Shown here piece after piece: positions 1 to 64,000 of a stretch of DNA of 64,000 nt. Location: positions 417,231 through 481,230 of the forward strand of contig JABLYA010000001.1 in NCBI GenBank assembly GCA_013177855.1, read 5' to 3'. Position 1 is the stretch's first letter. Each line of letters starts with the position of its first letter. This DNA comes from Ignavibacteria bacterium. Lineage in GTDB: Bacteria > Bacteroidota > Ignavibacteria > Ch128b. The notes under the pieces are model-generated. The model saw only the letters and a list, made by a program, of their open reading frames with translations. It had not been told where the DNA came from and searched no databases. Position numbers and translations under genes: made by a program.

Positions 1-709
1 ATGAGCCATCTTTATCAACTGATTCTTCAGTTTTAATTTTAGCTCCTTCACTAACAACAACGATACTAAAGTTCTTTCCTCTTTCATGTCTTTTCTTGAT
101 AATATTTGCAACCTCATCAAGATCGAAAGGTCTCTCAGGAATTAAAATCACATCTGCACCACCAGCAAGTCCAGCATATAAAGCAATCCAGCCAGCATGA
201 CGACCCATAACTTCAACAACGATAACTCTATTGTGACTTTCTGCTGTTGTGTGGAGTCGATCAATTGCTTCCATCGCAATGTTGACAGCAGTATCAAAAC
301 CGAATGTAAAATCTGTTGCGTTCAGATCGTTATCAATTGTTTTTGGAATACCGACGACTTTAATTCCCTTTTCGGAGAGTTTGTATGCAACTCCTAAAGT
401 GTCTTCTCCACCAATTGCACAAATTACATCGATATTAAATTTTTCTAAATTTTCTCGAAGTTTTTGTTCACCTTCAGGGACTTTGAATGGATTAGTTCTG
501 GAAGTTCCAAGTATAGTCCCGCCACGATGAAGAATTCCACTGATTGAATTTAAATCTAAAGGTTCGATTGTGCCTTCAATCAAACCTTTCCATCCATTGC
601 GAATGCCCTGACAACTATAACCGTAATTTAATGCTTTTCTCACCACAGCTCTAATAACGGCATTAAGTCCAGGGCAATCACCACCACCAGTTAGAATACC
701 AATGTTCAT
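1..709 (-). CDS. pfkA: ATP-dependent 6-phosphofructokinase, N-terminal 236 aa; gene continues past window start
   Basis: Minus-strand ATG at 709 preceded by GGAGG. Translation MNIGILTGGGDCPGLNAVIRAVV...GGEDTLGVA...GIPKTIDNDL...MGRHAGWIAL carries the PFK signature motifs. Absent from the ORF track because it has no stop inside the window. Confidence 0.85.
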   Translation of the reverse strand, partial: MNIGILTGGGDCPGLNAVIRAVVRKALNYGYSCQGIRNGWKGLIEGTIEPLDLNSISGILHRGGTILGTSRTNPFKVPEGEQKLRENLEKFNIDVICAIGGEDTLGVAYKLSEKGIKVVGIPKTIDNDLNATDFTFGFDTAVNIAMEAIDRLHTTAESHNRVIVVEVMGRHAGWIALYAGLAGGADVILIPERPFDLDEVANIIKKRHERGKNFSIVVVSEGAKIKTEESVDKDGS

Positions 710-740
710 TTTTCAACTCCTCTATTTGTTTAACATTGAT

Positions 741-2933
741 TCATTTTATTACTTTTAGTTTAGCATATTTAACCATTAAATGCTTTCTTACACCACTATT
801 AAATTCTACGATTACTTTTTGATAATCACCATATCCATCGAGATAAACCACTCTTCCTTTTCCAAAAACATCATGCTCAACGATAGAACCAGGCTTTATT
901 TGTTTTGAAATCTGAGAATACTCATAATCTTCAAATGGATCAACCTGACTAAATTCGTCAGTAATTATACTTCTACTTTCTAAATTTTTCTTCAAATAAA
1001 TTTCAGCAAGTGGAGTAGCCGAAATGTCAACAAATGTTTTATCTATTTCTTCGATAAATCTTGAATGAATTTGCGGATAGGAATTTCCAAACCTGTTTCT
1101 ATTTCTTGCGTAACTAATGAATAAATGTTTTTTCGCTCGAGTACAACCGACATAGAAAAGTCTTCGCTCTTCCTCGATATCCTCAATTTCGCCATCTCTT
1201 TTAAGCGGGAGTAATCCTTCTTCACATCCAACAATAAACACAACATCGAACTCAAGTCCTTTGGCTGAATGTAATGTCATAAGCACTATCGCGTTTTTAC
1301 GATCTTCCCAATTATCAATATCAGCAATAAGCGATATTTCAGAAAGATAATCTACCAAAGTTTTATCTGAATTTGCAGCTTGAAATTCTTGAATTGAATT
1401 TAGTAATTGAATGATGTTTTCATAACGCTGGATTGAGTCTTCTGTCCCCTCTTCCTTAAATAATTGTAAGATGCCAATTTCATCTATTAATGTTTTGATA
1501 ACTGAATAAAAATCTGATTGATTAACTAAATCCTGATATTTTATGATTAATTCATAAAATGCTTTGAAATTTTTCTTTATTCTATCGGATACATTTTCAG
1601 AATTAATTAAATCTGGAATAGCTAAGAACAAAGATTTTTCTCTTTGTAAAGCAATAGTTCTTAATGTTTCAATCGAGACATCACCAATTCCCCTGGCTGG
1701 GAAATTTACAACTCGTAAAAAGCTTTCATCATCTTTTGGATTAACTAACAACTTAAGATAAGCAAGAACATCCTTAACTTCTTTTCTTTTATAAAATTCA
1801 ACTCCACCTACAATGACATAAGGTATTGAACTTTTTATTAATGTTTCCTCAAAATATCTTGATTGAGCGTTTGTCCGATAAAGTATAGCAATATCTCTAG
1901 GATTATATTTTTTTGAATTTATTAACTCGACAATTTTCTTTGCGATATAATTTGCTTCATCTCTTTCATCAAAACAGACAGTCACAGTAACTTTTTCGCC
2001 TTGCTCGTTGCTTGTCCATAAAGTTTTTTCAATTTGATAAACATTGTTTTTGATAACTGAATCAGCTACAGCCAGTATTGATTTGGTTGATCTATAATTT
2101 TGTTCAAGTCGAATGATTTTGGTTTCAGGGAAGTCTTTATTAAAATCTAAAATATTTCTGACCTCAGCTCCACGCCATTTGTAAATACTCTGTGCATCAT
2201 CACCGACACAACATATATTTTTATTATCGTTCACTAACATCTTCAGGAGATAATATTGAGCAACATTTGTATCCTGATATTCGTCGACAAGAATGTAATT
2301 AAATCTTTCTCGGTATTCTTGCAAAAGTTCAGGATAATTTGAAAACAATTCTATTGGTTTAATGAGAAGATCATCAAAATCCATTGCGTTTGAATTTTTA
2401 AGACGCCTGTTATATTCCTCGAAAATTTCTGAAAGCTTTTTATTATATGAACCGAAGAATTTTTCAAACCCATTTTCTTTGAAAAGCAATTTATTTTTTG
2501 CTTTTGAAATAACATTTTGAATGAATCTGGGTGAAAGATGATTTTCTGAAATGTTAAAATCTTTTAATATACCTTTTATTACATTTTCTTGATCATCAGT
2601 ATCATAGATGGAATAATCTTTCGAATAACCAATTAAATGTGCTTCTCGTCTTAGAATTCGTGCAAATATTGAATGAAAAGTCCCCATAAAAATGTAATCA
2701 GCTCTTTTGCCAACGAGATTGCGAATTCGTTCTTTCATCTCGCTGGCTGCTTTATTTGTAAAAGTTAAAGCAAGAATTGATGAAGGCGAAATACCAAGTG
2801 AAATTAAATATGCAATTCGATAAGTTAAAACTAATGTTTTCCCACTCCCAGCACCAGCAACGACAAGAACCGGACCTTCAGTTGTAGTTACTGCCTCTTT
2901 TTGTTTTGGATTTAATCTATCAAGATTTATCAA
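741..2933 (-). CDS. UvrD/PcrA/Rep-family ATP-dependent DNA helicase
   Basis: 730 aa. Walker A AGAGSGKTLVLTYRIAYL, helicase motif LALTFTNKAASEMKERI, DEYQDTN motif II, QNYRS motif. Confidence 0.85.
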   Translation of the reverse strand: MINLDRLNPKQKEAVTTTEGPVLVVAGAGSGKTLVLTYRIAYLISLGISPSSILALTFTNKAASEMKERIRNLVGKRADYIFMGTFHSIFARILRREAHLIGYSKDYSIYDTDDQENVIKGILKDFNISENHLSPRFIQNVISKAKNKLLFKENGFEKFFGSYNKKLSEIFEEYNRRLKNSNAMDFDDLLIKPIELFSNYPELLQEYRERFNYILVDEYQDTNVAQYYLLKMLVNDNKNICCVGDDAQSIYKWRGAEVRNILDFNKDFPETKIIRLEQNYRSTKSILAVADSVIKNNVYQIEKTLWTSNEQGEKVTVTVCFDERDEANYIAKKIVELINSKKYNPRDIAILYRTNAQSRYFEETLIKSSIPYVIVGGVEFYKRKEVKDVLAYLKLLVNPKDDESFLRVVNFPARGIGDVSIETLRTIALQREKSLFLAIPDLINSENVSDRIKKNFKAFYELIIKYQDLVNQSDFYSVIKTLIDEIGILQLFKEEGTEDSIQRYENIIQLLNSIQEFQAANSDKTLVDYLSEISLIADIDNWEDRKNAIVLMTLHSAKGLEFDVVFIVGCEEGLLPLKRDGEIEDIEEERRLFYVGCTRAKKHLFISYARNRNRFGNSYPQIHSRFIEEIDKTFVDISATPLAEIYLKKNLESRSIITDEFSQVDPFEDYEYSQISKQIKPGSIVEHDVFGKGRVVYLDGYGDYQKVIVEFNSGVRKHLMVKYAKLKVIK

Positions 2934-3029
2934 GCTGATTTCCTGTATTAGTTATACCAATAAAGCAATTTTAATTTACAAATATAAGATTAAAGTAAAT
3001 TTTAAATGACAGAATTTTTAATAAAAATC

Positions 3030-3086
3030 GTTCAACAAACAATAAAAAAGTTGTCATCCATAAACAAACGTTACGGATGACAACTT
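3030..3086 (-). terminator. Rho-independent terminator downstream of the 911-aa T9SS cargo gene
   Basis: Perfect 12-bp inverted repeat AAGTTGTCATCC/GGATGACAACTT (3048-3059 and 3075-3086) with a 15-nt loop, followed on the minus strand by TTTTATTTTTTATTG. Confidence 0.6.
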
Positions 3087-3165
3087 GAAACGAAAAATTT
3101 CTAAAGAATGAATAAACAAAGCGCCTGATTGAAAGAAAACAACCAGACGCTAAACATTATAAAAA

Positions 3166-5901
3166 TTATTTCAGCATCATCATTTTCATTGTCTTTACAA
3201 ACTTACCAGCTACCATTCGATAAATGTAAATACCACTCGAAACTCTTGAACCATAATTGTTTGTTCCGTCCCATTCAACACTATGATAACCTGGTCTTAA
3301 TTCTTCATTTATTAAAGTTTTAACTTCTCGTCCTAAAACATCATAGACTTTAATTGTGACTTTTTCTGCAACCGGCAAACCAAATCTGATTATTGTACTC
3401 GGGTTGAATGGATTCGGGAAGTTTTGACTCAAGAAGAATGTATTTGGAACAACATTCGGATCAATCACACTAACCTGTCCTGATGCTTCCTGGAGAATTA
3501 TTGCATCTGCACGAGTTACGAAACTATCCTGTAATGCACGATTAACTACACTATCTTGATAATAAATATTTACTTCATTATGGTCATTAATCAATTTAAT
3601 ATTTCCAAATATAGTTCCACCGCCATACATATCCTGGCCACCTCTTAAGAATATATATCGACCTAAATAAATTCTACCATTGGATGGAACATCACCACCA
3701 TAAGCAGTTGAGTTTTGATTCTTCTTTACAATAGTTGTTCCCTGAGTATGGTTAATTTCATAAACAGCAACTGGGTTTCCAGTGCTTGAACCGGCTGGAA
3801 CAACTGCCCAAACATCGAAGCTGTCTGGTTCAACGGGTGGATGTCCAGGTTTTGATGGAAATCTTGGGAACCACTGAATAAATCTTAATGGATCGTTTGG
3901 AGTTCCGTTATATTGACTTCCATAGATATAGGTAATTAATCTTTGATTGTTAGTTCCGCTGCCAGAGATTCTCTGCCATTGATTGAGGTTAGTTGGATTT
4001 GTTGGATTCCAATCAACGATTGGTGTACTTACATAAGTTGTTGGATCTGAATCATCAACTAAGATATTTGTTCCAACACCCTGACCGGAGAGCGTAATGT
4101 TGATGTATCTGTTATTAACAGTATCATTAGTCCACATTCTCAAGGTTGCTGAATGAAGTCTTATTGAATCAGGTAAGAATGAGATTGTCAGGTTATAAAC
4201 ACCATCAATAGCAGGAAGAGTTAAAGGCTGAGGAGGCATATTTTCAATTACGAAATAAGCACTATCACGACCAATGATCATAATTGAATCAACTACAAGA
4301 GGTGTTTCACCATTGCTTCTGATTTGTAAACCTCTCTGGTAATTAAACTCAGCTTGTCGTATTGAGTCATAGATAGAAACTGAGCCAAAGCTTAATATTC
4401 TATTAGTTGCATCTGCTGATGTAGTTGCTGTCGGTGCAATTGGGAGAAGTCTTACTCTCAACAAATCAGTTCGTAAGAAATTACCACTGGCCTGACCTGG
4501 ATTTTCAAATTTAACATAAGTTACACCACCACCATTCAAATCAAAAACTCTTGTATTATTATCTTGAATTTTTGCCCAAAGAACCGATCCAGTGACCTGT
4601 CTTTCATTAAAGTTGTATACTCTTTGTGTATCAGCAATGAAAGGAGTGACAACTGAGATTGTTGCATTTGTAGCAGCATTTGGAGATCCTGATGGACCAG
4701 AATATTCCATCAAATACTTACCAGCTAAAGTATCTGGTAATTGGAAACCATAAGTTGCTGATGGAAAGTCGGTTGTTCCAGTGTAAACACGGCTATATTG
4801 GTTACCACCTGGAATTGGGAAAATAAAATTAGACTTCGCTGAATTAAGCCATGCTTGAATACCAGTTTCTACATAAGAAGTTGGTTCAGGGGCATTCCAG
4901 TGTGGTTCATTTCCTGAAGAGGCATTCATAATAAAATTATAGTTGATACCCTCACCGCGAACTGGTAAAATGGCTTCAGGTTCATATGGGTCATTACTAT
5001 GAATTACCATTGTATCCTGTGTTGCTTCCTCGCCTTTAGGTGAAAATCTGATAGTTAATTCCGCCTTATCACCAGGTTGCAAAGTTATTGGTAATGGAGT
5101 TATGCATGAGAAACGATTTGTGGAAAAAGTTACATTAGAAATGACTAAATCTGAATCACCTAAATTCCATACTGGAATTTTTTTATCTGAATACTGTCCC
5201 CATTTAAATGTTGTTTGAGGAAAATCTTCAATCATTCTTGTAGTATCGAATGCAGTCATATGACGACGGCCAAATTCAAGATCTGGCCCTGGACCAGGAC
5301 TTCTTAAAACTCTAATAGCATCAACACGCATAAATGCTGGTGTAAGTGTATCAGCACCAATTGTAACAATCAAACCTTTTTGAGCAGCCGGCACATTAAT
5401 TATTCCAAGTGGTTTCCAGCTTCCTGTGGAACCAGTAGTTACATTATTGCTCTGGATATCGTAACGGAAACTGTCAGCAGTTACTCCTTCACCAAATCGT
5501 TTAAAAGTTACATATGCATTACTGGTTGCATTACCAGTAAATCCCATATAATGATAAACAAGATAGTAATCTGAAACAGGAATATTAATATAATATGTAG
5601 CCGAAGCTCCGTTAGGCGAACCAGCTGTTCTTGGTGTTCGTCTATGAGATCCGCCATACCAGGCACTTCCTACATTTGACCACCATCCATCAGTTTCATT
5701 CGGTGTTCCAGCAAGCGGCGCAACTTCGCAATATGTAGAATCATCACACAATACTGTTCCAGGTGCATTCGCAGTATTGTTATCATTCAGGTTATCCACA
5801 GTGATATAATTAGCTGGATCAAGTATCTGCTGTGCCTTTACTGGCAAAGCGATTAAAACAATAAATAAGATTGTTATAAAAAAGTATTTGTTTTGAGCCA
5901 T
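3166..5901 (-). CDS. Large secreted protein with T9SS type A C-terminal sorting domain; function unknown
   Basis: 911 aa. Signal peptide MAQNKYFFITILFIVLIALPVKAQQ. C-terminal NFPNPFNPSTIIRFGLP...KVYDVLGREV...GIYIYRM matches the Por secretion tail. Last gene of the co-directional cluster. Confidence 0.7.
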   Translation of the reverse strand: MAQNKYFFITILFIVLIALPVKAQQILDPANYITVDNLNDNNTANAPGTVLCDDSTYCEVAPLAGTPNETDGWWSNVGSAWYGGSHRRTPRTAGSPNGASATYYINIPVSDYYLVYHYMGFTGNATSNAYVTFKRFGEGVTADSFRYDIQSNNVTTGSTGSWKPLGIINVPAAQKGLIVTIGADTLTPAFMRVDAIRVLRSPGPGPDLEFGRRHMTAFDTTRMIEDFPQTTFKWGQYSDKKIPVWNLGDSDLVISNVTFSTNRFSCITPLPITLQPGDKAELTIRFSPKGEEATQDTMVIHSNDPYEPEAILPVRGEGINYNFIMNASSGNEPHWNAPEPTSYVETGIQAWLNSAKSNFIFPIPGGNQYSRVYTGTTDFPSATYGFQLPDTLAGKYLMEYSGPSGSPNAATNATISVVTPFIADTQRVYNFNERQVTGSVLWAKIQDNNTRVFDLNGGGVTYVKFENPGQASGNFLRTDLLRVRLLPIAPTATTSADATNRILSFGSVSIYDSIRQAEFNYQRGLQIRSNGETPLVVDSIMIIGRDSAYFVIENMPPQPLTLPAIDGVYNLTISFLPDSIRLHSATLRMWTNDTVNNRYINITLSGQGVGTNILVDDSDPTTYVSTPIVDWNPTNPTNLNQWQRISGSGTNNQRLITYIYGSQYNGTPNDPLRFIQWFPRFPSKPGHPPVEPDSFDVWAVVPAGSSTGNPVAVYEINHTQGTTIVKKNQNSTAYGGDVPSNGRIYLGRYIFLRGGQDMYGGGTIFGNIKLINDHNEVNIYYQDSVVNRALQDSFVTRADAIILQEASGQVSVIDPNVVPNTFFLSQNFPNPFNPSTIIRFGLPVAEKVTIKVYDVLGREVKTLINEELRPGYHSVEWDGTNNYGSRVSSGIYIYRMVAGKFVKTMKMMMLK

Positions 5902-5914
5902 AGTACCTCCTGAT

Positions 5915-6361
5915 TTATTTTTGTTTTTTTAAAGTTACAACCAAGGTATCAGAAGGTGGTCCAATAAAAGATACTTTGACACCCGTTCTGATATCTGTTT
6001 TGGTTCCAATTGGATAGACCAGATAATAAAGCCTCAAACTGTCCGTAACAGTTGGTAATACAGAATCTGCAAAGGTATATTTCTGATAATTAGAAACTAT
6101 GATTTTAAAATTATCTGGATACTTTTGAGAACGATAAATTTCAAAATATCTTAAATTAGAAGTATCGGGCAACTCCCAGCTCATCACAACTCTTCGCTTG
6201 CCTGTCAATGTTGTATCTACTGCGTCAACTTTAAAGTTGGTTACTTTCGGAACTATTGAAAAATGGTAAGGGGATATTAAATCTTCGGTTTTTGAACAAC
6301 CCATAACTATTAGTGTCAAGATAAAGATTATAAGAATATATTTTTTCATACCTGCCTTCAT
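5915..6361 (-). CDS. Small lipoprotein, possible Fn3-like fold
   Basis: 148 aa. MKKYILIIFILTLIVMGCS lipobox. 1-nt overlap (TAATG) with the upstream gene's stop indicates translational coupling. Confidence 0.5.
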   Translation of the reverse strand: MKAGMKKYILIIFILTLIVMGCSKTEDLISPYHFSIVPKVTNFKVDAVDTTLTGKRRVVMSWELPDTSNLRYFEIYRSQKYPDNFKIIVSNYQKYTFADSVLPTVTDSLRLYYLVYPIGTKTDIRTGVKVSFIGPPSDTLVVTLKKQK

Positions 6362-6936
6362 TAATTTAATGGTATTGCGATTGAAATTAAGTGACCTTTA
6401 TTATAATCTGATTTATAAGAAAATTCGATCGGACCTTTATCTTCTGTCCAGAATAAATAATCAACTAAATTCAATGACCACACAAAAATTGTCGCTGCAG
6501 TAAAAATATTTCTTGCTTTTTCGTGCATCTTTTGTTCATCGCGAACGCTCACCATTTGTTTCCAATAATAATCTGCAAGCGTAAATCTGTCCGCATTTAG
6601 ATAATCAAACTCTAAACTTTGCAAACGTTCTCTATTCCCAATAAAATTATTTTGTGAGACAATTGCACCAACCAAACCAGTAAAAAATGTAACCGCAAAA
6701 GCAGCACCTTTTGTCTGATGCCCTAAATATATTTGACCACTTCCAGGTACAAAAACACTATATGCAAGTCCTGTGATTCTCCTCGAATCAAATCGGGGTA
6801 ATTGAAAGAGCTCTTTTTTATTCTTATTAGATCTTAACTCTTGATAAATTTGATTTGAAAAATTAGAACCGCTTTGTGCATAGGAAATATTTAAAACTGA
6901 TAAGAACAATACAAGCAAGAATACTTTTTTTATCAT
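6361..6936 (-). CDS. Secreted/membrane protein with PGSGQ motif (DUF5683-like); hypothetical
   Basis: 191 aa. Signal peptide. Motif SVFVPGSGQIYLGHQTKGAAFAVTFFTGL followed by a hydrophobic segment. Family name is from memory and not searched. Confidence 0.4.
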   Translation of the reverse strand: MIKKVFLLVLFLSVLNISYAQSGSNFSNQIYQELRSNKNKKELFQLPRFDSRRITGLAYSVFVPGSGQIYLGHQTKGAAFAVTFFTGLVGAIVSQNNFIGNRERLQSLEFDYLNADRFTLADYYWKQMVSVRDEQKMHEKARNIFTAATIFVWSLNLVDYLFWTEDKGPIEFSYKSDYNKGHLISIAIPLN

Positions 6937-6945
6937 ACTAACTCT

Positions 6946-8817
6946 CTACTTAATTAGAACAAATTTTTTAATTAGAGACCTACCGGTCGTTGTTAGTTTA
7001 TAAAAATATGTTCCACTCGAAATATTGTAAAGTGATGAATTAAATTCAACTTCATACTTCCCTGGTGTTTGATAATCATTAATTAAATCAGCGATTTTTT
7101 GTCCGAGCAAATCGAAAATTTCGAGTTTAATTTTCTCTGAGTAGAAAATTTCATAACTAATTTTTGTAGTTCCATTAAATGGATTTGGAAAGTTCTGATA
7201 AAGGATAGCGGTGCTTGGAATATTGGCAAAATCATACTCAACATTTGTTGAGACCATATTAGAAATTTCGCTCTCATTATCAAGTCGATCAAGTGCTGAT
7301 ACGGCATAATAATAGACTTGAGTTGTATCAGTAATTGTATCAAAGAAAAATGTATCAGCAGTTGCAGTTATTTTATAAAGATGAGCTGGATTATTCTGGT
7401 TAATTGGTTCTGTAGCTCTAAAAATATTATAATATTCTGCTACTTCACCATCACTGGCTACCTGAGGTTTATTCCAGATTAACCGATATTTATCAGATGA
7501 AATTTTCTGAACTATTAAATTCGTTGGTTTATTGGGTGGAATAGGATCTTTCCATGGCATCGGCGGAACATTAGCAGGATACTTGAATAGATCCTGAGCA
7601 AGACTATCAAGAAAATTTACTGAATTAACCATACTTCTAAATCTGAAGAAATTAACGCCAGCACCGCCAATTAATCTTGTATAGATAATTTGATTTTTTA
7701 TTTCATTAAAATCTCCAAATGTTGGATCTCCTATTCTATATGCAGCAATCCCCATCCATGCCTGTCTTCCGCTCAGATTATTTTTCCACCAGCTTGCAAC
7801 TTTTGTAAACTCGGGACAAGTCGACATATTCCAGTAAATCTGTGGATTGTGATAATCAATATAACCTTTTGCAGCCCAGGCTTTTGGATCTGATCTTAAT
7901 TGAGAATACAACTCCCAGACAGAACAATTTAATCCCATTGCTGCTGCAGTGTATACTCCCGGAGTTGTCGTACCAATTTTAACCCATGGTTTATATTTCT
8001 TTACTGAATCAGCCACCATTTTCAATAGACGCTCTATATTTAAACGAGCGAAATCATTTCGATTTAAATTCCATGGATTTCCATTTGCTGAATCAGTCCT
8101 GTTTGTAAACCAATAATTTGAGGCATCACCATATAGAAGAGCTTCATTTCCTAGATCAGTATAACGAATAAAATCAAAATGAATTCCATCTACATTGTAA
8201 TTTTTTACAATTTCTGTTGCAACATTTGCGATATGGGCTCGAACAGCTGGATTTCCAGGATCAAAGAAAAATCCGCCATCGCTTTTCATCTGACCTGTTG
8301 AAGTTTTCGCGAACCATTCTGTTTTCCAGTATCTTTTACCATCAGAACTATCTTTGATCGCCGGGTGTCTTGGAAATGAAATCACATTCAGATATCCTGG
8401 CAGAGTATCATTAAGAACATAAAATGTATTTATCCATGCATGAACTTCAATATTATGCTGCTTAGCTCTTGAAATCATTTCTGAAAGAGGATTATAACCA
8501 GGACTCAAACCTAAATTATTCGGATCAACACAAGGGCTGAAGCAAGTTAAATTAGATGCCCAAGGTAAAAAATTAGATGAGTAATAAGCATCACCACGTG
8601 CACTCACCTGAAAGACAATTGTATTAATATTGGCTCTTCTACAGGCATCCACAAAAGATTGAATTTCGGCCCTTTGAGCTTGAACTCCCTGTGTTGTGGG
8701 GAAATCTAATCTTCCAGCTGTTGCAATCCAGACTGCTCTAACCTCTCTTCGCTGAGCTTCAAGAAAATTAAAAAGTGAGATCGAGAACAAAATTGCTAAA
8801 ATTAAAAGCTGTCTCAT
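6946..8817 (-). CDS. Glycoside-hydrolase-like family 10 (GHL10/YngK-like) protein with Fn3 and T9SS type A C-terminal domain
   Basis: 623 aa. Signal peptide. REVRAVWIATAGRLDFP motif typical of GHL10/DUF187. C-terminal ILYQNFPNPFNGTTKISYEI...FDLLGQKI...GTYFYKL T9SS tail. Confidence 0.65.
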   Translation of the reverse strand: MRQLLILAILFSISLFNFLEAQRREVRAVWIATAGRLDFPTTQGVQAQRAEIQSFVDACRRANINTIVFQVSARGDAYYSSNFLPWASNLTCFSPCVDPNNLGLSPGYNPLSEMISRAKQHNIEVHAWINTFYVLNDTLPGYLNVISFPRHPAIKDSSDGKRYWKTEWFAKTSTGQMKSDGGFFFDPGNPAVRAHIANVATEIVKNYNVDGIHFDFIRYTDLGNEALLYGDASNYWFTNRTDSANGNPWNLNRNDFARLNIERLLKMVADSVKKYKPWVKIGTTTPGVYTAAAMGLNCSVWELYSQLRSDPKAWAAKGYIDYHNPQIYWNMSTCPEFTKVASWWKNNLSGRQAWMGIAAYRIGDPTFGDFNEIKNQIIYTRLIGGAGVNFFRFRSMVNSVNFLDSLAQDLFKYPANVPPMPWKDPIPPNKPTNLIVQKISSDKYRLIWNKPQVASDGEVAEYYNIFRATEPINQNNPAHLYKITATADTFFFDTITDTTQVYYYAVSALDRLDNESEISNMVSTNVEYDFANIPSTAILYQNFPNPFNGTTKISYEIFYSEKIKLEIFDLLGQKIADLINDYQTPGKYEVEFNSSLYNISSGTYFYKLTTTGRSLIKKFVLIK

Positions 8818-8818
8818 T

Positions 8819-10282
8819 TTATCTCTTTCTTTCAGAAACGTACTGAATTAAGTTTTGGCCAAAATTCAAAGCTTCTGTACTTTCTGTTTTTTCATGCCAG
8901 AGAGCCACATAACCTTTATTCGAAATAATTGCAACAAGTTTTCCATCAACAAAAAGTCCGTCAATCACATCATTTTTACCGACTTTTGGATTAACATCAT
9001 CATATCCTTTTGGAAGCTGATAGAAATTATTTGGTGATTTAAATATTGGATGATCAATGGAAATTCTTTTTATTTCACTTTTACCCTGCAAGCGATTAGA
9101 AATCTGGGTTGTTATATCTAACATTGTTTGATAATATGGCCAATCCGCAGTTACAAATGCATTATCAAAAAAGATTACACCACCATTTTGAATTACCTTT
9201 GCTAGTTTATCAAACATTACAGAACTTACATCTGGTTTTCCGTATCCGCCAATTAGGATTACAAGATTTGCTTTATTTACATCCAGAGCATCAACTGTGG
9301 CTCTTGAGAATTGGCAATTTGCTGTGCCTTTGGAGTTCACATATCTGACAAGTTCCGGGATTGCTTCAGGGAATGGATTCCAGGTTTCCAATGCCTGATA
9401 TCTTGATTCCGAAGAAGTGTATTGCAATTGAACAATATTAATCTCTTTTGCTTTTTTCAGAGTGTCAGATTTTTGAACACCAGTTGTATCGAAAGTTCTT
9501 ACACCAGCAACCCAATTTTTATCAAGCTTAGTTTTTCTAAAGTAAAATGAATAATTAGCAAATTTATCAGGTTCATTATTCTCGTTATAACCAAGGATAA
9601 ATTTTCTAAGTGTTAGCTTAATTCGATCGACCGATTCATCTAAAGGATCAAAGACAATGAAACCTTCACGATAGTCACCAGCATAAATTGGTTTTCCGTA
9701 AGTCAACATAGTCCGTCGGACAATTCCCATCCTTGATTCAAAAACATCATCATCAATACCGCTTGAACCTTTTCGCTTTAAGAAATACTCTTCAATACTT
9801 TGATAACGAGCATCTTTCTTTTCTCTACCATATGCGTTTAATTTATCTCCGCGATCTGTTTCGAGTAAAGCTTCTTCAGGATCGATGTTAATCTTTGAGC
9901 TTGTATAATTATAAACTGTTACCTTAAAGACAGTGAACCTTTGAGGTGTGTAACCCTTTTCTGGATCAATCCAATCTCCATAAGTGTAAGGATTTTTCGA
10001 ATAGAAGCCGCCCTTTGAATCTTCAGGAAATTCGAAAGTATTCAGCTGATAGTCTGTCATATATTTGACTTCAATTTTGAAATCTTTTTTATCCATTATG
10101 ATAGTCAAACTGTCTTTAGAAAATCTGTAGGTTGAATCACAGAAAAATAAAGTGTTTTCCCTATCTGGAATGAACATAAATTCTTCTCTTTCGGGCGGCA
10201 TAAAAATGTATCTATAGACGGAGTCACACCCAGTTAAAAACACTAAAGATAGAATTACGAATAGTAAAATTTTCTTTTTCAT
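8819..10282 (-). CDS. Lipoprotein with C-terminal DUF4159-like (class I glutamine-amidotransferase-like) domain
   Basis: 487 aa. Lipobox LFVILSLVFLTGCDS. C-terminal LVILIGGYG...GGVIFFDNAF...HPIFKS...GLFVDGKLVAIISNKGYVALW is paralogous to the C-terminus of the adjacent 438-aa protein. 4-nt overlap with the upstream gene. Confidence 0.5.
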   Translation of the reverse strand: MKKKILLFVILSLVFLTGCDSVYRYIFMPPEREEFMFIPDRENTLFFCDSTYRFSKDSLTIIMDKKDFKIEVKYMTDYQLNTFEFPEDSKGGFYSKNPYTYGDWIDPEKGYTPQRFTVFKVTVYNYTSSKINIDPEEALLETDRGDKLNAYGREKKDARYQSIEEYFLKRKGSSGIDDDVFESRMGIVRRTMLTYGKPIYAGDYREGFIVFDPLDESVDRIKLTLRKFILGYNENNEPDKFANYSFYFRKTKLDKNWVAGVRTFDTTGVQKSDTLKKAKEINIVQLQYTSSESRYQALETWNPFPEAIPELVRYVNSKGTANCQFSRATVDALDVNKANLVILIGGYGKPDVSSVMFDKLAKVIQNGGVIFFDNAFVTADWPYYQTMLDITTQISNRLQGKSEIKRISIDHPIFKSPNNFYQLPKGYDDVNPKVGKNDVIDGLFVDGKLVAIISNKGYVALWHEKTESTEALNFGQNLIQYVSERKR

Positions 10283-11595
10283 TTGTTTAACTCTGCTGCA
10301 ACTTTTTGTTTGTTCTTTTCAATTATTCCACCTTTTTGAGTGGCTGCAAATACAATGATATTTAAACCGAGTTGAAGTTGTCTTGTATTATCCTGTGGAC
10401 CACCAAAGCTCGATGGATTTTTCAACCAATCTCCCCAAGCACGTGAGTAACCTTTGCTTGATAATACAACTGCTAATCTACCATTGAGAAATACTCCTTC
10501 AAGATACTTGTATCTTTCAGGGACAGGTTTAAGTCTCTGAGCAGGATTTGGATTTGCTAATGCCATTCCATTAGGTCTGATGTTATCGTCACCAGCAGGA
10601 GGACCATCAAAATCTTCCCAGCTATGGTAGATAGGATGATTATTTGGAATTCTTTCAAAAACTGCATCAAAACCTAAAGCATCTTTAATTAATTGTCTTG
10701 CTTTTCGATTAAATGCACCTGATTCATAGGCAAAAGCATCATCAATGAAAAGAAATCCACCTTCTCGTAAATATTTACCGAGGTTCTGAGCTTCTTCTTT
10801 TGTATAAATTGGCTCAGCACGATATCCTATCATAAAAATAATTGGAATATTCATCAACTCTCTTGAGTCGAGGCGCACACTTCCTTTTAGAGTTACTTTA
10901 ATTTTAGTATTGTTATTGATAAAGTCAGCTAAGTTTTGAAGAGCCTGAGGAATACAATTCCATCCCGGTTGGTTATTATCTTCAACTTTACTTCCACGAT
11001 ATTCAAGCTGATAAAACTCAATAAATCCACTAACATCTTTTTTGTTCGTACCTTGCTCAATCATTCCAGAAAAGCGATCTTGAAAATTCATCCAATCGAT
11101 TAGATTATCTTTTAAGCCTGTCACTCCTCGTTTAGAAGACATTCTCGTATTTTCAACTTCCATCTGAATATTTGGTCCATAAAATTGTGCTTGTTGCGGT
11201 GACCAGGTTCTATCGACATAATCACCAGGACGACCAAGTGAAGCAAGAGCAGAACCACCGTGCGAGACAGCTGTGGTCATTGTTCTTGGCATCGTAGCCA
11301 TTCGTGATCTTTGCGGAACCATTCTTTGCATTGTTCTTTCTACTACTTTTGGAGCCTTTTGCAATTCAAGCTGTTTCTGAAGTCGTGGTGCTCTTTGAAT
11401 AAATTTCACAGTTGTAGGCGGCCGCTTAACTTCTTTTATACTCTCCACATATTTGATATTTAAGATTACAGGCAAAAAATGAATTATAAAAGAAATTAAA
11501 ATAAAAATGAGCAAATGCTTCCTGTAATAACTCAGGAACGCTTTGATCTTTTGACTTAAATTATAATCTGAAATAAAAATCGATTTGACTGACAT
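10279..11595 (-). CDS. Inner-membrane-anchored protein with TonB-like topology (TM helix, Pro/Lys/Arg-rich linker) and C-terminal DUF4159-like domain
   Basis: 438 aa. Single N-terminal TM LLIFILISFIIHFLPVILNI, linker KRPPTTVKFIQRAPRLQKQLELQKAPKVV...MVPQRSRMATMPRTM. C-terminal IIFMIGYRAEP...GGFLFIDDAF...HPIYHS...GVFLNGRLAVVLSSKGYSRAW. Sits directly downstream of exbB-exbD, where tonB normally lies. No TonB C-terminal domain motif. Confidence 0.5.
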   Translation of the reverse strand: MSVKSIFISDYNLSQKIKAFLSYYRKHLLIFILISFIIHFLPVILNIKYVESIKEVKRPPTTVKFIQRAPRLQKQLELQKAPKVVERTMQRMVPQRSRMATMPRTMTTAVSHGGSALASLGRPGDYVDRTWSPQQAQFYGPNIQMEVENTRMSSKRGVTGLKDNLIDWMNFQDRFSGMIEQGTNKKDVSGFIEFYQLEYRGSKVEDNNQPGWNCIPQALQNLADFINNNTKIKVTLKGSVRLDSRELMNIPIIFMIGYRAEPIYTKEEAQNLGKYLREGGFLFIDDAFAYESGAFNRKARQLIKDALGFDAVFERIPNNHPIYHSWEDFDGPPAGDDNIRPNGMALANPNPAQRLKPVPERYKYLEGVFLNGRLAVVLSSKGYSRAWGDWLKNPSSFGGPQDNTRQLQLGLNIIVFAATQKGGIIEKNKQKVAAELNK

Positions 11596-11605
11596 TTCAG
11601 CTCAT

Positions 11606-12019
11606 CTACTCTTTCTTTTCTTCTTCTTTATCCGTTGCTATCGCAAGCTGATCTATTCCCACAATTTTGGCTGCATCCATTACATCTACAACTATTCCGT
11701 GTGGAGTCTTTTTATCTGCTTTAATGATTAAAACTTTACTTCCAAAAATATCTTTCTGAATTCGTAACTGCTCCTCAAGATTATCAAGTGTGACAGGAGT
11801 TCCATTTAAATCCATTTCACCTTTTTCAGAAATTGTAATGCTTAAGTCTTTTTCAGGCGGTGCATCAGAAGTTGCAGCCTGTGGAAGATCAACCTTCAAT
11901 CCACTTTGAACAGCAAAAACTGTTGTAACCATAAAAAATATTAAGAGCTGAAATACGCAGTCAATCATCGGGGTCATATCAATGCCCCGTTCTTCCCAGA
12001 TTCTTTTCTTCCTTGCCAT
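11606..12019 (-). CDS. ExbD/TolR biopolymer transport protein
   Basis: 137 aa. MTPMIDCVFQLLIFFMVTTVF TM segment followed by a periplasmic domain; ExbD/TolR pattern. Confidence 0.8.
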   Translation of the reverse strand: MARKKRIWEERGIDMTPMIDCVFQLLIFFMVTTVFAVQSGLKVDLPQAATSDAPPEKDLSITISEKGEMDLNGTPVTLDNLEEQLRIQKDIFGSKVLIIKADKKTPHGIVVDVMDAAKIVGIDQLAIATDKEEEKKE

Positions 12020-12020
12020 C

Positions 12021-12890
12021 TTATTTATATCCTAAAGATTTTAAGACTTCTTCTTCAAGTTTTTTCCCTTCTTCATCTGAAATGTTCAGTTCAATTCTTT
12101 TCTGTTTTAAGAATTCTTCTTCTTCTTTATTTAGAACACCATCTCTGTAAGCAGTCTTCAGCATTTCTTTATATGTAGAAAATCTTGCAAGATCTTTTAG
12201 AATTAAATTGACAAAATGATTTGTAAATGGCTCAACATACTTAACCAATTTCATTGCTCTTCTTTTCAAAAAGCTATAACCAATAACCGACGGAATCGCA
12301 ACTATTAATCCACCCGCAGTGGTGATCAGAGCAACGGAAATACCACCCGCAACTACAGCCGGATCTCCTTTTCCACCTTTTGCGATTTCATCGAACGACA
12401 TAATCATCCCAAGAATAGTTCCAAGTAATCCGAGAAGCGTTGCCACACTTGCAATAGTATTCACAACTGGTAGAAATTCTTCAAAATATTCTTCTGCAGC
12501 TTCGTCACCTGTATCAAGAAGTTCATTTCTCATATCGAGTATTGGTCTTTTTTCCACAACCAGAAAATTAAATCTCTTCAAGACTTGAAGGAAAACATAA
12601 CCAAGCACACCTTTATTTTTCTCGCACCATTGAACTAAAGGCTCAACTGAACCGTATCTATTCAAAAGATCAGCAAGCTCTTCCAAAATTTTTTGTGCCT
12701 TATCCTCTTTTGGCACTGAGAGATATCTATAAAGTCTTTCTATTATAATTCCAAGCGAAACAATTGAAAAGAAAAGGAGCGGATACATTATGTACCAGCC
12801 GCCTTTGTTTAGAATTTCTACTAACCAGTTTTCAGTTAACCAGCTTCTTAAAGTATTTTCAGTTTGAAGAATAATTAATAATGTTCTCAA
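12021..12890 (-). CDS. MotA/TolQ/ExbB proton-channel family protein with about 80-aa acidic C-terminal extension
   Basis: 289 aa. LNKGGWYIMYPLLFFSIVSLGIIIERL N-terminal motif and LLGLLGTILGMIMSF conserved channel helix. C-terminal EEEEFLKQKRIELNISDEEGKKLEEEVLKSLGYK extension. Confidence 0.8.
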   Translation of the reverse strand: MRTLLIILQTENTLRSWLTENWLVEILNKGGWYIMYPLLFFSIVSLGIIIERLYRYLSVPKEDKAQKILEELADLLNRYGSVEPLVQWCEKNKGVLGYVFLQVLKRFNFLVVEKRPILDMRNELLDTGDEAAEEYFEEFLPVVNTIASVATLLGLLGTILGMIMSFDEIAKGGKGDPAVVAGGISVALITTAGGLIVAIPSVIGYSFLKRRAMKLVKYVEPFTNHFVNLILKDLARFSTYKEMLKTAYRDGVLNKEEEEFLKQKRIELNISDEEGKKLEEEVLKSLGYK

Positions 12891-12909
12891 GGTTAATCCT
12901 CCATTAAAA

Positions 12910-15900
12910 TTATTGACTTTCTAACCATTCTTTATGTTCCTTGGCAAATAAATATGCCGCCCTTTCATTTTCATCTTTGCTGTTTTCATAAAGTTTTATC
13001 ACTTCTTCATACCATTTTATTGCTTCTTTTTTCTTTTCAAGCATTTCATAAGATGCAGCAATATTCACTCTGCAGCCAACAGCTACACTTGCATCCGGAT
13101 ATTTTTTCAAGACCTTCATCAATTCTTCAATTGCTTTCTCGTAATTTTTTTCATCAAAGAATTTCATTGCTTTTTCGTATTCAAGGTATGAATTTATTTG
13201 GCTTAAATCATAAAGCAATTCATCAACTTCTTGAATCTTTTCATAATCAGGATATCTTTTCTTCAATTCTGAATAATAGTTTGCTGCATTCTGATAATCC
13301 TTGATGTTGTAATAATAATCTCCAATTGTGTATAGCCCGTGTGGTGCATATTCACTTTTTGGAAATCTTTGAGCTAAAATTTTAAAGGTCTCAATCATTT
13401 GATCGGGTTTTTGAAGTTCGTAATAACACCAACCTTCATTGTACATTGCAGCTGCAGCTAAATCAGATTTAGGGTAACGGCGATAAGTCAATTGATATTC
13501 CTTTATCGCTTGATCAAATTTTTTCATATTAAACATGCATTCGCCAGCGTAATATTGCATATCCGGAGCTTTAGGATCCTGTGGGTAAAGGGAAACAAAA
13601 GTTTTCATAGTGTTATATGCATTTTGCCAATCACCTATTTCATATTGTGCATAAGCTTTAAACATTATAGCGTCTTTTTTATGAATTCCATCAGGATACT
13701 GACTTAAGTAACGATTAAAAATTTTAATCGCCTGTTCGAAATCTTGATTATCATAATAAAGTGCTGCAAGCTGGAATAAAATATCCTGTATTTCTGGTGC
13801 AGTTGGAAATTTATTTGAAGCTTCAAAAAGTAAATCACCAGCTTTTTTCAGATCGCCAAGTTCTTTGTAGCTGTTAGCAAGATTAAGATAATTGACAATG
13901 ATTGTTGATGTATCGAGTCCTGGGACTGCCAGAGACTTATTAGCATATTCAATGCTTTCTTTATATCTATTACCTTCGAAATAAATTGTTGATAAAGTGG
14001 AATAGTATTTACCAATTTGAATTTGATCATTTGTTTGATTAATCAAATTTTGAAAAATCGAAACACCTTTCTCAAGTTCACCAATTTTTGCATAAGATAG
14101 AGCAAGTTTTTCATAGGCATTATCAATATTTTGAGCAAAGGCATTTTTAAATAGTTTATTATCCAGAACAAACTCCAGATCACCAATTGCGCTAGTAAAA
14201 TTTTCTACCTGATAATTTATAATTCCACGAATGTATCGAACTTGCAATGCAAAAGTTTCTCGTTTTTCAAATATGGTTGTGTCAGATAATATTTTGTTTA
14301 AGTAATCGAGCGCAGAATTATAGTCACCTTTATTAATGTAAAGATCTGCAAAATTAAAGTAGATATCATTAATGATATTTAAACTATCTTTTCTCTCTTC
14401 AGTAATCTTTAGAACATTTTGCAAAAATTTCTCACCAGTATCGAATTCAGAACGAGCAGAATAAATTTTGCAAATTTTATTAACTGCCCCTGGATAATAA
14501 GGTGAATAGAAATTAATATTTTCAAAAGTTGCAATTGCTTCATCGTAGCGTTTGCTGTCCGCTAAAGTTATTAAGCGATAATAATATGCTTCGCTTGTAT
14601 CAATTTTCTTTTTTGTATCAGGATTATTTAAGATTTCATCAATCGTTTCAAGGGCTGAGGTATAATCACCAAGTTTATATAAAGTAAATCCAAGCTGAAT
14701 TTTTGCATTTATAGTTTCATCATGAGTTGGAAAGTTTCTAATCAAAGTTTCCAGGGTTTTTCTTGCAGCTTCATAATCACCGGCAAAATTTTGAGAGGAA
14801 GCTTTTATATTAAAAACTGTCGGAACTAAATCTGAATATGCGTATTTAGTAATGAATGAGTCACAATGAGCAATCGCATTTTGAAATTCTTTTGCATTAT
14901 AATAATTAAGAATTACTGCAAGTTTTGCTTTATCAACACTAAAATCTATTGCATCAGCCACAGATTCATAGCTATAAATGTAAATGTCATATTCTTCAGC
15001 TGCTTTTGAAAACATCCTTGCATTTTGATAGGTCTCTGCAATTTTGAATTGAAATTTTGCCTGCAATTTTTTGTTCTGAAAATTCTGATCAATTGCATCA
15101 CGATAAACGGCAATGGCTTCCTGCAAGCCTTTAGCTTCGAGAGTGTAATCAGCAATTTTTATCCAGGCTACCTCCTGCAAACTCGGAATTAGAGTAAATG
15201 TTGTAATGATTTTTCTGTAATAGGAAATTGCAAGATCATAATTATTTAATTTCCGATAGGCGTCACCGATTTTGATATACGCTTTAGCTACAAGCTCTAA
15301 ATCTGTAGTTTCTACATCCCTGCCTTCTGTAACTTCAAAAAGTCTTCTCTCTTTTTCAGCTTTAAGTTCAATTTTTTCCCAATCTTTTTTTGTAAAAATT
15401 TCAGGTTGAAATTTGTTGATTAATTCTAACCAGTGTTCAAGCGCTAAATCATAATTCCCCATATCGAAATAATTCTGAGCAATTTGATACAAAGCTCGTG
15501 CGTAATATTCTGTATTTGGATATTTCTCTAACAGCTTGTGGAAAAGGATTGATGAACTATCGAGTTTATTAGTTTCTCTATATGCCCAGCCTATGTCGTA
15601 AAGGGCCTGTTCAGATTTTTTATCATTTGGGAATTTTATAAAAAGTTTAAATGCTTCTTCAATTGCTTCATCATATCGACCAAGCTTATAATAAATATCG
15701 TAAATCTGAAATTGTGCTAAAGCAGCAAGTTTTGGTTCATCTTTTCTCAGCGAGACAATTCTAAAATAGTGAATCGCAGAATCGGAGTAATTCATTTGTT
15801 TAAATGCATTACCTTTCATATATGCAGCAGCTGCTCGAACACTTATAATAAACTCGTTATTGAGAATTCCAACTTTAATTGAATCTTCATCAACAAATTT

Positions 15901-16068
15901 GCTTTCAGTATACAAAATATAATCATACATTCGTATCGCATTTTTATAGTCTCGTGAGACAAAATAATTTTGTCCCGCCTGGAACGCATTTTTGAATTCC
16001 TGCGGTGTTGGAATAAAATAACTAACTATTGTTGCGATTACAAAAAAAATCAACTGCCACATATTCAA
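12910..16068 (-). CDS. Tetratricopeptide-repeat protein, N-terminally membrane anchored
   Basis: 1052 aa. N-terminal hydrophobic helix WQLIFFVIATIVSYFIP. More than 20 TPR-like repeats with the A/Y/G periodicity throughout. Zero-nt gap to the upstream gene. Confidence 0.75.
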   Translation of the reverse strand: MNMWQLIFFVIATIVSYFIPTPQEFKNAFQAGQNYFVSRDYKNAIRMYDYILYTESKFVDEDSIKVGILNNEFIISVRAAAAYMKGNAFKQMNYSDSAIHYFRIVSLRKDEPKLAALAQFQIYDIYYKLGRYDEAIEEAFKLFIKFPNDKKSEQALYDIGWAYRETNKLDSSSILFHKLLEKYPNTEYYARALYQIAQNYFDMGNYDLALEHWLELINKFQPEIFTKKDWEKIELKAEKERRLFEVTEGRDVETTDLELVAKAYIKIGDAYRKLNNYDLAISYYRKIITTFTLIPSLQEVAWIKIADYTLEAKGLQEAIAVYRDAIDQNFQNKKLQAKFQFKIAETYQNARMFSKAAEEYDIYIYSYESVADAIDFSVDKAKLAVILNYYNAKEFQNAIAHCDSFITKYAYSDLVPTVFNIKASSQNFAGDYEAARKTLETLIRNFPTHDETINAKIQLGFTLYKLGDYTSALETIDEILNNPDTKKKIDTSEAYYYRLITLADSKRYDEAIATFENINFYSPYYPGAVNKICKIYSARSEFDTGEKFLQNVLKITEERKDSLNIINDIYFNFADLYINKGDYNSALDYLNKILSDTTIFEKRETFALQVRYIRGIINYQVENFTSAIGDLEFVLDNKLFKNAFAQNIDNAYEKLALSYAKIGELEKGVSIFQNLINQTNDQIQIGKYYSTLSTIYFEGNRYKESIEYANKSLAVPGLDTSTIIVNYLNLANSYKELGDLKKAGDLLFEASNKFPTAPEIQDILFQLAALYYDNQDFEQAIKIFNRYLSQYPDGIHKKDAIMFKAYAQYEIGDWQNAYNTMKTFVSLYPQDPKAPDMQYYAGECMFNMKKFDQAIKEYQLTYRRYPKSDLAAAAMYNEGWCYYELQKPDQMIETFKILAQRFPKSEYAPHGLYTIGDYYYNIKDYQNAANYYSELKKRYPDYEKIQEVDELLYDLSQINSYLEYEKAMKFFDEKNYEKAIEELMKVLKKYPDASVAVGCRVNIAASYEMLEKKKEAIKWYEEVIKLYENSKDENERAAYLFAKEHKEWLESQ

Positions 16069-19047
16069 TTAGAAACCAGTGTAAATTGAGAAATACAAAG
16101 TTGATTCTTCACGACCTTTAAATCTGTCTTCTTCTCGCTTGAAATCTCTTGTTGTGTATTTATACCCGAAATCAATTACAATATTATAACCAGCATATTG
16201 AGATTTATTGCTCAAAGATAAAGCAATGGTTCTGCGATCTTCACTTTCAAAATCATCCTTTAAATTTCTAATTCTATAAGCGAGTGGTGAAACTCCTTTG
16301 AGAAATGTAATACCTTGCATTCCAAAATGTAATGTTGTGCTTTGAGTTAATCGATAATCCACTCTTATGATTGGAATAGTTTCCTGCATATGTTTATTGA
16401 TTACTGTAATCTTATCTCCATCTTTATTCTCAGTGAACTTTGATGATTTTTCTGTTCTTACTTTGAATTGTGGAATTACTTTCAAAGCGTTATTTAAGAA
16501 AGAAAATTCATATTCTATTTTATTAACCATTCCGAAGAAAGAAATCCTGCCTTCTACCTGATCATTCAACAATCTGCTTTCATTTGCAAATGCAAGAAGT
16601 CTATTACCTTGAGCAAATTGATGATTAAGCTGAAATCTTAAATTGTTTTCAATTCTAAGATTTGGAATTTGCGTGTAAGTTGTCCCGATATAAAGATTAT
16701 TAACTAGACTGTTTTTATATAATAAAGGATCAAGCACATAATCAGGGAATGGGTCAGCTGTTGTGATTACACCAGGGAATTGATAACAATCATTTGGAAT
16801 ATTGTCTTTAACCTGTTTCAAGACATAAAAAATTCTTAAAGAACCAAATTTGGGTGTCTCTGTGAAATAAGTCAGTTTGAAATAATTAACATAATTTTTT
16901 CCGCCTTTTAACAATCCTTCTTCTCTTAATAATCCAAATCCAATATTAAAATTTTTAATGAGTTCGAGTGTCGTAAATAAATGATAACCTTTTTGATCAG
17001 GAGTATATGGATAATCCGGCAAGATGTCGTTTTCCTGTTCGTCGATTACATCGTTATTGTTCCAATCATCTCCATAATCGAGACTTGGTGGATCGGAATA
17101 GAATGTTAAGAAATCCTGTGCATAATCTGGAATTCCATCGGCATTTTTATCATCATCAGGAATTCCATCACGATCTCTATCTTTCCCAGGAAAGATACCG
17201 GTGTCAGGTCGTCTTAAAATTGTTGCTAAACTTACCAGCTCATTTGTATTTTGACGATAACCAAGTAAGAAGAAATCACCTACTCTATTCAAAACATCTC
17301 TATTCTTGCCTCTTGAGTCAGTTGTAAATACATTGTAATGATAAAATCCATCTTCCCATCTATCATTATCATCATTGTCATCAACTAACGCATAGTATGC
17401 ACCGCCAGGAATAATTGCACCGCTGCTGGATGCGTCATAACCCAAAAAGTCGGGATAAATAGGATTTGGAATTAAATTATCAGATGGTGAGCTGTAAAAA
17501 CTATTTTCAAGTGTGTAAATATTCAATGCTGTAGTGTAAGTTCCATCAATTCTATAAATTTCTCCACCTAATGTTAATCTTCCAAGTTTCTTTTTTCCTC
17601 TCAAGAACCAGGCTTGTCCAGATATATCTTGTTCTTCTCCAGATTTACCGGTAAATCTTTTATCACGAATTATTGGATACTTGAAATGTTCTTTACTTTG
17701 ATTGAATTCACCTTCAATTTCAAATCCTTTCCAATTAAAGGTGAAATTAAATCCATAAACTTCCATACCTGTAACAAGTCCGTATGAGAAAGTTACAATT
17801 TGTTTATTTGAAGCATCTGTTACATTTCCTTCAGCTCTTCGAATTGTTCTAAATGGAGTAGGCGTTGCATAAAGTTCAGGGTCAGTGTGAGATTGAAATC
17901 TTGCGTCACCAGTGTATTCGTCAAGTCTATTTAACCAATCGTGAGCGATGTCAATTCGATAATCATTGGCAAGGATTAATTGAAATTGAACCGAAGTTGC
18001 ACCTTCAGGAATTACGAATGCGTAGGTGATGTTTTCACCATCACGACTTCCAATCTTAACTGGATAACTTGGTGGAAATGTTGAGTATCTGTCTCTGTAA
18101 TTGATATATCTTGTAAAACTTGTTGTATCAGCGCCTGCAAAGAAATCTTTTGCATTAATCCAAAAATTTCTAAAAACCCAATACTGGATTGGATCATTCA
18201 ATGTAGTTGCCGCTGAGTTTGGGACAGAGCCGTGAATATTTTTAATTGGTCTTGCAACACCATTTATGATAATCGTTGGAGGCTGATAAATAATTGGACC
18301 CGAAAGATCTCCAGGACTATCATCACTAATTCTAACAAAAATTACTCTTGGAATTGCATTTGAAACAACTCCTTTTAACGAAGACTCACGACTATCAATG
18401 CTTGCTCTTCTCTGATGCTGATTTAAATAAGTTATTCCAACTGTTAAAATATCACCAATATCAGTTTCGAAATGTCCGCCAAGAAGATATTGCGTCCAAT
18501 CTCGAATTCTTCTCACACCATCTGAATAAAAGCCCTGATCAAATCTAAATCTAATTGGATCGCTTATTCTTGAAATTAAAACGGTTCCTCTATTTTTAGC
18601 CGTTGCACCATCCCATCTGATACCATTAAATCTTGCTTTGTCGAGAGTCAAACTCGTGAATTTTGTTCTAATTGCATCACCGACCATAAGTCGAGTAGTG
18701 AACCCACCATAACTATCATTTCCAATTACAAGATTGCTGAAATAATTTTCATAATATCTGGACTTTAAAAAATTGCTCTGACCGCCAGGAATATTTTGAT
18801 CAATTGCTTGTTTTTGCTGTTCATTAAACTCAATAACAGGATAACCTTCAATCAAGAAATTTCCAAAGTTGTCGAAGAATTTTTTCTTCTCAATTTTAGA
18901 GCTGTAATTCTCATAATTTCTCCCGGAAAGGTTTATGTATTTTTCTTCTTCCTTTCCGAGATTTGAAATGAATTGAGCATTTGTAATTGAAACCAAACTT
19001 AAAATCAAACTCAATGAAGTAAATATTCTTTTCAATTTAACCTCCAA
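16069..19047 (-). CDS. Large outer-membrane beta-barrel-like protein with thrombospondin type-3 calcium-binding repeats
   Basis: 992 aa. Signal peptide LSLILSLVSITNAQ. Alternating aromatic/hydrophobic beta-strand pattern and C-terminal ...LYFSIYTGF. Internal DRDRDGIPDDDKNADGIPDYAQD repeat at about 17110-17200. Confidence 0.5.
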   Translation of the reverse strand: MEVKLKRIFTSLSLILSLVSITNAQFISNLGKEEEKYINLSGRNYENYSSKIEKKKFFDNFGNFLIEGYPVIEFNEQQKQAIDQNIPGGQSNFLKSRYYENYFSNLVIGNDSYGGFTTRLMVGDAIRTKFTSLTLDKARFNGIRWDGATAKNRGTVLISRISDPIRFRFDQGFYSDGVRRIRDWTQYLLGGHFETDIGDILTVGITYLNQHQRRASIDSRESSLKGVVSNAIPRVIFVRISDDSPGDLSGPIIYQPPTIIINGVARPIKNIHGSVPNSAATTLNDPIQYWVFRNFWINAKDFFAGADTTSFTRYINYRDRYSTFPPSYPVKIGSRDGENITYAFVIPEGATSVQFQLILANDYRIDIAHDWLNRLDEYTGDARFQSHTDPELYATPTPFRTIRRAEGNVTDASNKQIVTFSYGLVTGMEVYGFNFTFNWKGFEIEGEFNQSKEHFKYPIIRDKRFTGKSGEEQDISGQAWFLRGKKKLGRLTLGGEIYRIDGTYTTALNIYTLENSFYSSPSDNLIPNPIYPDFLGYDASSSGAIIPGGAYYALVDDNDDNDRWEDGFYHYNVFTTDSRGKNRDVLNRVGDFFLLGYRQNTNELVSLATILRRPDTGIFPGKDRDRDGIPDDDKNADGIPDYAQDFLTFYSDPPSLDYGDDWNNNDVIDEQENDILPDYPYTPDQKGYHLFTTLELIKNFNIGFGLLREEGLLKGGKNYVNYFKLTYFTETPKFGSLRIFYVLKQVKDNIPNDCYQFPGVITTADPFPDYVLDPLLYKNSLVNNLYIGTTYTQIPNLRIENNLRFQLNHQFAQGNRLLAFANESRLLNDQVEGRISFFGMVNKIEYEFSFLNNALKVIPQFKVRTEKSSKFTENKDGDKITVINKHMQETIPIIRVDYRLTQSTTLHFGMQGITFLKGVSPLAYRIRNLKDDFESEDRRTIALSLSNKSQYAGYNIVIDFGYKYTTRDFKREEDRFKGREESTLYFSIYTGF

Positions 19048-19060
19048 AGGTTTTCATCAA

Positions 19061-19969
19061 TTAAAATTGATATGTAAGGGATATTTTATGACCACCGCTA
19101 AGACCAGTAATTTGAATATGATTTGAATATGCATAATCAATCTTTAATCTATTAACAAAAACTCCAAAACCTCCATTTAAGGAATTCTGCTTGAATGGAC
19201 TCTCATTCACGATACCATTGTATCCTCCTCTCAAAAACAATCCGGATTCAACACCATAAACTTTTGATTTCATTGCAAGGAATTCAGCGCCGAATTTTAT
19301 CAATAAATTTTCTTCTTCTTTAATTCCGTCAATTGCAAATAAATATTCATAAGTTGGTGAATAATAAGAAATTCCAAAAGCTAATTTCATTGGTAACTTT
19401 GCATCATCTGAACCATTAATTGAGATACTTGGTTGAGTTATATCTTGAGCAGCAGCACCAAATTTTAATACTCCATTTCCAAACACTTGATAAATTGAAT
19501 AAAAAACTCCAGCATCAAAAGTAAATCCAAGATAACTTTTTGCTTCTTCGCCCGGTGCAGCTTGAGCACTCCATCCTAGTAATTTAAAACTTCCGCCTAA
19601 TCCAAAATTGCCAATGTCTTTTGCATAACTTAAGATCAGAGTATTTTCTTGCCAGGCACCTGCTTTCAAATGAGTTAATCCTGCACCAAGGTCTCCGAAT
19701 TTCCACAAAGGCACTGTGGAAGAAAAAGCTAGATAATACAAATCTTCATCCAAACCAGTAAATAGTTGATTATAAGTCGAAGAGATTTCAAATCTTTTAA
19801 CATTTATTAGACCCGCAGGATTATAAAATACGGTGTAAGATGCATCACCAACTCCAGTATAAGCTCCACCTAGACCAATTATCCTGCTATGAACACCGAG
19901 ATTTTCAAATCCGCCAGCAAAGATGCTTGAGCTAATGAATACCAGAATTAAAATTAATATCTTTTTCAC
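19061..19969 (-). CDS. PorV/PorQ-family (FadL-like) T9SS outer-membrane protein
   Basis: 302 aa. Signal peptide. N-terminal SRIIGLGGAYTGVGDASYTVFYNPAGL matches the PorV/PorQ signature (...GMGGA...ADDASA.YWNPAGL). Ends ...ISLTYQF with a beta-barrel terminal Phe. Confidence 0.55.
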   Translation of the reverse strand: MKKILILILVFISSSIFAGGFENLGVHSRIIGLGGAYTGVGDASYTVFYNPAGLINVKRFEISSTYNQLFTGLDEDLYYLAFSSTVPLWKFGDLGAGLTHLKAGAWQENTLILSYAKDIGNFGLGGSFKLLGWSAQAAPGEEAKSYLGFTFDAGVFYSIYQVFGNGVLKFGAAAQDITQPSISINGSDDAKLPMKLAFGISYYSPTYEYLFAIDGIKEEENLLIKFGAEFLAMKSKVYGVESGLFLRGGYNGIVNESPFKQNSLNGGFGVFVNRLKIDYAYSNHIQITGLSGGHKISLTYQF

Positions 19970-19983
19970 TTTGACCTCAAAAA

Positions 19984-21696
19984 TTAATAGACAACTGTTA
20001 CAATTTTTGCAACCTGTTCTGTTTTAGCATCTGCTTCAACTAAAACCTGTACAATATATGGTCCTGGTCGAACTGTCTTACCATTTTCATCTTTACCATC
20101 CCATACAAATGAATTTTGTGCAATAAATGCTGCTGCTCCAGAAGTTGAATTATAAAATTCTCTCACAAGTCTACCTTGTAAATCATAGATCAGAATTTTT
20201 AATTTTCTTAATTCACCACCGACAAGACTTCTTGGTTCAGCAATATTTGCAAGGAAAAAAGAAAGAACAGTTTGATCATTAATTCCATCGCCATTTGGTG
20301 TAAATGGATTTGGTTCTACTTTAAAATCAATAATTAATTTCGGAGGAACTCCTGTTGTAACAATACTCCAATTTTCAAGTCCACCAAATTTTTTTGTATC
20401 AACTCTCTGTGGATTGTCAGGACTTTGTTTACTATGTAGATAAGAAACAAATCTATTCACACCTAAAAATGGCGTGCATTTTAATGTAGCCTCAAAAGTT
20501 ATTGATGTTGTAATTGGAGACTGTGGAATAATTACAATCTTGTTCGCATAAATCTCTGCTGAGTATTGAATCGGATTATTATCAAGTTTTACTCCAAGTA
20601 ATTGTGTCGGTGTAGGAGTAAAAATCGTAATTGTATCAATTGGATAATCAGTTGGAGATTTATTGATTACGATTTTGTAAGAAAAAGTATTTTCCTGCAA
20701 GATTGGTGAATATTGAGGACTGATTGTTGCATCAGTTGATTGAGCGATTAAAGTCTTATCAAAGAAAATTTCAACTTCATCTACTTTGGGAGTTTGTAAT
20801 GTTAATGTTCCCAGTCTGACCTGATATTGAACATATCTCCTCGGTTCATAAACTGGAAGTTGTGTTCCGGAGATCGTAGTTGAATCTTCATTCCAATTAC
20901 TCCAGGTTGTATCAACTTTTGGAGTATTTCCTGTTCTCATTCGCAGAGAGATTTGAGTACCTTCAGGTTGTTCTGCCTTCCATGTAATTTTTGACCAGTT
21001 AACCGGTTGACCTGCATCGAGAACCTTTGAAGTGAAATATCCTTCAGGTAAATAACCTTTTCCAAAAACTTCAATTTCCGAAATAACTGTACTTTGAACT
21101 TGATCAATTACATCAATTGTAATTTTCAAGAAACGAATTTCAACTACTCTATCGAAATAATCATCTGTTACACCTAAAGTATTTTCCGGAACTTGAACAA
21201 GTTTTTCCATAGAAAGAGTATCAAGTCCGCCATAAATTGTATAAGCTCTAACTCGAAGGTTGGTTGGAATATTTGTAGGACCACCGGGATAAAATCCAAG
21301 CTGCCAGATTCTTACTCTATTGACAGCACGAACAGCTTGAAGATCAATTACGATGTAAGTCCCTTCTCCACCTGGCCCAGCATTTAAAGAAAGAATTTGA
21401 ACATATGAAGGTGAGAAAAATTTTCCATCGATTAGTTTTAAAGCATTTCTAGCGGCAGTATCAGGTGGAAGATTTCGGCTTTTATACACAATGTAAGCAT
21501 ATTTATTTCGAGCAAGATTTTCATTCTCACCTGTTTGAAGAAGAAGTTTTCCCTGTTCAGTTTTCCAGTCGACTGCGGAAGTTAAAGTTGAGTCAACAGA
21601 GAAATCGTTCCAGGTTGTATCTTTTATTGAGAATTGGCTATGAAGAAGAGAAGAAGTAAGAATGGTTATTACAATTGCGAGTTTAAGTTTTTTCAT
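19984..21696 (-). CDS. Secreted protein with discoidin-like N-terminal region and T9SS type B (CHU_C/gliding-associated) C-terminal domain
   Basis: 570 aa. Signal peptide. C-terminal EPNPFTPNGDGINDQ...LKILIYDLQGRLVREF...FVWDGKDENGKTVRPGPYIV matches the type B sorting-domain signature. First gene of the cluster, about 115-nt upstream gap. Confidence 0.65.
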   Translation of the reverse strand: MKKLKLAIVITILTSSLLHSQFSIKDTTWNDFSVDSTLTSAVDWKTEQGKLLLQTGENENLARNKYAYIVYKSRNLPPDTAARNALKLIDGKFFSPSYVQILSLNAGPGGEGTYIVIDLQAVRAVNRVRIWQLGFYPGGPTNIPTNLRVRAYTIYGGLDTLSMEKLVQVPENTLGVTDDYFDRVVEIRFLKITIDVIDQVQSTVISEIEVFGKGYLPEGYFTSKVLDAGQPVNWSKITWKAEQPEGTQISLRMRTGNTPKVDTTWSNWNEDSTTISGTQLPVYEPRRYVQYQVRLGTLTLQTPKVDEVEIFFDKTLIAQSTDATISPQYSPILQENTFSYKIVINKSPTDYPIDTITIFTPTPTQLLGVKLDNNPIQYSAEIYANKIVIIPQSPITTSITFEATLKCTPFLGVNRFVSYLHSKQSPDNPQRVDTKKFGGLENWSIVTTGVPPKLIIDFKVEPNPFTPNGDGINDQTVLSFFLANIAEPRSLVGGELRKLKILIYDLQGRLVREFYNSTSGAAAFIAQNSFVWDGKDENGKTVRPGPYIVQVLVEADAKTEQVAKIVTVVY

Positions 21697-21811
21697 TTTG
21701 TATTTCAGCTCTATAGTTTTTGTTTATTAAACTATCACAAAATTAATAAGCAGTTAAAATTAAAAAAATTTACAATACACAATTAACTATAAAAACCGGT
21801 CTTGATGATTT

Positions 21812-22768
21812 CTAAAGGAGTAAAACTCCACTCTCCATTATTACAATATCATCAACAAGTACGGTGGGCTTTTTGACTAATCCATCAAGATGAATTGGAA
21901 CATTAATATTTCCACCCATTGAAATATTATTTCCAAATGCAATGTGAATGGTTCCTAAAACTTTTTCGTCTTCTAAAATCTGTCCAATAATTTTCGCTTT
22001 ATAATTAGTACCTATTCCAAACTCACCAACTGCTCTTGCGTCTTTTCCAACTTTGTCTAACATTTTCTGAAATTTTTTTGCTTCAGTTTTGCCGATAATT
22101 TTTTCTGCGTATCCATCTTTAACAGTAACTTTGATTGGATTCTTCAAGATACCAATTCCAGCCATTGAACCATCGAAAACAATTACACCATTAGTTGAGC
22201 CTTCAACTGGAGCAAGATAAACTTCTCCTGATGGAAGATTTCCACTTTCACCTTTATTTCTCAAAACTCCAGTGCTTGGAATAATTTTTCTTCCTTCGAT
22301 GTTCATTTCAACATCGGTTCCATTTTTTGAAATGACTCTAATCACTTTAGAATTTTCAAGAGCGTTCTTGACTGAGTTTGTTAATTCAACAACTTTTTTC
22401 GAATCAGCTGATAAACATCTGATCATTGTTGATTTGCTTATGCCCGGCATAGTTGCAACTCTAGCGCCAGCTTTGACAGCTTCTCTTCTAGCATTTGTAT
22501 GAGTTAAAGATTTTGCAGTTGGGCAAACTACTACATCAAATTTTTTCATTAACTCTGCAATTTGTTCTGGTGGTTCTTCACCATTCATTTCTCTCGATTT
22601 CATTTCAACATAAACAGCTTCTTTACATAATTTCTTTCCAACTTCAAATAGCGAGTAACCAATTTCTTTTTCAATCTCATCAGAAATTACTAATAACGTC
22701 TCTTCTTTTTGAAGACCGAGTAAATCTCTTAATGCGATTAATGAACTTTTTTGTAATTCCTTATTCAT
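21812..22768 (-). CDS. M29-family (AmpS/PepS-like) aminopeptidase
   Basis: 318 aa. ...EVYLAPVEGSTNGVIVFDGSMAGIGIL...GTIHIAFGNN... resembles thermophilic metalloprotease M29. Family assigned from memory. Confidence 0.5.
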   Translation of the reverse strand: MNKELQKSSLIALRDLLGLQKEETLLVISDEIEKEIGYSLFEVGKKLCKEAVYVEMKSREMNGEEPPEQIAELMKKFDVVVCPTAKSLTHTNARREAVKAGARVATMPGISKSTMIRCLSADSKKVVELTNSVKNALENSKVIRVISKNGTDVEMNIEGRKIIPSTGVLRNKGESGNLPSGEVYLAPVEGSTNGVIVFDGSMAGIGILKNPIKVTVKDGYAEKIIGKTEAKKFQKMLDKVGKDARAVGEFGIGTNYKAKIIGQILEDEKVLGTIHIAFGNNISMGGNINVPIHLDGLVKKPTVLVDDIVIMESGVLLL

Positions 22769-22778
22769 TTTTTCTCTC

Positions 22779-24104
22779 TCAATTTCTTAAAATTAAATTT
22801 TTCTCTTCAACTCGAAGCAAGTAAGAGAATAACAAACCAGAAAAACCAAGCACTGAAAAAATCCACATACCCGGAATATATCCTTGCGGATTTGCTGCAC
22901 TCGCACCAAACAAATCATTGCTGTATCCAATTATCAAATTAAATGAAAACAGACCAATATTTTGAATCATTGTCATCAATCCGTAAGCAGTTCCCAATTT
23001 TGAAGAATCAACAACCAGAGCAACATAAGGCCACATCACTGCTGGAATAAGTGAAAATGCGATGCCCATCATTGACATTGGAATAATCAAATAAAAAGGA
23101 ATTGAAGTGTGAATATCGAAGAAATCAAGATTTATATTTATACTTCCGCTTAACCCGAGCGGAGATGCAAGATCAACTTTGTAAGCCATTATCAAATAAA
23201 CAGGAATAATCAAAAACGAGCCAAACATCATCAAATAAGATTTTTTCTTTACTCGATCAGCAAGTAAACCAAAAAGCGGAGTGAAAATCATTGCCGACAA
23301 AGTCAAAATGCTTGAAAGATTCCCACCTACTTCTCTTGATGTTCCATGAACTTCCTGGAAAAATTTTATTGCAAATGTTTGAAATGGAAACATTGCTGAA
23401 TAAAAAGTCACACACAATGCTGAAATAAACCAGAACGCTTTTCCAAATCCGAAAATTTCTTTCAATACAACTTTGTCTTGATTTCCTTCTGGGGGCAATT
23501 CATATTTCTTTGAGCTGGCTAAATCAATAAAATAATAAATCAAGATAAAAACTAGAGCTGAAACACCAGCATAAAAAGAAATCCATAACGGTTTTTGCCA
23601 GTAATCATAAAAATGTTTTGCCCAGGTTGGTGAGTTGAGAGCCATAAAAGAACCAAGTCGTGCAAGAGTTAAATTCAATCCAAAAGCAAATGAAAGTTCT
23701 TTACCCTTAAACCATCTTGCAATAATTGTAGTAATTGCAACGATCATAGACTCAGCACCAAGTCCAAAAAGTAATCGACCCGATGCCATTACAAAAATAT
23801 CTCCCTTAACAGCAGTAAGAAGAGAACCAAGCATTAAAAGAGTTGTAAAGATCAAAACTGCTTTTCTTGTTCCAATTCGATCAATTATAATTCCACCAAT
23901 CAAAACCATAATAACATTTGGAAAACTATAAATCGCATTAAGCAAACCAATATTTGAGTCAGAAAATCCAAGTTGAGTTTTTAATAAATCAGCTAATGGA
24001 CTAATGCTGTCATAGATATAATAATTACCAAACATTGCAAGGCTTATAAATAGCCAGACAATCCATCTGATTGAAGCTGGTGGTTCTCTTCTTACCTGTT
24101 CCAA
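22779..24104 (-). CDS. MFS transporter
   Basis: 441 aa, about 12 predicted TM helices, MFS-like charge motifs between TM2 and TM3. Confidence 0.7.
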   Translation of the reverse strand: MEQVRREPPASIRWIVWLFISLAMFGNYYIYDSISPLADLLKTQLGFSDSNIGLLNAIYSFPNVIMVLIGGIIIDRIGTRKAVLIFTTLLMLGSLLTAVKGDIFVMASGRLLFGLGAESMIVAITTIIARWFKGKELSFAFGLNLTLARLGSFMALNSPTWAKHFYDYWQKPLWISFYAGVSALVFILIYYFIDLASSKKYELPPEGNQDKVVLKEIFGFGKAFWFISALCVTFYSAMFPFQTFAIKFFQEVHGTSREVGGNLSSILTLSAMIFTPLFGLLADRVKKKSYLMMFGSFLIIPVYLIMAYKVDLASPLGLSGSININLDFFDIHTSIPFYLIIPMSMMGIAFSLIPAVMWPYVALVVDSSKLGTAYGLMTMIQNIGLFSFNLIIGYSNDLFGASAANPQGYIPGMWIFSVLGFSGLLFSYLLRVEEKNLILRN

Positions 24105-24116
24105 ATTTCAATCTCC

Positions 24117-25577
24117 TTAATTTTTCGCAGGGATATTTTTCAGAACTTCTAATAATAAATCATAAAATTTTTCTACAGTACTTATCTGGACTCTTTCATC
24201 AGGTGAATGAGCACCCATAATGGTTGGACCAAAAGATATCATATCCATATTTGGGTATTTTTCTTTTATGATACCGCATTCAAGTCCAGCATGAATTGCT
24301 TTTACCTCAGGTTCTTTTCCATATTTCTTTTTATAAACTTCTTTCATCAGTTTCAAAATTTCTGAATTAATGTCTGGTTTCCATCCCGGATAACCATCGC
24401 CATGTTTTACTTCTGCATTTGCAAGTAGAAAGACACAACGATTCATAATCACGATATCTTCTTTTTCACTTTCTACTGAGCTTCGTTGACTTGTACCAAC
24501 AACAATTTGATCACCGAAAGTAATTGTAGCAAGATTTGTAGATGTCTCCACAAGTCCAGGTATATCAGCACTCATCTTTATTACTCCATGCGGAAGGGCA
24601 TAAAGAGCATTTAAAAGATTTATTTGTGTTGATTTGTCGATTACAAATTCGGGTAAATTTGATCGTTCAAATTCAACTTTTAAATCTGGTTCAACAGAAG
24701 AAAGTTCACTTTTCACAACTGTATTGTAATAATTGACGAACCCTTCAAGTTCATCAGCTCTGGATTTATTGACAACGATTTCTGCGAAAGCTTCTCTCGG
24801 GATTGCGTTTCTTTTACTTCCACCTTCAATTTTTGAAAGTCTTATATCAAATTGATTCTGAAGATTCCAGAGAAGTCTGCTCAAAATTTTAATTGCATTT
24901 CCTCTTCCGAGATGAATATCAAGTCCTGAATGTCCACCTTTAAGTCCTGTAACTTTTATTTTATATCCAAAAGAATTAGCTGGTAAATTTTCCTTTGAAT
25001 AAGAAAATCTGCCTTCCGTATCCTTTCCACCAGAACAGCCGATATAAAGTGCACCATCTTCTTCGGAGTCAAGATTTAGGAGAATTTCAGCGGTAACAAA
25101 TCCTGGTTTTAGACTGTTTGCGCCAGTTAAACCTGTTTCTTCATCAAGTGTAAAAAGAAATTCAAGCGGACCATGTTGAATATCTTTAGCTTCCATAATT
25201 GCAAGAGCAGCAGCAACACCAATTCCATTGTCCGCACCTAAGGTTGTGCCTTTTGCTTTTACCCAATCGCCTTCAACATAAGGTTGAATTGGATCGTTAT
25301 CAAAATCATGTTGAACATCACTGTTTTTCTCACAAACCATATCTAAATGTCCTTGCAGACAAACTGTTTTTAAATTTTCAAATCCTGGTGTAGCAGGCTT
25401 TTTAACTAATATACTGCCAAATGAATCCTGTTCGTAGGGCAATCCAAGTTTTTTAATCACAGACAAAACATATTCGACTACCTTAGATTCTTTTTTGGAA
25501 GGTCTTGGGTATTTACACAATTCACCAAAATATCTCCAGACAGCTTCGGGTTTAAGATTTGCTAATGCGTTTGACAT
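24117..25577 (-). CDS. pepD: Aminoacyl-histidine (Xaa-His) dipeptidase, M20C
   Basis: 486 aa. ...CLQGHLDMVCEKN...GTTLGADNGIGVAAALAIMEA...LFTLDEETGLTGA... are typical PepD motifs. Confidence 0.85.
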   Translation of the reverse strand: MSNALANLKPEAVWRYFGELCKYPRPSKKESKVVEYVLSVIKKLGLPYEQDSFGSILVKKPATPGFENLKTVCLQGHLDMVCEKNSDVQHDFDNDPIQPYVEGDWVKAKGTTLGADNGIGVAAALAIMEAKDIQHGPLEFLFTLDEETGLTGANSLKPGFVTAEILLNLDSEEDGALYIGCSGGKDTEGRFSYSKENLPANSFGYKIKVTGLKGGHSGLDIHLGRGNAIKILSRLLWNLQNQFDIRLSKIEGGSKRNAIPREAFAEIVVNKSRADELEGFVNYYNTVVKSELSSVEPDLKVEFERSNLPEFVIDKSTQINLLNALYALPHGVIKMSADIPGLVETSTNLATITFGDQIVVGTSQRSSVESEKEDIVIMNRCVFLLANAEVKHGDGYPGWKPDINSEILKLMKEVYKKKYGKEPEVKAIHAGLECGIIKEKYPNMDMISFGPTIMGAHSPDERVQISTVEKFYDLLLEVLKNIPAKN

Positions 25578-25579
25578 AA

Positions 25580-25951
25580 CTAACTCTCCTCTTTTTTAAA
25601 ATCTATGAACTGATGAAATTTTAATTGAGTAAAAAATTTTGAAAGTCTTTCTTCGATTGGTTGAATTTTTGCTCCAAATTTTTCTTCTAAAATTTGGGCT
25701 ATTTCTCCAACTTTTTTCTTCCCATCAATTTCAAGCCAGACTGCAGAGCCTATTTCATCGAGCTTGACTTTAAAGAATGGATACTTCAATCGAGGCATTA
25801 AGTGTCTGACCAAAAACTTATTTGTGAATTTGGGAATTAGAATTGTGATGAGGTTATTTTCAGATTTTTCGAAATCAAATTTTCTGATTGGAATGAGTTC
25901 CCAGAGATTTACTTCGACTTTTTCTTTTGATTTTCTTTTAAAGGATATCAT
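25580..25951 (-). CDS. PqqD-family (RiPP recognition element-like) protein
   Basis: 123 aa. ...VKLDEIGSAVWLEIDGKKKVGEIAQILEEKFGAKIQPIEERLSKFFTQLKFHQFI matches the PqqD/RRE pattern. 2-nt gap to pepD. Confidence 0.5.
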   Translation of the reverse strand: MISFKRKSKEKVEVNLWELIPIRKFDFEKSENNLITILIPKFTNKFLVRHLMPRLKYPFFKVKLDEIGSAVWLEIDGKKKVGEIAQILEEKFGAKIQPIEERLSKFFTQLKFHQFIDFKKEES

Positions 25952-26014
25952 TTCAATTTTTATTTAGTCCTATCAATGCTTTTATGAGAATTTCTAAAGT
26001 TCTAAGATTAACCC

Positions 26015-26031
26015 ATCGTAAAATTTACGAT
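26015..26031. promoter_or_regulatory. Perfect 17-bp palindrome ATCGTAAAATTTACGAT, 64-80 nt upstream of the PqqD-like/pepD operon; candidate operator
   Basis: Read directly from the sequence: the ATCGTAAA arm's reverse complement TTTACGAT follows after a single central A. Confidence 0.35.
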
Positions 26032-26104
26032 AGAATTAAACTCCTTAAAATTCAAAATCAATTTTTCAATATTCGATCAGAACCTGTTTATAGACAATCT
26101 AAAG

Positions 26105-26146
26105 CAAAAAAAATTTTGTCAGGTTGAGTATAACCCAACCTGACAA
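26105..26146 (-). terminator. Rho-independent terminator downstream of the OPT transporter gene
   Basis: 11-bp stem TTGTCAGGTTG/CAACCTGACAA with 9-nt loop, followed on the minus strand by AATTTTTTTTGC. Confidence 0.6.
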
Positions 26147-26179
26147 ATAAAAATTTAATTAATACAATTAAACAACATA

Positions 26180-28183
26180 TTACATCATTGCACTAGGTGG
26201 AGCTGGTTCATCGGGACGACCAGCATTCTTAATTGGAATTTGAACCAATAACCAGGCAATGAAGACAAACACAAGCAAGCTGATAGCAAATGTCGGTTGT
26301 TCAAAAATCTTAAATAGTGAAACCTCAAAGAAGGCAAATGCAGCAAATACTAATCCGATTAACGCTTCACCGGCAATTAAGCCAGCCGCAACCAATACAC
26401 CTGTATTCTCAACTCTTGCTCTCTGAGCTTCATTGAAATTCTTCTTATTATTAATCTGTTCAACTATACCTTTAATCAACCCACCGACGAAAATTGCAAA
26501 AGTTGTTTCAAGAGGTAAGTACATTCCAACTGAAACAAGCATTGGACTTCTGACCTGCATTAAGATAAATCCAAAGCCCATTAACATTCCAACAATAATA
26601 AGTGGCCAAGCCATCTCGCCTTTAACAATTCCCTGAGAAAGTAAAGCCATCAAACTTGCTTGAGGAGCTGGTAAATTCTTTCCGCCAAATCCTGTTCCAC
26701 CAGTATTAATATCACCCTGATGCAGAATTAAAAGTGGAATAAACATAACAAATGCGGCAAGTCCAACTCCAATTATATCACCAACCTGCATTTTCCAGGG
26801 AGTACCTCCAAGAATGTGACCAACTTTTAAATCCTGCAACATTTCACCAGCAACAGCAGCGGAAACGCAAACTACCGCAGCTACTCCAAGAACTGCTGCA
26901 ACTCCCGTTGTACCTTTCATTCCAAGAGCAACCATTAATAAAGCAGCGACAAGCAAAGTTGAGAGTGTTAATCCACTGATAGGATTATTACTTGAACCAA
27001 TAATGCCAACCAGATAACCCGAAACTGCCGCAAAGAAAAATCCGGCAATTACCATAACAATGGTCGCAACCAGTGCAGCAACAACATCCTGTGCGAAGTA
27101 ATTATAGATAAAGAATGTTGCAACTGCTGATAGTAAAATACCAAGCATTACCCATTTGAAATTGATATCTTGCTCTGTTCTGATTTCAACATGCTCACCT
27201 GTTGCAGCTTTCTTGACATCACTAATTGATCTCTTTATTCCAGTAAGTAAACTCTTCCTCATTCTGTAAAGAGTGTAACCAGCGCCTACCAACATTCCGC
27301 CTATTGCAATCGGTCTAACAATAAATCTCCAAACATTAATCGATAAATTAATCCAATCACTTTCTGCTGGATTTGGATTAGATGCAAGCAAAGAAGGTGC
27401 AAGGAAATAAGTAATAATTGGAACAAACAATCCCCATGCTAAAAGTCCACCACTGAAATTAAGTGAAGCTAATTTTGGACCAATAATATAACCCACACCG
27501 ATGTATGCAGGACTAACTCCGGGCGAGCTTAATAAAATACCACCTTGTGCAGTAGCTTCACCTGAGCTTCTTAAACCAATTGTAGTTTTAGAAAAATGAA
27601 CAAACTTTTCCCAGCTTTTTGCAAAGAAATTAAATTGACCGAGTGCTTGAATTAAAGCCCCAATCCCCATTGCACTAAATAAAAATTTTGCACCTGTTCC
27701 GCCGGTTCTTCCTGCTTTATGAATCTCACCAGCTGCAACAGATTCAGGGAATGGTAATTCTGCATCTTCAACCATAACTCTGCGAAGCAAAGCGACAAAC
27801 ATAATTCCAAGCACACCACCAACAAACATTATAATTGATGACTCAAGATAATGCTTCATTGTAAATTCGGGCCAAATACCAGCGATGAAAAATGCAGGGA
27901 TAGTGAAAATTGCACCTGCTGCAACTGATTCTCCAATTGACCCAACAGTACGAGCAAAGTTTTCTTCAAGAATTGACCCTTTCATTGCTCTCAAGAGAGC
28001 CATACCAATAACTGCTGCTGGATATGTAGCTGCTATTGTCATTCCAGCTTTGAGTCCCAGATAAGCATTTGCTGCACCAAGAACCACACACATTATCAAA
28101 CCAATTATCAAAGCCCGCACTGTAAACTCTGGAAGAGTTTTATCAGGTGAAACGAACGGAACATATTTTTTGCTTTCCGTCAT
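26180..28183 (-). CDS. OPT-family oligopeptide transporter
   Basis: 667 aa, about 16 TM helices. N-terminal ...FTVRALIIGLIMCVVLGAANAYLGLKAGMTIAATYPAAVIGMALL matches OPT-family proteins. Confidence 0.8.
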   Translation of the reverse strand: MTESKKYVPFVSPDKTLPEFTVRALIIGLIMCVVLGAANAYLGLKAGMTIAATYPAAVIGMALLRAMKGSILEENFARTVGSIGESVAAGAIFTIPAFFIAGIWPEFTMKHYLESSIIMFVGGVLGIMFVALLRRVMVEDAELPFPESVAAGEIHKAGRTGGTGAKFLFSAMGIGALIQALGQFNFFAKSWEKFVHFSKTTIGLRSSGEATAQGGILLSSPGVSPAYIGVGYIIGPKLASLNFSGGLLAWGLFVPIITYFLAPSLLASNPNPAESDWINLSINVWRFIVRPIAIGGMLVGAGYTLYRMRKSLLTGIKRSISDVKKAATGEHVEIRTEQDINFKWVMLGILLSAVATFFIYNYFAQDVVAALVATIVMVIAGFFFAAVSGYLVGIIGSSNNPISGLTLSTLLVAALLMVALGMKGTTGVAAVLGVAAVVCVSAAVAGEMLQDLKVGHILGGTPWKMQVGDIIGVGLAAFVMFIPLLILHQGDINTGGTGFGGKNLPAPQASLMALLSQGIVKGEMAWPLIIVGMLMGFGFILMQVRSPMLVSVGMYLPLETTFAIFVGGLIKGIVEQINNKKNFNEAQRARVENTGVLVAAGLIAGEALIGLVFAAFAFFEVSLFKIFEQPTFAISLLVFVFIAWLLVQIPIKNAGRPDEPAPPSAMM

Positions 28184-28478
28184 AACAACTCCTTTGATTT
28201 AGTTTTTGATGGGATTATTTTTTAAAGATTTGAATTCAACTCTCTCCTGATTTTTTAACTTTAAAAATTTTTTCAAATATATGGATGAATTTGACTGACT
28301 TCAAGAAGGGAGCAAAGTAATTCGTAAATAAGATTTAAGATTAGATATTTTCTTCAGATTAATTTCTTTGATCATAAATCTCTTTTGATATTAGTCAAAA
28401 GTTTGAATACATTTCTTTAAAAATAGAATCTTAAAAAATCTTAATTCATCTAATTGTAAAAAGTAATGGAGATTAAAT

Positions 28479-28859
28479 ATGTTAATACTAATTGGTGCAG
28501 AAGGAAAAGATTTGAACAGTAACGTCTCAATGAGATTTGGTCATTCAAATTACTTTTTAATTTTCAACACAGAGACCAAATCAGTAGAAGCGTATGAAAA
28601 TGTTGGTCACAACAAGAAACATGAAAATCTTAGAGAACTCATAAATAAAGGTGTTGAGGTAACCATAGTTGGCAATATTGGTCCTCATGCATTCGAAACA
28701 ATTAATACTTCCAGAAACAAAATTTATCTTGCTAGAAAAATGTCTGTGAAAGAAGCGATTGAAAAATTTTTAAAAGGTGAACTTAAACAATTAAGCGAAC
28801 CGACTGCCAAAAAAAGCATTGGCCATAAGCACAGTCATCATAATCATCATAATGATTAA
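28479..28859 (+). CDS. NifX/NifB-like dinitrogenase FeMo-cofactor-binding family protein with His-rich C-terminal tail
   Basis: 126 aa. ...GKDLNSNVSMRFGHSNYFLIFNTET...GVEVTIVGNIGPHAFETI... matches the NifX/NafY-like small protein pattern. Tail HKHSHHNHHND. Confidence 0.6.
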   Translation: MLILIGAEGKDLNSNVSMRFGHSNYFLIFNTETKSVEAYENVGHNKKHENLRELINKGVEVTIVGNIGPHAFETINTSRNKIYLARKMSVKEAIEKFLKGELKQLSEPTAKKSIGHKHSHHNHHND

Positions 28860-28990
28860 AAAATATTTTAAAGTATTGTTATAAAAAGTTTGTAAGAAAA
28901 TTCAAAAAAATTTGAAAACTACTGATCTGGCTTTTACGACAAACACTTAAAATTAGTTGAACGATTAATTAAAGAAGAAAAAAAACTAAA

Positions 28991-29764
28991 TCACTTAATC
29001 TTCAAATGCGATAATGCGAAATCATATTTAACTGGGTCTTCTGCGTCAAACTTTTTTAAGTTTTCTGTAATCTCAACAGCCATATTCCAGGATGGACTTT
29101 TTAATCTTGTCAAATCATAATGCTTAGCTATTTGGTAAATATGTGTATCGAGTGGAATTATTAATTGAGAAGTTCTTATCTCATTCCATAAACCTAAATC
29201 AACATTATCTTTCCTGACCATCCATCTTAAAAATAAATTTATTCTTTTACAGGCACTTCTATTCTCTGGTGATGGGAAAAGAAATTTTATTTTTCTTGAT
29301 TTGGTACCAAGACTTTGCATTTCATTCCTGAGGTATCTTGAGAAAAAAATGATCGCTGTTTTTAAGTTCTTATCTTCACTACTATAATGTTTAAGAAATA
29401 ATTTTTTAAGCGAACCATATTCAGCATAAACCTTATTTAAAGTTTTCATTAAACCAATAAACTCGGAATGAAATAAGAAGCGGTGATTAATTTCAAGATT
29501 TCTTTCCAAGTAAGAAATATAATCAAGGTCAAGAATTCTGTTAAGAGCTGAAGGTAAAAAGATGTTCAGAATTTTTGAGAGAGTTTTGTTGATTTGCTTT
29601 ATATTCCCGAAAGCATATAATGCAGATATGAATGCTAAAATTTCCTGATCAGTTTTATCTTGCTGAATTAAAACATTCCAGACAGGATCATCGGCTGAAT
29701 TTTTTCGATTATATTTTGAGTAAAGATTTTCTAAAAATTTTTTCGTTAACTTTACTTTAGACAC
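28991..29764 (-). CDS. Conserved hypothetical protein (DUF2400/TIGR02757-like)
   Basis: 257 aa. ...INLFLRWMVRKDNVDLGLW...IIPLDTHIYQIA...DPVKYDFALSHL... recalled as DUF2400 signature. 8-nt overlap with pdxJ. Confidence 0.4.
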   Translation of the reverse strand: MSKVKLTKKFLENLYSKYNRKNSADDPVWNVLIQQDKTDQEILAFISALYAFGNIKQINKTLSKILNIFLPSALNRILDLDYISYLERNLEINHRFLFHSEFIGLMKTLNKVYAEYGSLKKLFLKHYSSEDKNLKTAIIFFSRYLRNEMQSLGTKSRKIKFLFPSPENRSACKRINLFLRWMVRKDNVDLGLWNEIRTSQLIIPLDTHIYQIAKHYDLTRLKSPSWNMAVEITENLKKFDAEDPVKYDFALSHLKIK

Positions 29765-30473
29765 CTTTAACCAATCTTACCATTTCTCTTACAGCATTTT
29801 CTAATCCCACGAAAACAGCACGTGCAATAATTGAATGCCCGATGCTTACTTCATCAATTTCTTTAATTTCTCTAAAAGGAATAATATTTAGATAATTTAA
29901 GCCGTGACCAGCATTTACACCGAGATTTAGACTTTTTCCAAATTTTGCAGCTTCTCGGATTTTTTCAAGTTCTTCTAAGGCTTCTTCTTCACTTATTGTA
30001 TTTGCATAAAATCCTGTATGAATCTCAATCATATCAGCATTAGCTTCAGCAGCAGCTTCGATTTGTTCTTTAACTGGATCGACAAATAAACTTACTTCAA
30101 TTTTGTTTGAATGAAGTTCTTTTACAACATCAACAACTCTATCAAAATATTTAACGACATCAAGTCCACCTTCGGTAGTAAGTTCCTGTCTGCGCTCAGG
30201 AACTAAAGTTGCCAGATCTGGTCTTACTTTACATGCAATCGATACAATCTGAGGGTCCATCGACATTTCGAGGTCAAGTTTTGTTTTTACAAGTTCTCGT
30301 AAAAGATAAACATCACGATCATTAATGTGTCTTCTATCTTCCCTTAAATGACAGACAATTCCATCAGCACCTGCAAGTTCACAAATCAACGCAGCAGTAA
30401 CTGGATCTGGTTCAAATTCTCCCCTTGCCTGACGTAGAGTTGCAACGTGGTCAATATTAATACAAAGCCGCAT
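29757..30473 (-). CDS. pdxJ: Pyridoxine 5'-phosphate synthase
   Basis: 238 aa. MRLCINIDHVATLRQARG...CHLREDRRHI...EIHTGFYAN...GVNAGHGL motifs. Confidence 0.9.
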   Translation of the reverse strand: MRLCINIDHVATLRQARGEFEPDPVTAALICELAGADGIVCHLREDRRHINDRDVYLLRELVKTKLDLEMSMDPQIVSIACKVRPDLATLVPERRQELTTEGGLDVVKYFDRVVDVVKELHSNKIEVSLFVDPVKEQIEAAAEANADMIEIHTGFYANTISEEEALEELEKIREAAKFGKSLNLGVNAGHGLNYLNIIPFREIKEIDEVSIGHSIIARAVFVGLENAVREMVRLVKGV

Positions 30474-30692
30474 TTTTTACTCCTTTTTTCTCAAACTTAA
30501 TAATTAGAAGCGATATTTTATGAACAAAATAGGTAGTGAACAATCGTCAAGTTTATATTTTAATAAAGATAGACCTGAAAAATAGTTTTGAAATAAAATT
30601 TAATAGTTAACCAAAAAAATGTGCATTATCTGTACAAGATAAATTTTCAATTCAATTTGTTTAAGGGAATTAATCTCTAATTAGTTTGAATA

Positions 30693-32240
30693 TCAGTTTG
30701 CTTCACCTAAAAATTTTTTTCCATCTTTACTCAAATTTCTAATATACTTCTCAGGATCTTTCATAAATTTCTCATCACATCCTTTGCAGCAAAATCCGTA
30801 AACCTTCCCTTTGTATAAAACCTTTGGTGCATCAGGATCAACTTCTTCTCCCTGAACAGGACAAACTAAATTGAATGGTTTAAGATTTTTATCGGAAACA
30901 TAAACAGGTTTATCATCTTTATTCTTAAAATTTTTAGACTTTGATGCTGTTGAATTTTGATCTTTACTTTCGCTCATTGATGCTTCACGCATACTCGAGT
31001 GTTGATGAGACTGTGAAATTGATTTTAATTCACTTTCAGAATCCAAAAGGAACGAACCAGATACAACTATTTCTTCATTCACTTTTAATCCAGAAATAAC
31101 CTGATAGTAATCACCAAATTTTTCTCCAAGTTTTACTTCTCGGGGTTCAAAAGTATTTTCACCAGATTTAATCCAGACAATATTTTTTTCACCTTTAAAT
31201 AGAACTGCACTTGATGGAATTTTTATTCCTTTACCAAAATTCTTAACAACTGACATTTCACCAAACATATTTGGTTTCAACTTGCCATTTGAGTTATTAA
31301 TGACAGCTCGAACTTTAACGGTTCGTTTTGTTTTGTCAACAATCGGATAAACATAAGAAACAACCCCATAAAAAATCTCGTCAGGTTTTGAATCGATTTT
31401 TATTTTAACTTTATCACCAACCTTCAAATTCCAGATATCATTTTCATAGAATTCACCAATTGCCCACAAACTTGAAAAATCAGCAATATCATATAATACA
31501 TCTCCTTCTCTTACATAATCACCTTCTACAATTTTTTTCTCCAAAACAATTCCATTAAATGGGGAATTAAAATCGATACTAAAATCAATTGATTGCGTCA
31601 ACTCCAGATTTTGAATCTGTCCTTGTGTTAATCCAAGAAGTAATAATTTACTCTTTGCTGATTTCAATAATGAATTTTCTAAAATTGATTTTGAATTACT
31701 TGCAAGCGAAGAATTATTCATTGCAATCAAATATTCATTTTGTGCCTGAATTAAATCGGGGCTGTAAATCTGAAACAATGGCATTCCTTTTTTTACATAA
31801 TCTCCGACTTTATCCACATATAATTTTTCAATTCTTCCATTAAAGCGAGCTGTGATTTTCTTTTTATTTGGTTCAGCAAAATCAAGAATTGCGAAAGCTT
31901 TGATTTCTTTTTCGAGCGGAGAAATTTCCACTTTGATCGTTTTTACATTAGCAAGAATGATCTTCGAATTCGAAAGCATAATCTGATTAATTAAACTATC
32001 CCTCATTTCTTCAGAGTTTGATTTTTTCACAAGATCCATATGACAAATTGGACAAACACCAGGCTTATCAGAAACAACGTTTGGATGCATAGGGCAGTAA
32101 TAAATCTCTTTTGTCTCATGTTGTTCTTTATGATTAACCTCTGCTTTTTCTTTCGAGCAGGAAGTAAAAATGAACGAGGATAAAACAACTAAAAGAATAA
32201 TCAAATTAAAACTTAGCGATTGGATGTTTTTAATTTTCAT
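30693..32240 (-). CDS. cusB: CusB/CzcB-type RND efflux membrane-fusion protein with N-terminal metal-binding and C-terminal YHS-like domain
   Basis: 515 aa. YYCPMHPNVVSDKPGVCPICHMDLV heavy-metal-binding motif, biotinyl/lipoyl hairpin and beta-barrel MFP core. C-terminal KGKVYGFCCKGCDEKFMKDPEKY is YHS-like. Confidence 0.8.
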   Translation of the reverse strand: MKIKNIQSLSFNLIILLVVLSSFIFTSCSKEKAEVNHKEQHETKEIYYCPMHPNVVSDKPGVCPICHMDLVKKSNSEEMRDSLINQIMLSNSKIILANVKTIKVEISPLEKEIKAFAILDFAEPNKKKITARFNGRIEKLYVDKVGDYVKKGMPLFQIYSPDLIQAQNEYLIAMNNSSLASNSKSILENSLLKSAKSKLLLLGLTQGQIQNLELTQSIDFSIDFNSPFNGIVLEKKIVEGDYVREGDVLYDIADFSSLWAIGEFYENDIWNLKVGDKVKIKIDSKPDEIFYGVVSYVYPIVDKTKRTVKVRAVINNSNGKLKPNMFGEMSVVKNFGKGIKIPSSAVLFKGEKNIVWIKSGENTFEPREVKLGEKFGDYYQVISGLKVNEEIVVSGSFLLDSESELKSISQSHQHSSMREASMSESKDQNSTASKSKNFKNKDDKPVYVSDKNLKPFNLVCPVQGEEVDPDAPKVLYKGKVYGFCCKGCDEKFMKDPEKYIRNLSKDGKKFLGEAN

Positions 32241-33535
32241 CTCAAATTCTCCTTATGTAAATTTTGACCTGTTATTTTTTCTAATTCTGCAAAAGACATT
32301 AAATACTCAGAGACAAGCATATAGTATTTCATTTTTTCCATCAATCTCATTCGATTTATCTCAATAATTGAATTGATAGAAACTCTTCCTGTTTCGAATT
32401 CAATTAATTGCGCATTAAATACATTATCATAAGAAGGAATTACTTTTTGTTCATAAAGTTGAATCAAGTCCTTGTTTGAATTAATTGTGAGTAAAAGATT
32501 TTGCACTTCTTTTCTCATTTGATTAATCATATTTGTCTTTTCATATTCAATCGATTTTATTGTATTCTCAAGTTCTTCAATTTTATAAGTGAACTTTTTC
32601 TTTGACCATGGGGCAAAAGGCAAATTGATTGATGTCATTAATCCAAACATTATTTCTTCCCGGCTTCCATCCATAGGCAAGGGATATTTTGTTGTTAAAA
32701 TCATTCCCTTCGGCATTCTCATTATCATCCCGCTGATCATCAGATCAGGGATTAATTCTTTTTCCGTCGCTTTTATTTCGTTCTTATTCATCTCAATCAT
32801 AGATTGCATTGATTTTAATTCAGGGTTAAGACTGAAGATTAAACTATCAAATTGTTCGATGGTGAAGTTTATTGCAGGTAACTTTATTTTTTTGTCCGTA
32901 AAAATTTCTTGCTCAAGATTTTCTCTTCCGATCAGAAAATTTATTTCCTTGATTAATGAGTTTCTCTTACGTTCTAGATTGATTAGTTCAACTTCCCCTT
33001 TGGCAATTTCACTTTGAATAAGAATGAGATCCGACTGATTTGTCCTGTTTATTTGATATAAAAGATCAAGTGAATTCTGAAGTCTTCTCAGTTCTTCCTG
33101 GTTTTCTTTCTGAATCATTATTTCATTTTCAAGTTTCCATAACTCAAAGTATTTCACCTTAATTTTTGTAAGTAAGTCATTCTGAATCTCATCTAATTTA
33201 TTTCTGCTCAATAACAATTCACTCATTGAGACTCTTTGCATTGCATTTATTTTTCCACCGAGAGGTATCATCTGAGATAATGAAATTGTATTTGATAATG
33301 AATTACCTAGTATGTTTGCTCTATCAAAATTAAATTGATTAATCTCAAAACTGAGTACAGGTGATGGCAAAGCTGAATTTTGAATGACCTTGTTTTTCTT
33401 TGCTTCAACAATTAATTGAGATGATTTAAGTATTGGATTTTTAAATAATGCTTCATTCAGCAATGAATCAAGACTCTGTGAAAAAGCATAAAGGTTAAAT
33501 TGAAATAGAAATATCGCCACAAGTTTTAATTTCAT
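32237..33535 (-). CDS. TolC-family outer-membrane efflux protein (CusC-like)
   Basis: 432 aa. Signal peptide, coiled-coil-rich repeats typical of outer-membrane factor proteins. Sits between cusA and cusB with 1-4 nt junctions. Confidence 0.7.
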   Translation of the reverse strand: MKLKLVAIFLFQFNLYAFSQSLDSLLNEALFKNPILKSSQLIVEAKKNKVIQNSALPSPVLSFEINQFNFDRANILGNSLSNTISLSQMIPLGGKINAMQRVSMSELLLSRNKLDEIQNDLLTKIKVKYFELWKLENEIMIQKENQEELRRLQNSLDLLYQINRTNQSDLILIQSEIAKGEVELINLERKRNSLIKEINFLIGRENLEQEIFTDKKIKLPAINFTIEQFDSLIFSLNPELKSMQSMIEMNKNEIKATEKELIPDLMISGMIMRMPKGMILTTKYPLPMDGSREEIMFGLMTSINLPFAPWSKKKFTYKIEELENTIKSIEYEKTNMINQMRKEVQNLLLTINSNKDLIQLYEQKVIPSYDNVFNAQLIEFETGRVSINSIIEINRMRLMEKMKYYMLVSEYLMSFAELEKITGQNLHKENLR

Positions 33536-33536
33536 T

Positions 33537-36500
33537 TCAAGCCTCCTTCATCCAGTCAGACATTTTTGAGAGTTGAAGTTTTCCTTTCTTCAATGCATTT
33601 TCTTTCATAATTGCAAAAAGAATTGGAGTTACAACCAAAACATGTATTGCCGATGTTAGTAATCCTCCGATCATCGGGGCAGTTAAAGGTTTCATTACAT
33701 CAGAGCCTGTACCAGTTGACCACATCACAGGAATCAATCCAACCATACTCGTAAATACAGTCATTAATTTCGGTCTCAATCTTAAAACAGAACCTTCAAT
33801 TGTTGCCTCATAGATATCCTGATTTGTTATCTCACCTCTCTCACCATTTATGTAACTTCGAATTCTTTTATCAAGCGCTTCGTGAAGATATACAACCATC
33901 ACAACACCAGTTTCGACTGCAATCCCATACAAAGCTATAAAACCAACCCAGACAGCAACAGAAAAATTATAACCAAGAATAAAGATCATATACATACCAC
34001 CAATTAATGCAAAAGGGACTGAGAGCATAACAACTGCTGCTTCTTTATAATCTTTCAATGCCAGATAAAGTAAGACATAAATTATAAGAAATACGATTGG
34101 CATAATTATGGCAATTGTTCTCTGTGCACGGATTTTATTTTCATATTGACCACTAAAAGTATAACTATATCCTTCTGGCAATTTTAATTTTTGCTGAATT
34201 AATTTTTTTGCATCTTCAACAACGCTTCCCATATCTCTCCCCCTCGCATTCATAAACACAATCGATCTTAACATTCCATCTTCGCTGCTGATCATAGGAG
34301 GTCCTGTTGTAATCTTTACATCTGCAATCATATTTAAAGGAAGATAGATATTATCACCTTCAAAACTTTCTATTAATGAACTCGATGAATTTGGTTCACT
34401 GGATGAAATCTTACTTATCATATTTCCTGTTTCACCCATTCTCATCAACGCCATAGATTTATTATTTGAGATTGAAGATGCAATCGATGGTTTCATAGAT
34501 TGCATTTCATTTTTATAAACCGGAATAGGAATGATCAAGTTTTTCAAATCCTCGATTTCATCTCTAAAATCTTTCAGGAATCTAACTCTTAAAGGAAAAC
34601 GCATTCTTCCGTCTATTACAACACTAAGATTTTCACCGCCGATTGCTGTTTCAATTATATTTTGAATATCCTGAACATTAATTCCAAATCTTGACGCTGC
34701 ATCTCTTTTAATTGAAATATCCAGATAATATCCATTCTGAACTCTTTCAGCTACAACATCAGCAGCACCTTGAACTTGTTTCAGAATTTGCTCTGCCTGA
34801 ATTGCAAGAAGTTCAAGGGTATCGAGGTTTGTTCCAAAAATCTTTAATCCAATGTCAGTTCTAACACCCGTGCTTAACATATTAATTCGATTAATTATTG
34901 GTTGAGTCCATCCATTTGTTACGCCAGGGATTTGAAGTTTTTGATCAAGTTCCTGAATAATATCATTTTTAGTAATTCCTTTACGCCATTGGTTTTTTGG
35001 TTTGAGGAGAATAATGGTCTCGATCATACTTAAAGGTGCATTGTCTGTTGCAGTTTCTGCCCGCCCAGCTTTACCCAATACATATTCTACCTCAGGAATT
35101 GTTTTAATAATCTTGTCCTGAATTTGTAGAATTTTTGTTACTTCTGTTATTGATACATTTGGTAAAGTCACCGGCATATAAAGGATTGAACCTTCATCCA
35201 GAGGAGGCATAAATTCTGAACCCGTCTTTAAAACCATTGGAATAGTAATCAGCAACGCAATCAGATTAATCGCAATAGTTGTTTTTCTGTGTTTCAAAAC
35301 CCAGTGAATTACCGGTTCATAGATTTGATTAAAAAATTTTGTCACAGGATTTTGATGCTCAAGCTTAAACTTCCCTCGCATTAAAAAGGTCATTAAAACA
35401 GGAATTAAAGAAATTACAACAATTGCTGAACCGAGCATTGCAAATGTTTTTGTGAAAGCAAGAGGTTTAAATAACTTGCCTTCCTGTCCGGTCAGAAGAA
35501 AAACTGGTAAAAATGAAACGAGTATTATTAATTCAGAAAAGAAGATTGCCCTGCCTACCTGCTTTGCTGATTGAATTGAAATTTCCTTGTACTCATTTGA
35601 TGTCAACTCACCTTTTTCATTTAATTTTCTCGCAATGTTTCGATAAGCATTTTCAACCATTACGATTGATGAATCCACAATCACACCAATTGCTAAAATT
35701 ATTCCGCCAAGACTCATAATATTTGATGTAATGTTAAAAACATACATTAGAATAAAAGCTATCAAAACCGAGATAGGAATTTCTATCAAAATTCTTACAA
35801 TACTTCTAAAATGAAGTAGAAAAATCATCACCATCAGTGAAACAGTTATTGCCGCCTCAATCAATGCTCGTTCAAGTGTACCAACAGCCTCTTTTATCAA
35901 TGTGCTTCTATCATAAGATGTTTTTATTTCTACACCTTCCGGCAATCCAATTTTAATTTCCTCAATTTTTTTCTTTACTCTATCAATAACTTCTTTTGCA
36001 TTTCCCCCATTTCGCATCACAACAATTCCACCTACAACCTCACCTTTACCATCTTTTTCAAGCGAACCACGACGAATGTCAGGACCTAACTGAACTACTC
36101 CGATATTTTTAATCAGCACTGGGACCCCATCGCTTCTAATCTTTACAACAGTATTTTCTAATTCTTCTTTAGTATGTATATAACCTTGCCCTCTGACAAA
36201 ATATTCCGCATCGTTTACTTCGATTAATTTTCCACCAACTTCACTATTACTTTTCTGAACTGCAGCAACAACATCTGATACATTGACATCGTAAGCTCTT
36301 AGTTTAATTGGGTCAATATCAACTTGATATTGCTTGACAAAGCCTCCAACACTTGCAACTTCTGCAACACCTTCTACAGCGGCAAGTTTGAATCTTATAT
36401 ACCAGTCTTGAATTGCTCTCAACGTCCCTAAATCGTAATTTTTTCCTTCAACAGTATACCAGAAAATATGTCCAACACCAGTTCCATCTGGTCCAAGGGT

Positions 36501-36911
36501 TGGGGTAACGCCGGCAGGAAATTGTGATTGAATAGTCGAAAGTCTTTCTAAAACTCGATTTCTTGCAAAATAGATATCGACATTATCTTCAAAGATTACG
36601 AAGACAAAAGACATTCCGAACATCGAGGTCGCTCTTACTGCTTTAACTCCAGCAACTCCTTGCAAAGAAGTAACTATTGGATAGGTAACCTGATCCTCAA
36701 CAACTTGCGGTGATCTTCCCATCCATTCAGTGAAAATAATGACTTGGTTTTCTGATAAATCAGGGATAGCGTCGACAGGTAAATTTGCAACTGAGTATAT
36801 TCCAAATCCAACTATTAACAAGTAAAATAAAATAACCAGAAAACGATTTTGCGAACTCCATTCTATAATTTTTTCAATCATTATTAGACTCCTTAATTGA
36901 ATTTTAAACAC
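33537..36911 (-). CDS. cusA: CusA/CzcA-family heavy-metal efflux RND permease with Met/Ser-rich periplasmic insertion
   Basis: 1124 aa, 12-TM RND architecture. N-terminal IEKIIEWSSQNRFLVIL... typical HME-RND. Insertion ...MQSMKPSIASSISNNKSMALMRMGETGNMISKISSSEPNSSSS... at about nt 34400-34600. Confidence 0.85.
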   Translation of the reverse strand: MFKIQLRSLIMIEKIIEWSSQNRFLVILFYLLIVGFGIYSVANLPVDAIPDLSENQVIIFTEWMGRSPQVVEDQVTYPIVTSLQGVAGVKAVRATSMFGMSFVFVIFEDNVDIYFARNRVLERLSTIQSQFPAGVTPTLGPDGTGVGHIFWYTVEGKNYDLGTLRAIQDWYIRFKLAAVEGVAEVASVGGFVKQYQVDIDPIKLRAYDVNVSDVVAAVQKSNSEVGGKLIEVNDAEYFVRGQGYIHTKEELENTVVKIRSDGVPVLIKNIGVVQLGPDIRRGSLEKDGKGEVVGGIVVMRNGGNAKEVIDRVKKKIEEIKIGLPEGVEIKTSYDRSTLIKEAVGTLERALIEAAITVSLMVMIFLLHFRSIVRILIEIPISVLIAFILMYVFNITSNIMSLGGIILAIGVIVDSSIVMVENAYRNIARKLNEKGELTSNEYKEISIQSAKQVGRAIFFSELIILVSFLPVFLLTGQEGKLFKPLAFTKTFAMLGSAIVVISLIPVLMTFLMRGKFKLEHQNPVTKFFNQIYEPVIHWVLKHRKTTIAINLIALLITIPMVLKTGSEFMPPLDEGSILYMPVTLPNVSITEVTKILQIQDKIIKTIPEVEYVLGKAGRAETATDNAPLSMIETIILLKPKNQWRKGITKNDIIQELDQKLQIPGVTNGWTQPIINRINMLSTGVRTDIGLKIFGTNLDTLELLAIQAEQILKQVQGAADVVAERVQNGYYLDISIKRDAASRFGINVQDIQNIIETAIGGENLSVVIDGRMRFPLRVRFLKDFRDEIEDLKNLIIPIPVYKNEMQSMKPSIASSISNNKSMALMRMGETGNMISKISSSEPNSSSSLIESFEGDNIYLPLNMIADVKITTGPPMISSEDGMLRSIVFMNARGRDMGSVVEDAKKLIQQKLKLPEGYSYTFSGQYENKIRAQRTIAIIMPIVFLIIYVLLYLALKDYKEAAVVMLSVPFALIGGMYMIFILGYNFSVAVWVGFIALYGIAVETGVVMVVYLHEALDKRIRSYINGERGEITNQDIYEATIEGSVLRLRPKLMTVFTSMVGLIPVMWSTGTGSDVMKPLTAPMIGGLLTSAIHVLVVTPILFAIMKENALKKGKLQLSKMSDWMKEA

Positions 36912-36956
36912 ACTAATCCACTTTACTTGAATGAAAAAAGCAGAAAATTTCGGAGT

Positions 36957-37403
36957 CTAAATAAGCAGAATTAAATTTATTAGATAGGAAGGTATTTTTT
37001 GTGGTGGTGAATGGGTATTGGTTACTTGAACTTCAAAAGTATTGGTTGTTAATTCAGGAATTGAGGGTAGAAGAAAAGCAACTTGAAGTTGATTAAGTTC
37101 ATTTATTTCAGTCTTTCTTACAATAACATCATCAATTTGATTTGTGGTCTTTACAATATTTTTACAACATGGATCGTCTGAAATATCGTTTATAGAAAGA
37201 TTAAAAGAATTTAAATATATGGCTTCATGATCTTCTTCACACATTCCGCATTCTGATTTAGACAATTGCTTCATCGTATCACAATAATGAAGCACGACGG
37301 TAAAGTTAACATTGGCAATAAAGAAAAGTAAAATCAGAATGCCGATGAGTATATTTTTAAATTGCTTTTTCATCTCATCGAAACTTAAAAAATAATACTT
37401 CAC
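36957..37403 (-). CDS. Small Cys-rich membrane protein, hypothetical (possible metal-binding)
   Basis: 148 aa. TM helix ILIGILILLFFIANV. Cys motifs HYCDTMKQLSKSECGMCEED and DPCCKNI. 45 nt upstream of cusA. Confidence 0.4.
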   Translation of the reverse strand: MKYYFLSFDEMKKQFKNILIGILILLFFIANVNFTVVLHYCDTMKQLSKSECGMCEEDHEAIYLNSFNLSINDISDDPCCKNIVKTTNQIDDVIVRKTEINELNQLQVAFLLPSIPELTTNTFEVQVTNTHSPPQKIPSYLINLILLI

Positions 37404-37430
37404 AAATCAAGCTCTTTATTTATAGTATGT

Positions 37431-37471
37431 GGTTAAAAAACAAAAGCCAGCCATTGTATAGAATGGCTGGC
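37431..37471 (-). terminator. Rho-independent terminator downstream of the cytochrome c lipoprotein gene
   Basis: 10-bp stem GCCAGCCATT/AATGGCTGGC with 6-nt loop, followed on the minus strand by TTTTGTTTTTTAACC. Confidence 0.65.
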
Positions 37472-37487
37472 GATTAAACTTTTTAAT

Positions 37488-37745
37488 TCATCTTTCTTTA
37501 AGAAATTTCAAAATTTCGTTTTCCTGTTCAGCAGTAATTTTTGCTTTATTTCTCATTGAAACAACAATAGTGTCCCATTGAGCAGGAGTGAACTCATTTC
37601 TTACATATAATTTATGACAACCACCACACTTTGAGATATATAACTTTTTGCCTTCAATAAATTGTGTTTCTTCATTATGGATAGAATGTTTTGTACATCC
37701 TGCAAAAATCAAGATTGCAGAAATTATAATTAAAGTTAATTTCAT
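37488..37745 (-). CDS. Small lipoprotein, mono-heme c-type cytochrome-like
   Basis: 85 aa. Lipobox ILIFAGCTKH. Heme-binding CXXCH present as SKCGGCHKLY. Downstream Met in VVSM is a candidate axial ligand. Confidence 0.5.
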   Translation of the reverse strand: MKLTLIIISAILIFAGCTKHSIHNEETQFIEGKKLYISKCGGCHKLYVRNEFTPAQWDTIVVSMRNKAKITAEQENEILKFLKER

Positions 37746-38524
37746 AATTCAATTCCCAGGATGCTCCTAATTTCATATTTCTCATGTCCAATAAGATCTA
37801 GGCGTGAGTTGTTTGTAGAGGTACCATTAATCTGGGCGATTAAATTTATTGTGAAATAAAATTTTTCAGTTTGAAAATTAATTGTTGGTCCCATAAAAAA
37901 TGCCTGGTTTACTTTCTTATCGTAAACATTGGTGAAATTCAGATGATTTCGAAATTCTAATCCCGCTGCAAAATTTGCATTTATCTCATAAGCTAATCCA
38001 CCAGTAATTTCAAATTCTGATTTGGTTGAATTCATTGGGATATTCTTTTCAATCTCTGAATTAAAATTAATCACACCAATAAAATTTGCAGATCGTTTAG
38101 TTAAAAATATTTTAGGTTCGTATTTGACTTTATCACCGCCATAATAAAATTCTGCATAAAGAGTTGGGTCAATAAAATATTCTCCAATTTCAAATAATCT
38201 ATATCGTAATTCGTATGAAGTGGATGTAAAACTTAATGACTTAGGTGGATATAGATTGTTTTTTGATCTGATCTCTTCAAAATTAAAATAAATTGCGGCA
38301 GTTAGTTTATCAGTTACCCCATATTCAAATTCAATTCTGGGCTGCCATTTATAATAATAACCTTGATCTTTTTGAATTTTTCCTGTATTCCAGATCTCGA
38401 GTTCAAGGACTTTTGCAGGAATTGTATAAGATGTATATGAACGAGCAAAATATCTACGATCAGCTCTAAGAACCGAAGATGTAATTATTATTAATACAGC
38501 TGAAAAAATTAAAAAATTGCGCAT
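37742..38524 (-). CDS. Small outer-membrane beta-barrel-like protein, hypothetical
   Basis: 260 aa. Signal peptide, alternating beta-strand pattern, C-terminal aromatic-rich strands. ATGA 4-nt overlap with the downstream cytochrome gene. Confidence 0.4.
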   Translation of the reverse strand: MRNFLIFSAVLIIITSSVLRADRRYFARSYTSYTIPAKVLELEIWNTGKIQKDQGYYYKWQPRIEFEYGVTDKLTAAIYFNFEEIRSKNNLYPPKSLSFTSTSYELRYRLFEIGEYFIDPTLYAEFYYGGDKVKYEPKIFLTKRSANFIGVINFNSEIEKNIPMNSTKSEFEITGGLAYEINANFAAGLEFRNHLNFTNVYDKKVNQAFFMGPTINFQTEKFYFTINLIAQINGTSTNNSRLDLIGHEKYEIRSILGIEL

Positions 38525-38774
38525 TTTTTACTCCTTATTTTTTTATTACTATTTAGACCAAATCTAAATAATTTAAATAAATTTTGCAATAGTAAATTTT
38601 GCACCGATATAAATTTTTCCAGAAAAAGATTTTTCAAATTAAAACAGCTCTGTTAGATTTTTCGGGATATAATAAGATATGGGATTATAAGCATTTTTAG
38701 GAAATTACCTAAAAGTTAATGTGGAGAAATCCCCTGCTGGGATTGATGATCGAATAGAGGTTGAATTTGTTCTA

Positions 38775-40382
38775 CTATTTTAGATAAATCATCTTTTTTA
38801 TTAATTCTTTGCTTGAGCTTTGAAGTTTATAAATATAAATTCCCGAAGGTAATTTATCTGCATTAAAAACAGTCTGGTAGTGTCCCTTTTTAAGATAATC
38901 ATTTACGAGGGTTTTTATTTTTTGACCTAGTAAATTAAAAATTTCTAAACGAACAAAATCATCTTCAGGTATTTCAAATTCAATGTTTGTTTGAGAATTG
39001 AAAGGATTTGGAAAATTTTGAGCAAGATAAAAATTCTTTATCGTTTTCGTTTGAGTTTCTCTCTCAACATCAAGTAATTGATTTATATTAACCCGTGCAG
39101 TCCAGAGTTGGTAGTTACCTGTCGAGTTATCCATCCAGATAGGAATTAAGTAATTATCAATTGATGTTAAAGCAATCAAATCTCCTTGATATCCCTGTCC
39201 AAGTCCACCAATTGCTTCAGGTTTGAAATTATGATCACTAATTTGGTAATCAACAAAAGAATTACCGCCATCAGTTGATCTTGAAAGAAAAACTCCAGTT
39301 GAGTCTGATGTTGTGTTTCTATCATCATAATAAAGAATATTAATTGCGCCATATTGATCTATTGTTAAAGCTGGGAAGTACTGTATTTTTCCATTATTTA
39401 ATTGATCTTGATTTACTCTGATTGGTCCTTGCCAGCTTAAACCTTTATCTGTTGAACGATATAAAATCACATCAGGATCTCTACCTGCAGCACCAAAATT
39501 TTTTTGAGTGGTAACAATATAAATCCATCCGTCTCGCTCACCACCTATTGTATCAATTGCAATTTTGGGTTGTCCATTTACTCGAATATTTTGTTTTTCC
39601 GGTAATTGTCCTTGAATTCCATTAACTGCAAAAGCTTTTTCAGTGACTTGCCATGTTGCACCGCCATCTGTTGACTTTGCAAATCCTATGAATTGTTCTT
39701 GAAATGGAGAACTAGCAGCAACAACCGCCCAAGTCAGATAGACTTCACCATTTTTGCCAATAACAATATCTCCGCCAGCACATCGTTGAGTAGGATTATT
39801 AATTTGTCTCGGCTGTGACCAGGTTATTCCACCGTCATCACTATATGAAAAGTAAAGAGCATACGGCGGATTAAATCGAACCCACACTGAATATGTTCTT
39901 CCATAAAATGGACTGTTAGGGAAAACGTCTGATGCAAGAATTGCTCTTTCTAGGTCATGATCATTTATTGCATTCTGAAATGACCAGGTTTTTCCAAAAT
40001 CTGTTGAATAATGTACATAAAGACCAACAAATGGTGAACGACCTAACCTTGTCAAGATAAATGTTCCATTTTTATCGATAGCAACTGCAGGATCACCACC
40101 ATGAAAATTTATGTATTCACCTTTGCATGTATCTGAACCAAACCAATTCAATCCCGCATTTGTTGAAACATATACACCTTCAGAAACAAAAAATGGAAGG
40201 AATTTAATTGTATTCGCTGAAACAAATAAAGTATTTCTATCGTGAGGATGACGAACTACAACAGGTTCTGTTTGAGAAATAGAAGAGGGGTAAAGAAGAA
40301 AATTCTTCACCCCCGTGTTTTGAAAGGATTGAGAAAATACTTCAGCACCAAAAACTAAAAGAAGACAAATAATAAAAATCAT
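38775..40382 (-). CDS. BNR/Asp-box repeat (sialidase-like) protein with T9SS type A C-terminal domain
   Basis: 535 aa. Five SxDxGxTW-type boxes (STDFGKTWS, SDDGGITWS, STDGGATWQ, STDKGLSWQ, STDGGNSF). C-terminal YLAQNFPNPFNSQTNIEFEI...GIYIYKL. Confidence 0.7.
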   Translation of the reverse strand: MIFIICLLLVFGAEVFSQSFQNTGVKNFLLYPSSISQTEPVVVRHPHDRNTLFVSANTIKFLPFFVSEGVYVSTNAGLNWFGSDTCKGEYINFHGGDPAVAIDKNGTFILTRLGRSPFVGLYVHYSTDFGKTWSFQNAINDHDLERAILASDVFPNSPFYGRTYSVWVRFNPPYALYFSYSDDGGITWSQPRQINNPTQRCAGGDIVIGKNGEVYLTWAVVAASSPFQEQFIGFAKSTDGGATWQVTEKAFAVNGIQGQLPEKQNIRVNGQPKIAIDTIGGERDGWIYIVTTQKNFGAAGRDPDVILYRSTDKGLSWQGPIRVNQDQLNNGKIQYFPALTIDQYGAINILYYDDRNTTSDSTGVFLSRSTDGGNSFVDYQISDHNFKPEAIGGLGQGYQGDLIALTSIDNYLIPIWMDNSTGNYQLWTARVNINQLLDVERETQTKTIKNFYLAQNFPNPFNSQTNIEFEIPEDDFVRLEIFNLLGQKIKTLVNDYLKKGHYQTVFNADKLPSGIYIYKLQSSSKELIKKMIYLK

Positions 40383-42517
40383 AAAGTATATCCGAGGTGT
40401 ATGTTTATGAAATACATTCTTGGTTCACCGAGTTCATAAAATCTGTTAGATGTTGAGTTTATATTGATGAAACCAACATATCTTTTATCGAATATATTAT
40501 TCACACCAGTACTCAACAAGACATTTACTCTTCCAAATCTTTGATCAATTCCAATCATAAAATTGAGAAGATTATAAGAATCGGTTTTTTCTGAATTTAC
40601 ATCATTTACATACATTCCACTAATATATTGATAGCTCAATTTTGAAAAGAAATCTGTATTAAGTGCTAATGATTTTTCATAAGTCAATGCAATGTTTAAG
40701 TTATGTTCAGGAACGCTTGGAACAACATTTCCAGAATAGTTTTGCTCTGTGATTACAAAATTGTTTTGATTACCAGTTATAGCTTGTGCTGTGTATTCTA
40801 CATAACGGAAAAGTGAATAAGTATAACTTGTCTTTAATCTAAAACCATACATTAATTTTGAGTCACTACCAAATTCAATTCCTCTTCTCCATGTTTTAGC
40901 AGCATTTCGGTAAAATACACTTCCAAAAACTTCGAATGGAACAATTTCATCTCTAATTACACTGCTGAATAAAGTAAGATCAAATGTATTGTCTGAAAAA
41001 ACTGGTAAATCAACAAATTTTAATCTTCCTTTTAAGCCGAGTTCGAAGTTTGTTGAAAATTGTGGTTTCAAATCGGGATTAAGTAATCCAGCTCCAGCAT
41101 CTGAACTTAACGGGAAATTATCAAGCTCATTTCCTGCTGGCACATCAAAACTGTATCCTGCTGAACCATAAATTGCAAGATCAGGGTGTAACTTATAATT
41201 CAATCCAAGTTTAGGAGTGAACGCATTAAACTTTCTAATTGAATTCCTCGACTCGGCAAGTCTATCTATATCATAGAAAGTTACATTATCATATCGTCCA
41301 CTAATTAAAAGATTTAATTTATCAGGTATAAGCGAATATGTATCAAGCAAGAATAAACCAGCATTAGAAATTGTTTCATTTGTTATTCCACGCAGCACAT
41401 CTGTCTTTAGTCCATTTACATTTGAATAAACTTCAATTGGTCCGGTTTGATAAAATAAATCAATTCCAGCGGTGAACTCATTTTTCTTACCAAGGAATAA
41501 TGTCCTGTTTGTATATTTAGATGTTCCACCCACACCCCATCTATTAAAAATCCTAAATCTCCTATCAACTCTTTCAAAGTATTTGATTGTTCCATAACCA
41601 GAAATTTCAATTTCGTTAGCATTATTTTCACCCCAGAATTTATTATATCTCAAACCTACTCTGCCCTTTCTCGAATATCTTCGGTAATCAAAATTTTTTT
41701 CATCAGGTGCAGCTTGAAATGGATCTTGTTGATATTCTGCAAGTTTCAATGAACCCGGAAGTTTTATCATACCATCAACAAAATATCCAAGAACTTCTAA
41801 TCTGGAATTATCTCCAGGAGTTACTTCAAACACGGTATTTAAGATGTTCCAAAAATCAGGGCTATGTTCACGATATCCTTCGTAATTATGGTAAGTGTAA
41901 GTCATTATCAACCCGGCGTTTTTCGATCTTAAATTTACTTTAAAACCATTTCGTCGCAAACCATAACTACCAATTTCATTAAATTGAGTCACATAATTTA
42001 CTGGCGAATAAACATTATTAATGAAATTTACAACTCCACCTGGAGCGTTTGTATAAAGTGATGACGAGTTGCCTTTTACAATCTCAATTCTACCAACAGC
42101 GTTAAAATCAATTGCCTCAATTCTTGTTTGACCATCTGGTTCAGATTCTGGGATACCATCAAGTAAAATTCTCACTCCTCGAATTCCGGTATTCGATCTA
42201 CTTCCAAAACCTCGAATTGAAATTCTGACATCATGATTTCCATATCTTGACTGCATAAAAACACCCGGCACAAATCCGAGCACATCGTTAATTGATGTCT
42301 TCTTATCAAATTTATAATTCAGGTTTGTTAATGTAGTAACTGAATACGGAATATCGATTGCTCGCTGGTATGTTCTTGTTCCTGTAACCACAACTTCTTC
42401 AAGCTGATATGATATTGTATCTGATTTTGGAATTAGATAGTATTTATCATCATACTTTTGCTGTGCAAAAGAAAGTAATGGAATTAGAAGAGACAATAAA
42501 ATATAATGAAGCTTCAT
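40379..42517 (-). CDS. TonB-dependent receptor
   Basis: 712 aa. Signal peptide, plug-domain motifs EEVVVTGTRT...DVLGFVPGV...IRGFGSRSNTGIRGVRILLDGIP, long beta-barrel. 4-nt overlap with the BNR gene. Confidence 0.75.
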   Translation of the reverse strand: MKLHYILLSLLIPLLSFAQQKYDDKYYLIPKSDTISYQLEEVVVTGTRTYQRAIDIPYSVTTLTNLNYKFDKKTSINDVLGFVPGVFMQSRYGNHDVRISIRGFGSRSNTGIRGVRILLDGIPESEPDGQTRIEAIDFNAVGRIEIVKGNSSSLYTNAPGGVVNFINNVYSPVNYVTQFNEIGSYGLRRNGFKVNLRSKNAGLIMTYTYHNYEGYREHSPDFWNILNTVFEVTPGDNSRLEVLGYFVDGMIKLPGSLKLAEYQQDPFQAAPDEKNFDYRRYSRKGRVGLRYNKFWGENNANEIEISGYGTIKYFERVDRRFRIFNRWGVGGTSKYTNRTLFLGKKNEFTAGIDLFYQTGPIEVYSNVNGLKTDVLRGITNETISNAGLFLLDTYSLIPDKLNLLISGRYDNVTFYDIDRLAESRNSIRKFNAFTPKLGLNYKLHPDLAIYGSAGYSFDVPAGNELDNFPLSSDAGAGLLNPDLKPQFSTNFELGLKGRLKFVDLPVFSDNTFDLTLFSSVIRDEIVPFEVFGSVFYRNAAKTWRRGIEFGSDSKLMYGFRLKTSYTYSLFRYVEYTAQAITGNQNNFVITEQNYSGNVVPSVPEHNLNIALTYEKSLALNTDFFSKLSYQYISGMYVNDVNSEKTDSYNLLNFMIGIDQRFGRVNVLLSTGVNNIFDKRYVGFININSTSNRFYELGEPRMYFINIHLGYTL

Positions 42518-42579
42518 ACTTCCTCCACTTAAGTTTTTTTACAATAAAAGAATTTAATTCTAATTAATTAGTTGGCTGA

Positions 42580-43125
42580 TTAGAAAAATAATCGTGGAGG
42601 AGGATCAGGAATGATGAGACAAAAATCAAGAGGATTTTCAGAATTTAAAGAAATACTGATTGAATAATTTTGTTGAAGAAAATTATTTAAATCTTGAATA
42701 ACGAAAAATTCAGTTTGAAGTGAGCTTAACAATTGTTTTATTGGTAGTGGTAAATCCTGGCGGTGTTCATTATTTACAATATAACTAACAAATATTGCCT
42801 CTAAATTTTCTTCTTTTGTGTCATTAATGCACTTATAATAAATAGAATCTCCCGACTCCCATATTGTAATTATATCATACATCTTTCCGTTATACTTAAA
42901 CTCATGATCTTCTATGAAATCCAGTTTAATTTTACCATTTAATAAATCTTTTTTTGAAAAACCTAGAACATCTACAACCTGATTAAAATTATTCTTTTTT
43001 ATTTGTTCTTTGATAGCCCTTTTGTGATAAAATTTAATTTGATTATAAATGATAATTATTCCCACCGAGTTGGAAACAGTAAAAACTACAATTAAAAAAA
43101 ATATTAGAAGATTTTTTAATCGCAT
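42580..43125 (-). CDS. Hypothetical membrane-anchored protein
   Basis: 181 aa, single N-terminal TM helix. No recognisable motifs. Confidence 0.3.
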   Translation of the reverse strand: MRLKNLLIFFLIVVFTVSNSVGIIIIYNQIKFYHKRAIKEQIKKNNFNQVVDVLGFSKKDLLNGKIKLDFIEDHEFKYNGKMYDIITIWESGDSIYYKCINDTKEENLEAIFVSYIVNNEHRQDLPLPIKQLLSSLQTEFFVIQDLNNFLQQNYSISISLNSENPLDFCLIIPDPPPRLFF

Positions 43126-43233
43126 AAATTACCGGTCATAATCTATTGAAATTTACAAAATTCGAGAAAAATTTTTTAACAAGATCTTTGAAAAGAAACC
43201 CTTAAAAGTTAAAAGAGAGGGACATGAATGAAA

Positions 43234-44239
43234 TTACAAACGAATTTCTTTATTATTTTTTGCTGATTTATAAATAGCTTCAATTAACTTTATTCTCAAA
43301 ACGGCTTCGTGAATTGTAGAGACCCAGTTTCCTAAGCCATTTACAGCAGCAAAAAAGTGTTTCAATTCATTTTCATAAGACTTTAAATAAAGATTTGAAG
43401 ATGAACTACGGTGTGAATTAGTTAATTCCATTTGGGAGGTTCCAATTTGTTTGAAAATCCTTAAGGGATTTAGTAGACCAACACCATCAACACCGAATAA
43501 ATTGAAATAAAAAAACTCATTTTCACTGCTTAAAATCCAGCTGACCTCAAAGTTTATTACCTGATCATCTTTTGTTTTAATCATTGCGACTGCAGAATCC
43601 TCAACATTTTTAGTTGTATGGAAGAAATTATAAGCACATACAGAATAAACTTCTGGATAATTTAACATCCACATGGCAAGGTCAATAATATTTATTGCCA
43701 GATCCATTATAACTCCACCGCCTGCATAATTTTTATTAACAAACCATGACTGGGCGGAACTTCGTGGTCTGAACCATCCTGTGCGTACTAAATATGGTTT
43801 CCCAAATTCATTTGCTTCAACTAGACTTTTCAAAAGCATTGCATCAGGACGAAATCTCGTATTAAAACCAACCATTAAATTTGTATTATTTTTTTCTAAT
43901 ACTTTTCTTAATTCTTCAGCTTCTTTATACGATCGTGTAACTGGTTTTTCAACAAACAAATTTTTACAATATTGACTTGCGTATTCAGCAATTTCTTTGT
44001 GAGTATTTGTTGGAGTTAAGATCATTACTGCGTCAAATTCATTTTCCTCGAAGAATCTGGTTAAGTCATCATAGGTTTTTTTTTATATCATACTTTTCTT
44101 TAATGATAGAGAGTTTTCTTTTGTCAATATCACATATCGCTTCAATTTCAACATTATTTAGTTTCTTAAGAATTGGCAGATGAATAATTTGAGCTACCGC
44201 TCCACATCCAATAATGCCGACCTTAATTTGTTTTTTCAT
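43234..44239 (-). pseudogene. Gfo/Idh/MocA-family oxidoreductase interrupted by a +1 frameshift in a 9-nt homopolymer
   Basis: N-terminal MKKQIKVGIIGCGAVAQIIHLPILKKL (Rossmann GxGxxA) reads from ATG 44239 and stops at 44069-44071. Removing one T from the T9 run at 44076-44084 joins it in frame to ...KTYDDLTRFFEENEFDAVMILTPTNTHKEIAEYASQYCKNLFVEKP... (track ORF 43234-44025). Confidence 0.6.
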
Positions 44240-44247
44240 AAATAAAC

Positions 44248-46155
44248 CTAGTTATTTTCTGAAAAATGTTTATGCAACGAATGTAATTCAGCTCTTACTT
44301 TAGCAGCGATTCCTTTAGGATCAATTCCTAGCATAGCATGCAGTTCTTGCTGTGTTCCATGATCAATAAATTGATCCGGCAGACCAACCAACTCTATATC
44401 ATTTTTAGCATCCACTTTAGCTGCAAACTCTAACACTGCAGAACCTAATCCGCCAATAATCGTATTTTCTTCAAGAACAAAAATCTTTTCAAATCGTTTG
44501 AAAATATCTAATAATAATTCTTCATCAAGCGGTTTTACAAATCTCATATTAACTACTTCACAATAGATATCATCTTTGGCTAAATTCTCCGCTGCAATGT
44601 TTGCGTAATTTACCATACTTCCAATTGCGAGCAATGCAACATCATTTCCTTGTCTTAAAATTTCTCCTTTGCCTATTGGGATTTTTTCAAATTCTTTTTT
44701 GATTGGCACTCCCAACGCACTACCTCGTGGATATCTTAAAGCTATTGGGCCTTTTCGATATTCAATGGCAGTATATAACATATTTCTAAGTTCTGCTTCA
44801 TCCTTTGGCGCCATTAGTACCATTCCGGGGATTAATCTTAAATAAGTAAGATCAAATGCACCATGGTGGGTTGGACCATCTGCCCCTACAAGTCCAGCTC
44901 TATCAAGGACAAAAACAACGGGTAATTTTTGAATTGCCACATCATGTATAATTTGATCAAATGCTCTTTGTAAGAAGGTAGAATAAATTGCAACAACAGG
45001 AATAATTCCTTCGGTTGCAAGTCCAGCTGCAAATGTTACCGCATGCTGTTCAGCAATACCAACATCAAAAAATCTTTCTGGAATTTCTCTTTGAAGAATA
45101 TCCAGCCCAGTTCCATCAGGCATTGCTGCCGTAATGCCAACAACTTTTTCATTCATTCTGGCAATTTCAACAAGAGTTTCGCCAAAGATTTTAGTGTAGC
45201 TTGGAACATCAGATTTTTTGATTGCTTTTCCAGTAACTTTGTCAAATGGAGTTACGCCATGTAACTTTTGAGAATCCTCTTCTGCAGGTTTATATCCTTT
45301 GCCTTTCTGAGTTGTAATGTGAACTAAAATAGGACCTTTTAAGTCTTTTACGTGACGGAAAATTTTAACTAATTGTTGAATATTATGCCCATTAAATGGA
45401 CCAAAATATCTAAATCCTAACGCTTCGAATAAAGCACCCGGCGTTACAATTGCTTTAATTCCACCTTCCACTCTTCCAACTACTTTTCTAATTCTATCCC
45501 CAATTTCATCAAATTTATGAGTCAGTTCCCAGACTTGGGCTTTGAACTTATTAAACTGTGGTGATGAAGTTATCTCAGTAAAATATTTTGAAAATTGCCA
45601 AACATTCGGAGCGATAGACATATTATTATCATTCAAAACAACAATTAAATCTCTTTTTTGAATACCTGCATTATTCATTGCTTCATAAACCATTCCGCCG
45701 GTCATTGCACCATCGCCGACAATGGCAACAACTTTAAATTTTTCATTCAAGAAATCTCGAGCCGTTGCAATTCCGAGTGCAGCAGAAATTGCAGTGCTTG
45801 CATGACCCGCTCCAAAAACATCATATTCACTTTCTGTTCTTTTTAGAAATCCACTGATTCCACCAAATTGTCGAATTGTTTTAAGTGCCTCTCTCCTGCC
45901 TGTAATTATCTTATGTGGGTATGCTTGATGACCTGTATCCCAGACAAGTTTATCATAGGGCGTGTTAAAAACATAGTGCAGAGCAACTGTTAACTCAACT
46001 GCGCCCAGACCAGCACCTAAATGTCCTCCTGTTTTAGAGACAACATCAATCATATAATCACGGATTTCTTCACAGACAAATTTTAATTCTGTAACAGGAA
46101 TATTTTTCAAATCTGCCGGGGAATCGATTTTCGTGAGATATTTATATTCTTTCAT
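44248..46155 (-). CDS. dxs: 1-deoxy-D-xylulose-5-phosphate synthase
   Basis: 635 aa. ...GGHLGAGLGAVELTVALHYVFNTPYDKLVWDTGHQAYPHKI... and GDGAMTGGMVYEAMNNAG TPP-binding motif. Confidence 0.9.
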   Translation of the reverse strand: MKEYKYLTKIDSPADLKNIPVTELKFVCEEIRDYMIDVVSKTGGHLGAGLGAVELTVALHYVFNTPYDKLVWDTGHQAYPHKIITGRREALKTIRQFGGISGFLKRTESEYDVFGAGHASTAISAALGIATARDFLNEKFKVVAIVGDGAMTGGMVYEAMNNAGIQKRDLIVVLNDNNMSIAPNVWQFSKYFTEITSSPQFNKFKAQVWELTHKFDEIGDRIRKVVGRVEGGIKAIVTPGALFEALGFRYFGPFNGHNIQQLVKIFRHVKDLKGPILVHITTQKGKGYKPAEEDSQKLHGVTPFDKVTGKAIKKSDVPSYTKIFGETLVEIARMNEKVVGITAAMPDGTGLDILQREIPERFFDVGIAEQHAVTFAAGLATEGIIPVVAIYSTFLQRAFDQIIHDVAIQKLPVVFVLDRAGLVGADGPTHHGAFDLTYLRLIPGMVLMAPKDEAELRNMLYTAIEYRKGPIALRYPRGSALGVPIKKEFEKIPIGKGEILRQGNDVALLAIGSMVNYANIAAENLAKDDIYCEVVNMRFVKPLDEELLLDIFKRFEKIFVLEENTIIGGLGSAVLEFAAKVDAKNDIELVGLPDQFIDHGTQQELHAMLGIDPKGIAAKVRAELHSLHKHFSENN

Positions 46156-46397
46156 TCTTCCTCTTCACCATTATTTTCCAATTTAGTTTTTTTAATCATT
46201 CCATTTAGTTCACGCTTGAGCTGATTCACTTTCAACTCAGCTTGATTAAGAGTTTCAAGCAATCTTTTCGAGAGAATTACACCCTCTTCGAAAAGTTTTA
46301 ATGATTCTTCCAGAGTAATGTCTCCTGATTCCAATTTGAGAGCGATTTCCTCGAGTCTTTCAAAATCTTTTTCAAAAGATGATTTCGATTTAGCCAT
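46152..46397 (-). CDS. xseB: Exodeoxyribonuclease VII small subunit
   Basis: 81 aa. FEKDFERLEEIALKLESGDITLEESLKLFEEG pattern. Overlaps dxs by 4 nt. Confidence 0.8.
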   Translation of the reverse strand: MAKSKSSFEKDFERLEEIALKLESGDITLEESLKLFEEGVILSKRLLETLNQAELKVNQLKRELNGMIKKTKLENNGEEEE

Positions 46398-47574
46398 TGA
46401 TCTTTACCTTCCCGTCATAAAATTCAATTTCTGTTGAATAGTTTTGAGCGAACAAGCTCTTTCTCGAAATAATTTTATCGTTTTGTCTGACAATTGCAAA
46501 CCCTTTTGATAAAGTAAGTTTCGGATCAGACAGGTTAATTGTATTTTCAAGTTTTCTTAATAATTGTTTTTTATCGTTCAAAAAGTTTTGAATTGATTGA
46601 TTAAATCTAAAAAAAGTGAAATCAAATTTTTGCTGATTGTTATTTAATAGTGATTCAGGCAGCACAAAAGAGTAACTCCTTAACTGACCGTATAAATTTT
46701 CCTTTTTTCTTCTCAAAAAATCTTTTATCAATTTATAGAGCGCCTCGTCGTATTCATTTAACAATTCAACTAATTGTTCAAGTCTTGGAGTTACAAGTTC
46801 AGCAGCTGCAGTGGGTGTTGCTGCTCTCAAGTCAGCGACAAAATCAGCAATTGTAAAATCAACTTCGTGACCAATCCCTGTTACAATTGGGATTTTAGAA
46901 CGAAAAATGGCTCTCGCAGTAACTTCTTCATTAAATGCCCAGAGATCTTCTAAAGAACCTCCTCCACGACAGAGAATTATAACATCAACATCGCCATATT
47001 CATTCATTAAATCTAAAGCATTTGAAATTTCGTTTGCTGCGCCCTCACCCTGAACAGAAGTATGCGCTAAAACAACTTCAACTACTGGAAATCTTCGCCT
47101 GATTACAGCCAAAACATCCCGCAATGCTGCACCATCTTTGCTTGTAACTATGCCTATTCTTGAAGGAATTTTGGGTATTGGTTTTTTAAATCTCTCATCA
47201 AATAATCCTTCTGCGGCTAATTTTCTTTTGAGAGCTTCAAAGGCAATCTGTAATTCACCTACTCCGAGCGGTTTCATTGAAGAAACTTCAATCTGATAAC
47301 TGCCTCTTGGCTCGTAAACATTTATTCTTCCAGTTACAATTATCTTCATTCCATCTTGTGGAGTGAAGAAAACATAAGAATTCAATCCACGCCACATTAC
47401 GCAGCTTATCTGAGAATTCTCATCTTTAAGCGAAAAATACCAGTGACCTGATTGATATGCTTTAAAGTTAGAGATCTCACCGACAACTGTAATGTAATCA
47501 AAACTTGTCTCTAAAAGGATTTTGATTTCTCTATTAATCTCGGAGACAGAATAAATTTTTGCTTGATTTACCAT
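46390..47574 (-). CDS. xseA: Exodeoxyribonuclease VII large subunit
   Basis: 394 aa. OB-fold N-terminus ...YITVVGEISNFKAYQSGHWYFSLKD... and catalytic core ...IGIVTSKDGAALRDVL. Confidence 0.85.
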   Translation of the reverse strand: MVNQAKIYSVSEINREIKILLETSFDYITVVGEISNFKAYQSGHWYFSLKDENSQISCVMWRGLNSYVFFTPQDGMKIIVTGRINVYEPRGSYQIEVSSMKPLGVGELQIAFEALKRKLAAEGLFDERFKKPIPKIPSRIGIVTSKDGAALRDVLAVIRRRFPVVEVVLAHTSVQGEGAANEISNALDLMNEYGDVDVIILCRGGGSLEDLWAFNEEVTARAIFRSKIPIVTGIGHEVDFTIADFVADLRAATPTAAAELVTPRLEQLVELLNEYDEALYKLIKDFLRRKKENLYGQLRSYSFVLPESLLNNNQQKFDFTFFRFNQSIQNFLNDKKQLLRKLENTINLSDPKLTLSKGFAIVRQNDKIISRKSLFAQNYSTEIEFYDGKVKING

Positions 47575-47646
47575 TTAAATTTTGCTGTTTGTGTAAACAA
47601 ATTACAAAAATTGATTTTGTTAGAAAAACGATCGATGGTCAAGAGG

Positions 47647-50184
47647 TTAAAACCTTACGCTTACTCCAAGAGTTGGGAAAATCGGTAATTGATATGTTTC
47701 TCTTCGTTTTAGATTCAAATTAGCATCAATATAGTAATCGTACCCAACTACATTTTTACGATTATAGACATTTATTACATCTAAGTAGAATAACCAGTTT
47801 AATCTCCAGAATTTAGTGTAATAAGATAACCTTAAGTCCAATCGATGATAGTCTGGTCTACGAGCATTATAAAAATTTGGATCTAATCCATAGTCAATAT
47901 TAAATAAAACTTCTTTTGGTGCATTTGGATTTAAATTAAATTTAGTCGCTATCTCAGGAGTCTCGGGTGAACCATCTCCATCTAAATCCTTAAGAACTAT
48001 CCTCGGTTTGATTCCAATCGGCTCAGTGTAAGGCAAACCACTTGAATAATTCCATCTTATGCCGACTTCAACTTTTTCAGAGAATTTGTAATTCATAACG
48101 AAATTAAAATTATGTCTTTGTTCAAATCTAAATGGAATTGTTTTCCCTAGTTCATTTCGTGTGGAATAAGACAACGAATAAGATATCCAGCCGTCAATTC
48201 GGTCAGTTACGCTTTTATTAATTTTAGCTAAAAAGATTTCCCATCCATAAGATCTACCGGTTGAATTATTAACAGGAATTGAAGTCGCAGAGTCTGACTG
48301 AATAGCAACTGGTTGTGTCCATGACGATAAATATCTTGGATCGGTTCCTAAAATTGGTTGAGTAATAAATTGAGTACCTTTTACTTTTAAAGGAACAATT
48401 AAATTTCTAAAATCTTTCAAATAAACTTCTGTCTTGAACTGCCATTGAGGAGTTAGATATCTTTCAAAACTTAAAATATAATGAATTGACTTTTCAGCAT
48501 TAAGATTATCAGTGTATTTTCTGGAAAAATCAAAGAGAACATTCTGGTCTCTTAATTTTTCGTAGCCTGGCGATTGATAATAATGACCGTAAAACGCTCG
48601 AATTGTTGTAATGTCATTAAGAGCGAACGATAAACCAATACGAGGAGAAATGTAGCTTTTCCGTAAAATATCATAGTAGTCAAGTCTCAAACCTGGAGAA
48701 AGGAAAATTTTATTTGATGAAAACAGAGATAAGTTCGATTGACCATACAATCTGAAGCGCCAGTAATCTAAATTTGATTTAAACTTATCAAGTACACTCC
48801 TGAAGCTGGAAAATGAATTTAGGATAGCTTTAAGTTGAGGATCGAGTTGGATATCAAATTTTATTTCTGTAGTCATATAGTCAAATCCAGCGCCAAACTC
48901 GAAATTATTTTTACCTGAATAGAAAAGAATTCTATCTTCAATCGAATATTTTCTGAAATCAAATAAAGAATTAAACGAAAAGTTTAAAAGAAAGGGATAG
49001 AGTGTATCGCTTATTTCTCCGCTAAAATCTTCTCGATTTAACGTAGGATCTAAAAACTTTGAGTCAAAATTTGTCTCACCTTTATTATTGTAAAAAGAAA
49101 GAATTAACTTATTACTAAAATTTCTTGATGCATATTGATAAGAAATTACAGAAAGATTATTGAATGATTGATCGTTAATTCCAAGACTATCAGGAGAAAC
49201 TCTTTTTCCATTTGTAATTAATGCAACTCCATCTCTCGAGTAAAGACTAGTAAACGAAACTTTATGTCCAGCAGATGGAAAAGTTGAAATCTGAAATTGA
49301 AAATCATAAAAATTTGGGAATGAGAAATCACCTTTTATTAAACCGGCGCGTTTAACAAATGGTTCAAGCAAAAGATCATAGTAAGTTCTTCTTGAATTAA
49401 ATATCCAGCTTCCTTCTAAACCAAAAGGATTTTTGCCTTCAAAAACAACATTCGCATTTGTCAAATTTATGTTAACATTACCGGAAAAGAATTTACTTCT
49501 CGCGCCATCTCTATTTGAAACTTCAAGTACTGCTGAAAGTCTATCACCATATCGGGCTGGGAAACCACCTGTAATTAAATTTATATCTTCAACCGTTTCA
49601 GGATTAAACATACTTATTGTACCGTACAAACGATAAGGATTGAATACTTCTACATCATTAAAAATAATAAGATTTTGATCAGGACCGCTTCCACGAATTA
49701 TCAATTGTGAAGAAAAATCATTAATTGAAGAAACACCCGGCAACGCTTGAAGAGTTCTCATAATATCTTCACCAGCGCCGGGTAAAATTTTTGCTGCTTT
49801 TGGCTCAATGCTAATTAAGCTTGTTCTTGCATCTTCCTGTGATTGTAGTTTAGAGGCACTAACTACAACTGATTGAATCTCAACTGCAACTTGTTTTAAG
49901 GTAATTTTTAAATCAATTGAATTCTTTTGAAGAAGATTTACTTCAAAAACTTTAGTTTCATATCCTATTGCACTTGCTTGTAATTTGTATTTAGCTGGTG
50001 GAATTTGAGTTAAAAGAAATTGACCATTCAAATCAGAGCTAGTTCCGTATTTTGTACCAAGTAAAATCAAATTCACACCAGGAATTGGTGAACCATCTTC
50101 ACTTACAACTCTTCCTTTGATTTCACCAGCAATTAAAACATTAGTTAAATTTATTATAAGAATTAAAACATAGATTATTTTCAT
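47647..50184 (-). CDS. TonB-dependent receptor with N-terminal carboxypeptidase-regulatory-like domain
   Basis: Start reassigned to MKIIYVLILIINLTNVLIAGEIKGRVVSEDGSPIPGVNL (ATG 50184), inside track ORF 47647-50346. Plug motifs present. C-terminal ...FPTLGVSVRF. Confidence 0.75.
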   Translation of the reverse strand: MKIIYVLILIINLTNVLIAGEIKGRVVSEDGSPIPGVNLILLGTKYGTSSDLNGQFLLTQIPPAKYKLQASAIGYETKVFEVNLLQKNSIDLKITLKQVAVEIQSVVVSASKLQSQEDARTSLISIEPKAAKILPGAGEDIMRTLQALPGVSSINDFSSQLIIRGSGPDQNLIIFNDVEVFNPYRLYGTISMFNPETVEDINLITGGFPARYGDRLSAVLEVSNRDGARSKFFSGNVNINLTNANVVFEGKNPFGLEGSWIFNSRRTYYDLLLEPFVKRAGLIKGDFSFPNFYDFQFQISTFPSAGHKVSFTSLYSRDGVALITNGKRVSPDSLGINDQSFNNLSVISYQYASRNFSNKLILSFYNNKGETNFDSKFLDPTLNREDFSGEISDTLYPFLLNFSFNSLFDFRKYSIEDRILFYSGKNNFEFGAGFDYMTTEIKFDIQLDPQLKAILNSFSSFRSVLDKFKSNLDYWRFRLYGQSNLSLFSSNKIFLSPGLRLDYYDILRKSYISPRIGLSFALNDITTIRAFYGHYYQSPGYEKLRDQNVLFDFSRKYTDNLNAEKSIHYILSFERYLTPQWQFKTEVYLKDFRNLIVPLKVKGTQFITQPILGTDPRYLSSWTQPVAIQSDSATSIPVNNSTGRSYGWEIFLAKINKSVTDRIDGWISYSLSYSTRNELGKTIPFRFEQRHNFNFVMNYKFSEKVEVGIRWNYSSGLPYTEPIGIKPRIVLKDLDGDGSPETPEIATKFNLNPNAPKEVLFNIDYGLDPNFYNARRPDYHRLDLRLSYYTKFWRLNWLFYLDVINVYNRKNVVGYDYYIDANLNLKRRETYQLPIFPTLGVSVRF

Positions 50185-50305
50185 ACTTACACCGAGCTTT
50201 TCGAAATAACAATAAAAAAATAAAAAAAATTCTTTTACCAAAATTTGACTTGTTAACTCTTGAAGTTTAATTTTGCTCCAACTAAAAACAAAATAACCTT
50301 TAATT

Positions 50306-50956
<651 letters not shown>

Positions 50957-50968
50957 AAGGAGAATTTA

Positions 50969-51895
50969 ATGTTAAGTTCAAGGCACCTGCTCGGTCTTTA
51001 TGGAGTTCCAAAAAAAGATATTGAATTAATTTTAGATACTGCTAAAACTTTCCGTGAAATTATTGAGAGACCAATTAAAAAAGTCCCAACTCTCCAGGGT
51101 AAAACCGTTGTAAATCTTTTCTTCGAAAGTTCAACACGAACAAGAATTTCATTTGAACTTGCAGAGAAGAGACTTTCCGCTGATGTTTTGAATTTTTCTG
51201 CATCAACCAGTTCGCTCACCAAGGGTGAGACATTAAAAGATACAGTGCGAAACATTGAAGCAATGAAAATTGATATGGTTGTAATAAGGCATTCTGCTGC
51301 TGGTTCACCTCACTATTTAACTCAGCTTATTGATGCGAATGTCATAAATGCCGGCGATGGAACTCACGAACATCCAACTCAAGCCTTACTCGATATGTAT
51401 ACGATCAGAGAAAAGATAGGGAGAATTGAAGGACTAAATGTATGTATTGTTGGGGATATTTCTCACAGCAGAGTTGCAATGTCAAATATTTTTGGTTTGC
51501 TTACAATGGGAGCGAATGTTGCTGTTTGTGGTCCAAAAACAATGATCCCAAAAGATATTGATAAATTAGGCGTCATGGTATTTACCAAAATTGATGATGC
51601 GATCAAATTTGCAGATGTATTGAATATTCTTCGAATTCAACTCGAAAGAGGTGCTGCATCAAACTTCCCCTCGCTTAGAGAATATCACCGACTTTTTGGA
51701 ATAACAAAAGAAAGATTACTAAAGCACAAAAAAGATATTTTAATAATGCATCCAGGACCAATTAATCGCGGTGTAGAATTATCCTCTGATGTTGCTGATG
51801 GTTCAAATTCAGTCATTCTTGAACAGGTTACAAACGGTGTCGCTGTAAGAATGGCAGTGCTTTATTTAATTGGAACAAGAACAGAAGAAAATTAA
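50969..51895 (+). CDS. pyrB: Aspartate carbamoyltransferase catalytic subunit
   Basis: 308 aa. ...FFESSTRTRISFELA... and HPTQALLDMYTI, HPGPINRG motifs. Confidence 0.9.
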   Translation: MLSSRHLLGLYGVPKKDIELILDTAKTFREIIERPIKKVPTLQGKTVVNLFFESSTRTRISFELAEKRLSADVLNFSASTSSLTKGETLKDTVRNIEAMKIDMVVIRHSAAGSPHYLTQLIDANVINAGDGTHEHPTQALLDMYTIREKIGRIEGLNVCIVGDISHSRVAMSNIFGLLTMGANVAVCGPKTMIPKDIDKLGVMVFTKIDDAIKFADVLNILRIQLERGAASNFPSLREYHRLFGITKERLLKHKKDILIMHPGPINRGVELSSDVADGSNSVILEQVTNGVAVRMAVLYLIGTRTEEN

Positions 51896-51910
51896 ACCAA
51901 AGGATTTAAG

Positions 51911-53200
51911 ATGAAAGTACTTCTAAAAAATGCTTTTCTGATTGACCCGCAAGTAGAGTTAAATATTAAAGGAGATTTATTAATTGAAGACGGAGTAATT
52001 TCAAAAATCGATACAAGTATAAAAGAAAATGTTGATGAAATTTTTGATCTTAAAAATTTAGTGGTTGTTCCAGGTTTTGCAGATGCCCATGTTCATCTCA
52101 GAGAACCAGGCAGAGAAGATGAAGAAACTGTTCAAAGTGGAATTGAAGCTGGAATGAATGGTGGCTTTTCAGCTTTATGTTGTATGCCAAATACAGAACC
52201 AGCGATAGATTGTGCCGAAGTGGTAACATTTGTAAAAGACCGTGCTGCTAATTCACTTGTAGATGTATATCCAATCGGTGCAGTGACCAAAAAAAGAGAA
52301 GGGAAAGAACTGGCATTGCTTGGTGAAATGTATGAAGCTGGAGTAGTAGGTTTTTCTGATGATGGTGATCCAATATCAACTTCAAAAATAATGAAGTATG
52401 CACTTGAATATTCTTCAATGTTCGATTTACCAATCATTGAACACTGTGAAGATAAATCGCTCACCGAAAATGGTGTGATGAATGAAAGTATCAACTCAAC
52501 GAAATTCGGATTACCTCCACACCCATCGCTTGCAGAAGTAATAATCGCATTAAGAGACATTGCAATTTTAAGATACACAGGAGGTAAACTACATTTAGCT
52601 CATATTAGCGCAAAAGAAACCGTCGAAGTTCTACGATTAGCCAAAAAAGAAGGATTGAACATTACAGGCGAAGTCACACCGCATCATTTTTCTTTAACTG
52701 ATGATGCAGTTGAAAACTACGACACAAATACTAAGGTCAATCCTCCATTGAGAACACAACAAGATGTAAATGCATTAATTGAAGCATTGAAAGATGGAAC
52801 TATAGATATAATTGCAAGTGATCACGCTCCCCATTCAATTGAAGAAAAAGAATGGGAATACATTTACGCCCCATTTGGAATGATTGGACTTGAAACTTCC
52901 ATTGGACTGACTCTGACAAAACTTTATCACAGTAAAATCCTATCAATCGAGGAAATAATTTATAAGATGTCAATTAATCCGAGAAAAATTTTTAAACTTA
53001 AAGAAGCAGTTATCAAACCAGGTGCAGCTGCAAATCTTACAATACTCGATTTAGAAAAAGAATGGATTGTCGACAAATTTTCTTTTAAGTCAAAAAGTAT
53101 TAACACACCATTTCATGGTTGGAAATTAAAAGGAAAATCAGCAGGGGTAATCAATAATTCAAAATTTTTCTTTGAGAATAAATTAATAGATTTGATTTGA
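51911..53200 (+). CDS. pyrC: Dihydroorotase
   Basis: 429 aa. PGFADAHVHLREPG metal-binding His pair and DHAPH motif. Confidence 0.85.
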   Translation: MKVLLKNAFLIDPQVELNIKGDLLIEDGVISKIDTSIKENVDEIFDLKNLVVVPGFADAHVHLREPGREDEETVQSGIEAGMNGGFSALCCMPNTEPAIDCAEVVTFVKDRAANSLVDVYPIGAVTKKREGKELALLGEMYEAGVVGFSDDGDPISTSKIMKYALEYSSMFDLPIIEHCEDKSLTENGVMNESINSTKFGLPPHPSLAEVIIALRDIAILRYTGGKLHLAHISAKETVEVLRLAKKEGLNITGEVTPHHFSLTDDAVENYDTNTKVNPPLRTQQDVNALIEALKDGTIDIIASDHAPHSIEEKEWEYIYAPFGMIGLETSIGLTLTKLYHSKILSIEEIIYKMSINPRKIFKLKEAVIKPGAAANLTILDLEKEWIVDKFSFKSKSINTPFHGWKLKGKSAGVINNSKFFFENKLIDLI

Positions 53201-53231
53201 AAATTTTGAAAGTGATTTAATTTAAAAGCTT

Positions 53232-54176
53232 ATGAAAAGAAATAGCGTAGCTTTAGTTCTTGGCAGTGGTGGAGCAAGAGGTTTAGCTCATATTGGTGTA
53301 ATTAAAGCACTCACCAGATTTAAGATTCCAATTGATCTTGTGATTGGTACAAGTATGGGTGCATTTATTGGCGGATTTTTTTGCAAAGGATACACTCCTG
53401 AAGAAATGATTAAAATTGCATTGAGTGTTGATAAACTTTTTACTTTAAAAATGTTAATTCCAACTTTTCCAAAATTTGGAATTATTGATCCAGAAAAAAT
53501 TAAAAATTACCTGAAACAATATTTAGGCAACATAAAAATCGAAGAACTCGATTTACCTTTTTTTGCTGTCTCAACCGATCTGATTTCAGGCAGAGAAATT
53601 ATTTTCAACACTAACTCACTTATTGATGCAATTGTATCATCTGTAGCAGTTCCGGGATTAATAAAACCTCATTACTATCAAAAAAGATATTTTGTGGACG
53701 GCGGACTTGTAAATCCTTTACCTGTGAGTGTCGCTTATAAATTAAAAGCAAAATATATCATTGCGGTCAATGTGACTAAATCACCTGTTAAGATTAAACT
53801 AAATTCTATCAAAAGTCCTGATAGATTTGATCTGTTCATAAAAAAATTAAAACAAAGTGATTTTGTCTCAAGGATATCAGATATTCTGCCAGACAAATTT
53901 TTCTCAAATTTCTTTGATGAAAGACAAAAGGATATTGAACCAGAATATCCAGGAATGCTTCAGACACTCCTTCAAAGTTTTTCAATTATGGAAAATCAAC
54001 TCGTCAATCTTTATCTGAGATATTACCCTCCTCACATAATAATCAATCCACCGATACAAGATTTTAATATGCTTGAATTCTTTCGATCAAAAGAATTAAT
54101 CGAATTGGGCGAAAAAGCAACTCTGCCTAAAATCCCTCAAATCAAAAAAGATTTAAAGAAATTGCAAATTATCTGA
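53232..54176 (+). CDS. Patatin-like phospholipase
   Basis: 314 aa. GSGGARGLAHIGVIKAL (GxGxxG), GTSMGA (GxSxG), DGGLVNPLP (catalytic Asp). Confidence 0.85.
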   Translation: MKRNSVALVLGSGGARGLAHIGVIKALTRFKIPIDLVIGTSMGAFIGGFFCKGYTPEEMIKIALSVDKLFTLKMLIPTFPKFGIIDPEKIKNYLKQYLGNIKIEELDLPFFAVSTDLISGREIIFNTNSLIDAIVSSVAVPGLIKPHYYQKRYFVDGGLVNPLPVSVAYKLKAKYIIAVNVTKSPVKIKLNSIKSPDRFDLFIKKLKQSDFVSRISDILPDKFFSNFFDERQKDIEPEYPGMLQTLLQSFSIMENQLVNLYLRYYPPHIIINPPIQDFNMLEFFRSKELIELGEKATLPKIPQIKKDLKKLQII

Positions 54177-54449
54177 ACTGATTAAACTTATTTTGAAAAT
54201 CTAAATTAGAACTCAAAGAAAGACATGCATTTCTTATTAAAAGAATGAAAGATGGAATTTTACCCAACTGCAGAGATTTAGTAGAAAATTCTCTTTGATT
54301 CGATTTTATCAATAATCAAAAATTGAATTCTTAAAAATCAACCCAATAAAAATTTTTAAGTTTATTTAAAAAATGGTGGTCAACTTTGTTTAATAAAAAG
54401 AAAGTTGTGCGGGCAAGAATTACTAGACTTATAGAGAAAAGATAAAAGA

Positions 54450-54524
54450 AGAGAGGGAGGCAATTTTTTTAATGGGGGGTTAAGGCTGTATTGGGCAAGT
54501 TTTAGGTGGGCTTCCTCCCTCTCT
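54450..54524. other. GC-rich 11-bp perfect stem (AGAGAGGGAGG/CCTCCCTCTCT) enclosing a 53-nt G-rich loop in a 472-nt intergenic region; candidate structured RNA or regulatory element
   Basis: Direct reading of the sequence. Purine tract before and pyrimidine tract after. No T-run follows, so not a classical terminator. Confidence 0.35.
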
Positions 54525-54648
54525 CTTATTCATTAAGGGCTACACTCAATTTTAACTTCTGTAAAAAACTTTTTCAATTAAACCCTTTACAGTTTCAATT
54601 ACAAATAATTTGTAATTTTATTCTGTCAAACAAATTTTTGGAGAACTA

Positions 54649-56031
54649 ATGTCTACTCAAACTTATATCGAATTATTTTTAAAAGCAAGTAAAACCTTAC
54701 AAGAATATAAAAATTCTTTTCCTGAATATAAGGCACACAAAACCCTGCAACTAAACAGCAAGCAGGAAAAGATTCTTTTAAAACTTTGCAAGAGACTTTT
54801 CAATACTTATCCAACATTCCATCCAAATTATATCGGGCAGATGATAAAACCACCAGTGGATTTAGCAACGCTCAGTTATTCCATCGCTTTATTTTACAAC
54901 TCAAACAATCATGCTTTGGACGGAGGACCTGAAACAAGCTACCTCGAAAAAGAAGCTATTGAGCAATTAGCTCAAATGATTGGATATAAAAAATTCCTTG
55001 GGCATCTCACTTCTGGCGGTACTATGGCTAATCTTGAAGGGTTGTGGATTTCAAAACTCGTAACTCAAAATAAAAAGTTTGCAATATGTGAAAATGCACA
55101 CTACACGCATACAAGGCTTTCTCAAGTTCTTGATTTTCAATCTGAATTAGTCCCGATGAATAAAGAAGGTAAAATGAATTTAGGTTATCTATATGAATTA
55201 TTGAAGAAAGAAAAGATCGGGACAGTGATTGCAACTTTGGGTACGACTGGATTAGGTGCTCTTGATGAAATAGATGAAATACTAAAACTTAAAAATACAT
55301 TTAATTTTAGATTACATATTGATGCTGCATATGGTGGATATTTTAAAATTCTTGCAAACAACAAATCAGATCTCATAAATCGAAAAATTTTTGATTCAAT
55401 GAATATGTCGGATAGCGTTGTCATCGATCCGCATAAGCACGGACTTCAACCATACGGCTGCGGAAGTATTATTTTCAAGGATCCTTCAGTTGGAAAATTT
55501 TATAAACACGATTCACCATATACATATTTTACTTCAAAGGAATTACATCTCGGTGAAGTTACTCTTGAATGTTCAAGACCTGGAGCTTCTGCTTCAGCGT
55601 TATGGGCAACACTTCAAGCTTTTCCTTTGAAAGGCAAAAAAGGAATGCACAACATTTTAGAACTGACACGAAAAGCATCGCTAAAATTTTATGAATTACT
55701 AACAAACAGTGATTACTTTACACCGCTCTTAAAACCTGAACTCGACATTGTAAATTATTTTCCAAAATTTAATTCAACATCCGAAATAAGTAAACTGAGT
55801 GAAATTCTTTTTAATAAATGGATGAAAAATAAAAATTACCCGATTTATGTTTCAAAGTATAGATTAAATTCTAAATTCTTCAAAATGCTCTTTCCTGAAA
55901 TAAAACAAAACTCAAAAGAAGTTATTATTCTAAGATCTGTCTTGATGAAACCTGAACATTATTATTACATTAAGGATATTTTTGAGGAGATGGAGAGAAG
56001 TGCGAAAAATATTTTCGATAAATTGAAATAA
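54649..56031 (+). CDS. PLP-dependent group II amino-acid decarboxylase family protein
   Basis: 460 aa. ...HLTSGGTMANLEGL... and PLP-lysine motif SVVIDPHKHGLQPYGCGSIIFKD. Confidence 0.65.
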   Translation: MSTQTYIELFLKASKTLQEYKNSFPEYKAHKTLQLNSKQEKILLKLCKRLFNTYPTFHPNYIGQMIKPPVDLATLSYSIALFYNSNNHALDGGPETSYLEKEAIEQLAQMIGYKKFLGHLTSGGTMANLEGLWISKLVTQNKKFAICENAHYTHTRLSQVLDFQSELVPMNKEGKMNLGYLYELLKKEKIGTVIATLGTTGLGALDEIDEILKLKNTFNFRLHIDAAYGGYFKILANNKSDLINRKIFDSMNMSDSVVIDPHKHGLQPYGCGSIIFKDPSVGKFYKHDSPYTYFTSKELHLGEVTLECSRPGASASALWATLQAFPLKGKKGMHNILELTRKASLKFYELLTNSDYFTPLLKPELDIVNYFPKFNSTSEISKLSEILFNKWMKNKNYPIYVSKYRLNSKFFKMLFPEIKQNSKEVIILRSVLMKPEHYYYIKDIFEEMERSAKNIFDKLK

Positions 56032-56242
56032 TTCATGATAATATCAAATTATGATAAGAGAAGAGAGATTGTTTTATAGTTTATAGACACGTTATGTGAT
56101 TAAAATTTTTTATATCCCTGCAATCGCATTGTCATAAATGGTAATGCTTTGCGAACAAATCATCATGAATGATGATGAAAGAGGAAAGAAATTTTTCTTT
56201 ATTATTGATTTTACCTTTCATTGTTTTTAAGTTTGCTTCGCA

Positions 56243-56704
56243 ATGAATCAGAATTCCGAAGAGAGAACGCTTATTACGAATAAGAGAGCAGAGCATGATT
56301 ATTTCATTTTGAATAGATACGAAGCTGGAATTGCTCTAAAAGGGACTGAGGTTAAATCCCTCAGACAGGGAAAAGCAAATTTTCTTGATTCTTATGTTGA
56401 TTTTATTAATGGTGAAGCGTATCTGGTGAATATGCATATTAGCGAGTACACTCAGGGAAATCGTTTTAATCACGAAGAGAAAAGAAAAAGGAAATTGCTT
56501 CTGAAAAAAAATGAGATACTCAAGCTCCAACAAAAAGTAAAAGAAAAAGGTTATACAGTTATTCCTTTACGCGCTTATGTTAAAAACGGTAAAATAAAAA
56601 TCGAGATTGCCCTGGCAAGAGGCAAAAAAATGTATGACAAAAGAGAATCAATTGCAGAGAAAGATTTAAAACGAGAATTAGAGAGGAAGTATAAGATAAA
56701 TTGA
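56243..56704 (+). CDS. smpB: SsrA-binding protein
   Basis: 153 aa. ...[42 protein letters not shown]...KRKLLLKK... Confidence 0.9.
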
Positions 56705-57924
56705 AAGCTAAATTTCCACCGCTGAACGAACAACTCGATTTAATTCAAAGAGGCACCGAAGAAATCATCCCCATCGAAGAGCTTGAAATTAAAATAAAAA
56801 GATCAATTGAAACGGGAATTCCTTTAAATGTAAAATTAGGTGCTGATCCAAGTCGTCCAGATTTACATCTTGGGCATACTGTTGTTCTAAAAAAACTCCG
56901 TCACTTTCAGGATTTAGGACATCAGGCGATTTTAATTATTGGTGATTTCACCGGAATGATTGGTGATCCAACTGGAAGAAGCAAAACACGTCCTCCACTT
57001 ACTCTTGAAGAAACGAGAGAATTTGGTAAAACATATTTTGAACAGGCTTCAAAAGTCATTGATGGAAAGAAGGCAAAAATTGTTTATAACTCCGAATGGT
57101 TAGCTAAAATGACTTTTGAGGATGTTATAAAGCTTGCTTCCAAGTACACCGTTGCTCGAATGCTTGAGAGAGACGATTTTGAGAAGCGTTATAAAAATGG
57201 CGAACCAATTAGCATTCATGAGTTCTTGTATCCTTTAGCTCAAGCAATGGACTCAGTTGCAATTAAAGCTGATGTGGAACTTGGTGGAACGGATCAAAAA
57301 TTCAATCTGCTTGTTGGGAGAGATATTCAAAGAGAATATGGGCAGGAGCCGCAAGTCATTTTGACGATGCCAATTCTTCCTGGAACTGACGGCATCGAAA
57401 AGATGAGCAAATCTCTTGATAATTACATAGGTATATCTGAGCCACCTGAAGAAATTTATGGAAAAACAATGTCTATCCCCGACTCATTGATTTATACTTA
57501 CTTTGAACTCGTAACAGATGTAAACAAAGAAGAGCTAATGAAAATCAAACAACAACTTTCTGATCCATCAATCAATCCAAGAGATTTGAAAAGAAAACTC
57601 GCTCGTACAATTGTTGAACAATATTATTCTAAGGAAGCTGCTCATCAGGCAGAAGAAAACTTTGATAAAATTTTTGTAAGAAAAGAAATTCCTGAAGAAG
57701 TGAATGAAGTTTTTATAGATAAAGCTTCAGCTTCAAACATAATTTCACTGCTTCGAGCCGTTGGTGCTGCACCATCTAACAGTGAAGCAAGAAGACTTGT
57801 TGAACAAGGTGGTGTTTCAATCAACGGTGAAAAAATCTCAAATGTTAATGCTCAACTTCAAATCCAAAATGAATCAATCTTAAAAGTAGGTAAACGTAAA
57901 TTTTATAAATTAATAATTAAATAG
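56701..57924 (+). CDS. tyrS: Tyrosine--tRNA ligase
   Basis: 407 aa. HLGHTVV class I HIGH variant, ...[14 protein letters not shown]..., KMSKS, C-terminal S4 domain. Apparent TTG start overlapping smpB by 4 nt. Confidence 0.85.
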
Positions 57925-57939
57925 AGGAGGAAATTAAAA

Positions 57940-58485
57940 TTGTTCGTACCGACAAGAGTATTTTTCACTAAAGGTGTTGGAAGACACAAAGAATATCTTC
58001 AATCATTCGAGCTTGCATTAAGAAGCGCTGGAATAGAAAAATGCAATCTTGTTTCTGTTTCAAGTATTTATCCTCCAGGCTGCAAAAGAATTCCTGCACA
58101 AGAAGGATTAAAGTTACTTCAACCAGGTCAAATTACCTTTTGTGTTATGGCAAGAAACGCCACAAACGAACCCAATCGATTAATCGCTGCATCAATTGGT
58201 GTTGCAATTCCAGCTGATGAAACTCAATACGGATATCTTTCTGAGCATCATCCTTACGGTGAGACTGACAGCAAAGCTGGTGAATACGCTGAAGATCTTG
58301 CTGCAACAATGTTAGCTACAACCTTAGGAATTGATTTTGATCCTGAAACAGCCTGGAGTGAACGAGAAAATATTTATAAAATGTCTGGAAAAATTATCCG
58401 CACATTTAATATAACCCAGTCGGCTGAAGGCGATAAAAACGGACTCTGGACAACAGTTATCGCTGCTGCTATTTTTCTTCCTTAA
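57940..58485 (+). CDS. pdaD: Pyruvoyl-dependent arginine decarboxylase
   Basis: 181 aa. ...[40 protein letters not shown]... matches PdaD with the self-cleavage Ser-Ser site. Apparent TTG start. Confidence 0.7.
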
Positions 58486-59845
58486 CAAAAAATTTCGATA
58501 GCTGGAATACCAATCCAACGAGTATTCCAGCTATCATTGGTTCAAACTCAATTCTTGCTAAATTCATCTCTCTTGCCAAAAACATACTCAAAGAAACTAA
58601 GGTTACAAAAATCGATTGATAAATCGTTAGTTGCGAGTTTAATCTGAATTTTTCATAGTAAGAACCCACAACCGGAAAAAGTAATCCAGGAATAAATATC
58701 GATCCAATTGTATACCATAAATCAATAACTGACGGAATAAGTATCGCAAGTATTGATGATATTATTATTGTAAGTATTAAACCTAACCTAACGAGAAAAA
58801 CTTCGTTGTATTTCTTTCTTGAAAGTTTGTTTAAGATATCATTACCAAAAGTTTGAGCGCTAATAAAAGCATAACTATTTAGCGTTGAGATAATCGTTGC
58901 AAGTATCGCCGAGATGAATAAACCTTTGAAAGCTTCTGGTAAAATTTTATCAGCATACACAATGTATGCGTACACCGGATTTTCAAGATCTGGTAAAAAT
59001 GCTCTTGCAAAAAGTCCATTGCTTACAGTTAAAAAATCAAAAACAAACCAACAACAAACTGAAATTAATATTCCATAAAAAGCTACTTTTTCATTTTTTG
59101 CTGCATAACTTCGCTGGTGAAAACCTGGATCAACAAAAGTCCACAATCCAATAAAAAACCAGACAAGAAAATAACCAAACGAAATATTTTTGAGAGGTAC
59201 TAACAACTCAGAAGGAAGATTTTCACGAAGAAAATTAAATGAACCAAAATTTTTTAAACTAAAAAACAATAGTGCAGCAAAACCAGCGAACATTAAGATA
59301 AATTGATATACATCAGTGTAAATATCTGATCGATATCCTGCAAAGAATAAATAAATACTCGAGAGCAGCAACCCTAAAACAATACCAATCCACAATGGAA
59401 TATCAAAAAATATCTTAAATATCACGCCCGTCATCAAAGCATAAGGTGCAGGAGAAACAATCATCAAAATAAAAAAGGAAAGAATTATCGAAAGCTTTTT
59501 ATTGTAAATCTGTTCAATTCGCTCTGGGATTGTTGTAAGATTTGTATTTCTTATTTTTTTTGAAAACAAAAAAGCAAAAAGTATTGCAAAAACATAATAA
59601 GGCAAACCCTGAGTTAACCAGGAATTAATTCCATAACGATAAGTGAATTCCCCTACTCCTAAAATTCCGCCATACCAGGTTGCCACTGTAACCATTACAA
59701 AAAGCGGCAATGAAAGATTTCTTCCGGCTAATAAAAAATCAATTTTAGAATCAACAGATTTTTTTTTCGACCAAAAGCCTATTATAAGGAGAATAAGAGC
59801 ATAAAATAAAATTATTACTTTATCTAGAGCTGATAGATTAATCAT
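58469..59845 (-). CDS. Sodium:solute symporter (SSF) family transporter
   Basis: 458 aa, about 13 TM helices. N-terminal [29 protein letters not shown] resembles SSF proteins. Confidence 0.65.
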
Positions 59846-60491
59846 ACTTAAGAAAATTTTTAGTTGAACGGATCAATACTGCAAATCCATTCTTAACGAT
59901 TAAACTAAAATTTTCTTTAGTTGCAACATTACTGGTACTTTCTCGCCTGCCAAACATTAAATGTTCATCATTTAACTTATATCGCAAATTCTCAGTAGTT
60001 ATTTTAACCTGTGGATCAAAACATAAAATGGAGATTAATTCACCTTTTTCAGACTTAAACGAACTCTTACCCGTCACAAATTGAAGAGTCGAGTTATTGT
60101 CAACCATTACGATTTGAAAATCACTCACAAACTTTAATGCATTAGAAATATTACTTAATGTATGATCAAATCTTTTCCCGCTAAATCCAACAACGAAAAT
60201 TTTATTGTAGTGAAGCCTTTTACAAAGTTTAAGTGCCTTTTCAAGGTCAGTATCGCTTTGTCGTGAAAGTTTAATGATTTTAACATTATTGTTTCTATAA
60301 AACTTTAAAATTTTTGTATTTACCGAATCCAGATCTCCAATAATAAATTTTGGTAATTCACCTATTTTATAAATTGAATTGGTTCCCCCATCAGCAGCTA
60401 TTAAATCTGCATTATATTTTGTTTTTATTTTTTGAAAGATCCCTTTTTGAATTGGTGACCCGTTACAATAAATAATCGCTGATTTCATCAT
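59838..60491 (-). CDS. Thiamine pyrophosphokinase
   Basis: 217 aa. ...IAADGGTNSIYKIGELPKFIIGDLDS... matches the TPK catalytic-domain pattern. 8-nt overlap with the SSF gene. Confidence 0.6.
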   Translation of the reverse strand: MMKSAIIYCNGSPIQKGIFQKIKTKYNADLIAADGGTNSIYKIGELPKFIIGDLDSVNTKILKFYRNNNVKIIKLSRQSDTDLEKALKLCKRLHYNKIFVVGFSGKRFDHTLSNISNALKFVSDFQIVMVDNNSTLQFVTGKSSFKSEKGELISILCFDPQVKITTENLRYKLNDEHLMFGRRESTSNVATKENFSLIVKNGFAVLIRSTKNFLKYD

Positions 60492-60544
60492 AAAAATTTG
60501 AGAATATCTAATTATTGAATTGGAATAGAGAGCATTGAAGTAAA

Positions 60545-60630
60545 AAAATGGATAAAAAACGAAGGGCTGTCTAATTTATTCAGAAAAGTTGATTGATATT
60601 CTGAATGTTGAAAAATAATTAGACAGCCCT
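60545..60630 (-). terminator. Compound hairpin terminator downstream of the Hc1-like gene
   Basis: 14-bp outer stem AGGGCTGTCTAATT/AATTAGACAGCCCT enclosing a 40-nt loop with an inner 8-bp stem ATTCAGAA/TTCTGAAT. Followed on the minus strand by TCGTTTTTTATCC. Confidence 0.5.
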
Positions 60631-60636
60631 AAAAAA

Positions 60637-60873
60637 TTAATTATTTTCTCCGCTTTCGGTTTGTTCAGTCGGAGTTTCACCGCCTGATTTTTGAGATTTT
60701 CTTTCCATTCTTACTTTTTGAATTTCATTTCTAAGCTCTTGAGCCATTCTTCTTAATTCCTGCAATGACTTTCGAAGTCTGGTTCCAGCTGCATTTTTAC
60801 CTTTAACAAAGAATTTTTCGTAGTCACCCTGCATTGTGTCTATAAAGTTTTTTAATTCGTCTAATTTATTCAT
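60637..60873 (-). CDS. Histone H1-like nucleoid protein (Hc1-like)
   Basis: 78 aa, basic. ...KGKNAAGTRLRKSLQELRRMAQELRNEIQKVR... resembles the Hc1 N-terminal domain. Family assigned from memory. Confidence 0.5.
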   Translation of the reverse strand: MNKLDELKNFIDTMQGDYEKFFVKGKNAAGTRLRKSLQELRRMAQELRNEIQKVRMERKSQKSGGETPTEQTESGENN

Positions 60874-60952
60874 TGAAACCTCCAGTTTTTAGTTTTTTTG
60901 GTTAACCTTTAGCACTAATATAAGCAATAAATTAAAGATAAATTCACTTAAA

Positions 60953-62065
60953 TCACCAATTTTTAATCTTTTTTAAACTTTTTTCGTGGAGTTTGATAAG
61001 AGTTTCCATCATTTCAGGAATTCTGCGATAAAGTCTTTTTGGTTCTCTTGGTTTTCTTTTAGCCAATGCATAAGAAGTTATGATTGGCATTGCGACAGTT
61101 GAATCGAGATAACAAACAACACTATCAGGCAATTTGTTTGGATCAACTTTTCCCCAGCTGACAGCTTCTGATGGAGTTGCACCCGAAAGCCCACCAGTGT
61201 CTGGTCTCGCATCTGTTACCTGTAGGAAATAGTCATGACCTTTTTCATCAATTGCAAGTACTTCCTGAATTTGAGGTTCAGTTTGCAGCATAAAATTCTT
61301 TGGCGAACCGCCGCCAAAAATCAGAACAGCACTTTTTCCGCCATTAATTTTAGCATTTAATACAATTGCCGCAGTTTCATTAACATCTCTGTTAACATCG
61401 AACTTAAATTTATTACCGTGCAGTGCCATTGCAGCCACATTCATTCCAATTGATGAGTCTCCTGGTGAAGAAGTATAAATAGGAACTTCATATAAATAAG
61501 CATTGGATAAAATTGAATGATGAGGAAGCCCTAATGCTTTTTCTCTTTCGTAAACAAATTTTCCGAGATGATAATGAAATTCTGCTGTGCTCATTTCTTT
61601 TTGAAATATTTCGCTTTTCAATACCTTCCGATAAAACGCATCTGTTGATAACAAAACTTTGTAATCGAACAAAATATCATAAATACGAACTACTCCTTTT
61701 TCTCTTAAATCTCTATCATCAACATTTGGAGTCCCCTTATGAAGCGAAAGCCCCAAACCAAAATGAGTATCATGATAGAGATTTGCACCAGTGCTTACAA
61801 TCCAATCAACAAATCCTGCTTTTATGAGCGGAACTACACAAGTCCCGCCGAGTCCTGCTGGTGTCAATGCACCGGTTAAACTCATTCCAATTGTTACATC
61901 AGGTTCGAGCATCTTTTCAGTAAATAATCTGCAAGCGTCGGAGAGCCTTCCAGCATTATAAGCCTGGAAATAATTATCAACTAATTCTACAACACCTACA
62001 TCAGGTTTAATTGGTTTTGTATTGATTTTTTTACCCGATAAATATTTTTTCTTTGACATAATCAC
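60953..62065 (-). CDS. Deoxyhypusine synthase-like (homospermidine-synthase-like) protein
   Basis: 370 aa. ...[41 protein letters not shown]... and ...[11 protein letters not shown]... match the DHS family. Confidence 0.75.
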
Positions 62066-62088
62066 TCCATTTTATTTCAAATTTTGTT

Positions 62089-64000
62089 CTAAATTGATTC
62101 AGCAACTATTTCTGCAATATCTTTAACTTGAACATTATCAGCTGCAACTTTTGCTTTAACTCCATCAGTCATCATTGTCATACAGAAAGGACAAGCAGTT
62201 GCAATTGTGTCTACATTAAGCGAAAGAGCCTCTTCGGTTCTTTCGATGTTAATTCGTTTTCCTTCTTTCTCTTCTAAAAACATTCTACCGCCGCCAGCTC
62301 CACAACAGAAACCTTTATCAAATGAACGTTTCATCTCTTTTAATTCAATTCCATTGATTGATTTTAATGTTTCTCGTGGTGAATTATAGATTTCATTATA
62401 CCTGCCAAGATAACAGGAGTCATGATAAGTTAATGATTTCTTTTCATTTCCTTTCAATTGAATTTTACCATCTTTAAGCAATTGTTCAATTAACTCTGTG
62501 TGATGAATAACTTCATAATTTCCGCCAAATTGCGGATACTCATTTTTAAGTGAATGATAACAATGAGGACACGCTGTTAGAATTTTCTTAACGCCATATT
62601 TCTCAAGCGTTTGAATATTCTCTTTCATCAAAATCTGAGCAAGGTATTCATTACCCAATCTTCTTGCAGCATCGCCATTACACTTTTCTTCACTACCTAG
62701 AATTTTAAAATCAATCCCTGCTGATTTTAGAATTTTTACAATTGAGCGACTGACTTTTTTATATCTTTCGTCGAATGAGCCAGCGCAACCAACCCAGAAG
62801 AGTAATTCTGGTGAATTGTCTTCTGAAGCAATTTTCACATCTAAACCTTCAGCCCATTGTGCCCTGTCTGTGTAACTGAAAGCCCAGGGAGTGAAATTTG
62901 TTTCGAGATTTCTAAAAACAACATTTAATTCAGAAGGGAAATTTGCTTCGGTCAATACAAGTCCCCGTCGTAAATCTACGATCGTATCAATATGTTCAAT
63001 CATTACAGGACACTCAGTCACACAGGCGTTGCAAGTTGTACAAGCCCAAATTTCTTCATCCGTGATATAATTATGAATTAAAGTTTTTGTCTGAATATTC
63101 TGATCTTCAGGATAGAAAATCTTATCATGAAGTCTTTGCCGAACATCCATAATTATCTTTCGTGGTGATAGAGCTTTACCGGTGTAATTAGCAGGACATG
63201 CAGCAGTACACCTGCCGCATTCTGTACAGGTATATCCATCGAATAACTGTTTCCAGCTTAAATGTTCTACATCGAGAGCACCAAATGTTGTAAGCGATTC
63301 GTCCTCGAGATTAATTGGTTTAAGAGTATTTTTCTCAGGTTTAAGTTTAGCAAAGAAAACATTTGGAATCGAAGTTAATACATGGAGATGTTTTGAATAA
63401 GGAAGATAATTTAAGAAAATCAAAATTGTAACGATGTGTATCCACCAAAAGTATTCAAAATTGATATAACTTTTTTTGATTTCTAAGCTTTCTCTTAAAA
63501 AGTCACTAAAAAATCGAAAAGAATAAATGTCCCAATGAGGACTATGAATGTTTTGTCCAAACATTGAAACGATCACAATAGTAATTAGAGTCAGAATAAA
63601 GGCTGCATCAAGATTTCCATCTTTTTCGGAGTGAAGTCTTTTTATTTTAAAGACAAACCTTCTTAAAACTGCTATCAAAACACCGACCAAAACTAAAACA
63701 CCAAAAAGGTCTTGAGTAAACGTAATTAATGTGTAAATTCCTTTTAGAAAATTAAAAGAAAATGAAGGAACAAATCCCTGGATAATTGATTCGATTACAA
63801 CAATTAGCAAAACACAAAATCCCCAGAAAATAAAAGCATGCATCAAACCTGCTACAGGCTCTCTTAATAATTTCGACTGACCAAGTGCAACGACAAATAC
63901 ATTTTTAAGTCTTTCCAAAATTCTATCAAAACGATTTTCTGGTTTACCAAGCAATAAACTTTTGTAAAGTTTTCTTACACTATGAATAAAAATACCAAAG
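62089..64000 (-). CDS. Membrane-anchored Fe-S oxidoreductase, HdrD/GlpC/DsrK-like with N-terminal multi-TM (NarI/DsrM-like) region; 5' end beyond window
   Basis: Two 4Fe-4S motifs CTECGRCTAACPA and CTTCNACVTECPV, two CCG-like Cys clusters (GCAGSFDERY, FCCGAGGG). His-containing N-terminal TM helices. Reading frame stays open to nt 64000, so the TTG at 63954 is not necessarily the start. Confidence 0.6.
   Translation of the reverse strand, partial: FGIFIHSVRKLYKSLLLGKPENRFDRILERLKNVFVVALGQSKLLREPVAGLMHAFIFWGFCVLLIVVIESIIQGFVPSFSFNFLKGIYTLITFTQDLFGVLVLVGVLIAVLRRFVFKIKRLHSEKDGNLDAAFILTLITIVIVSMFGQNIHSPHWDIYSFRFFSDFLRESLEIKKSYINFEYFWWIHIVTILIFLNYLPYSKHLHVLTSIPNVFFAKLKPEKNTLKPINLEDESLTTFGALDVEHLSWKQLFDGYTCTECGRCTAACPANYTGKALSPRKIIMDVRQRLHDKIFYPEDQNIQTKTLIHNYITDEEIWACTTCNACVTECPVMIEHIDTIVDLRRGLVLTEANFPSELNVVFRNLETNFTPWAFSYTDRAQWAEGLDVKIASEDNSPELLFWVGCAGSFDERYKKVSRSIVKILKSAGIDFKILGSEEKCNGDAARRLGNEYLAQILMKENIQTLEKYGVKKILTACPHCYHSLKNEYPQFGGNYEVIHHTELIEQLLKDGKIQLKGNEKKSLTYHDSCYLGRYNEIYNSPRETLKSINGIELKEMKRSFDKGFCCGAGGGRMFLEEKEGKRINIERTEEALSLNVDTIATACPFCMTMMTDGVKAKVAADNVQVKDIAEIVAESI

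Follow-up and report, generated by a model that had tools for sequence, protein, structure and literature searches.

The closest described counterpart of the locus analysed here is a class of transducers reported in 2025, in which an SHLS helix is combined with a vWA head and the neighbouring genes encode TPR proteins and TolQR (PMC12204202). In the better-known case of E. coli TonB, the periplasmic segment carries the D-box QPISVTMVTPAD, a stretch with a hydrophobic/hydrophilic pattern between prolines (PMC10907165). The initial annotation of our locus started from the premise that Ton/Tol motors pair with TonB or TolA heads and remarked that the cluster contains neither; the remark holds, but the premise does not hold generally, given the vWA precedent for a non-TonB head. 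In the cluster described below, found in a 64,000-nucleotide window (the whole stretch of DNA that was analysed), the corresponding position is occupied by DUF4159, a domain of which the literature we searched makes no mention outside a Pfam database paper.

Cluster layout and conservation

Recomputing the open reading frames returned the same twelve co-directional minus-strand genes between positions 3166 and 21696 that had been noted before (Table 1), with the same junctions, which according to the ORF coordinates measure, in transcription order, +14, +13, 0, +19, +1, +10, -4, +1, +9, -1 and +13 nt. Co-directionality as such is little informative, because nearly all ORFs from 741 to 50346 lie on the minus strand; the unit is delimited by its tight junctions together with the flanking gaps, which are wider than the internal ones (115 nt upstream, 232 nt downstream), and by synteny across phyla. 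The upstream gap is the only one on the 5' side that exceeds 19 nt. The Bacteroidetes -7 promoter consensus is TAnnTTTG, and TAATTTTG within this gap, a candidate promoter element, fits it. Downstream of gene 12, two strong minus-strand hairpins follow each other at 3151..3120 (12 bp stem) and 3086..3048 (16 bp stem plus T-run), and no hairpin of comparable strength was found inside the cluster. On inspection of the translations, each of the twelve products carries a signal peptide, a lipobox or a membrane anchor, and Pfam/NCBIfam profile searches reproduced nearly all of the domain calls made earlier.

Table 1. Features of the cluster, in window coordinates
Feature	Position	Strand	Basis
Gene 1, 570 aa, secreted surface protein, divergent discoidin (F5/8 type C) domain and type-B CTD	19984..21696	-	CHU_C, signal peptide
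Gene 2, 302 aa, PorP/SprF-PorV/PorQ-family outer-membrane barrel	19061..19969	-	PorV_fam; PorP_SprF in orthologues
Gene 3, 992 aa, predicted large outer-membrane beta-barrel, unnamed family	16069..19047	-	AlphaFold2 model
Gene 4, 1052 aa, giant TPR protein, short N-terminal hydrophobic anchor	12910..16068	-	many TPR families
Gene 5, 289 aa, ExbB/TolQ-family proton-channel stator subunit	12021..12890	-	MotA_ExbB, E 7e-28
Gene 6, 137 aa, ExbD/TolR-family stator subunit, transmembrane Asp D20	11606..12019	-	ExbD, E 2e-34
Gene 7, 438 aa, putative TonB/TolA-like force transducer, DUF4159 head	10279..11595	-	DUF4159, E 1e-28, residues 207-417
Gene 7 transmembrane helix, residues 28-47, S35-x3-H39	11455..11514	-	H39 invariant
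Gene 7 D-box-like strand, residues 59-70, PPTTVKFIQRAP, proline-flanked	11386..11421	-	conserved block, alignment A1
Gene 8, 487 aa, lipoprotein, D8N (~22-275) and DUF4159 (298-482)	8819..10282	-	lipobox LTGC; DUF4159, E 1e-9
Gene 9, 623 aa, GHL10 glycoside-hydrolase-like enzyme, type-A T9SS CTD	6946..8817	-	GHL10, E 4e-40; Por_Secre_tail, 38 bits
Gene 10, 191 aa, DUF5683 small membrane protein, PGxGQ motif	6361..6936	-	DUF5683, 29.2 bits
Gene 11, 148 aa, small lipoprotein	5915..6361	-	lipobox VMGC
Gene 12, 911 aa, type-A T9SS cargo, choice-of-anchor D / ASH-Ig-like, adhesin-like	3166..5901	-	profile matches
Two terminator-like hairpins, just 3' of gene 12	3048..3151	-	T-rich tails after stems
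AT-rich gap 5' of gene 1, presumed promoter region	21697..21811	-	115 nt

Conservation as a unit, on which the original reading depended, was found across several phylum-level lineages. Among 80 species-representative loci, the order of type-B-CTD discoidin protein, PorP/PorV-family barrel, ~1000-aa barrel, ~1050-aa TPR protein, ExbB/ExbD and two DUF4159 proteins recurs in Ignavibacteria, Kryptonia, KSB1/Zhuqueibacterota, Zixibacteria and Marinimicrobia (Neomarinimicrobiota), while Latescibacterota and Gemmatimonadota have variant forms without the PorP-like gene; eight to eleven genes hold the same order over five or more phylum-level lineages, with identities of 30-60%. Counted over loci that are phylogenetically non-independent, the order of the window occurs in 22, a shuffled order (TPR, DUF4159, ExbB, ExbD, ExbD) in 5, an ExbD upstream of gene 1 in 10, and genes 1-4 followed by gene 7 in 40 in all. 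The motor module is rearranged or swapped between loci, with either a single ExbD or two of them accompanied by a PstS-like gene, and its linkage is kept.

The motor and its transducer

The channel motifs of ExbB are conserved among 45 homologues, and the transmembrane aspartate of ExbD is at least 95% conserved in 71 sequences. Among the NCBIfam models, the motor proteins match TolQ (96 bits) and TolR (68 bits) better than ExbB and ExbD; both scores lie far below the equivalog cutoffs. Two canonical TonB-dependent receptors are encoded elsewhere in the window, and these may be additional, or even the actual, clients of the ExbBD pair.

The gene 7 product had been singled out for a TonB-like topology with a non-TonB head, and this description has gained strength from its histidine motif, its D-box-like strand and its long disordered linker. 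AlphaFold2 predicts a transmembrane helix (residues 13-45), disorder from 52 to 165 (~110 residues) and a globular part at 170-438 (pLDDT about 90). H39 is shared by all of 19 diverse homologues, and the transmembrane motif [S/A]xxxH is present in 80/89 family members. ExbB/ExbD genes lie near the transducer in 37/39 loci with the histidine motif vs 1/6 without it, when phylogenetically non-independent loci with flanks of at least 6 kb are counted; loss of the motif thus tracks the absence of ExbBD from the locus. There are exceptions: two loci (L088, L089) retain the histidine, yet have no ExbBD within 10 kb, and in one variant locus (L007) the motor is present and the DUF4159 transducer absent. 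Beyond the helix, the block P-x-x-[VIMA]-[KRE]-[FYL]-[IVE]-x-[RT]-x-P is conserved, with P70 invariant (homologue P0075 reads PISVKFVQRAP), and a short pattern match likens this block to the D-box of E. coli TonB (PMC10907165). On these sequence features, the N-terminus looks TonB/TolA-like.

The head is of another kind. Both HMM searches (Pfam/NCBIfam) and fold comparison (Foldseek) found TonB_C absent from the 438-aa protein, and 4i66 was the best structural match (E 5e-13), ahead of IFT52 GIFT and ThuA-like folds, so that, as modelled, the head is a class-I-amidotransferase (GATase1)/GIFT/ThuA-like alpha/beta fold. Because the homologue alignment contains invariant His, Asp and Glu residues in DUF4159, an enzymatic rather than a docking role of the head is possible. 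The second DUF4159-like copy that had been reported is borne out as well: in the lipoprotein encoded by gene 8 the domain is paralogous to the gene 7 head (E 1e-16). Its N-terminal domain D8N occurs in related loci either alone or fused to TonB_C in place of DUF4159. The earlier statement that a TonB C-terminal domain is absent here is right for the 438-aa protein, but TonB_C is no stranger to the system as a whole, and the lineage-dependent fusion of D8N to DUF4159 or to TonB_C suggests that the heads are interchangeable.

Outer-membrane and surface components

The gene 1 product itself scores below the gathering cutoffs for CHU_C (22.7 bits) and FlgD_ig (25.2 bits); among its orthologues, CHU_C is matched in 12/12 and F5_F8_type_C in 10/12. 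Gene 2, which directly follows a type-B-CTD gene in 40 loci, scores 81.6 bits against NCBIfam PorV_fam, just below the 90-bit cutoff, with Pfam PorP_SprF matched in 3/14 orthologues, and its barrel is the presumed anchor of the gene 1 product. Pairs of a type-B-CTD protein and a PorP/PorV-family barrel have been described before as a T9SS anchoring module, so that part of the cluster belongs to known T9SS biology, and the portrayal of the cluster as unlike any described T9SS module does not extend to genes 1-2.

Gene 3 has no family match in Pfam or NCBIfam, and AlphaFold2 models its product as a large outer-membrane barrel without specific relative. The mature N-terminus (QFI...Y.NYSGRNYENYS) is strongly conserved, yet predicted to be disordered. 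Around residues 617-680 the alignment contains D-rich DxDxDG-type motifs with many invariant Asp/Asn residues that resemble calcium-binding loops, which is all that can be seen of the TSP3 repeats proposed in the initial annotation, with no TSP_3 match obtained at E<0.01. The presumed periplasmic scaffold encoded by gene 4 has YbgF/CpoB- and BamD-like repeats, a length kept at 1037-1125 aa across phyla and, at the N-terminus, a conserved hydrophobic segment with a 'PTP/PSP' motif behind it.

The GHL10 and Por_Secre_tail assignments of gene 9 were confirmed, but as a part of the cluster this T9SS cargo is accessory, being present in 11/80 loci. The GHL10 family includes the E. coli septal glycan hydrolase DigH. 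DigH has been discussed alongside Tol-Pal (PMC12288456), and C. difficile Cwp19, which gene 9 matches at E 4e-42, belongs to the same family (PMC5765458) and cleaves peptidoglycan (PMC6016235). Gene 10 keeps its place behind gene 8 both in Ignavibacteria and in the Latescibacterota/Gemmatimonadota variants. In 29 loci, gene 11, for which no Pfam/NCBIfam family was found, stands between the DUF5683 gene and the homologue of gene 12. Gene 12, which closes the cluster in most loci, matches HYDIN_VesB_CFA65-like_Ig (E 1e-11), choice_anch_D (45.7 bits) and TIGR04183 (Por_Secre_tail, 30.7 bits).

Discussion

We argue, with a probability of roughly 0.6, that the cluster specifies a single machine spanning the envelope: a Ton/Tol-type force-transduction system that is powered by the proton-motive force and has a non-canonical transducer and a dedicated outer-membrane and surface complex. 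In the inner membrane, ExbB and ExbD would form the stator, on which the 438-aa transducer would dock in the manner of TonB/TolA through its Ser-x3-His N-terminal helix, with the proline-flanked strand ~12 residues past the helix taking the place of the TonB D-box, the element captured by ExbD. The ~110 disordered residues would then cross the periplasm and present DUF4159, instead of TonB_C, to the outer-membrane part of the system, where the ~1000-aa barrel and/or the DUF4159 lipoprotein paralogue are candidate contacts and the disordered N-terminal peptide of the barrel a candidate 'box'. With the TPR protein presumably serving as the periplasmic scaffold, the PorP/PorV-family barrel holding the discoidin protein on the cell surface, and type-A T9SS cargo co-expressed (the adhesin-like 911-aa protein and, in some lineages, the GHL10 hydrolase), the pulling force of the motor would reach a dedicated complex, and its output might be to move or remodel the surface protein, to gate the barrel for uptake or to tether the envelope. 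The nearest precedent for a DUF4159-headed transducer is the vWA-headed class (PMC12204202). If true, this would be an envelope machine without prior study, conserved over several Bacteroidota-related phyla and working through a connector head that has never been characterised.

The role in motility, adhesion or secretion assist suggested in the initial annotation is one of several candidate outputs. Of the more specific ones that can be envisaged, propulsion or remodelling of a surface adhesin seems to us doubtful: here the motor would move or tension the barrel-borne discoidin protein through the periplasmic TPR and DUF4159 parts, with a gliding-like result as in Agl-Glt, or as when GldLM drives SprB-SprF. 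The parts indeed parallel those of Agl-Glt (motor, TonB-like protein, TPR proteins, several outer-membrane barrels, surface adhesin), the type-B-CTD and PorP-family genes always adjoin at the operon head and adhesin-like type-A cargo lies at its end, but gliding has to our knowledge not been reported for these lineages, profile searches of the twelve proteins found no GldJ/K/N-like track genes, the GltC model scored 17.9 bits against a cutoff of 450, and the Latescibacterota/Gemmatimonadota variants do without the PorP-like gene. Bacteroidota SprF/PorP-type barrels are known to connect a track that moves in the periplasm with proteins at the surface (PMC12635249); the SprF-GldK disulfide mechanism, however, is inapplicable here because the translated 302-aa barrel contains no cysteine. 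Also unlikely in our estimation is energised uptake, a non-TBDT analogue of a polysaccharide-utilisation locus in which the DUF4159 transducer would open the giant barrel to import polymer fragments captured and cut by the lectin-like protein and the GHL10 enzyme. This would be consistent with the discoidin domain, of carbohydrate-binding type, in most gene 1 orthologues, with the surface targeting of a Cwp19 relative, with the placement of the barrel's N-terminal peptide, which is like that of a TonB box, and with the joining of D8N to TonB_C in related loci.

Less probable still is a role in envelope maintenance, in which the system would tether or constrict the outer membrane and coordinate cell-wall remodelling, replacing or supplementing Tol-Pal. 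Profile searches detected no Pal/OmpA_C peptidoglycan-binding domain, TolB propeller or TolA head in the cluster, the TolQ and TolR scores that favour this role fall far short of their cutoffs, and three T9SS surface cargos fit a division role poorly, even if the TPR protein reaches 199 bits with the YbgF/CpoB model (summed over 5 repeats). Membership of GHL10, the family of DigH and Cwp19, would suit cell-wall remodelling, but the enzyme should exit the periplasm because of its T9SS export signal. In favour of this role, a search for Tol-Pal loci in Bacteroidetes found none (PMC12204202). Exopolysaccharide export, with the TPR scaffold and an outer-membrane barrel acting as in BcsC, PgaA, PelB or AlgK/AlgE and the GHL10 enzyme as a trimming hydrolase, we find hardly credible. 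It is also very unlikely that there is no single machine, and that chance or regulation has placed side by side a T9SS cargo with its anchor, an ExbBD pair with a housekeeping function, and DUF4159, TPR and barrel genes unrelated to these. Strand is uninformative throughout this co-directional region, the position of ExbBD differs among lineages, some loci lack it, and the ExbB-ExbD-ExbD-PstS-like arrangement of one subclade resembles the general Bacteroidetes Ton cluster; against such a juxtaposition stand the deep conservation of gene order, the short junctions, and the motor, which remains linked despite rearrangement and whose presence co-varies with the histidine motif of the transducer.

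Results

The ORF listing of the window confirms what the initial annotation had proposed, namely twelve co-directional ORFs on the minus strand with tight junctions, which in transcription order measure +14, +13, 0, +19, +1, +10, -4, +1, +9, -1 and +13 nt. The flanks are wider, with 115 nt ahead of gene 1 and 232 nt past gene 12. On the minus strand, the downstream gap contains two strong terminator-like hairpins, whose stems of 12 and 16 bp are followed by T-rich tails. Co-directionality as such is weak evidence for the cluster, because nearly all ORFs in the surrounding ~50 kb share the minus strand; GC skew is negative throughout this run, which is probably an effect of replication direction rather than an operon signal. 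The unit is delimited by its tight junctions, the flanking gaps and, above all, its synteny elsewhere. A sigma-70 promoter scan gave no enrichment over shuffles, a result that says nothing on internal promoters, and an Rfam scan of the whole window detected no RNA element and no riboswitch upstream of the cluster. The neighbouring genes are unrelated, with a UvrD helicase downstream and peptidase and transporter genes upstream. The sequence TAATTTTG, which lies in the gap ahead of gene 1, fits the Bacteroidetes -7 promoter consensus TAnnTTTG and would be a candidate promoter element if Ignavibacteria use this type.

Coordinates of the cluster, of other features of the window and of selected homologous loci in public genomes (L-numbers)
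Feature	Position	Strand	Remarks
Twelve-gene cluster	3166-21696	minus	Twelve ORFs
Co-directional run	741-50346	minus	Almost all ORFs of at least 120 aa
ExbB C-terminal extension	12021-12200	minus	~55 residues
TAATTTTG	21740-21750		Within the 115-nt gap upstream of gene 1
Upstream neighbours	21812-25951		M29 peptidase, MFS transporter, M20 peptidase, PqqD-like protein
RND efflux operon	30693-36911		AcrB-family pump, outer-membrane factor, CusB/HlyD-type adaptor with HMBD and YHS metal-binding domains
BNR/sialidase-like gene with receptor gene	38775-42517		Type-A T9SS tail on the first product; 4-nt overlap
TonB-dependent receptor	40379-42517		Plug and barrel
TonB-dependent receptor	47647-50346		CarboxypepD_reg-Plug
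M29 gene ahead of cluster	L002:99-1070		Ignavibacteriaceae locus, 55% identity; not in other phyla
Divergent locus	L003:10001-21512		7-Mb genome
Insertion	L004:6427-9897		KSB1-like
N-domain-TonB_C fusion	L088:10001-11215
N-domain-TonB_C fusion	L089:10001-11278

All twelve translated products carry a signal peptide, a lipobox or a membrane anchor, and Pfam and NCBIfam scans of the cluster proteins reproduced almost all of the domain calls made initially. The 570-aa product of gene 1 is itself weakly CHU_C-like (22.7 bits; gathering cutoff 27); its orthologues match this type-B CTD in 12 of 12 cases (E<=1e-3, best E 2.6e-8) and Por_Secre_tail in none of the 12, and ten of them contain an F5/8-type-C discoidin domain. 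Gene 2 encodes a 302-aa barrel devoid of cysteines that scores 81.6 bits on the PorV/PorQ family model (cutoff 90), while PorP_SprF matches 3 of its 14 orthologues. The mature N-terminus of the 992-aa giant barrel (gene 3) is strikingly conserved across phyla (QFI...Y.NYSGRNYENYS) and is modelled as disordered by AlphaFold2; PDB sequence searches with the giant-barrel profile and with the 487-aa lipoprotein of gene 8 returned no match. Gene 4 encodes a TPR protein of 1052 aa, a length held at 1037-1125 aa across loci; it reaches 199 bits with TIGR02795 (CpoB/YbgF; cutoff 90), but this total adds up 5 repeat stretches and appears to reflect repeat similarity, not orthology. The motor proteins ExbB (gene 5, 289 aa; PF01618, E 7e-28) and ExbD (gene 6, 137 aa; PF02472, E 2e-34) both fall below the exbB/exbD equivalog cutoffs of NCBIfam, and their best NCBIfam matches, TolQ (96.3 bits, cutoff 221) and TolR (67.9 bits, cutoff 127.3), are likewise under cutoff. 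The transmembrane Asp of ExbD, D20, is kept in at least 95% of 71 sequences, and by its sequence the stator is intact. ExbB ends in a charged cytoplasmic extension with GVLNKEEEEFLKQKRIELNISDEEGKKLEEEV, which lies outside the MotA_ExbB domain and is poorly conserved among homologues.

Genes 7 and 8 encode the DUF4159 proteins of 438 and 487 aa considered below. The 623-aa product of gene 9 combines GHL10 with a type-A T9SS tail and matches Cwp19 of C. difficile (E 4e-42), a peptidoglycan lytic transglycosylase (PMC6016235); starch is the substrate of another GHL10 member (PMC9967864). The 191-aa product of gene 10 is a DUF5683 protein, gene 11 encodes a small lipoprotein of 148 aa, and the 911-aa cargo encoded by gene 12 carries Ig-like/choice-of-anchor-D domains and a type-A tail.

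In the AlphaFold2 model of the 438-aa protein, a helix (residues 13-45) precedes a disordered stretch of ~110 residues (52-165), and residues 170-438 form a globular head predicted with confidence. Within the transmembrane helix lies S35-x3-H39. H39 is invariant among 19 aligned homologues with identities as low as 27%, the residue four positions ahead of it being Ser or Ala, and [S/A]xxxH is found in the transmembrane helix of 80 of the 89 family members from the loci. This motif shares its position and spacing with the SHLS-motif His, the residue that TonB and TolA use for docking on their motors (PMC12204202; PMC10907165). About 12 residues past the helix there is a conserved block, PPTTVKFIQRAP, which in one homologue reads PISVKFVQRAP and in which P70 is invariant. 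As a pattern match only, its resemblance to the TonB D-box QPISVTMVTPAD is suggestive, the latter being an alternating hydrophobic/hydrophilic, proline-flanked strand just past the anchor that is captured by the ExbD dimer (PMC10907165). When only loci flanked by at least 6 kb on each side are counted, ExbB or ExbD is present in 37 of the 39 that have the His motif versus 1 of the 6 that do not, these counts being phylogenetically non-independent. Two further loci keep the His motif with no motor nearby. This has a parallel in TonB paralogues, which can use a motor in trans.

DUF4159 (PF13709; cutoff 25.9) was detected at residues 207-417 of the 438-aa protein with 100.6 bits (E 1e-28) and in the 487-aa lipoprotein with 38.3 bits (E 1e-9). 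The 438-aa protein had been proposed to be devoid of TonB_C, and this holds: it has no PF03544 match at E<0.01, no NCBIfam TonB match and a non-TonB fold. Foldseek returned a single strong match for its head, the uncharacterised Haliangium protein 4i66 (E 5e-13; TM 0.82 normalised to target), followed by the GIFT domain of IFT52, ThuA-like proteins and OST48, and we therefore predict a class-I glutamine-amidotransferase-like alpha/beta fold. Residues D243, E268, GGF 279-281, H320, H324 and D328 of the head are invariant in the 19-homologue alignment. There was no Pfam match to VWA, and no vWA structure occurred among the 50 best-listed fold matches of the head. In the literature searched, DUF4159 is mentioned in a Pfam database paper only.

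The C-terminal domain of the 487-aa lipoprotein is a paralogue of this head (E 1e-16), while its N-terminal ~250 residues form a separable domain (N-domain). The N-domain occurs alone in ~255-aa lipoproteins of KSB1, Kryptonia and one further lineage; in other lineages it is fused to TonB_C (PF03544, 18-31 bits) in ~400-aa lipoproteins (proteins P0265, P0264, P0257 and P0245). TonB_C is absent from this cluster but present in related loci, where the order around the fusions is barrel, barrel, TPR, DUF4159 transducer and the fusion itself; no ExbBD was found within 10 kb of the fusions in L088 and L089. That one and the same N-domain bears either DUF4159 or TonB_C is consistent with DUF4159 doing a docking job like that of TonB_C, and the swap amounts to a natural experiment on what a force-transducer head requires.

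Homologues of the 438-aa protein and of the giant barrel were located on public contigs, and a scan of one genome per GTDB species yielded 80 loci, in all of which ORFs were called and classed by HMMs built from the twelve window proteins (phmmer, then hmmbuild). According to record titles, these loci span Ignavibacteria, Kryptonia, KSB1/Zhuqueibacterota, Zixibacteria, Neomarinimicrobiota, Latescibacterota and Gemmatimonadota, together with one MAG labelled 'Lentisphaeria'. One of the variants (L041) is from an Ignavibacterium album MAG. Gene order is kept at 30-60% protein identity across these lineages, and the motor module, where rearranged or replaced between lineages, is still linked to the cluster, both of which argue for a functional unit. 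In Latescibacterota/Gemmatimonadota the core consists of three barrel paralogues, DUF5683, the small lipoprotein, the transducer and the TPR protein. The initial reading needs correcting in that GHL10 is accessory, KSB1, Zixibacteria and Marinimicrobia being among the lineages that have it. At E<=1e-30, the full-length transducer profile recovered 348 clusters at 50% identity among 1.84 billion representatives, and the family is therefore sizeable.

Gene arrangements among the 80 loci
Arrangement	Loci
Window order: type-B cargo, PorP/PorV barrel, giant barrel, TPR, ExbB, ExbD, DUF4159 transducer, DUF4159 lipoprotein	22
TPR gene, then transducer directly, then ExbB-ExbD-ExbD (plus PstS-like gene)	5
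Cargo gene with ExbD genes upstream	10
Genes 1-4 then transducer, all arrangements pooled	40
Tail: DUF5683, small lipoprotein, type-A cargo	29
GHL10 present	11

Several loci depart from these patterns. Five from Latescibacterota/Gemmatimonadota (L081, L083, L085, L087, L073) have three tandem giant-barrel paralogues and two TPR genes, and their cargo gene runs in the opposite direction; the membrane helix of their DUF4159 protein is without the [S/A]xxxH motif, and ExbBD is missing from four of the five, L073 having an ExbB-ExbD pair at its far end. In the divergent locus L003, the gene of a DUF4159 protein without the His motif is followed by those of three ~970-aa proteins and by a second DUF4159 gene. 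The three large proteins have no Pfam match, and the HMMs place them closer to the family of the 911-aa cargo than to that of the barrel. In L004, a HEPN/nucleotidyltransferase pair, a DUF5131 gene and small ORFs stand between the PorP-like gene and the giant barrel gene, so the cluster tolerates insertion there.

Discussion

We classify the cluster as a force-transduction system of the Ton/Tol type, with a 5:2 motor, in which both the head domain and the set of outer-membrane targets are new. Among published concepts, the force transducers with vWA heads (Williams-Jones et al., Mol Biol Evol 2025; PMC12204202) come closest; these have an SHLS-type helix, a disordered linker and a non-TonB_C head, and their genes lie next to TPR and tolQ/tolR-like genes. 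The 438-aa protein shares with that family the transmembrane helix with its conserved His, the disordered linker and the adjoining TPR and tolQ/tolR-like genes, that is, all but the head fold, which here is DUF4159 (GATase1/GIFT/ThuA-like); a vWA-type transducer is thus rejected on fold evidence. The cluster also adds a giant barrel, a PorP-family barrel and T9SS cargo, and so represents a much larger conserved gene set, and Ignavibacteria, Kryptonia, KSB1, Zixibacteria and the other cluster lineages find no mention in that paper (PMC12204202). The initial reading needs correcting in that non-TonB transducer heads as such have this 2025 precedent.

With Ton, the cluster has in common an ExbB/ExbD stator with its transmembrane Asp and a transducer whose [S/A]xxxH helix leads into a long linker, with a strand that by its pattern is a candidate D-box; in contrast to Ton, the transducer has no TonB_C head, the partner barrel is far larger and of an unrelated family, and Pfam finds no Plug or TonB_dep_Rec domain among the cluster proteins, so that membership fails on both TonB_C and TBDT. 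The TolQ/TolR-like motor, the periplasm-spanning anchor protein and the CpoB/YbgF-like TPR repeats recall Tol-Pal. However, the E. coli CpoB model PRK10803, with 263 positions, has about a quarter of the length of the TPR protein, T9SS surface cargo belongs to the cluster, and Pfam and NCBIfam detect no TolA head, TolB beta-propeller or Pal (OmpA_C lipoprotein) in the twelve proteins, on which account a Tol-Pal operon is rejected. Genes 1 and 2 form an adjacent pair like those of T9SS type-B CTD cargo and PorP/SprF-like anchors (SprB-SprF; PG1035-PorP-PorE; PMC9143113), and the nearby TPR protein recalls the TPR module of PorE (PMC12204202). The architecture put forward initially is supported, as is its status as undescribed, but its cargo/anchor pair appears to be a known T9SS module (PMC9143113). 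The match is incomplete: the 302-aa barrel scores better as PorV/PorQ family and has no twin cysteines in its C-tail, through which SprF forms a disulfide link to GldK (PMC12635249). The cluster has no PorE-like OmpA_C or propeller and, unlike GldLM/PorLM-driven systems, has an ExbBD motor of its own.

The Agl-Glt system of Myxococcus, to which Nfs is related, consists of a TolQR/ExbBD-type motor, an inner-membrane-anchored TonB-like protein, TPR proteins, several outer-membrane barrels and a surface adhesin, a part list to which that of the cluster would correspond as an analogue. No homology was shown, the GltC model NF033756 scoring 17.9 bits against a cutoff of 450. GltG/J have TonB_C heads, and the adhesin there is of vWA type rather than T9SS cargo; membership fails, the cluster having neither Glt-specific proteins nor TonB_C. 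By gene content, not sequence, the cluster may also be set alongside FSU_2396-2403 of Fibrobacter succinogenes (OmpA, TPR, TPR, ExbB, ExbD, ExbD, TonB) as a functional parallel, this being another FCB-group pairing of outer-membrane and large TPR proteins with ExbB/ExbD and a transducer. The Fibrobacter products are up-regulated on cellulose, and a multiprotein complex of the cell surface that is linked to cellulose binding was found to include the OmpA and TPR proteins (PMC6851124); that cluster differs in having an annotated TonB and an OmpA-family protein. Synthase-dependent exopolysaccharide export (BcsC/PgaA/PelB/AlgKE) fails as a candidate, no glycosyltransferase or polysaccharide synthase domain being encoded in the twelve genes or their immediate flanks. 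PADLOC models gave no match to 8 cluster proteins at E<=1e-3, which makes a Zorya-type defence motor unlikely. Nothing relevant on Ignavibacteria, ExbB and gliding together was found in the literature searched.

The transducer resembles TonB/TolA in its features for docking on the motor, has a linker of periplasmic length and ends in a non-TonB head, and it is genomically tied to the giant barrel, the giant TPR protein, the paralogous lipoprotein and the pair of type-B cargo and PorP-family barrel. We envisage that the DUF4159 head would engage an outer-membrane complex scaffolded by the 1052-aa TPR protein, and that the motor would exert its force on the giant barrel, on the surface protein anchored by the PorP-family barrel, or on both. 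A candidate contact for the head is the mature N-terminus of the giant barrel, conserved yet modelled as disordered, as a TonB box would be.

What such a system might deliver can be conceived in more than one way. Movement or remodelling of a surface protein is possible by analogy with SprB-SprF on its motor-driven track (PMC12635249), although the 302-aa barrel does not have the cysteines of SprF. Energised capture and uptake is another possibility, to which a discoidin lectin and a hydrolase at the surface would lend themselves, as would the box-like peptide of the giant barrel; against it, GHL10 is accessory and no plug is seen. The TolQR-like scores and CpoB-like repeats could be those of a system for Tol-like envelope maintenance, as could the DigH/Cwp19-family enzyme, gene 9, Cwp19 and DigH presumably sharing the GHL10 family; the GHL10 enzyme is, however, exported, and Pal, TolB and a TolA head are absent from the cluster. 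The most far-reaching reading is that of an unrecognised machine, widespread in the FCB superphylum, in which the ExbBD 5:2 motor drives surface proteins via the DUF4159 head, a third solution beside GldLM/T9SS gliding and Agl-Glt for bringing inner-membrane energy to surface adhesins, or alternatively energises non-TBDT polymer capture and uptake. We hold this reading tentatively, at a probability of roughly 0.3.

To our knowledge, few systems are known that bring inner-membrane energy to the outer membrane, namely Ton, Tol-Pal, GldLM/PorLM, Agl-Glt and Zorya, with the vWA class added in 2025. The cluster would add DUF4159 as a further transducer head, one tied to defined, conserved outer-membrane and T9SS-delivered surface partners, and would place DUF4159, DUF5683, the ~1000-aa barrel and the lipoprotein N-domain, all orphan families, in a functional context for the first time. 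It would also give a manageable set of components with which to study how the cell surface is energised in Ignavibacteria, Kryptonia, KSB1, Zixibacteria, Latescibacterota and relatives.

Elsewhere in the window, the two canonical TonB-dependent receptors outside the cluster indicate that the genome also needs a conventional TonB; one of them overlaps the gene of the BNR/sialidase-like protein. The RND operon is probably a metal efflux system.
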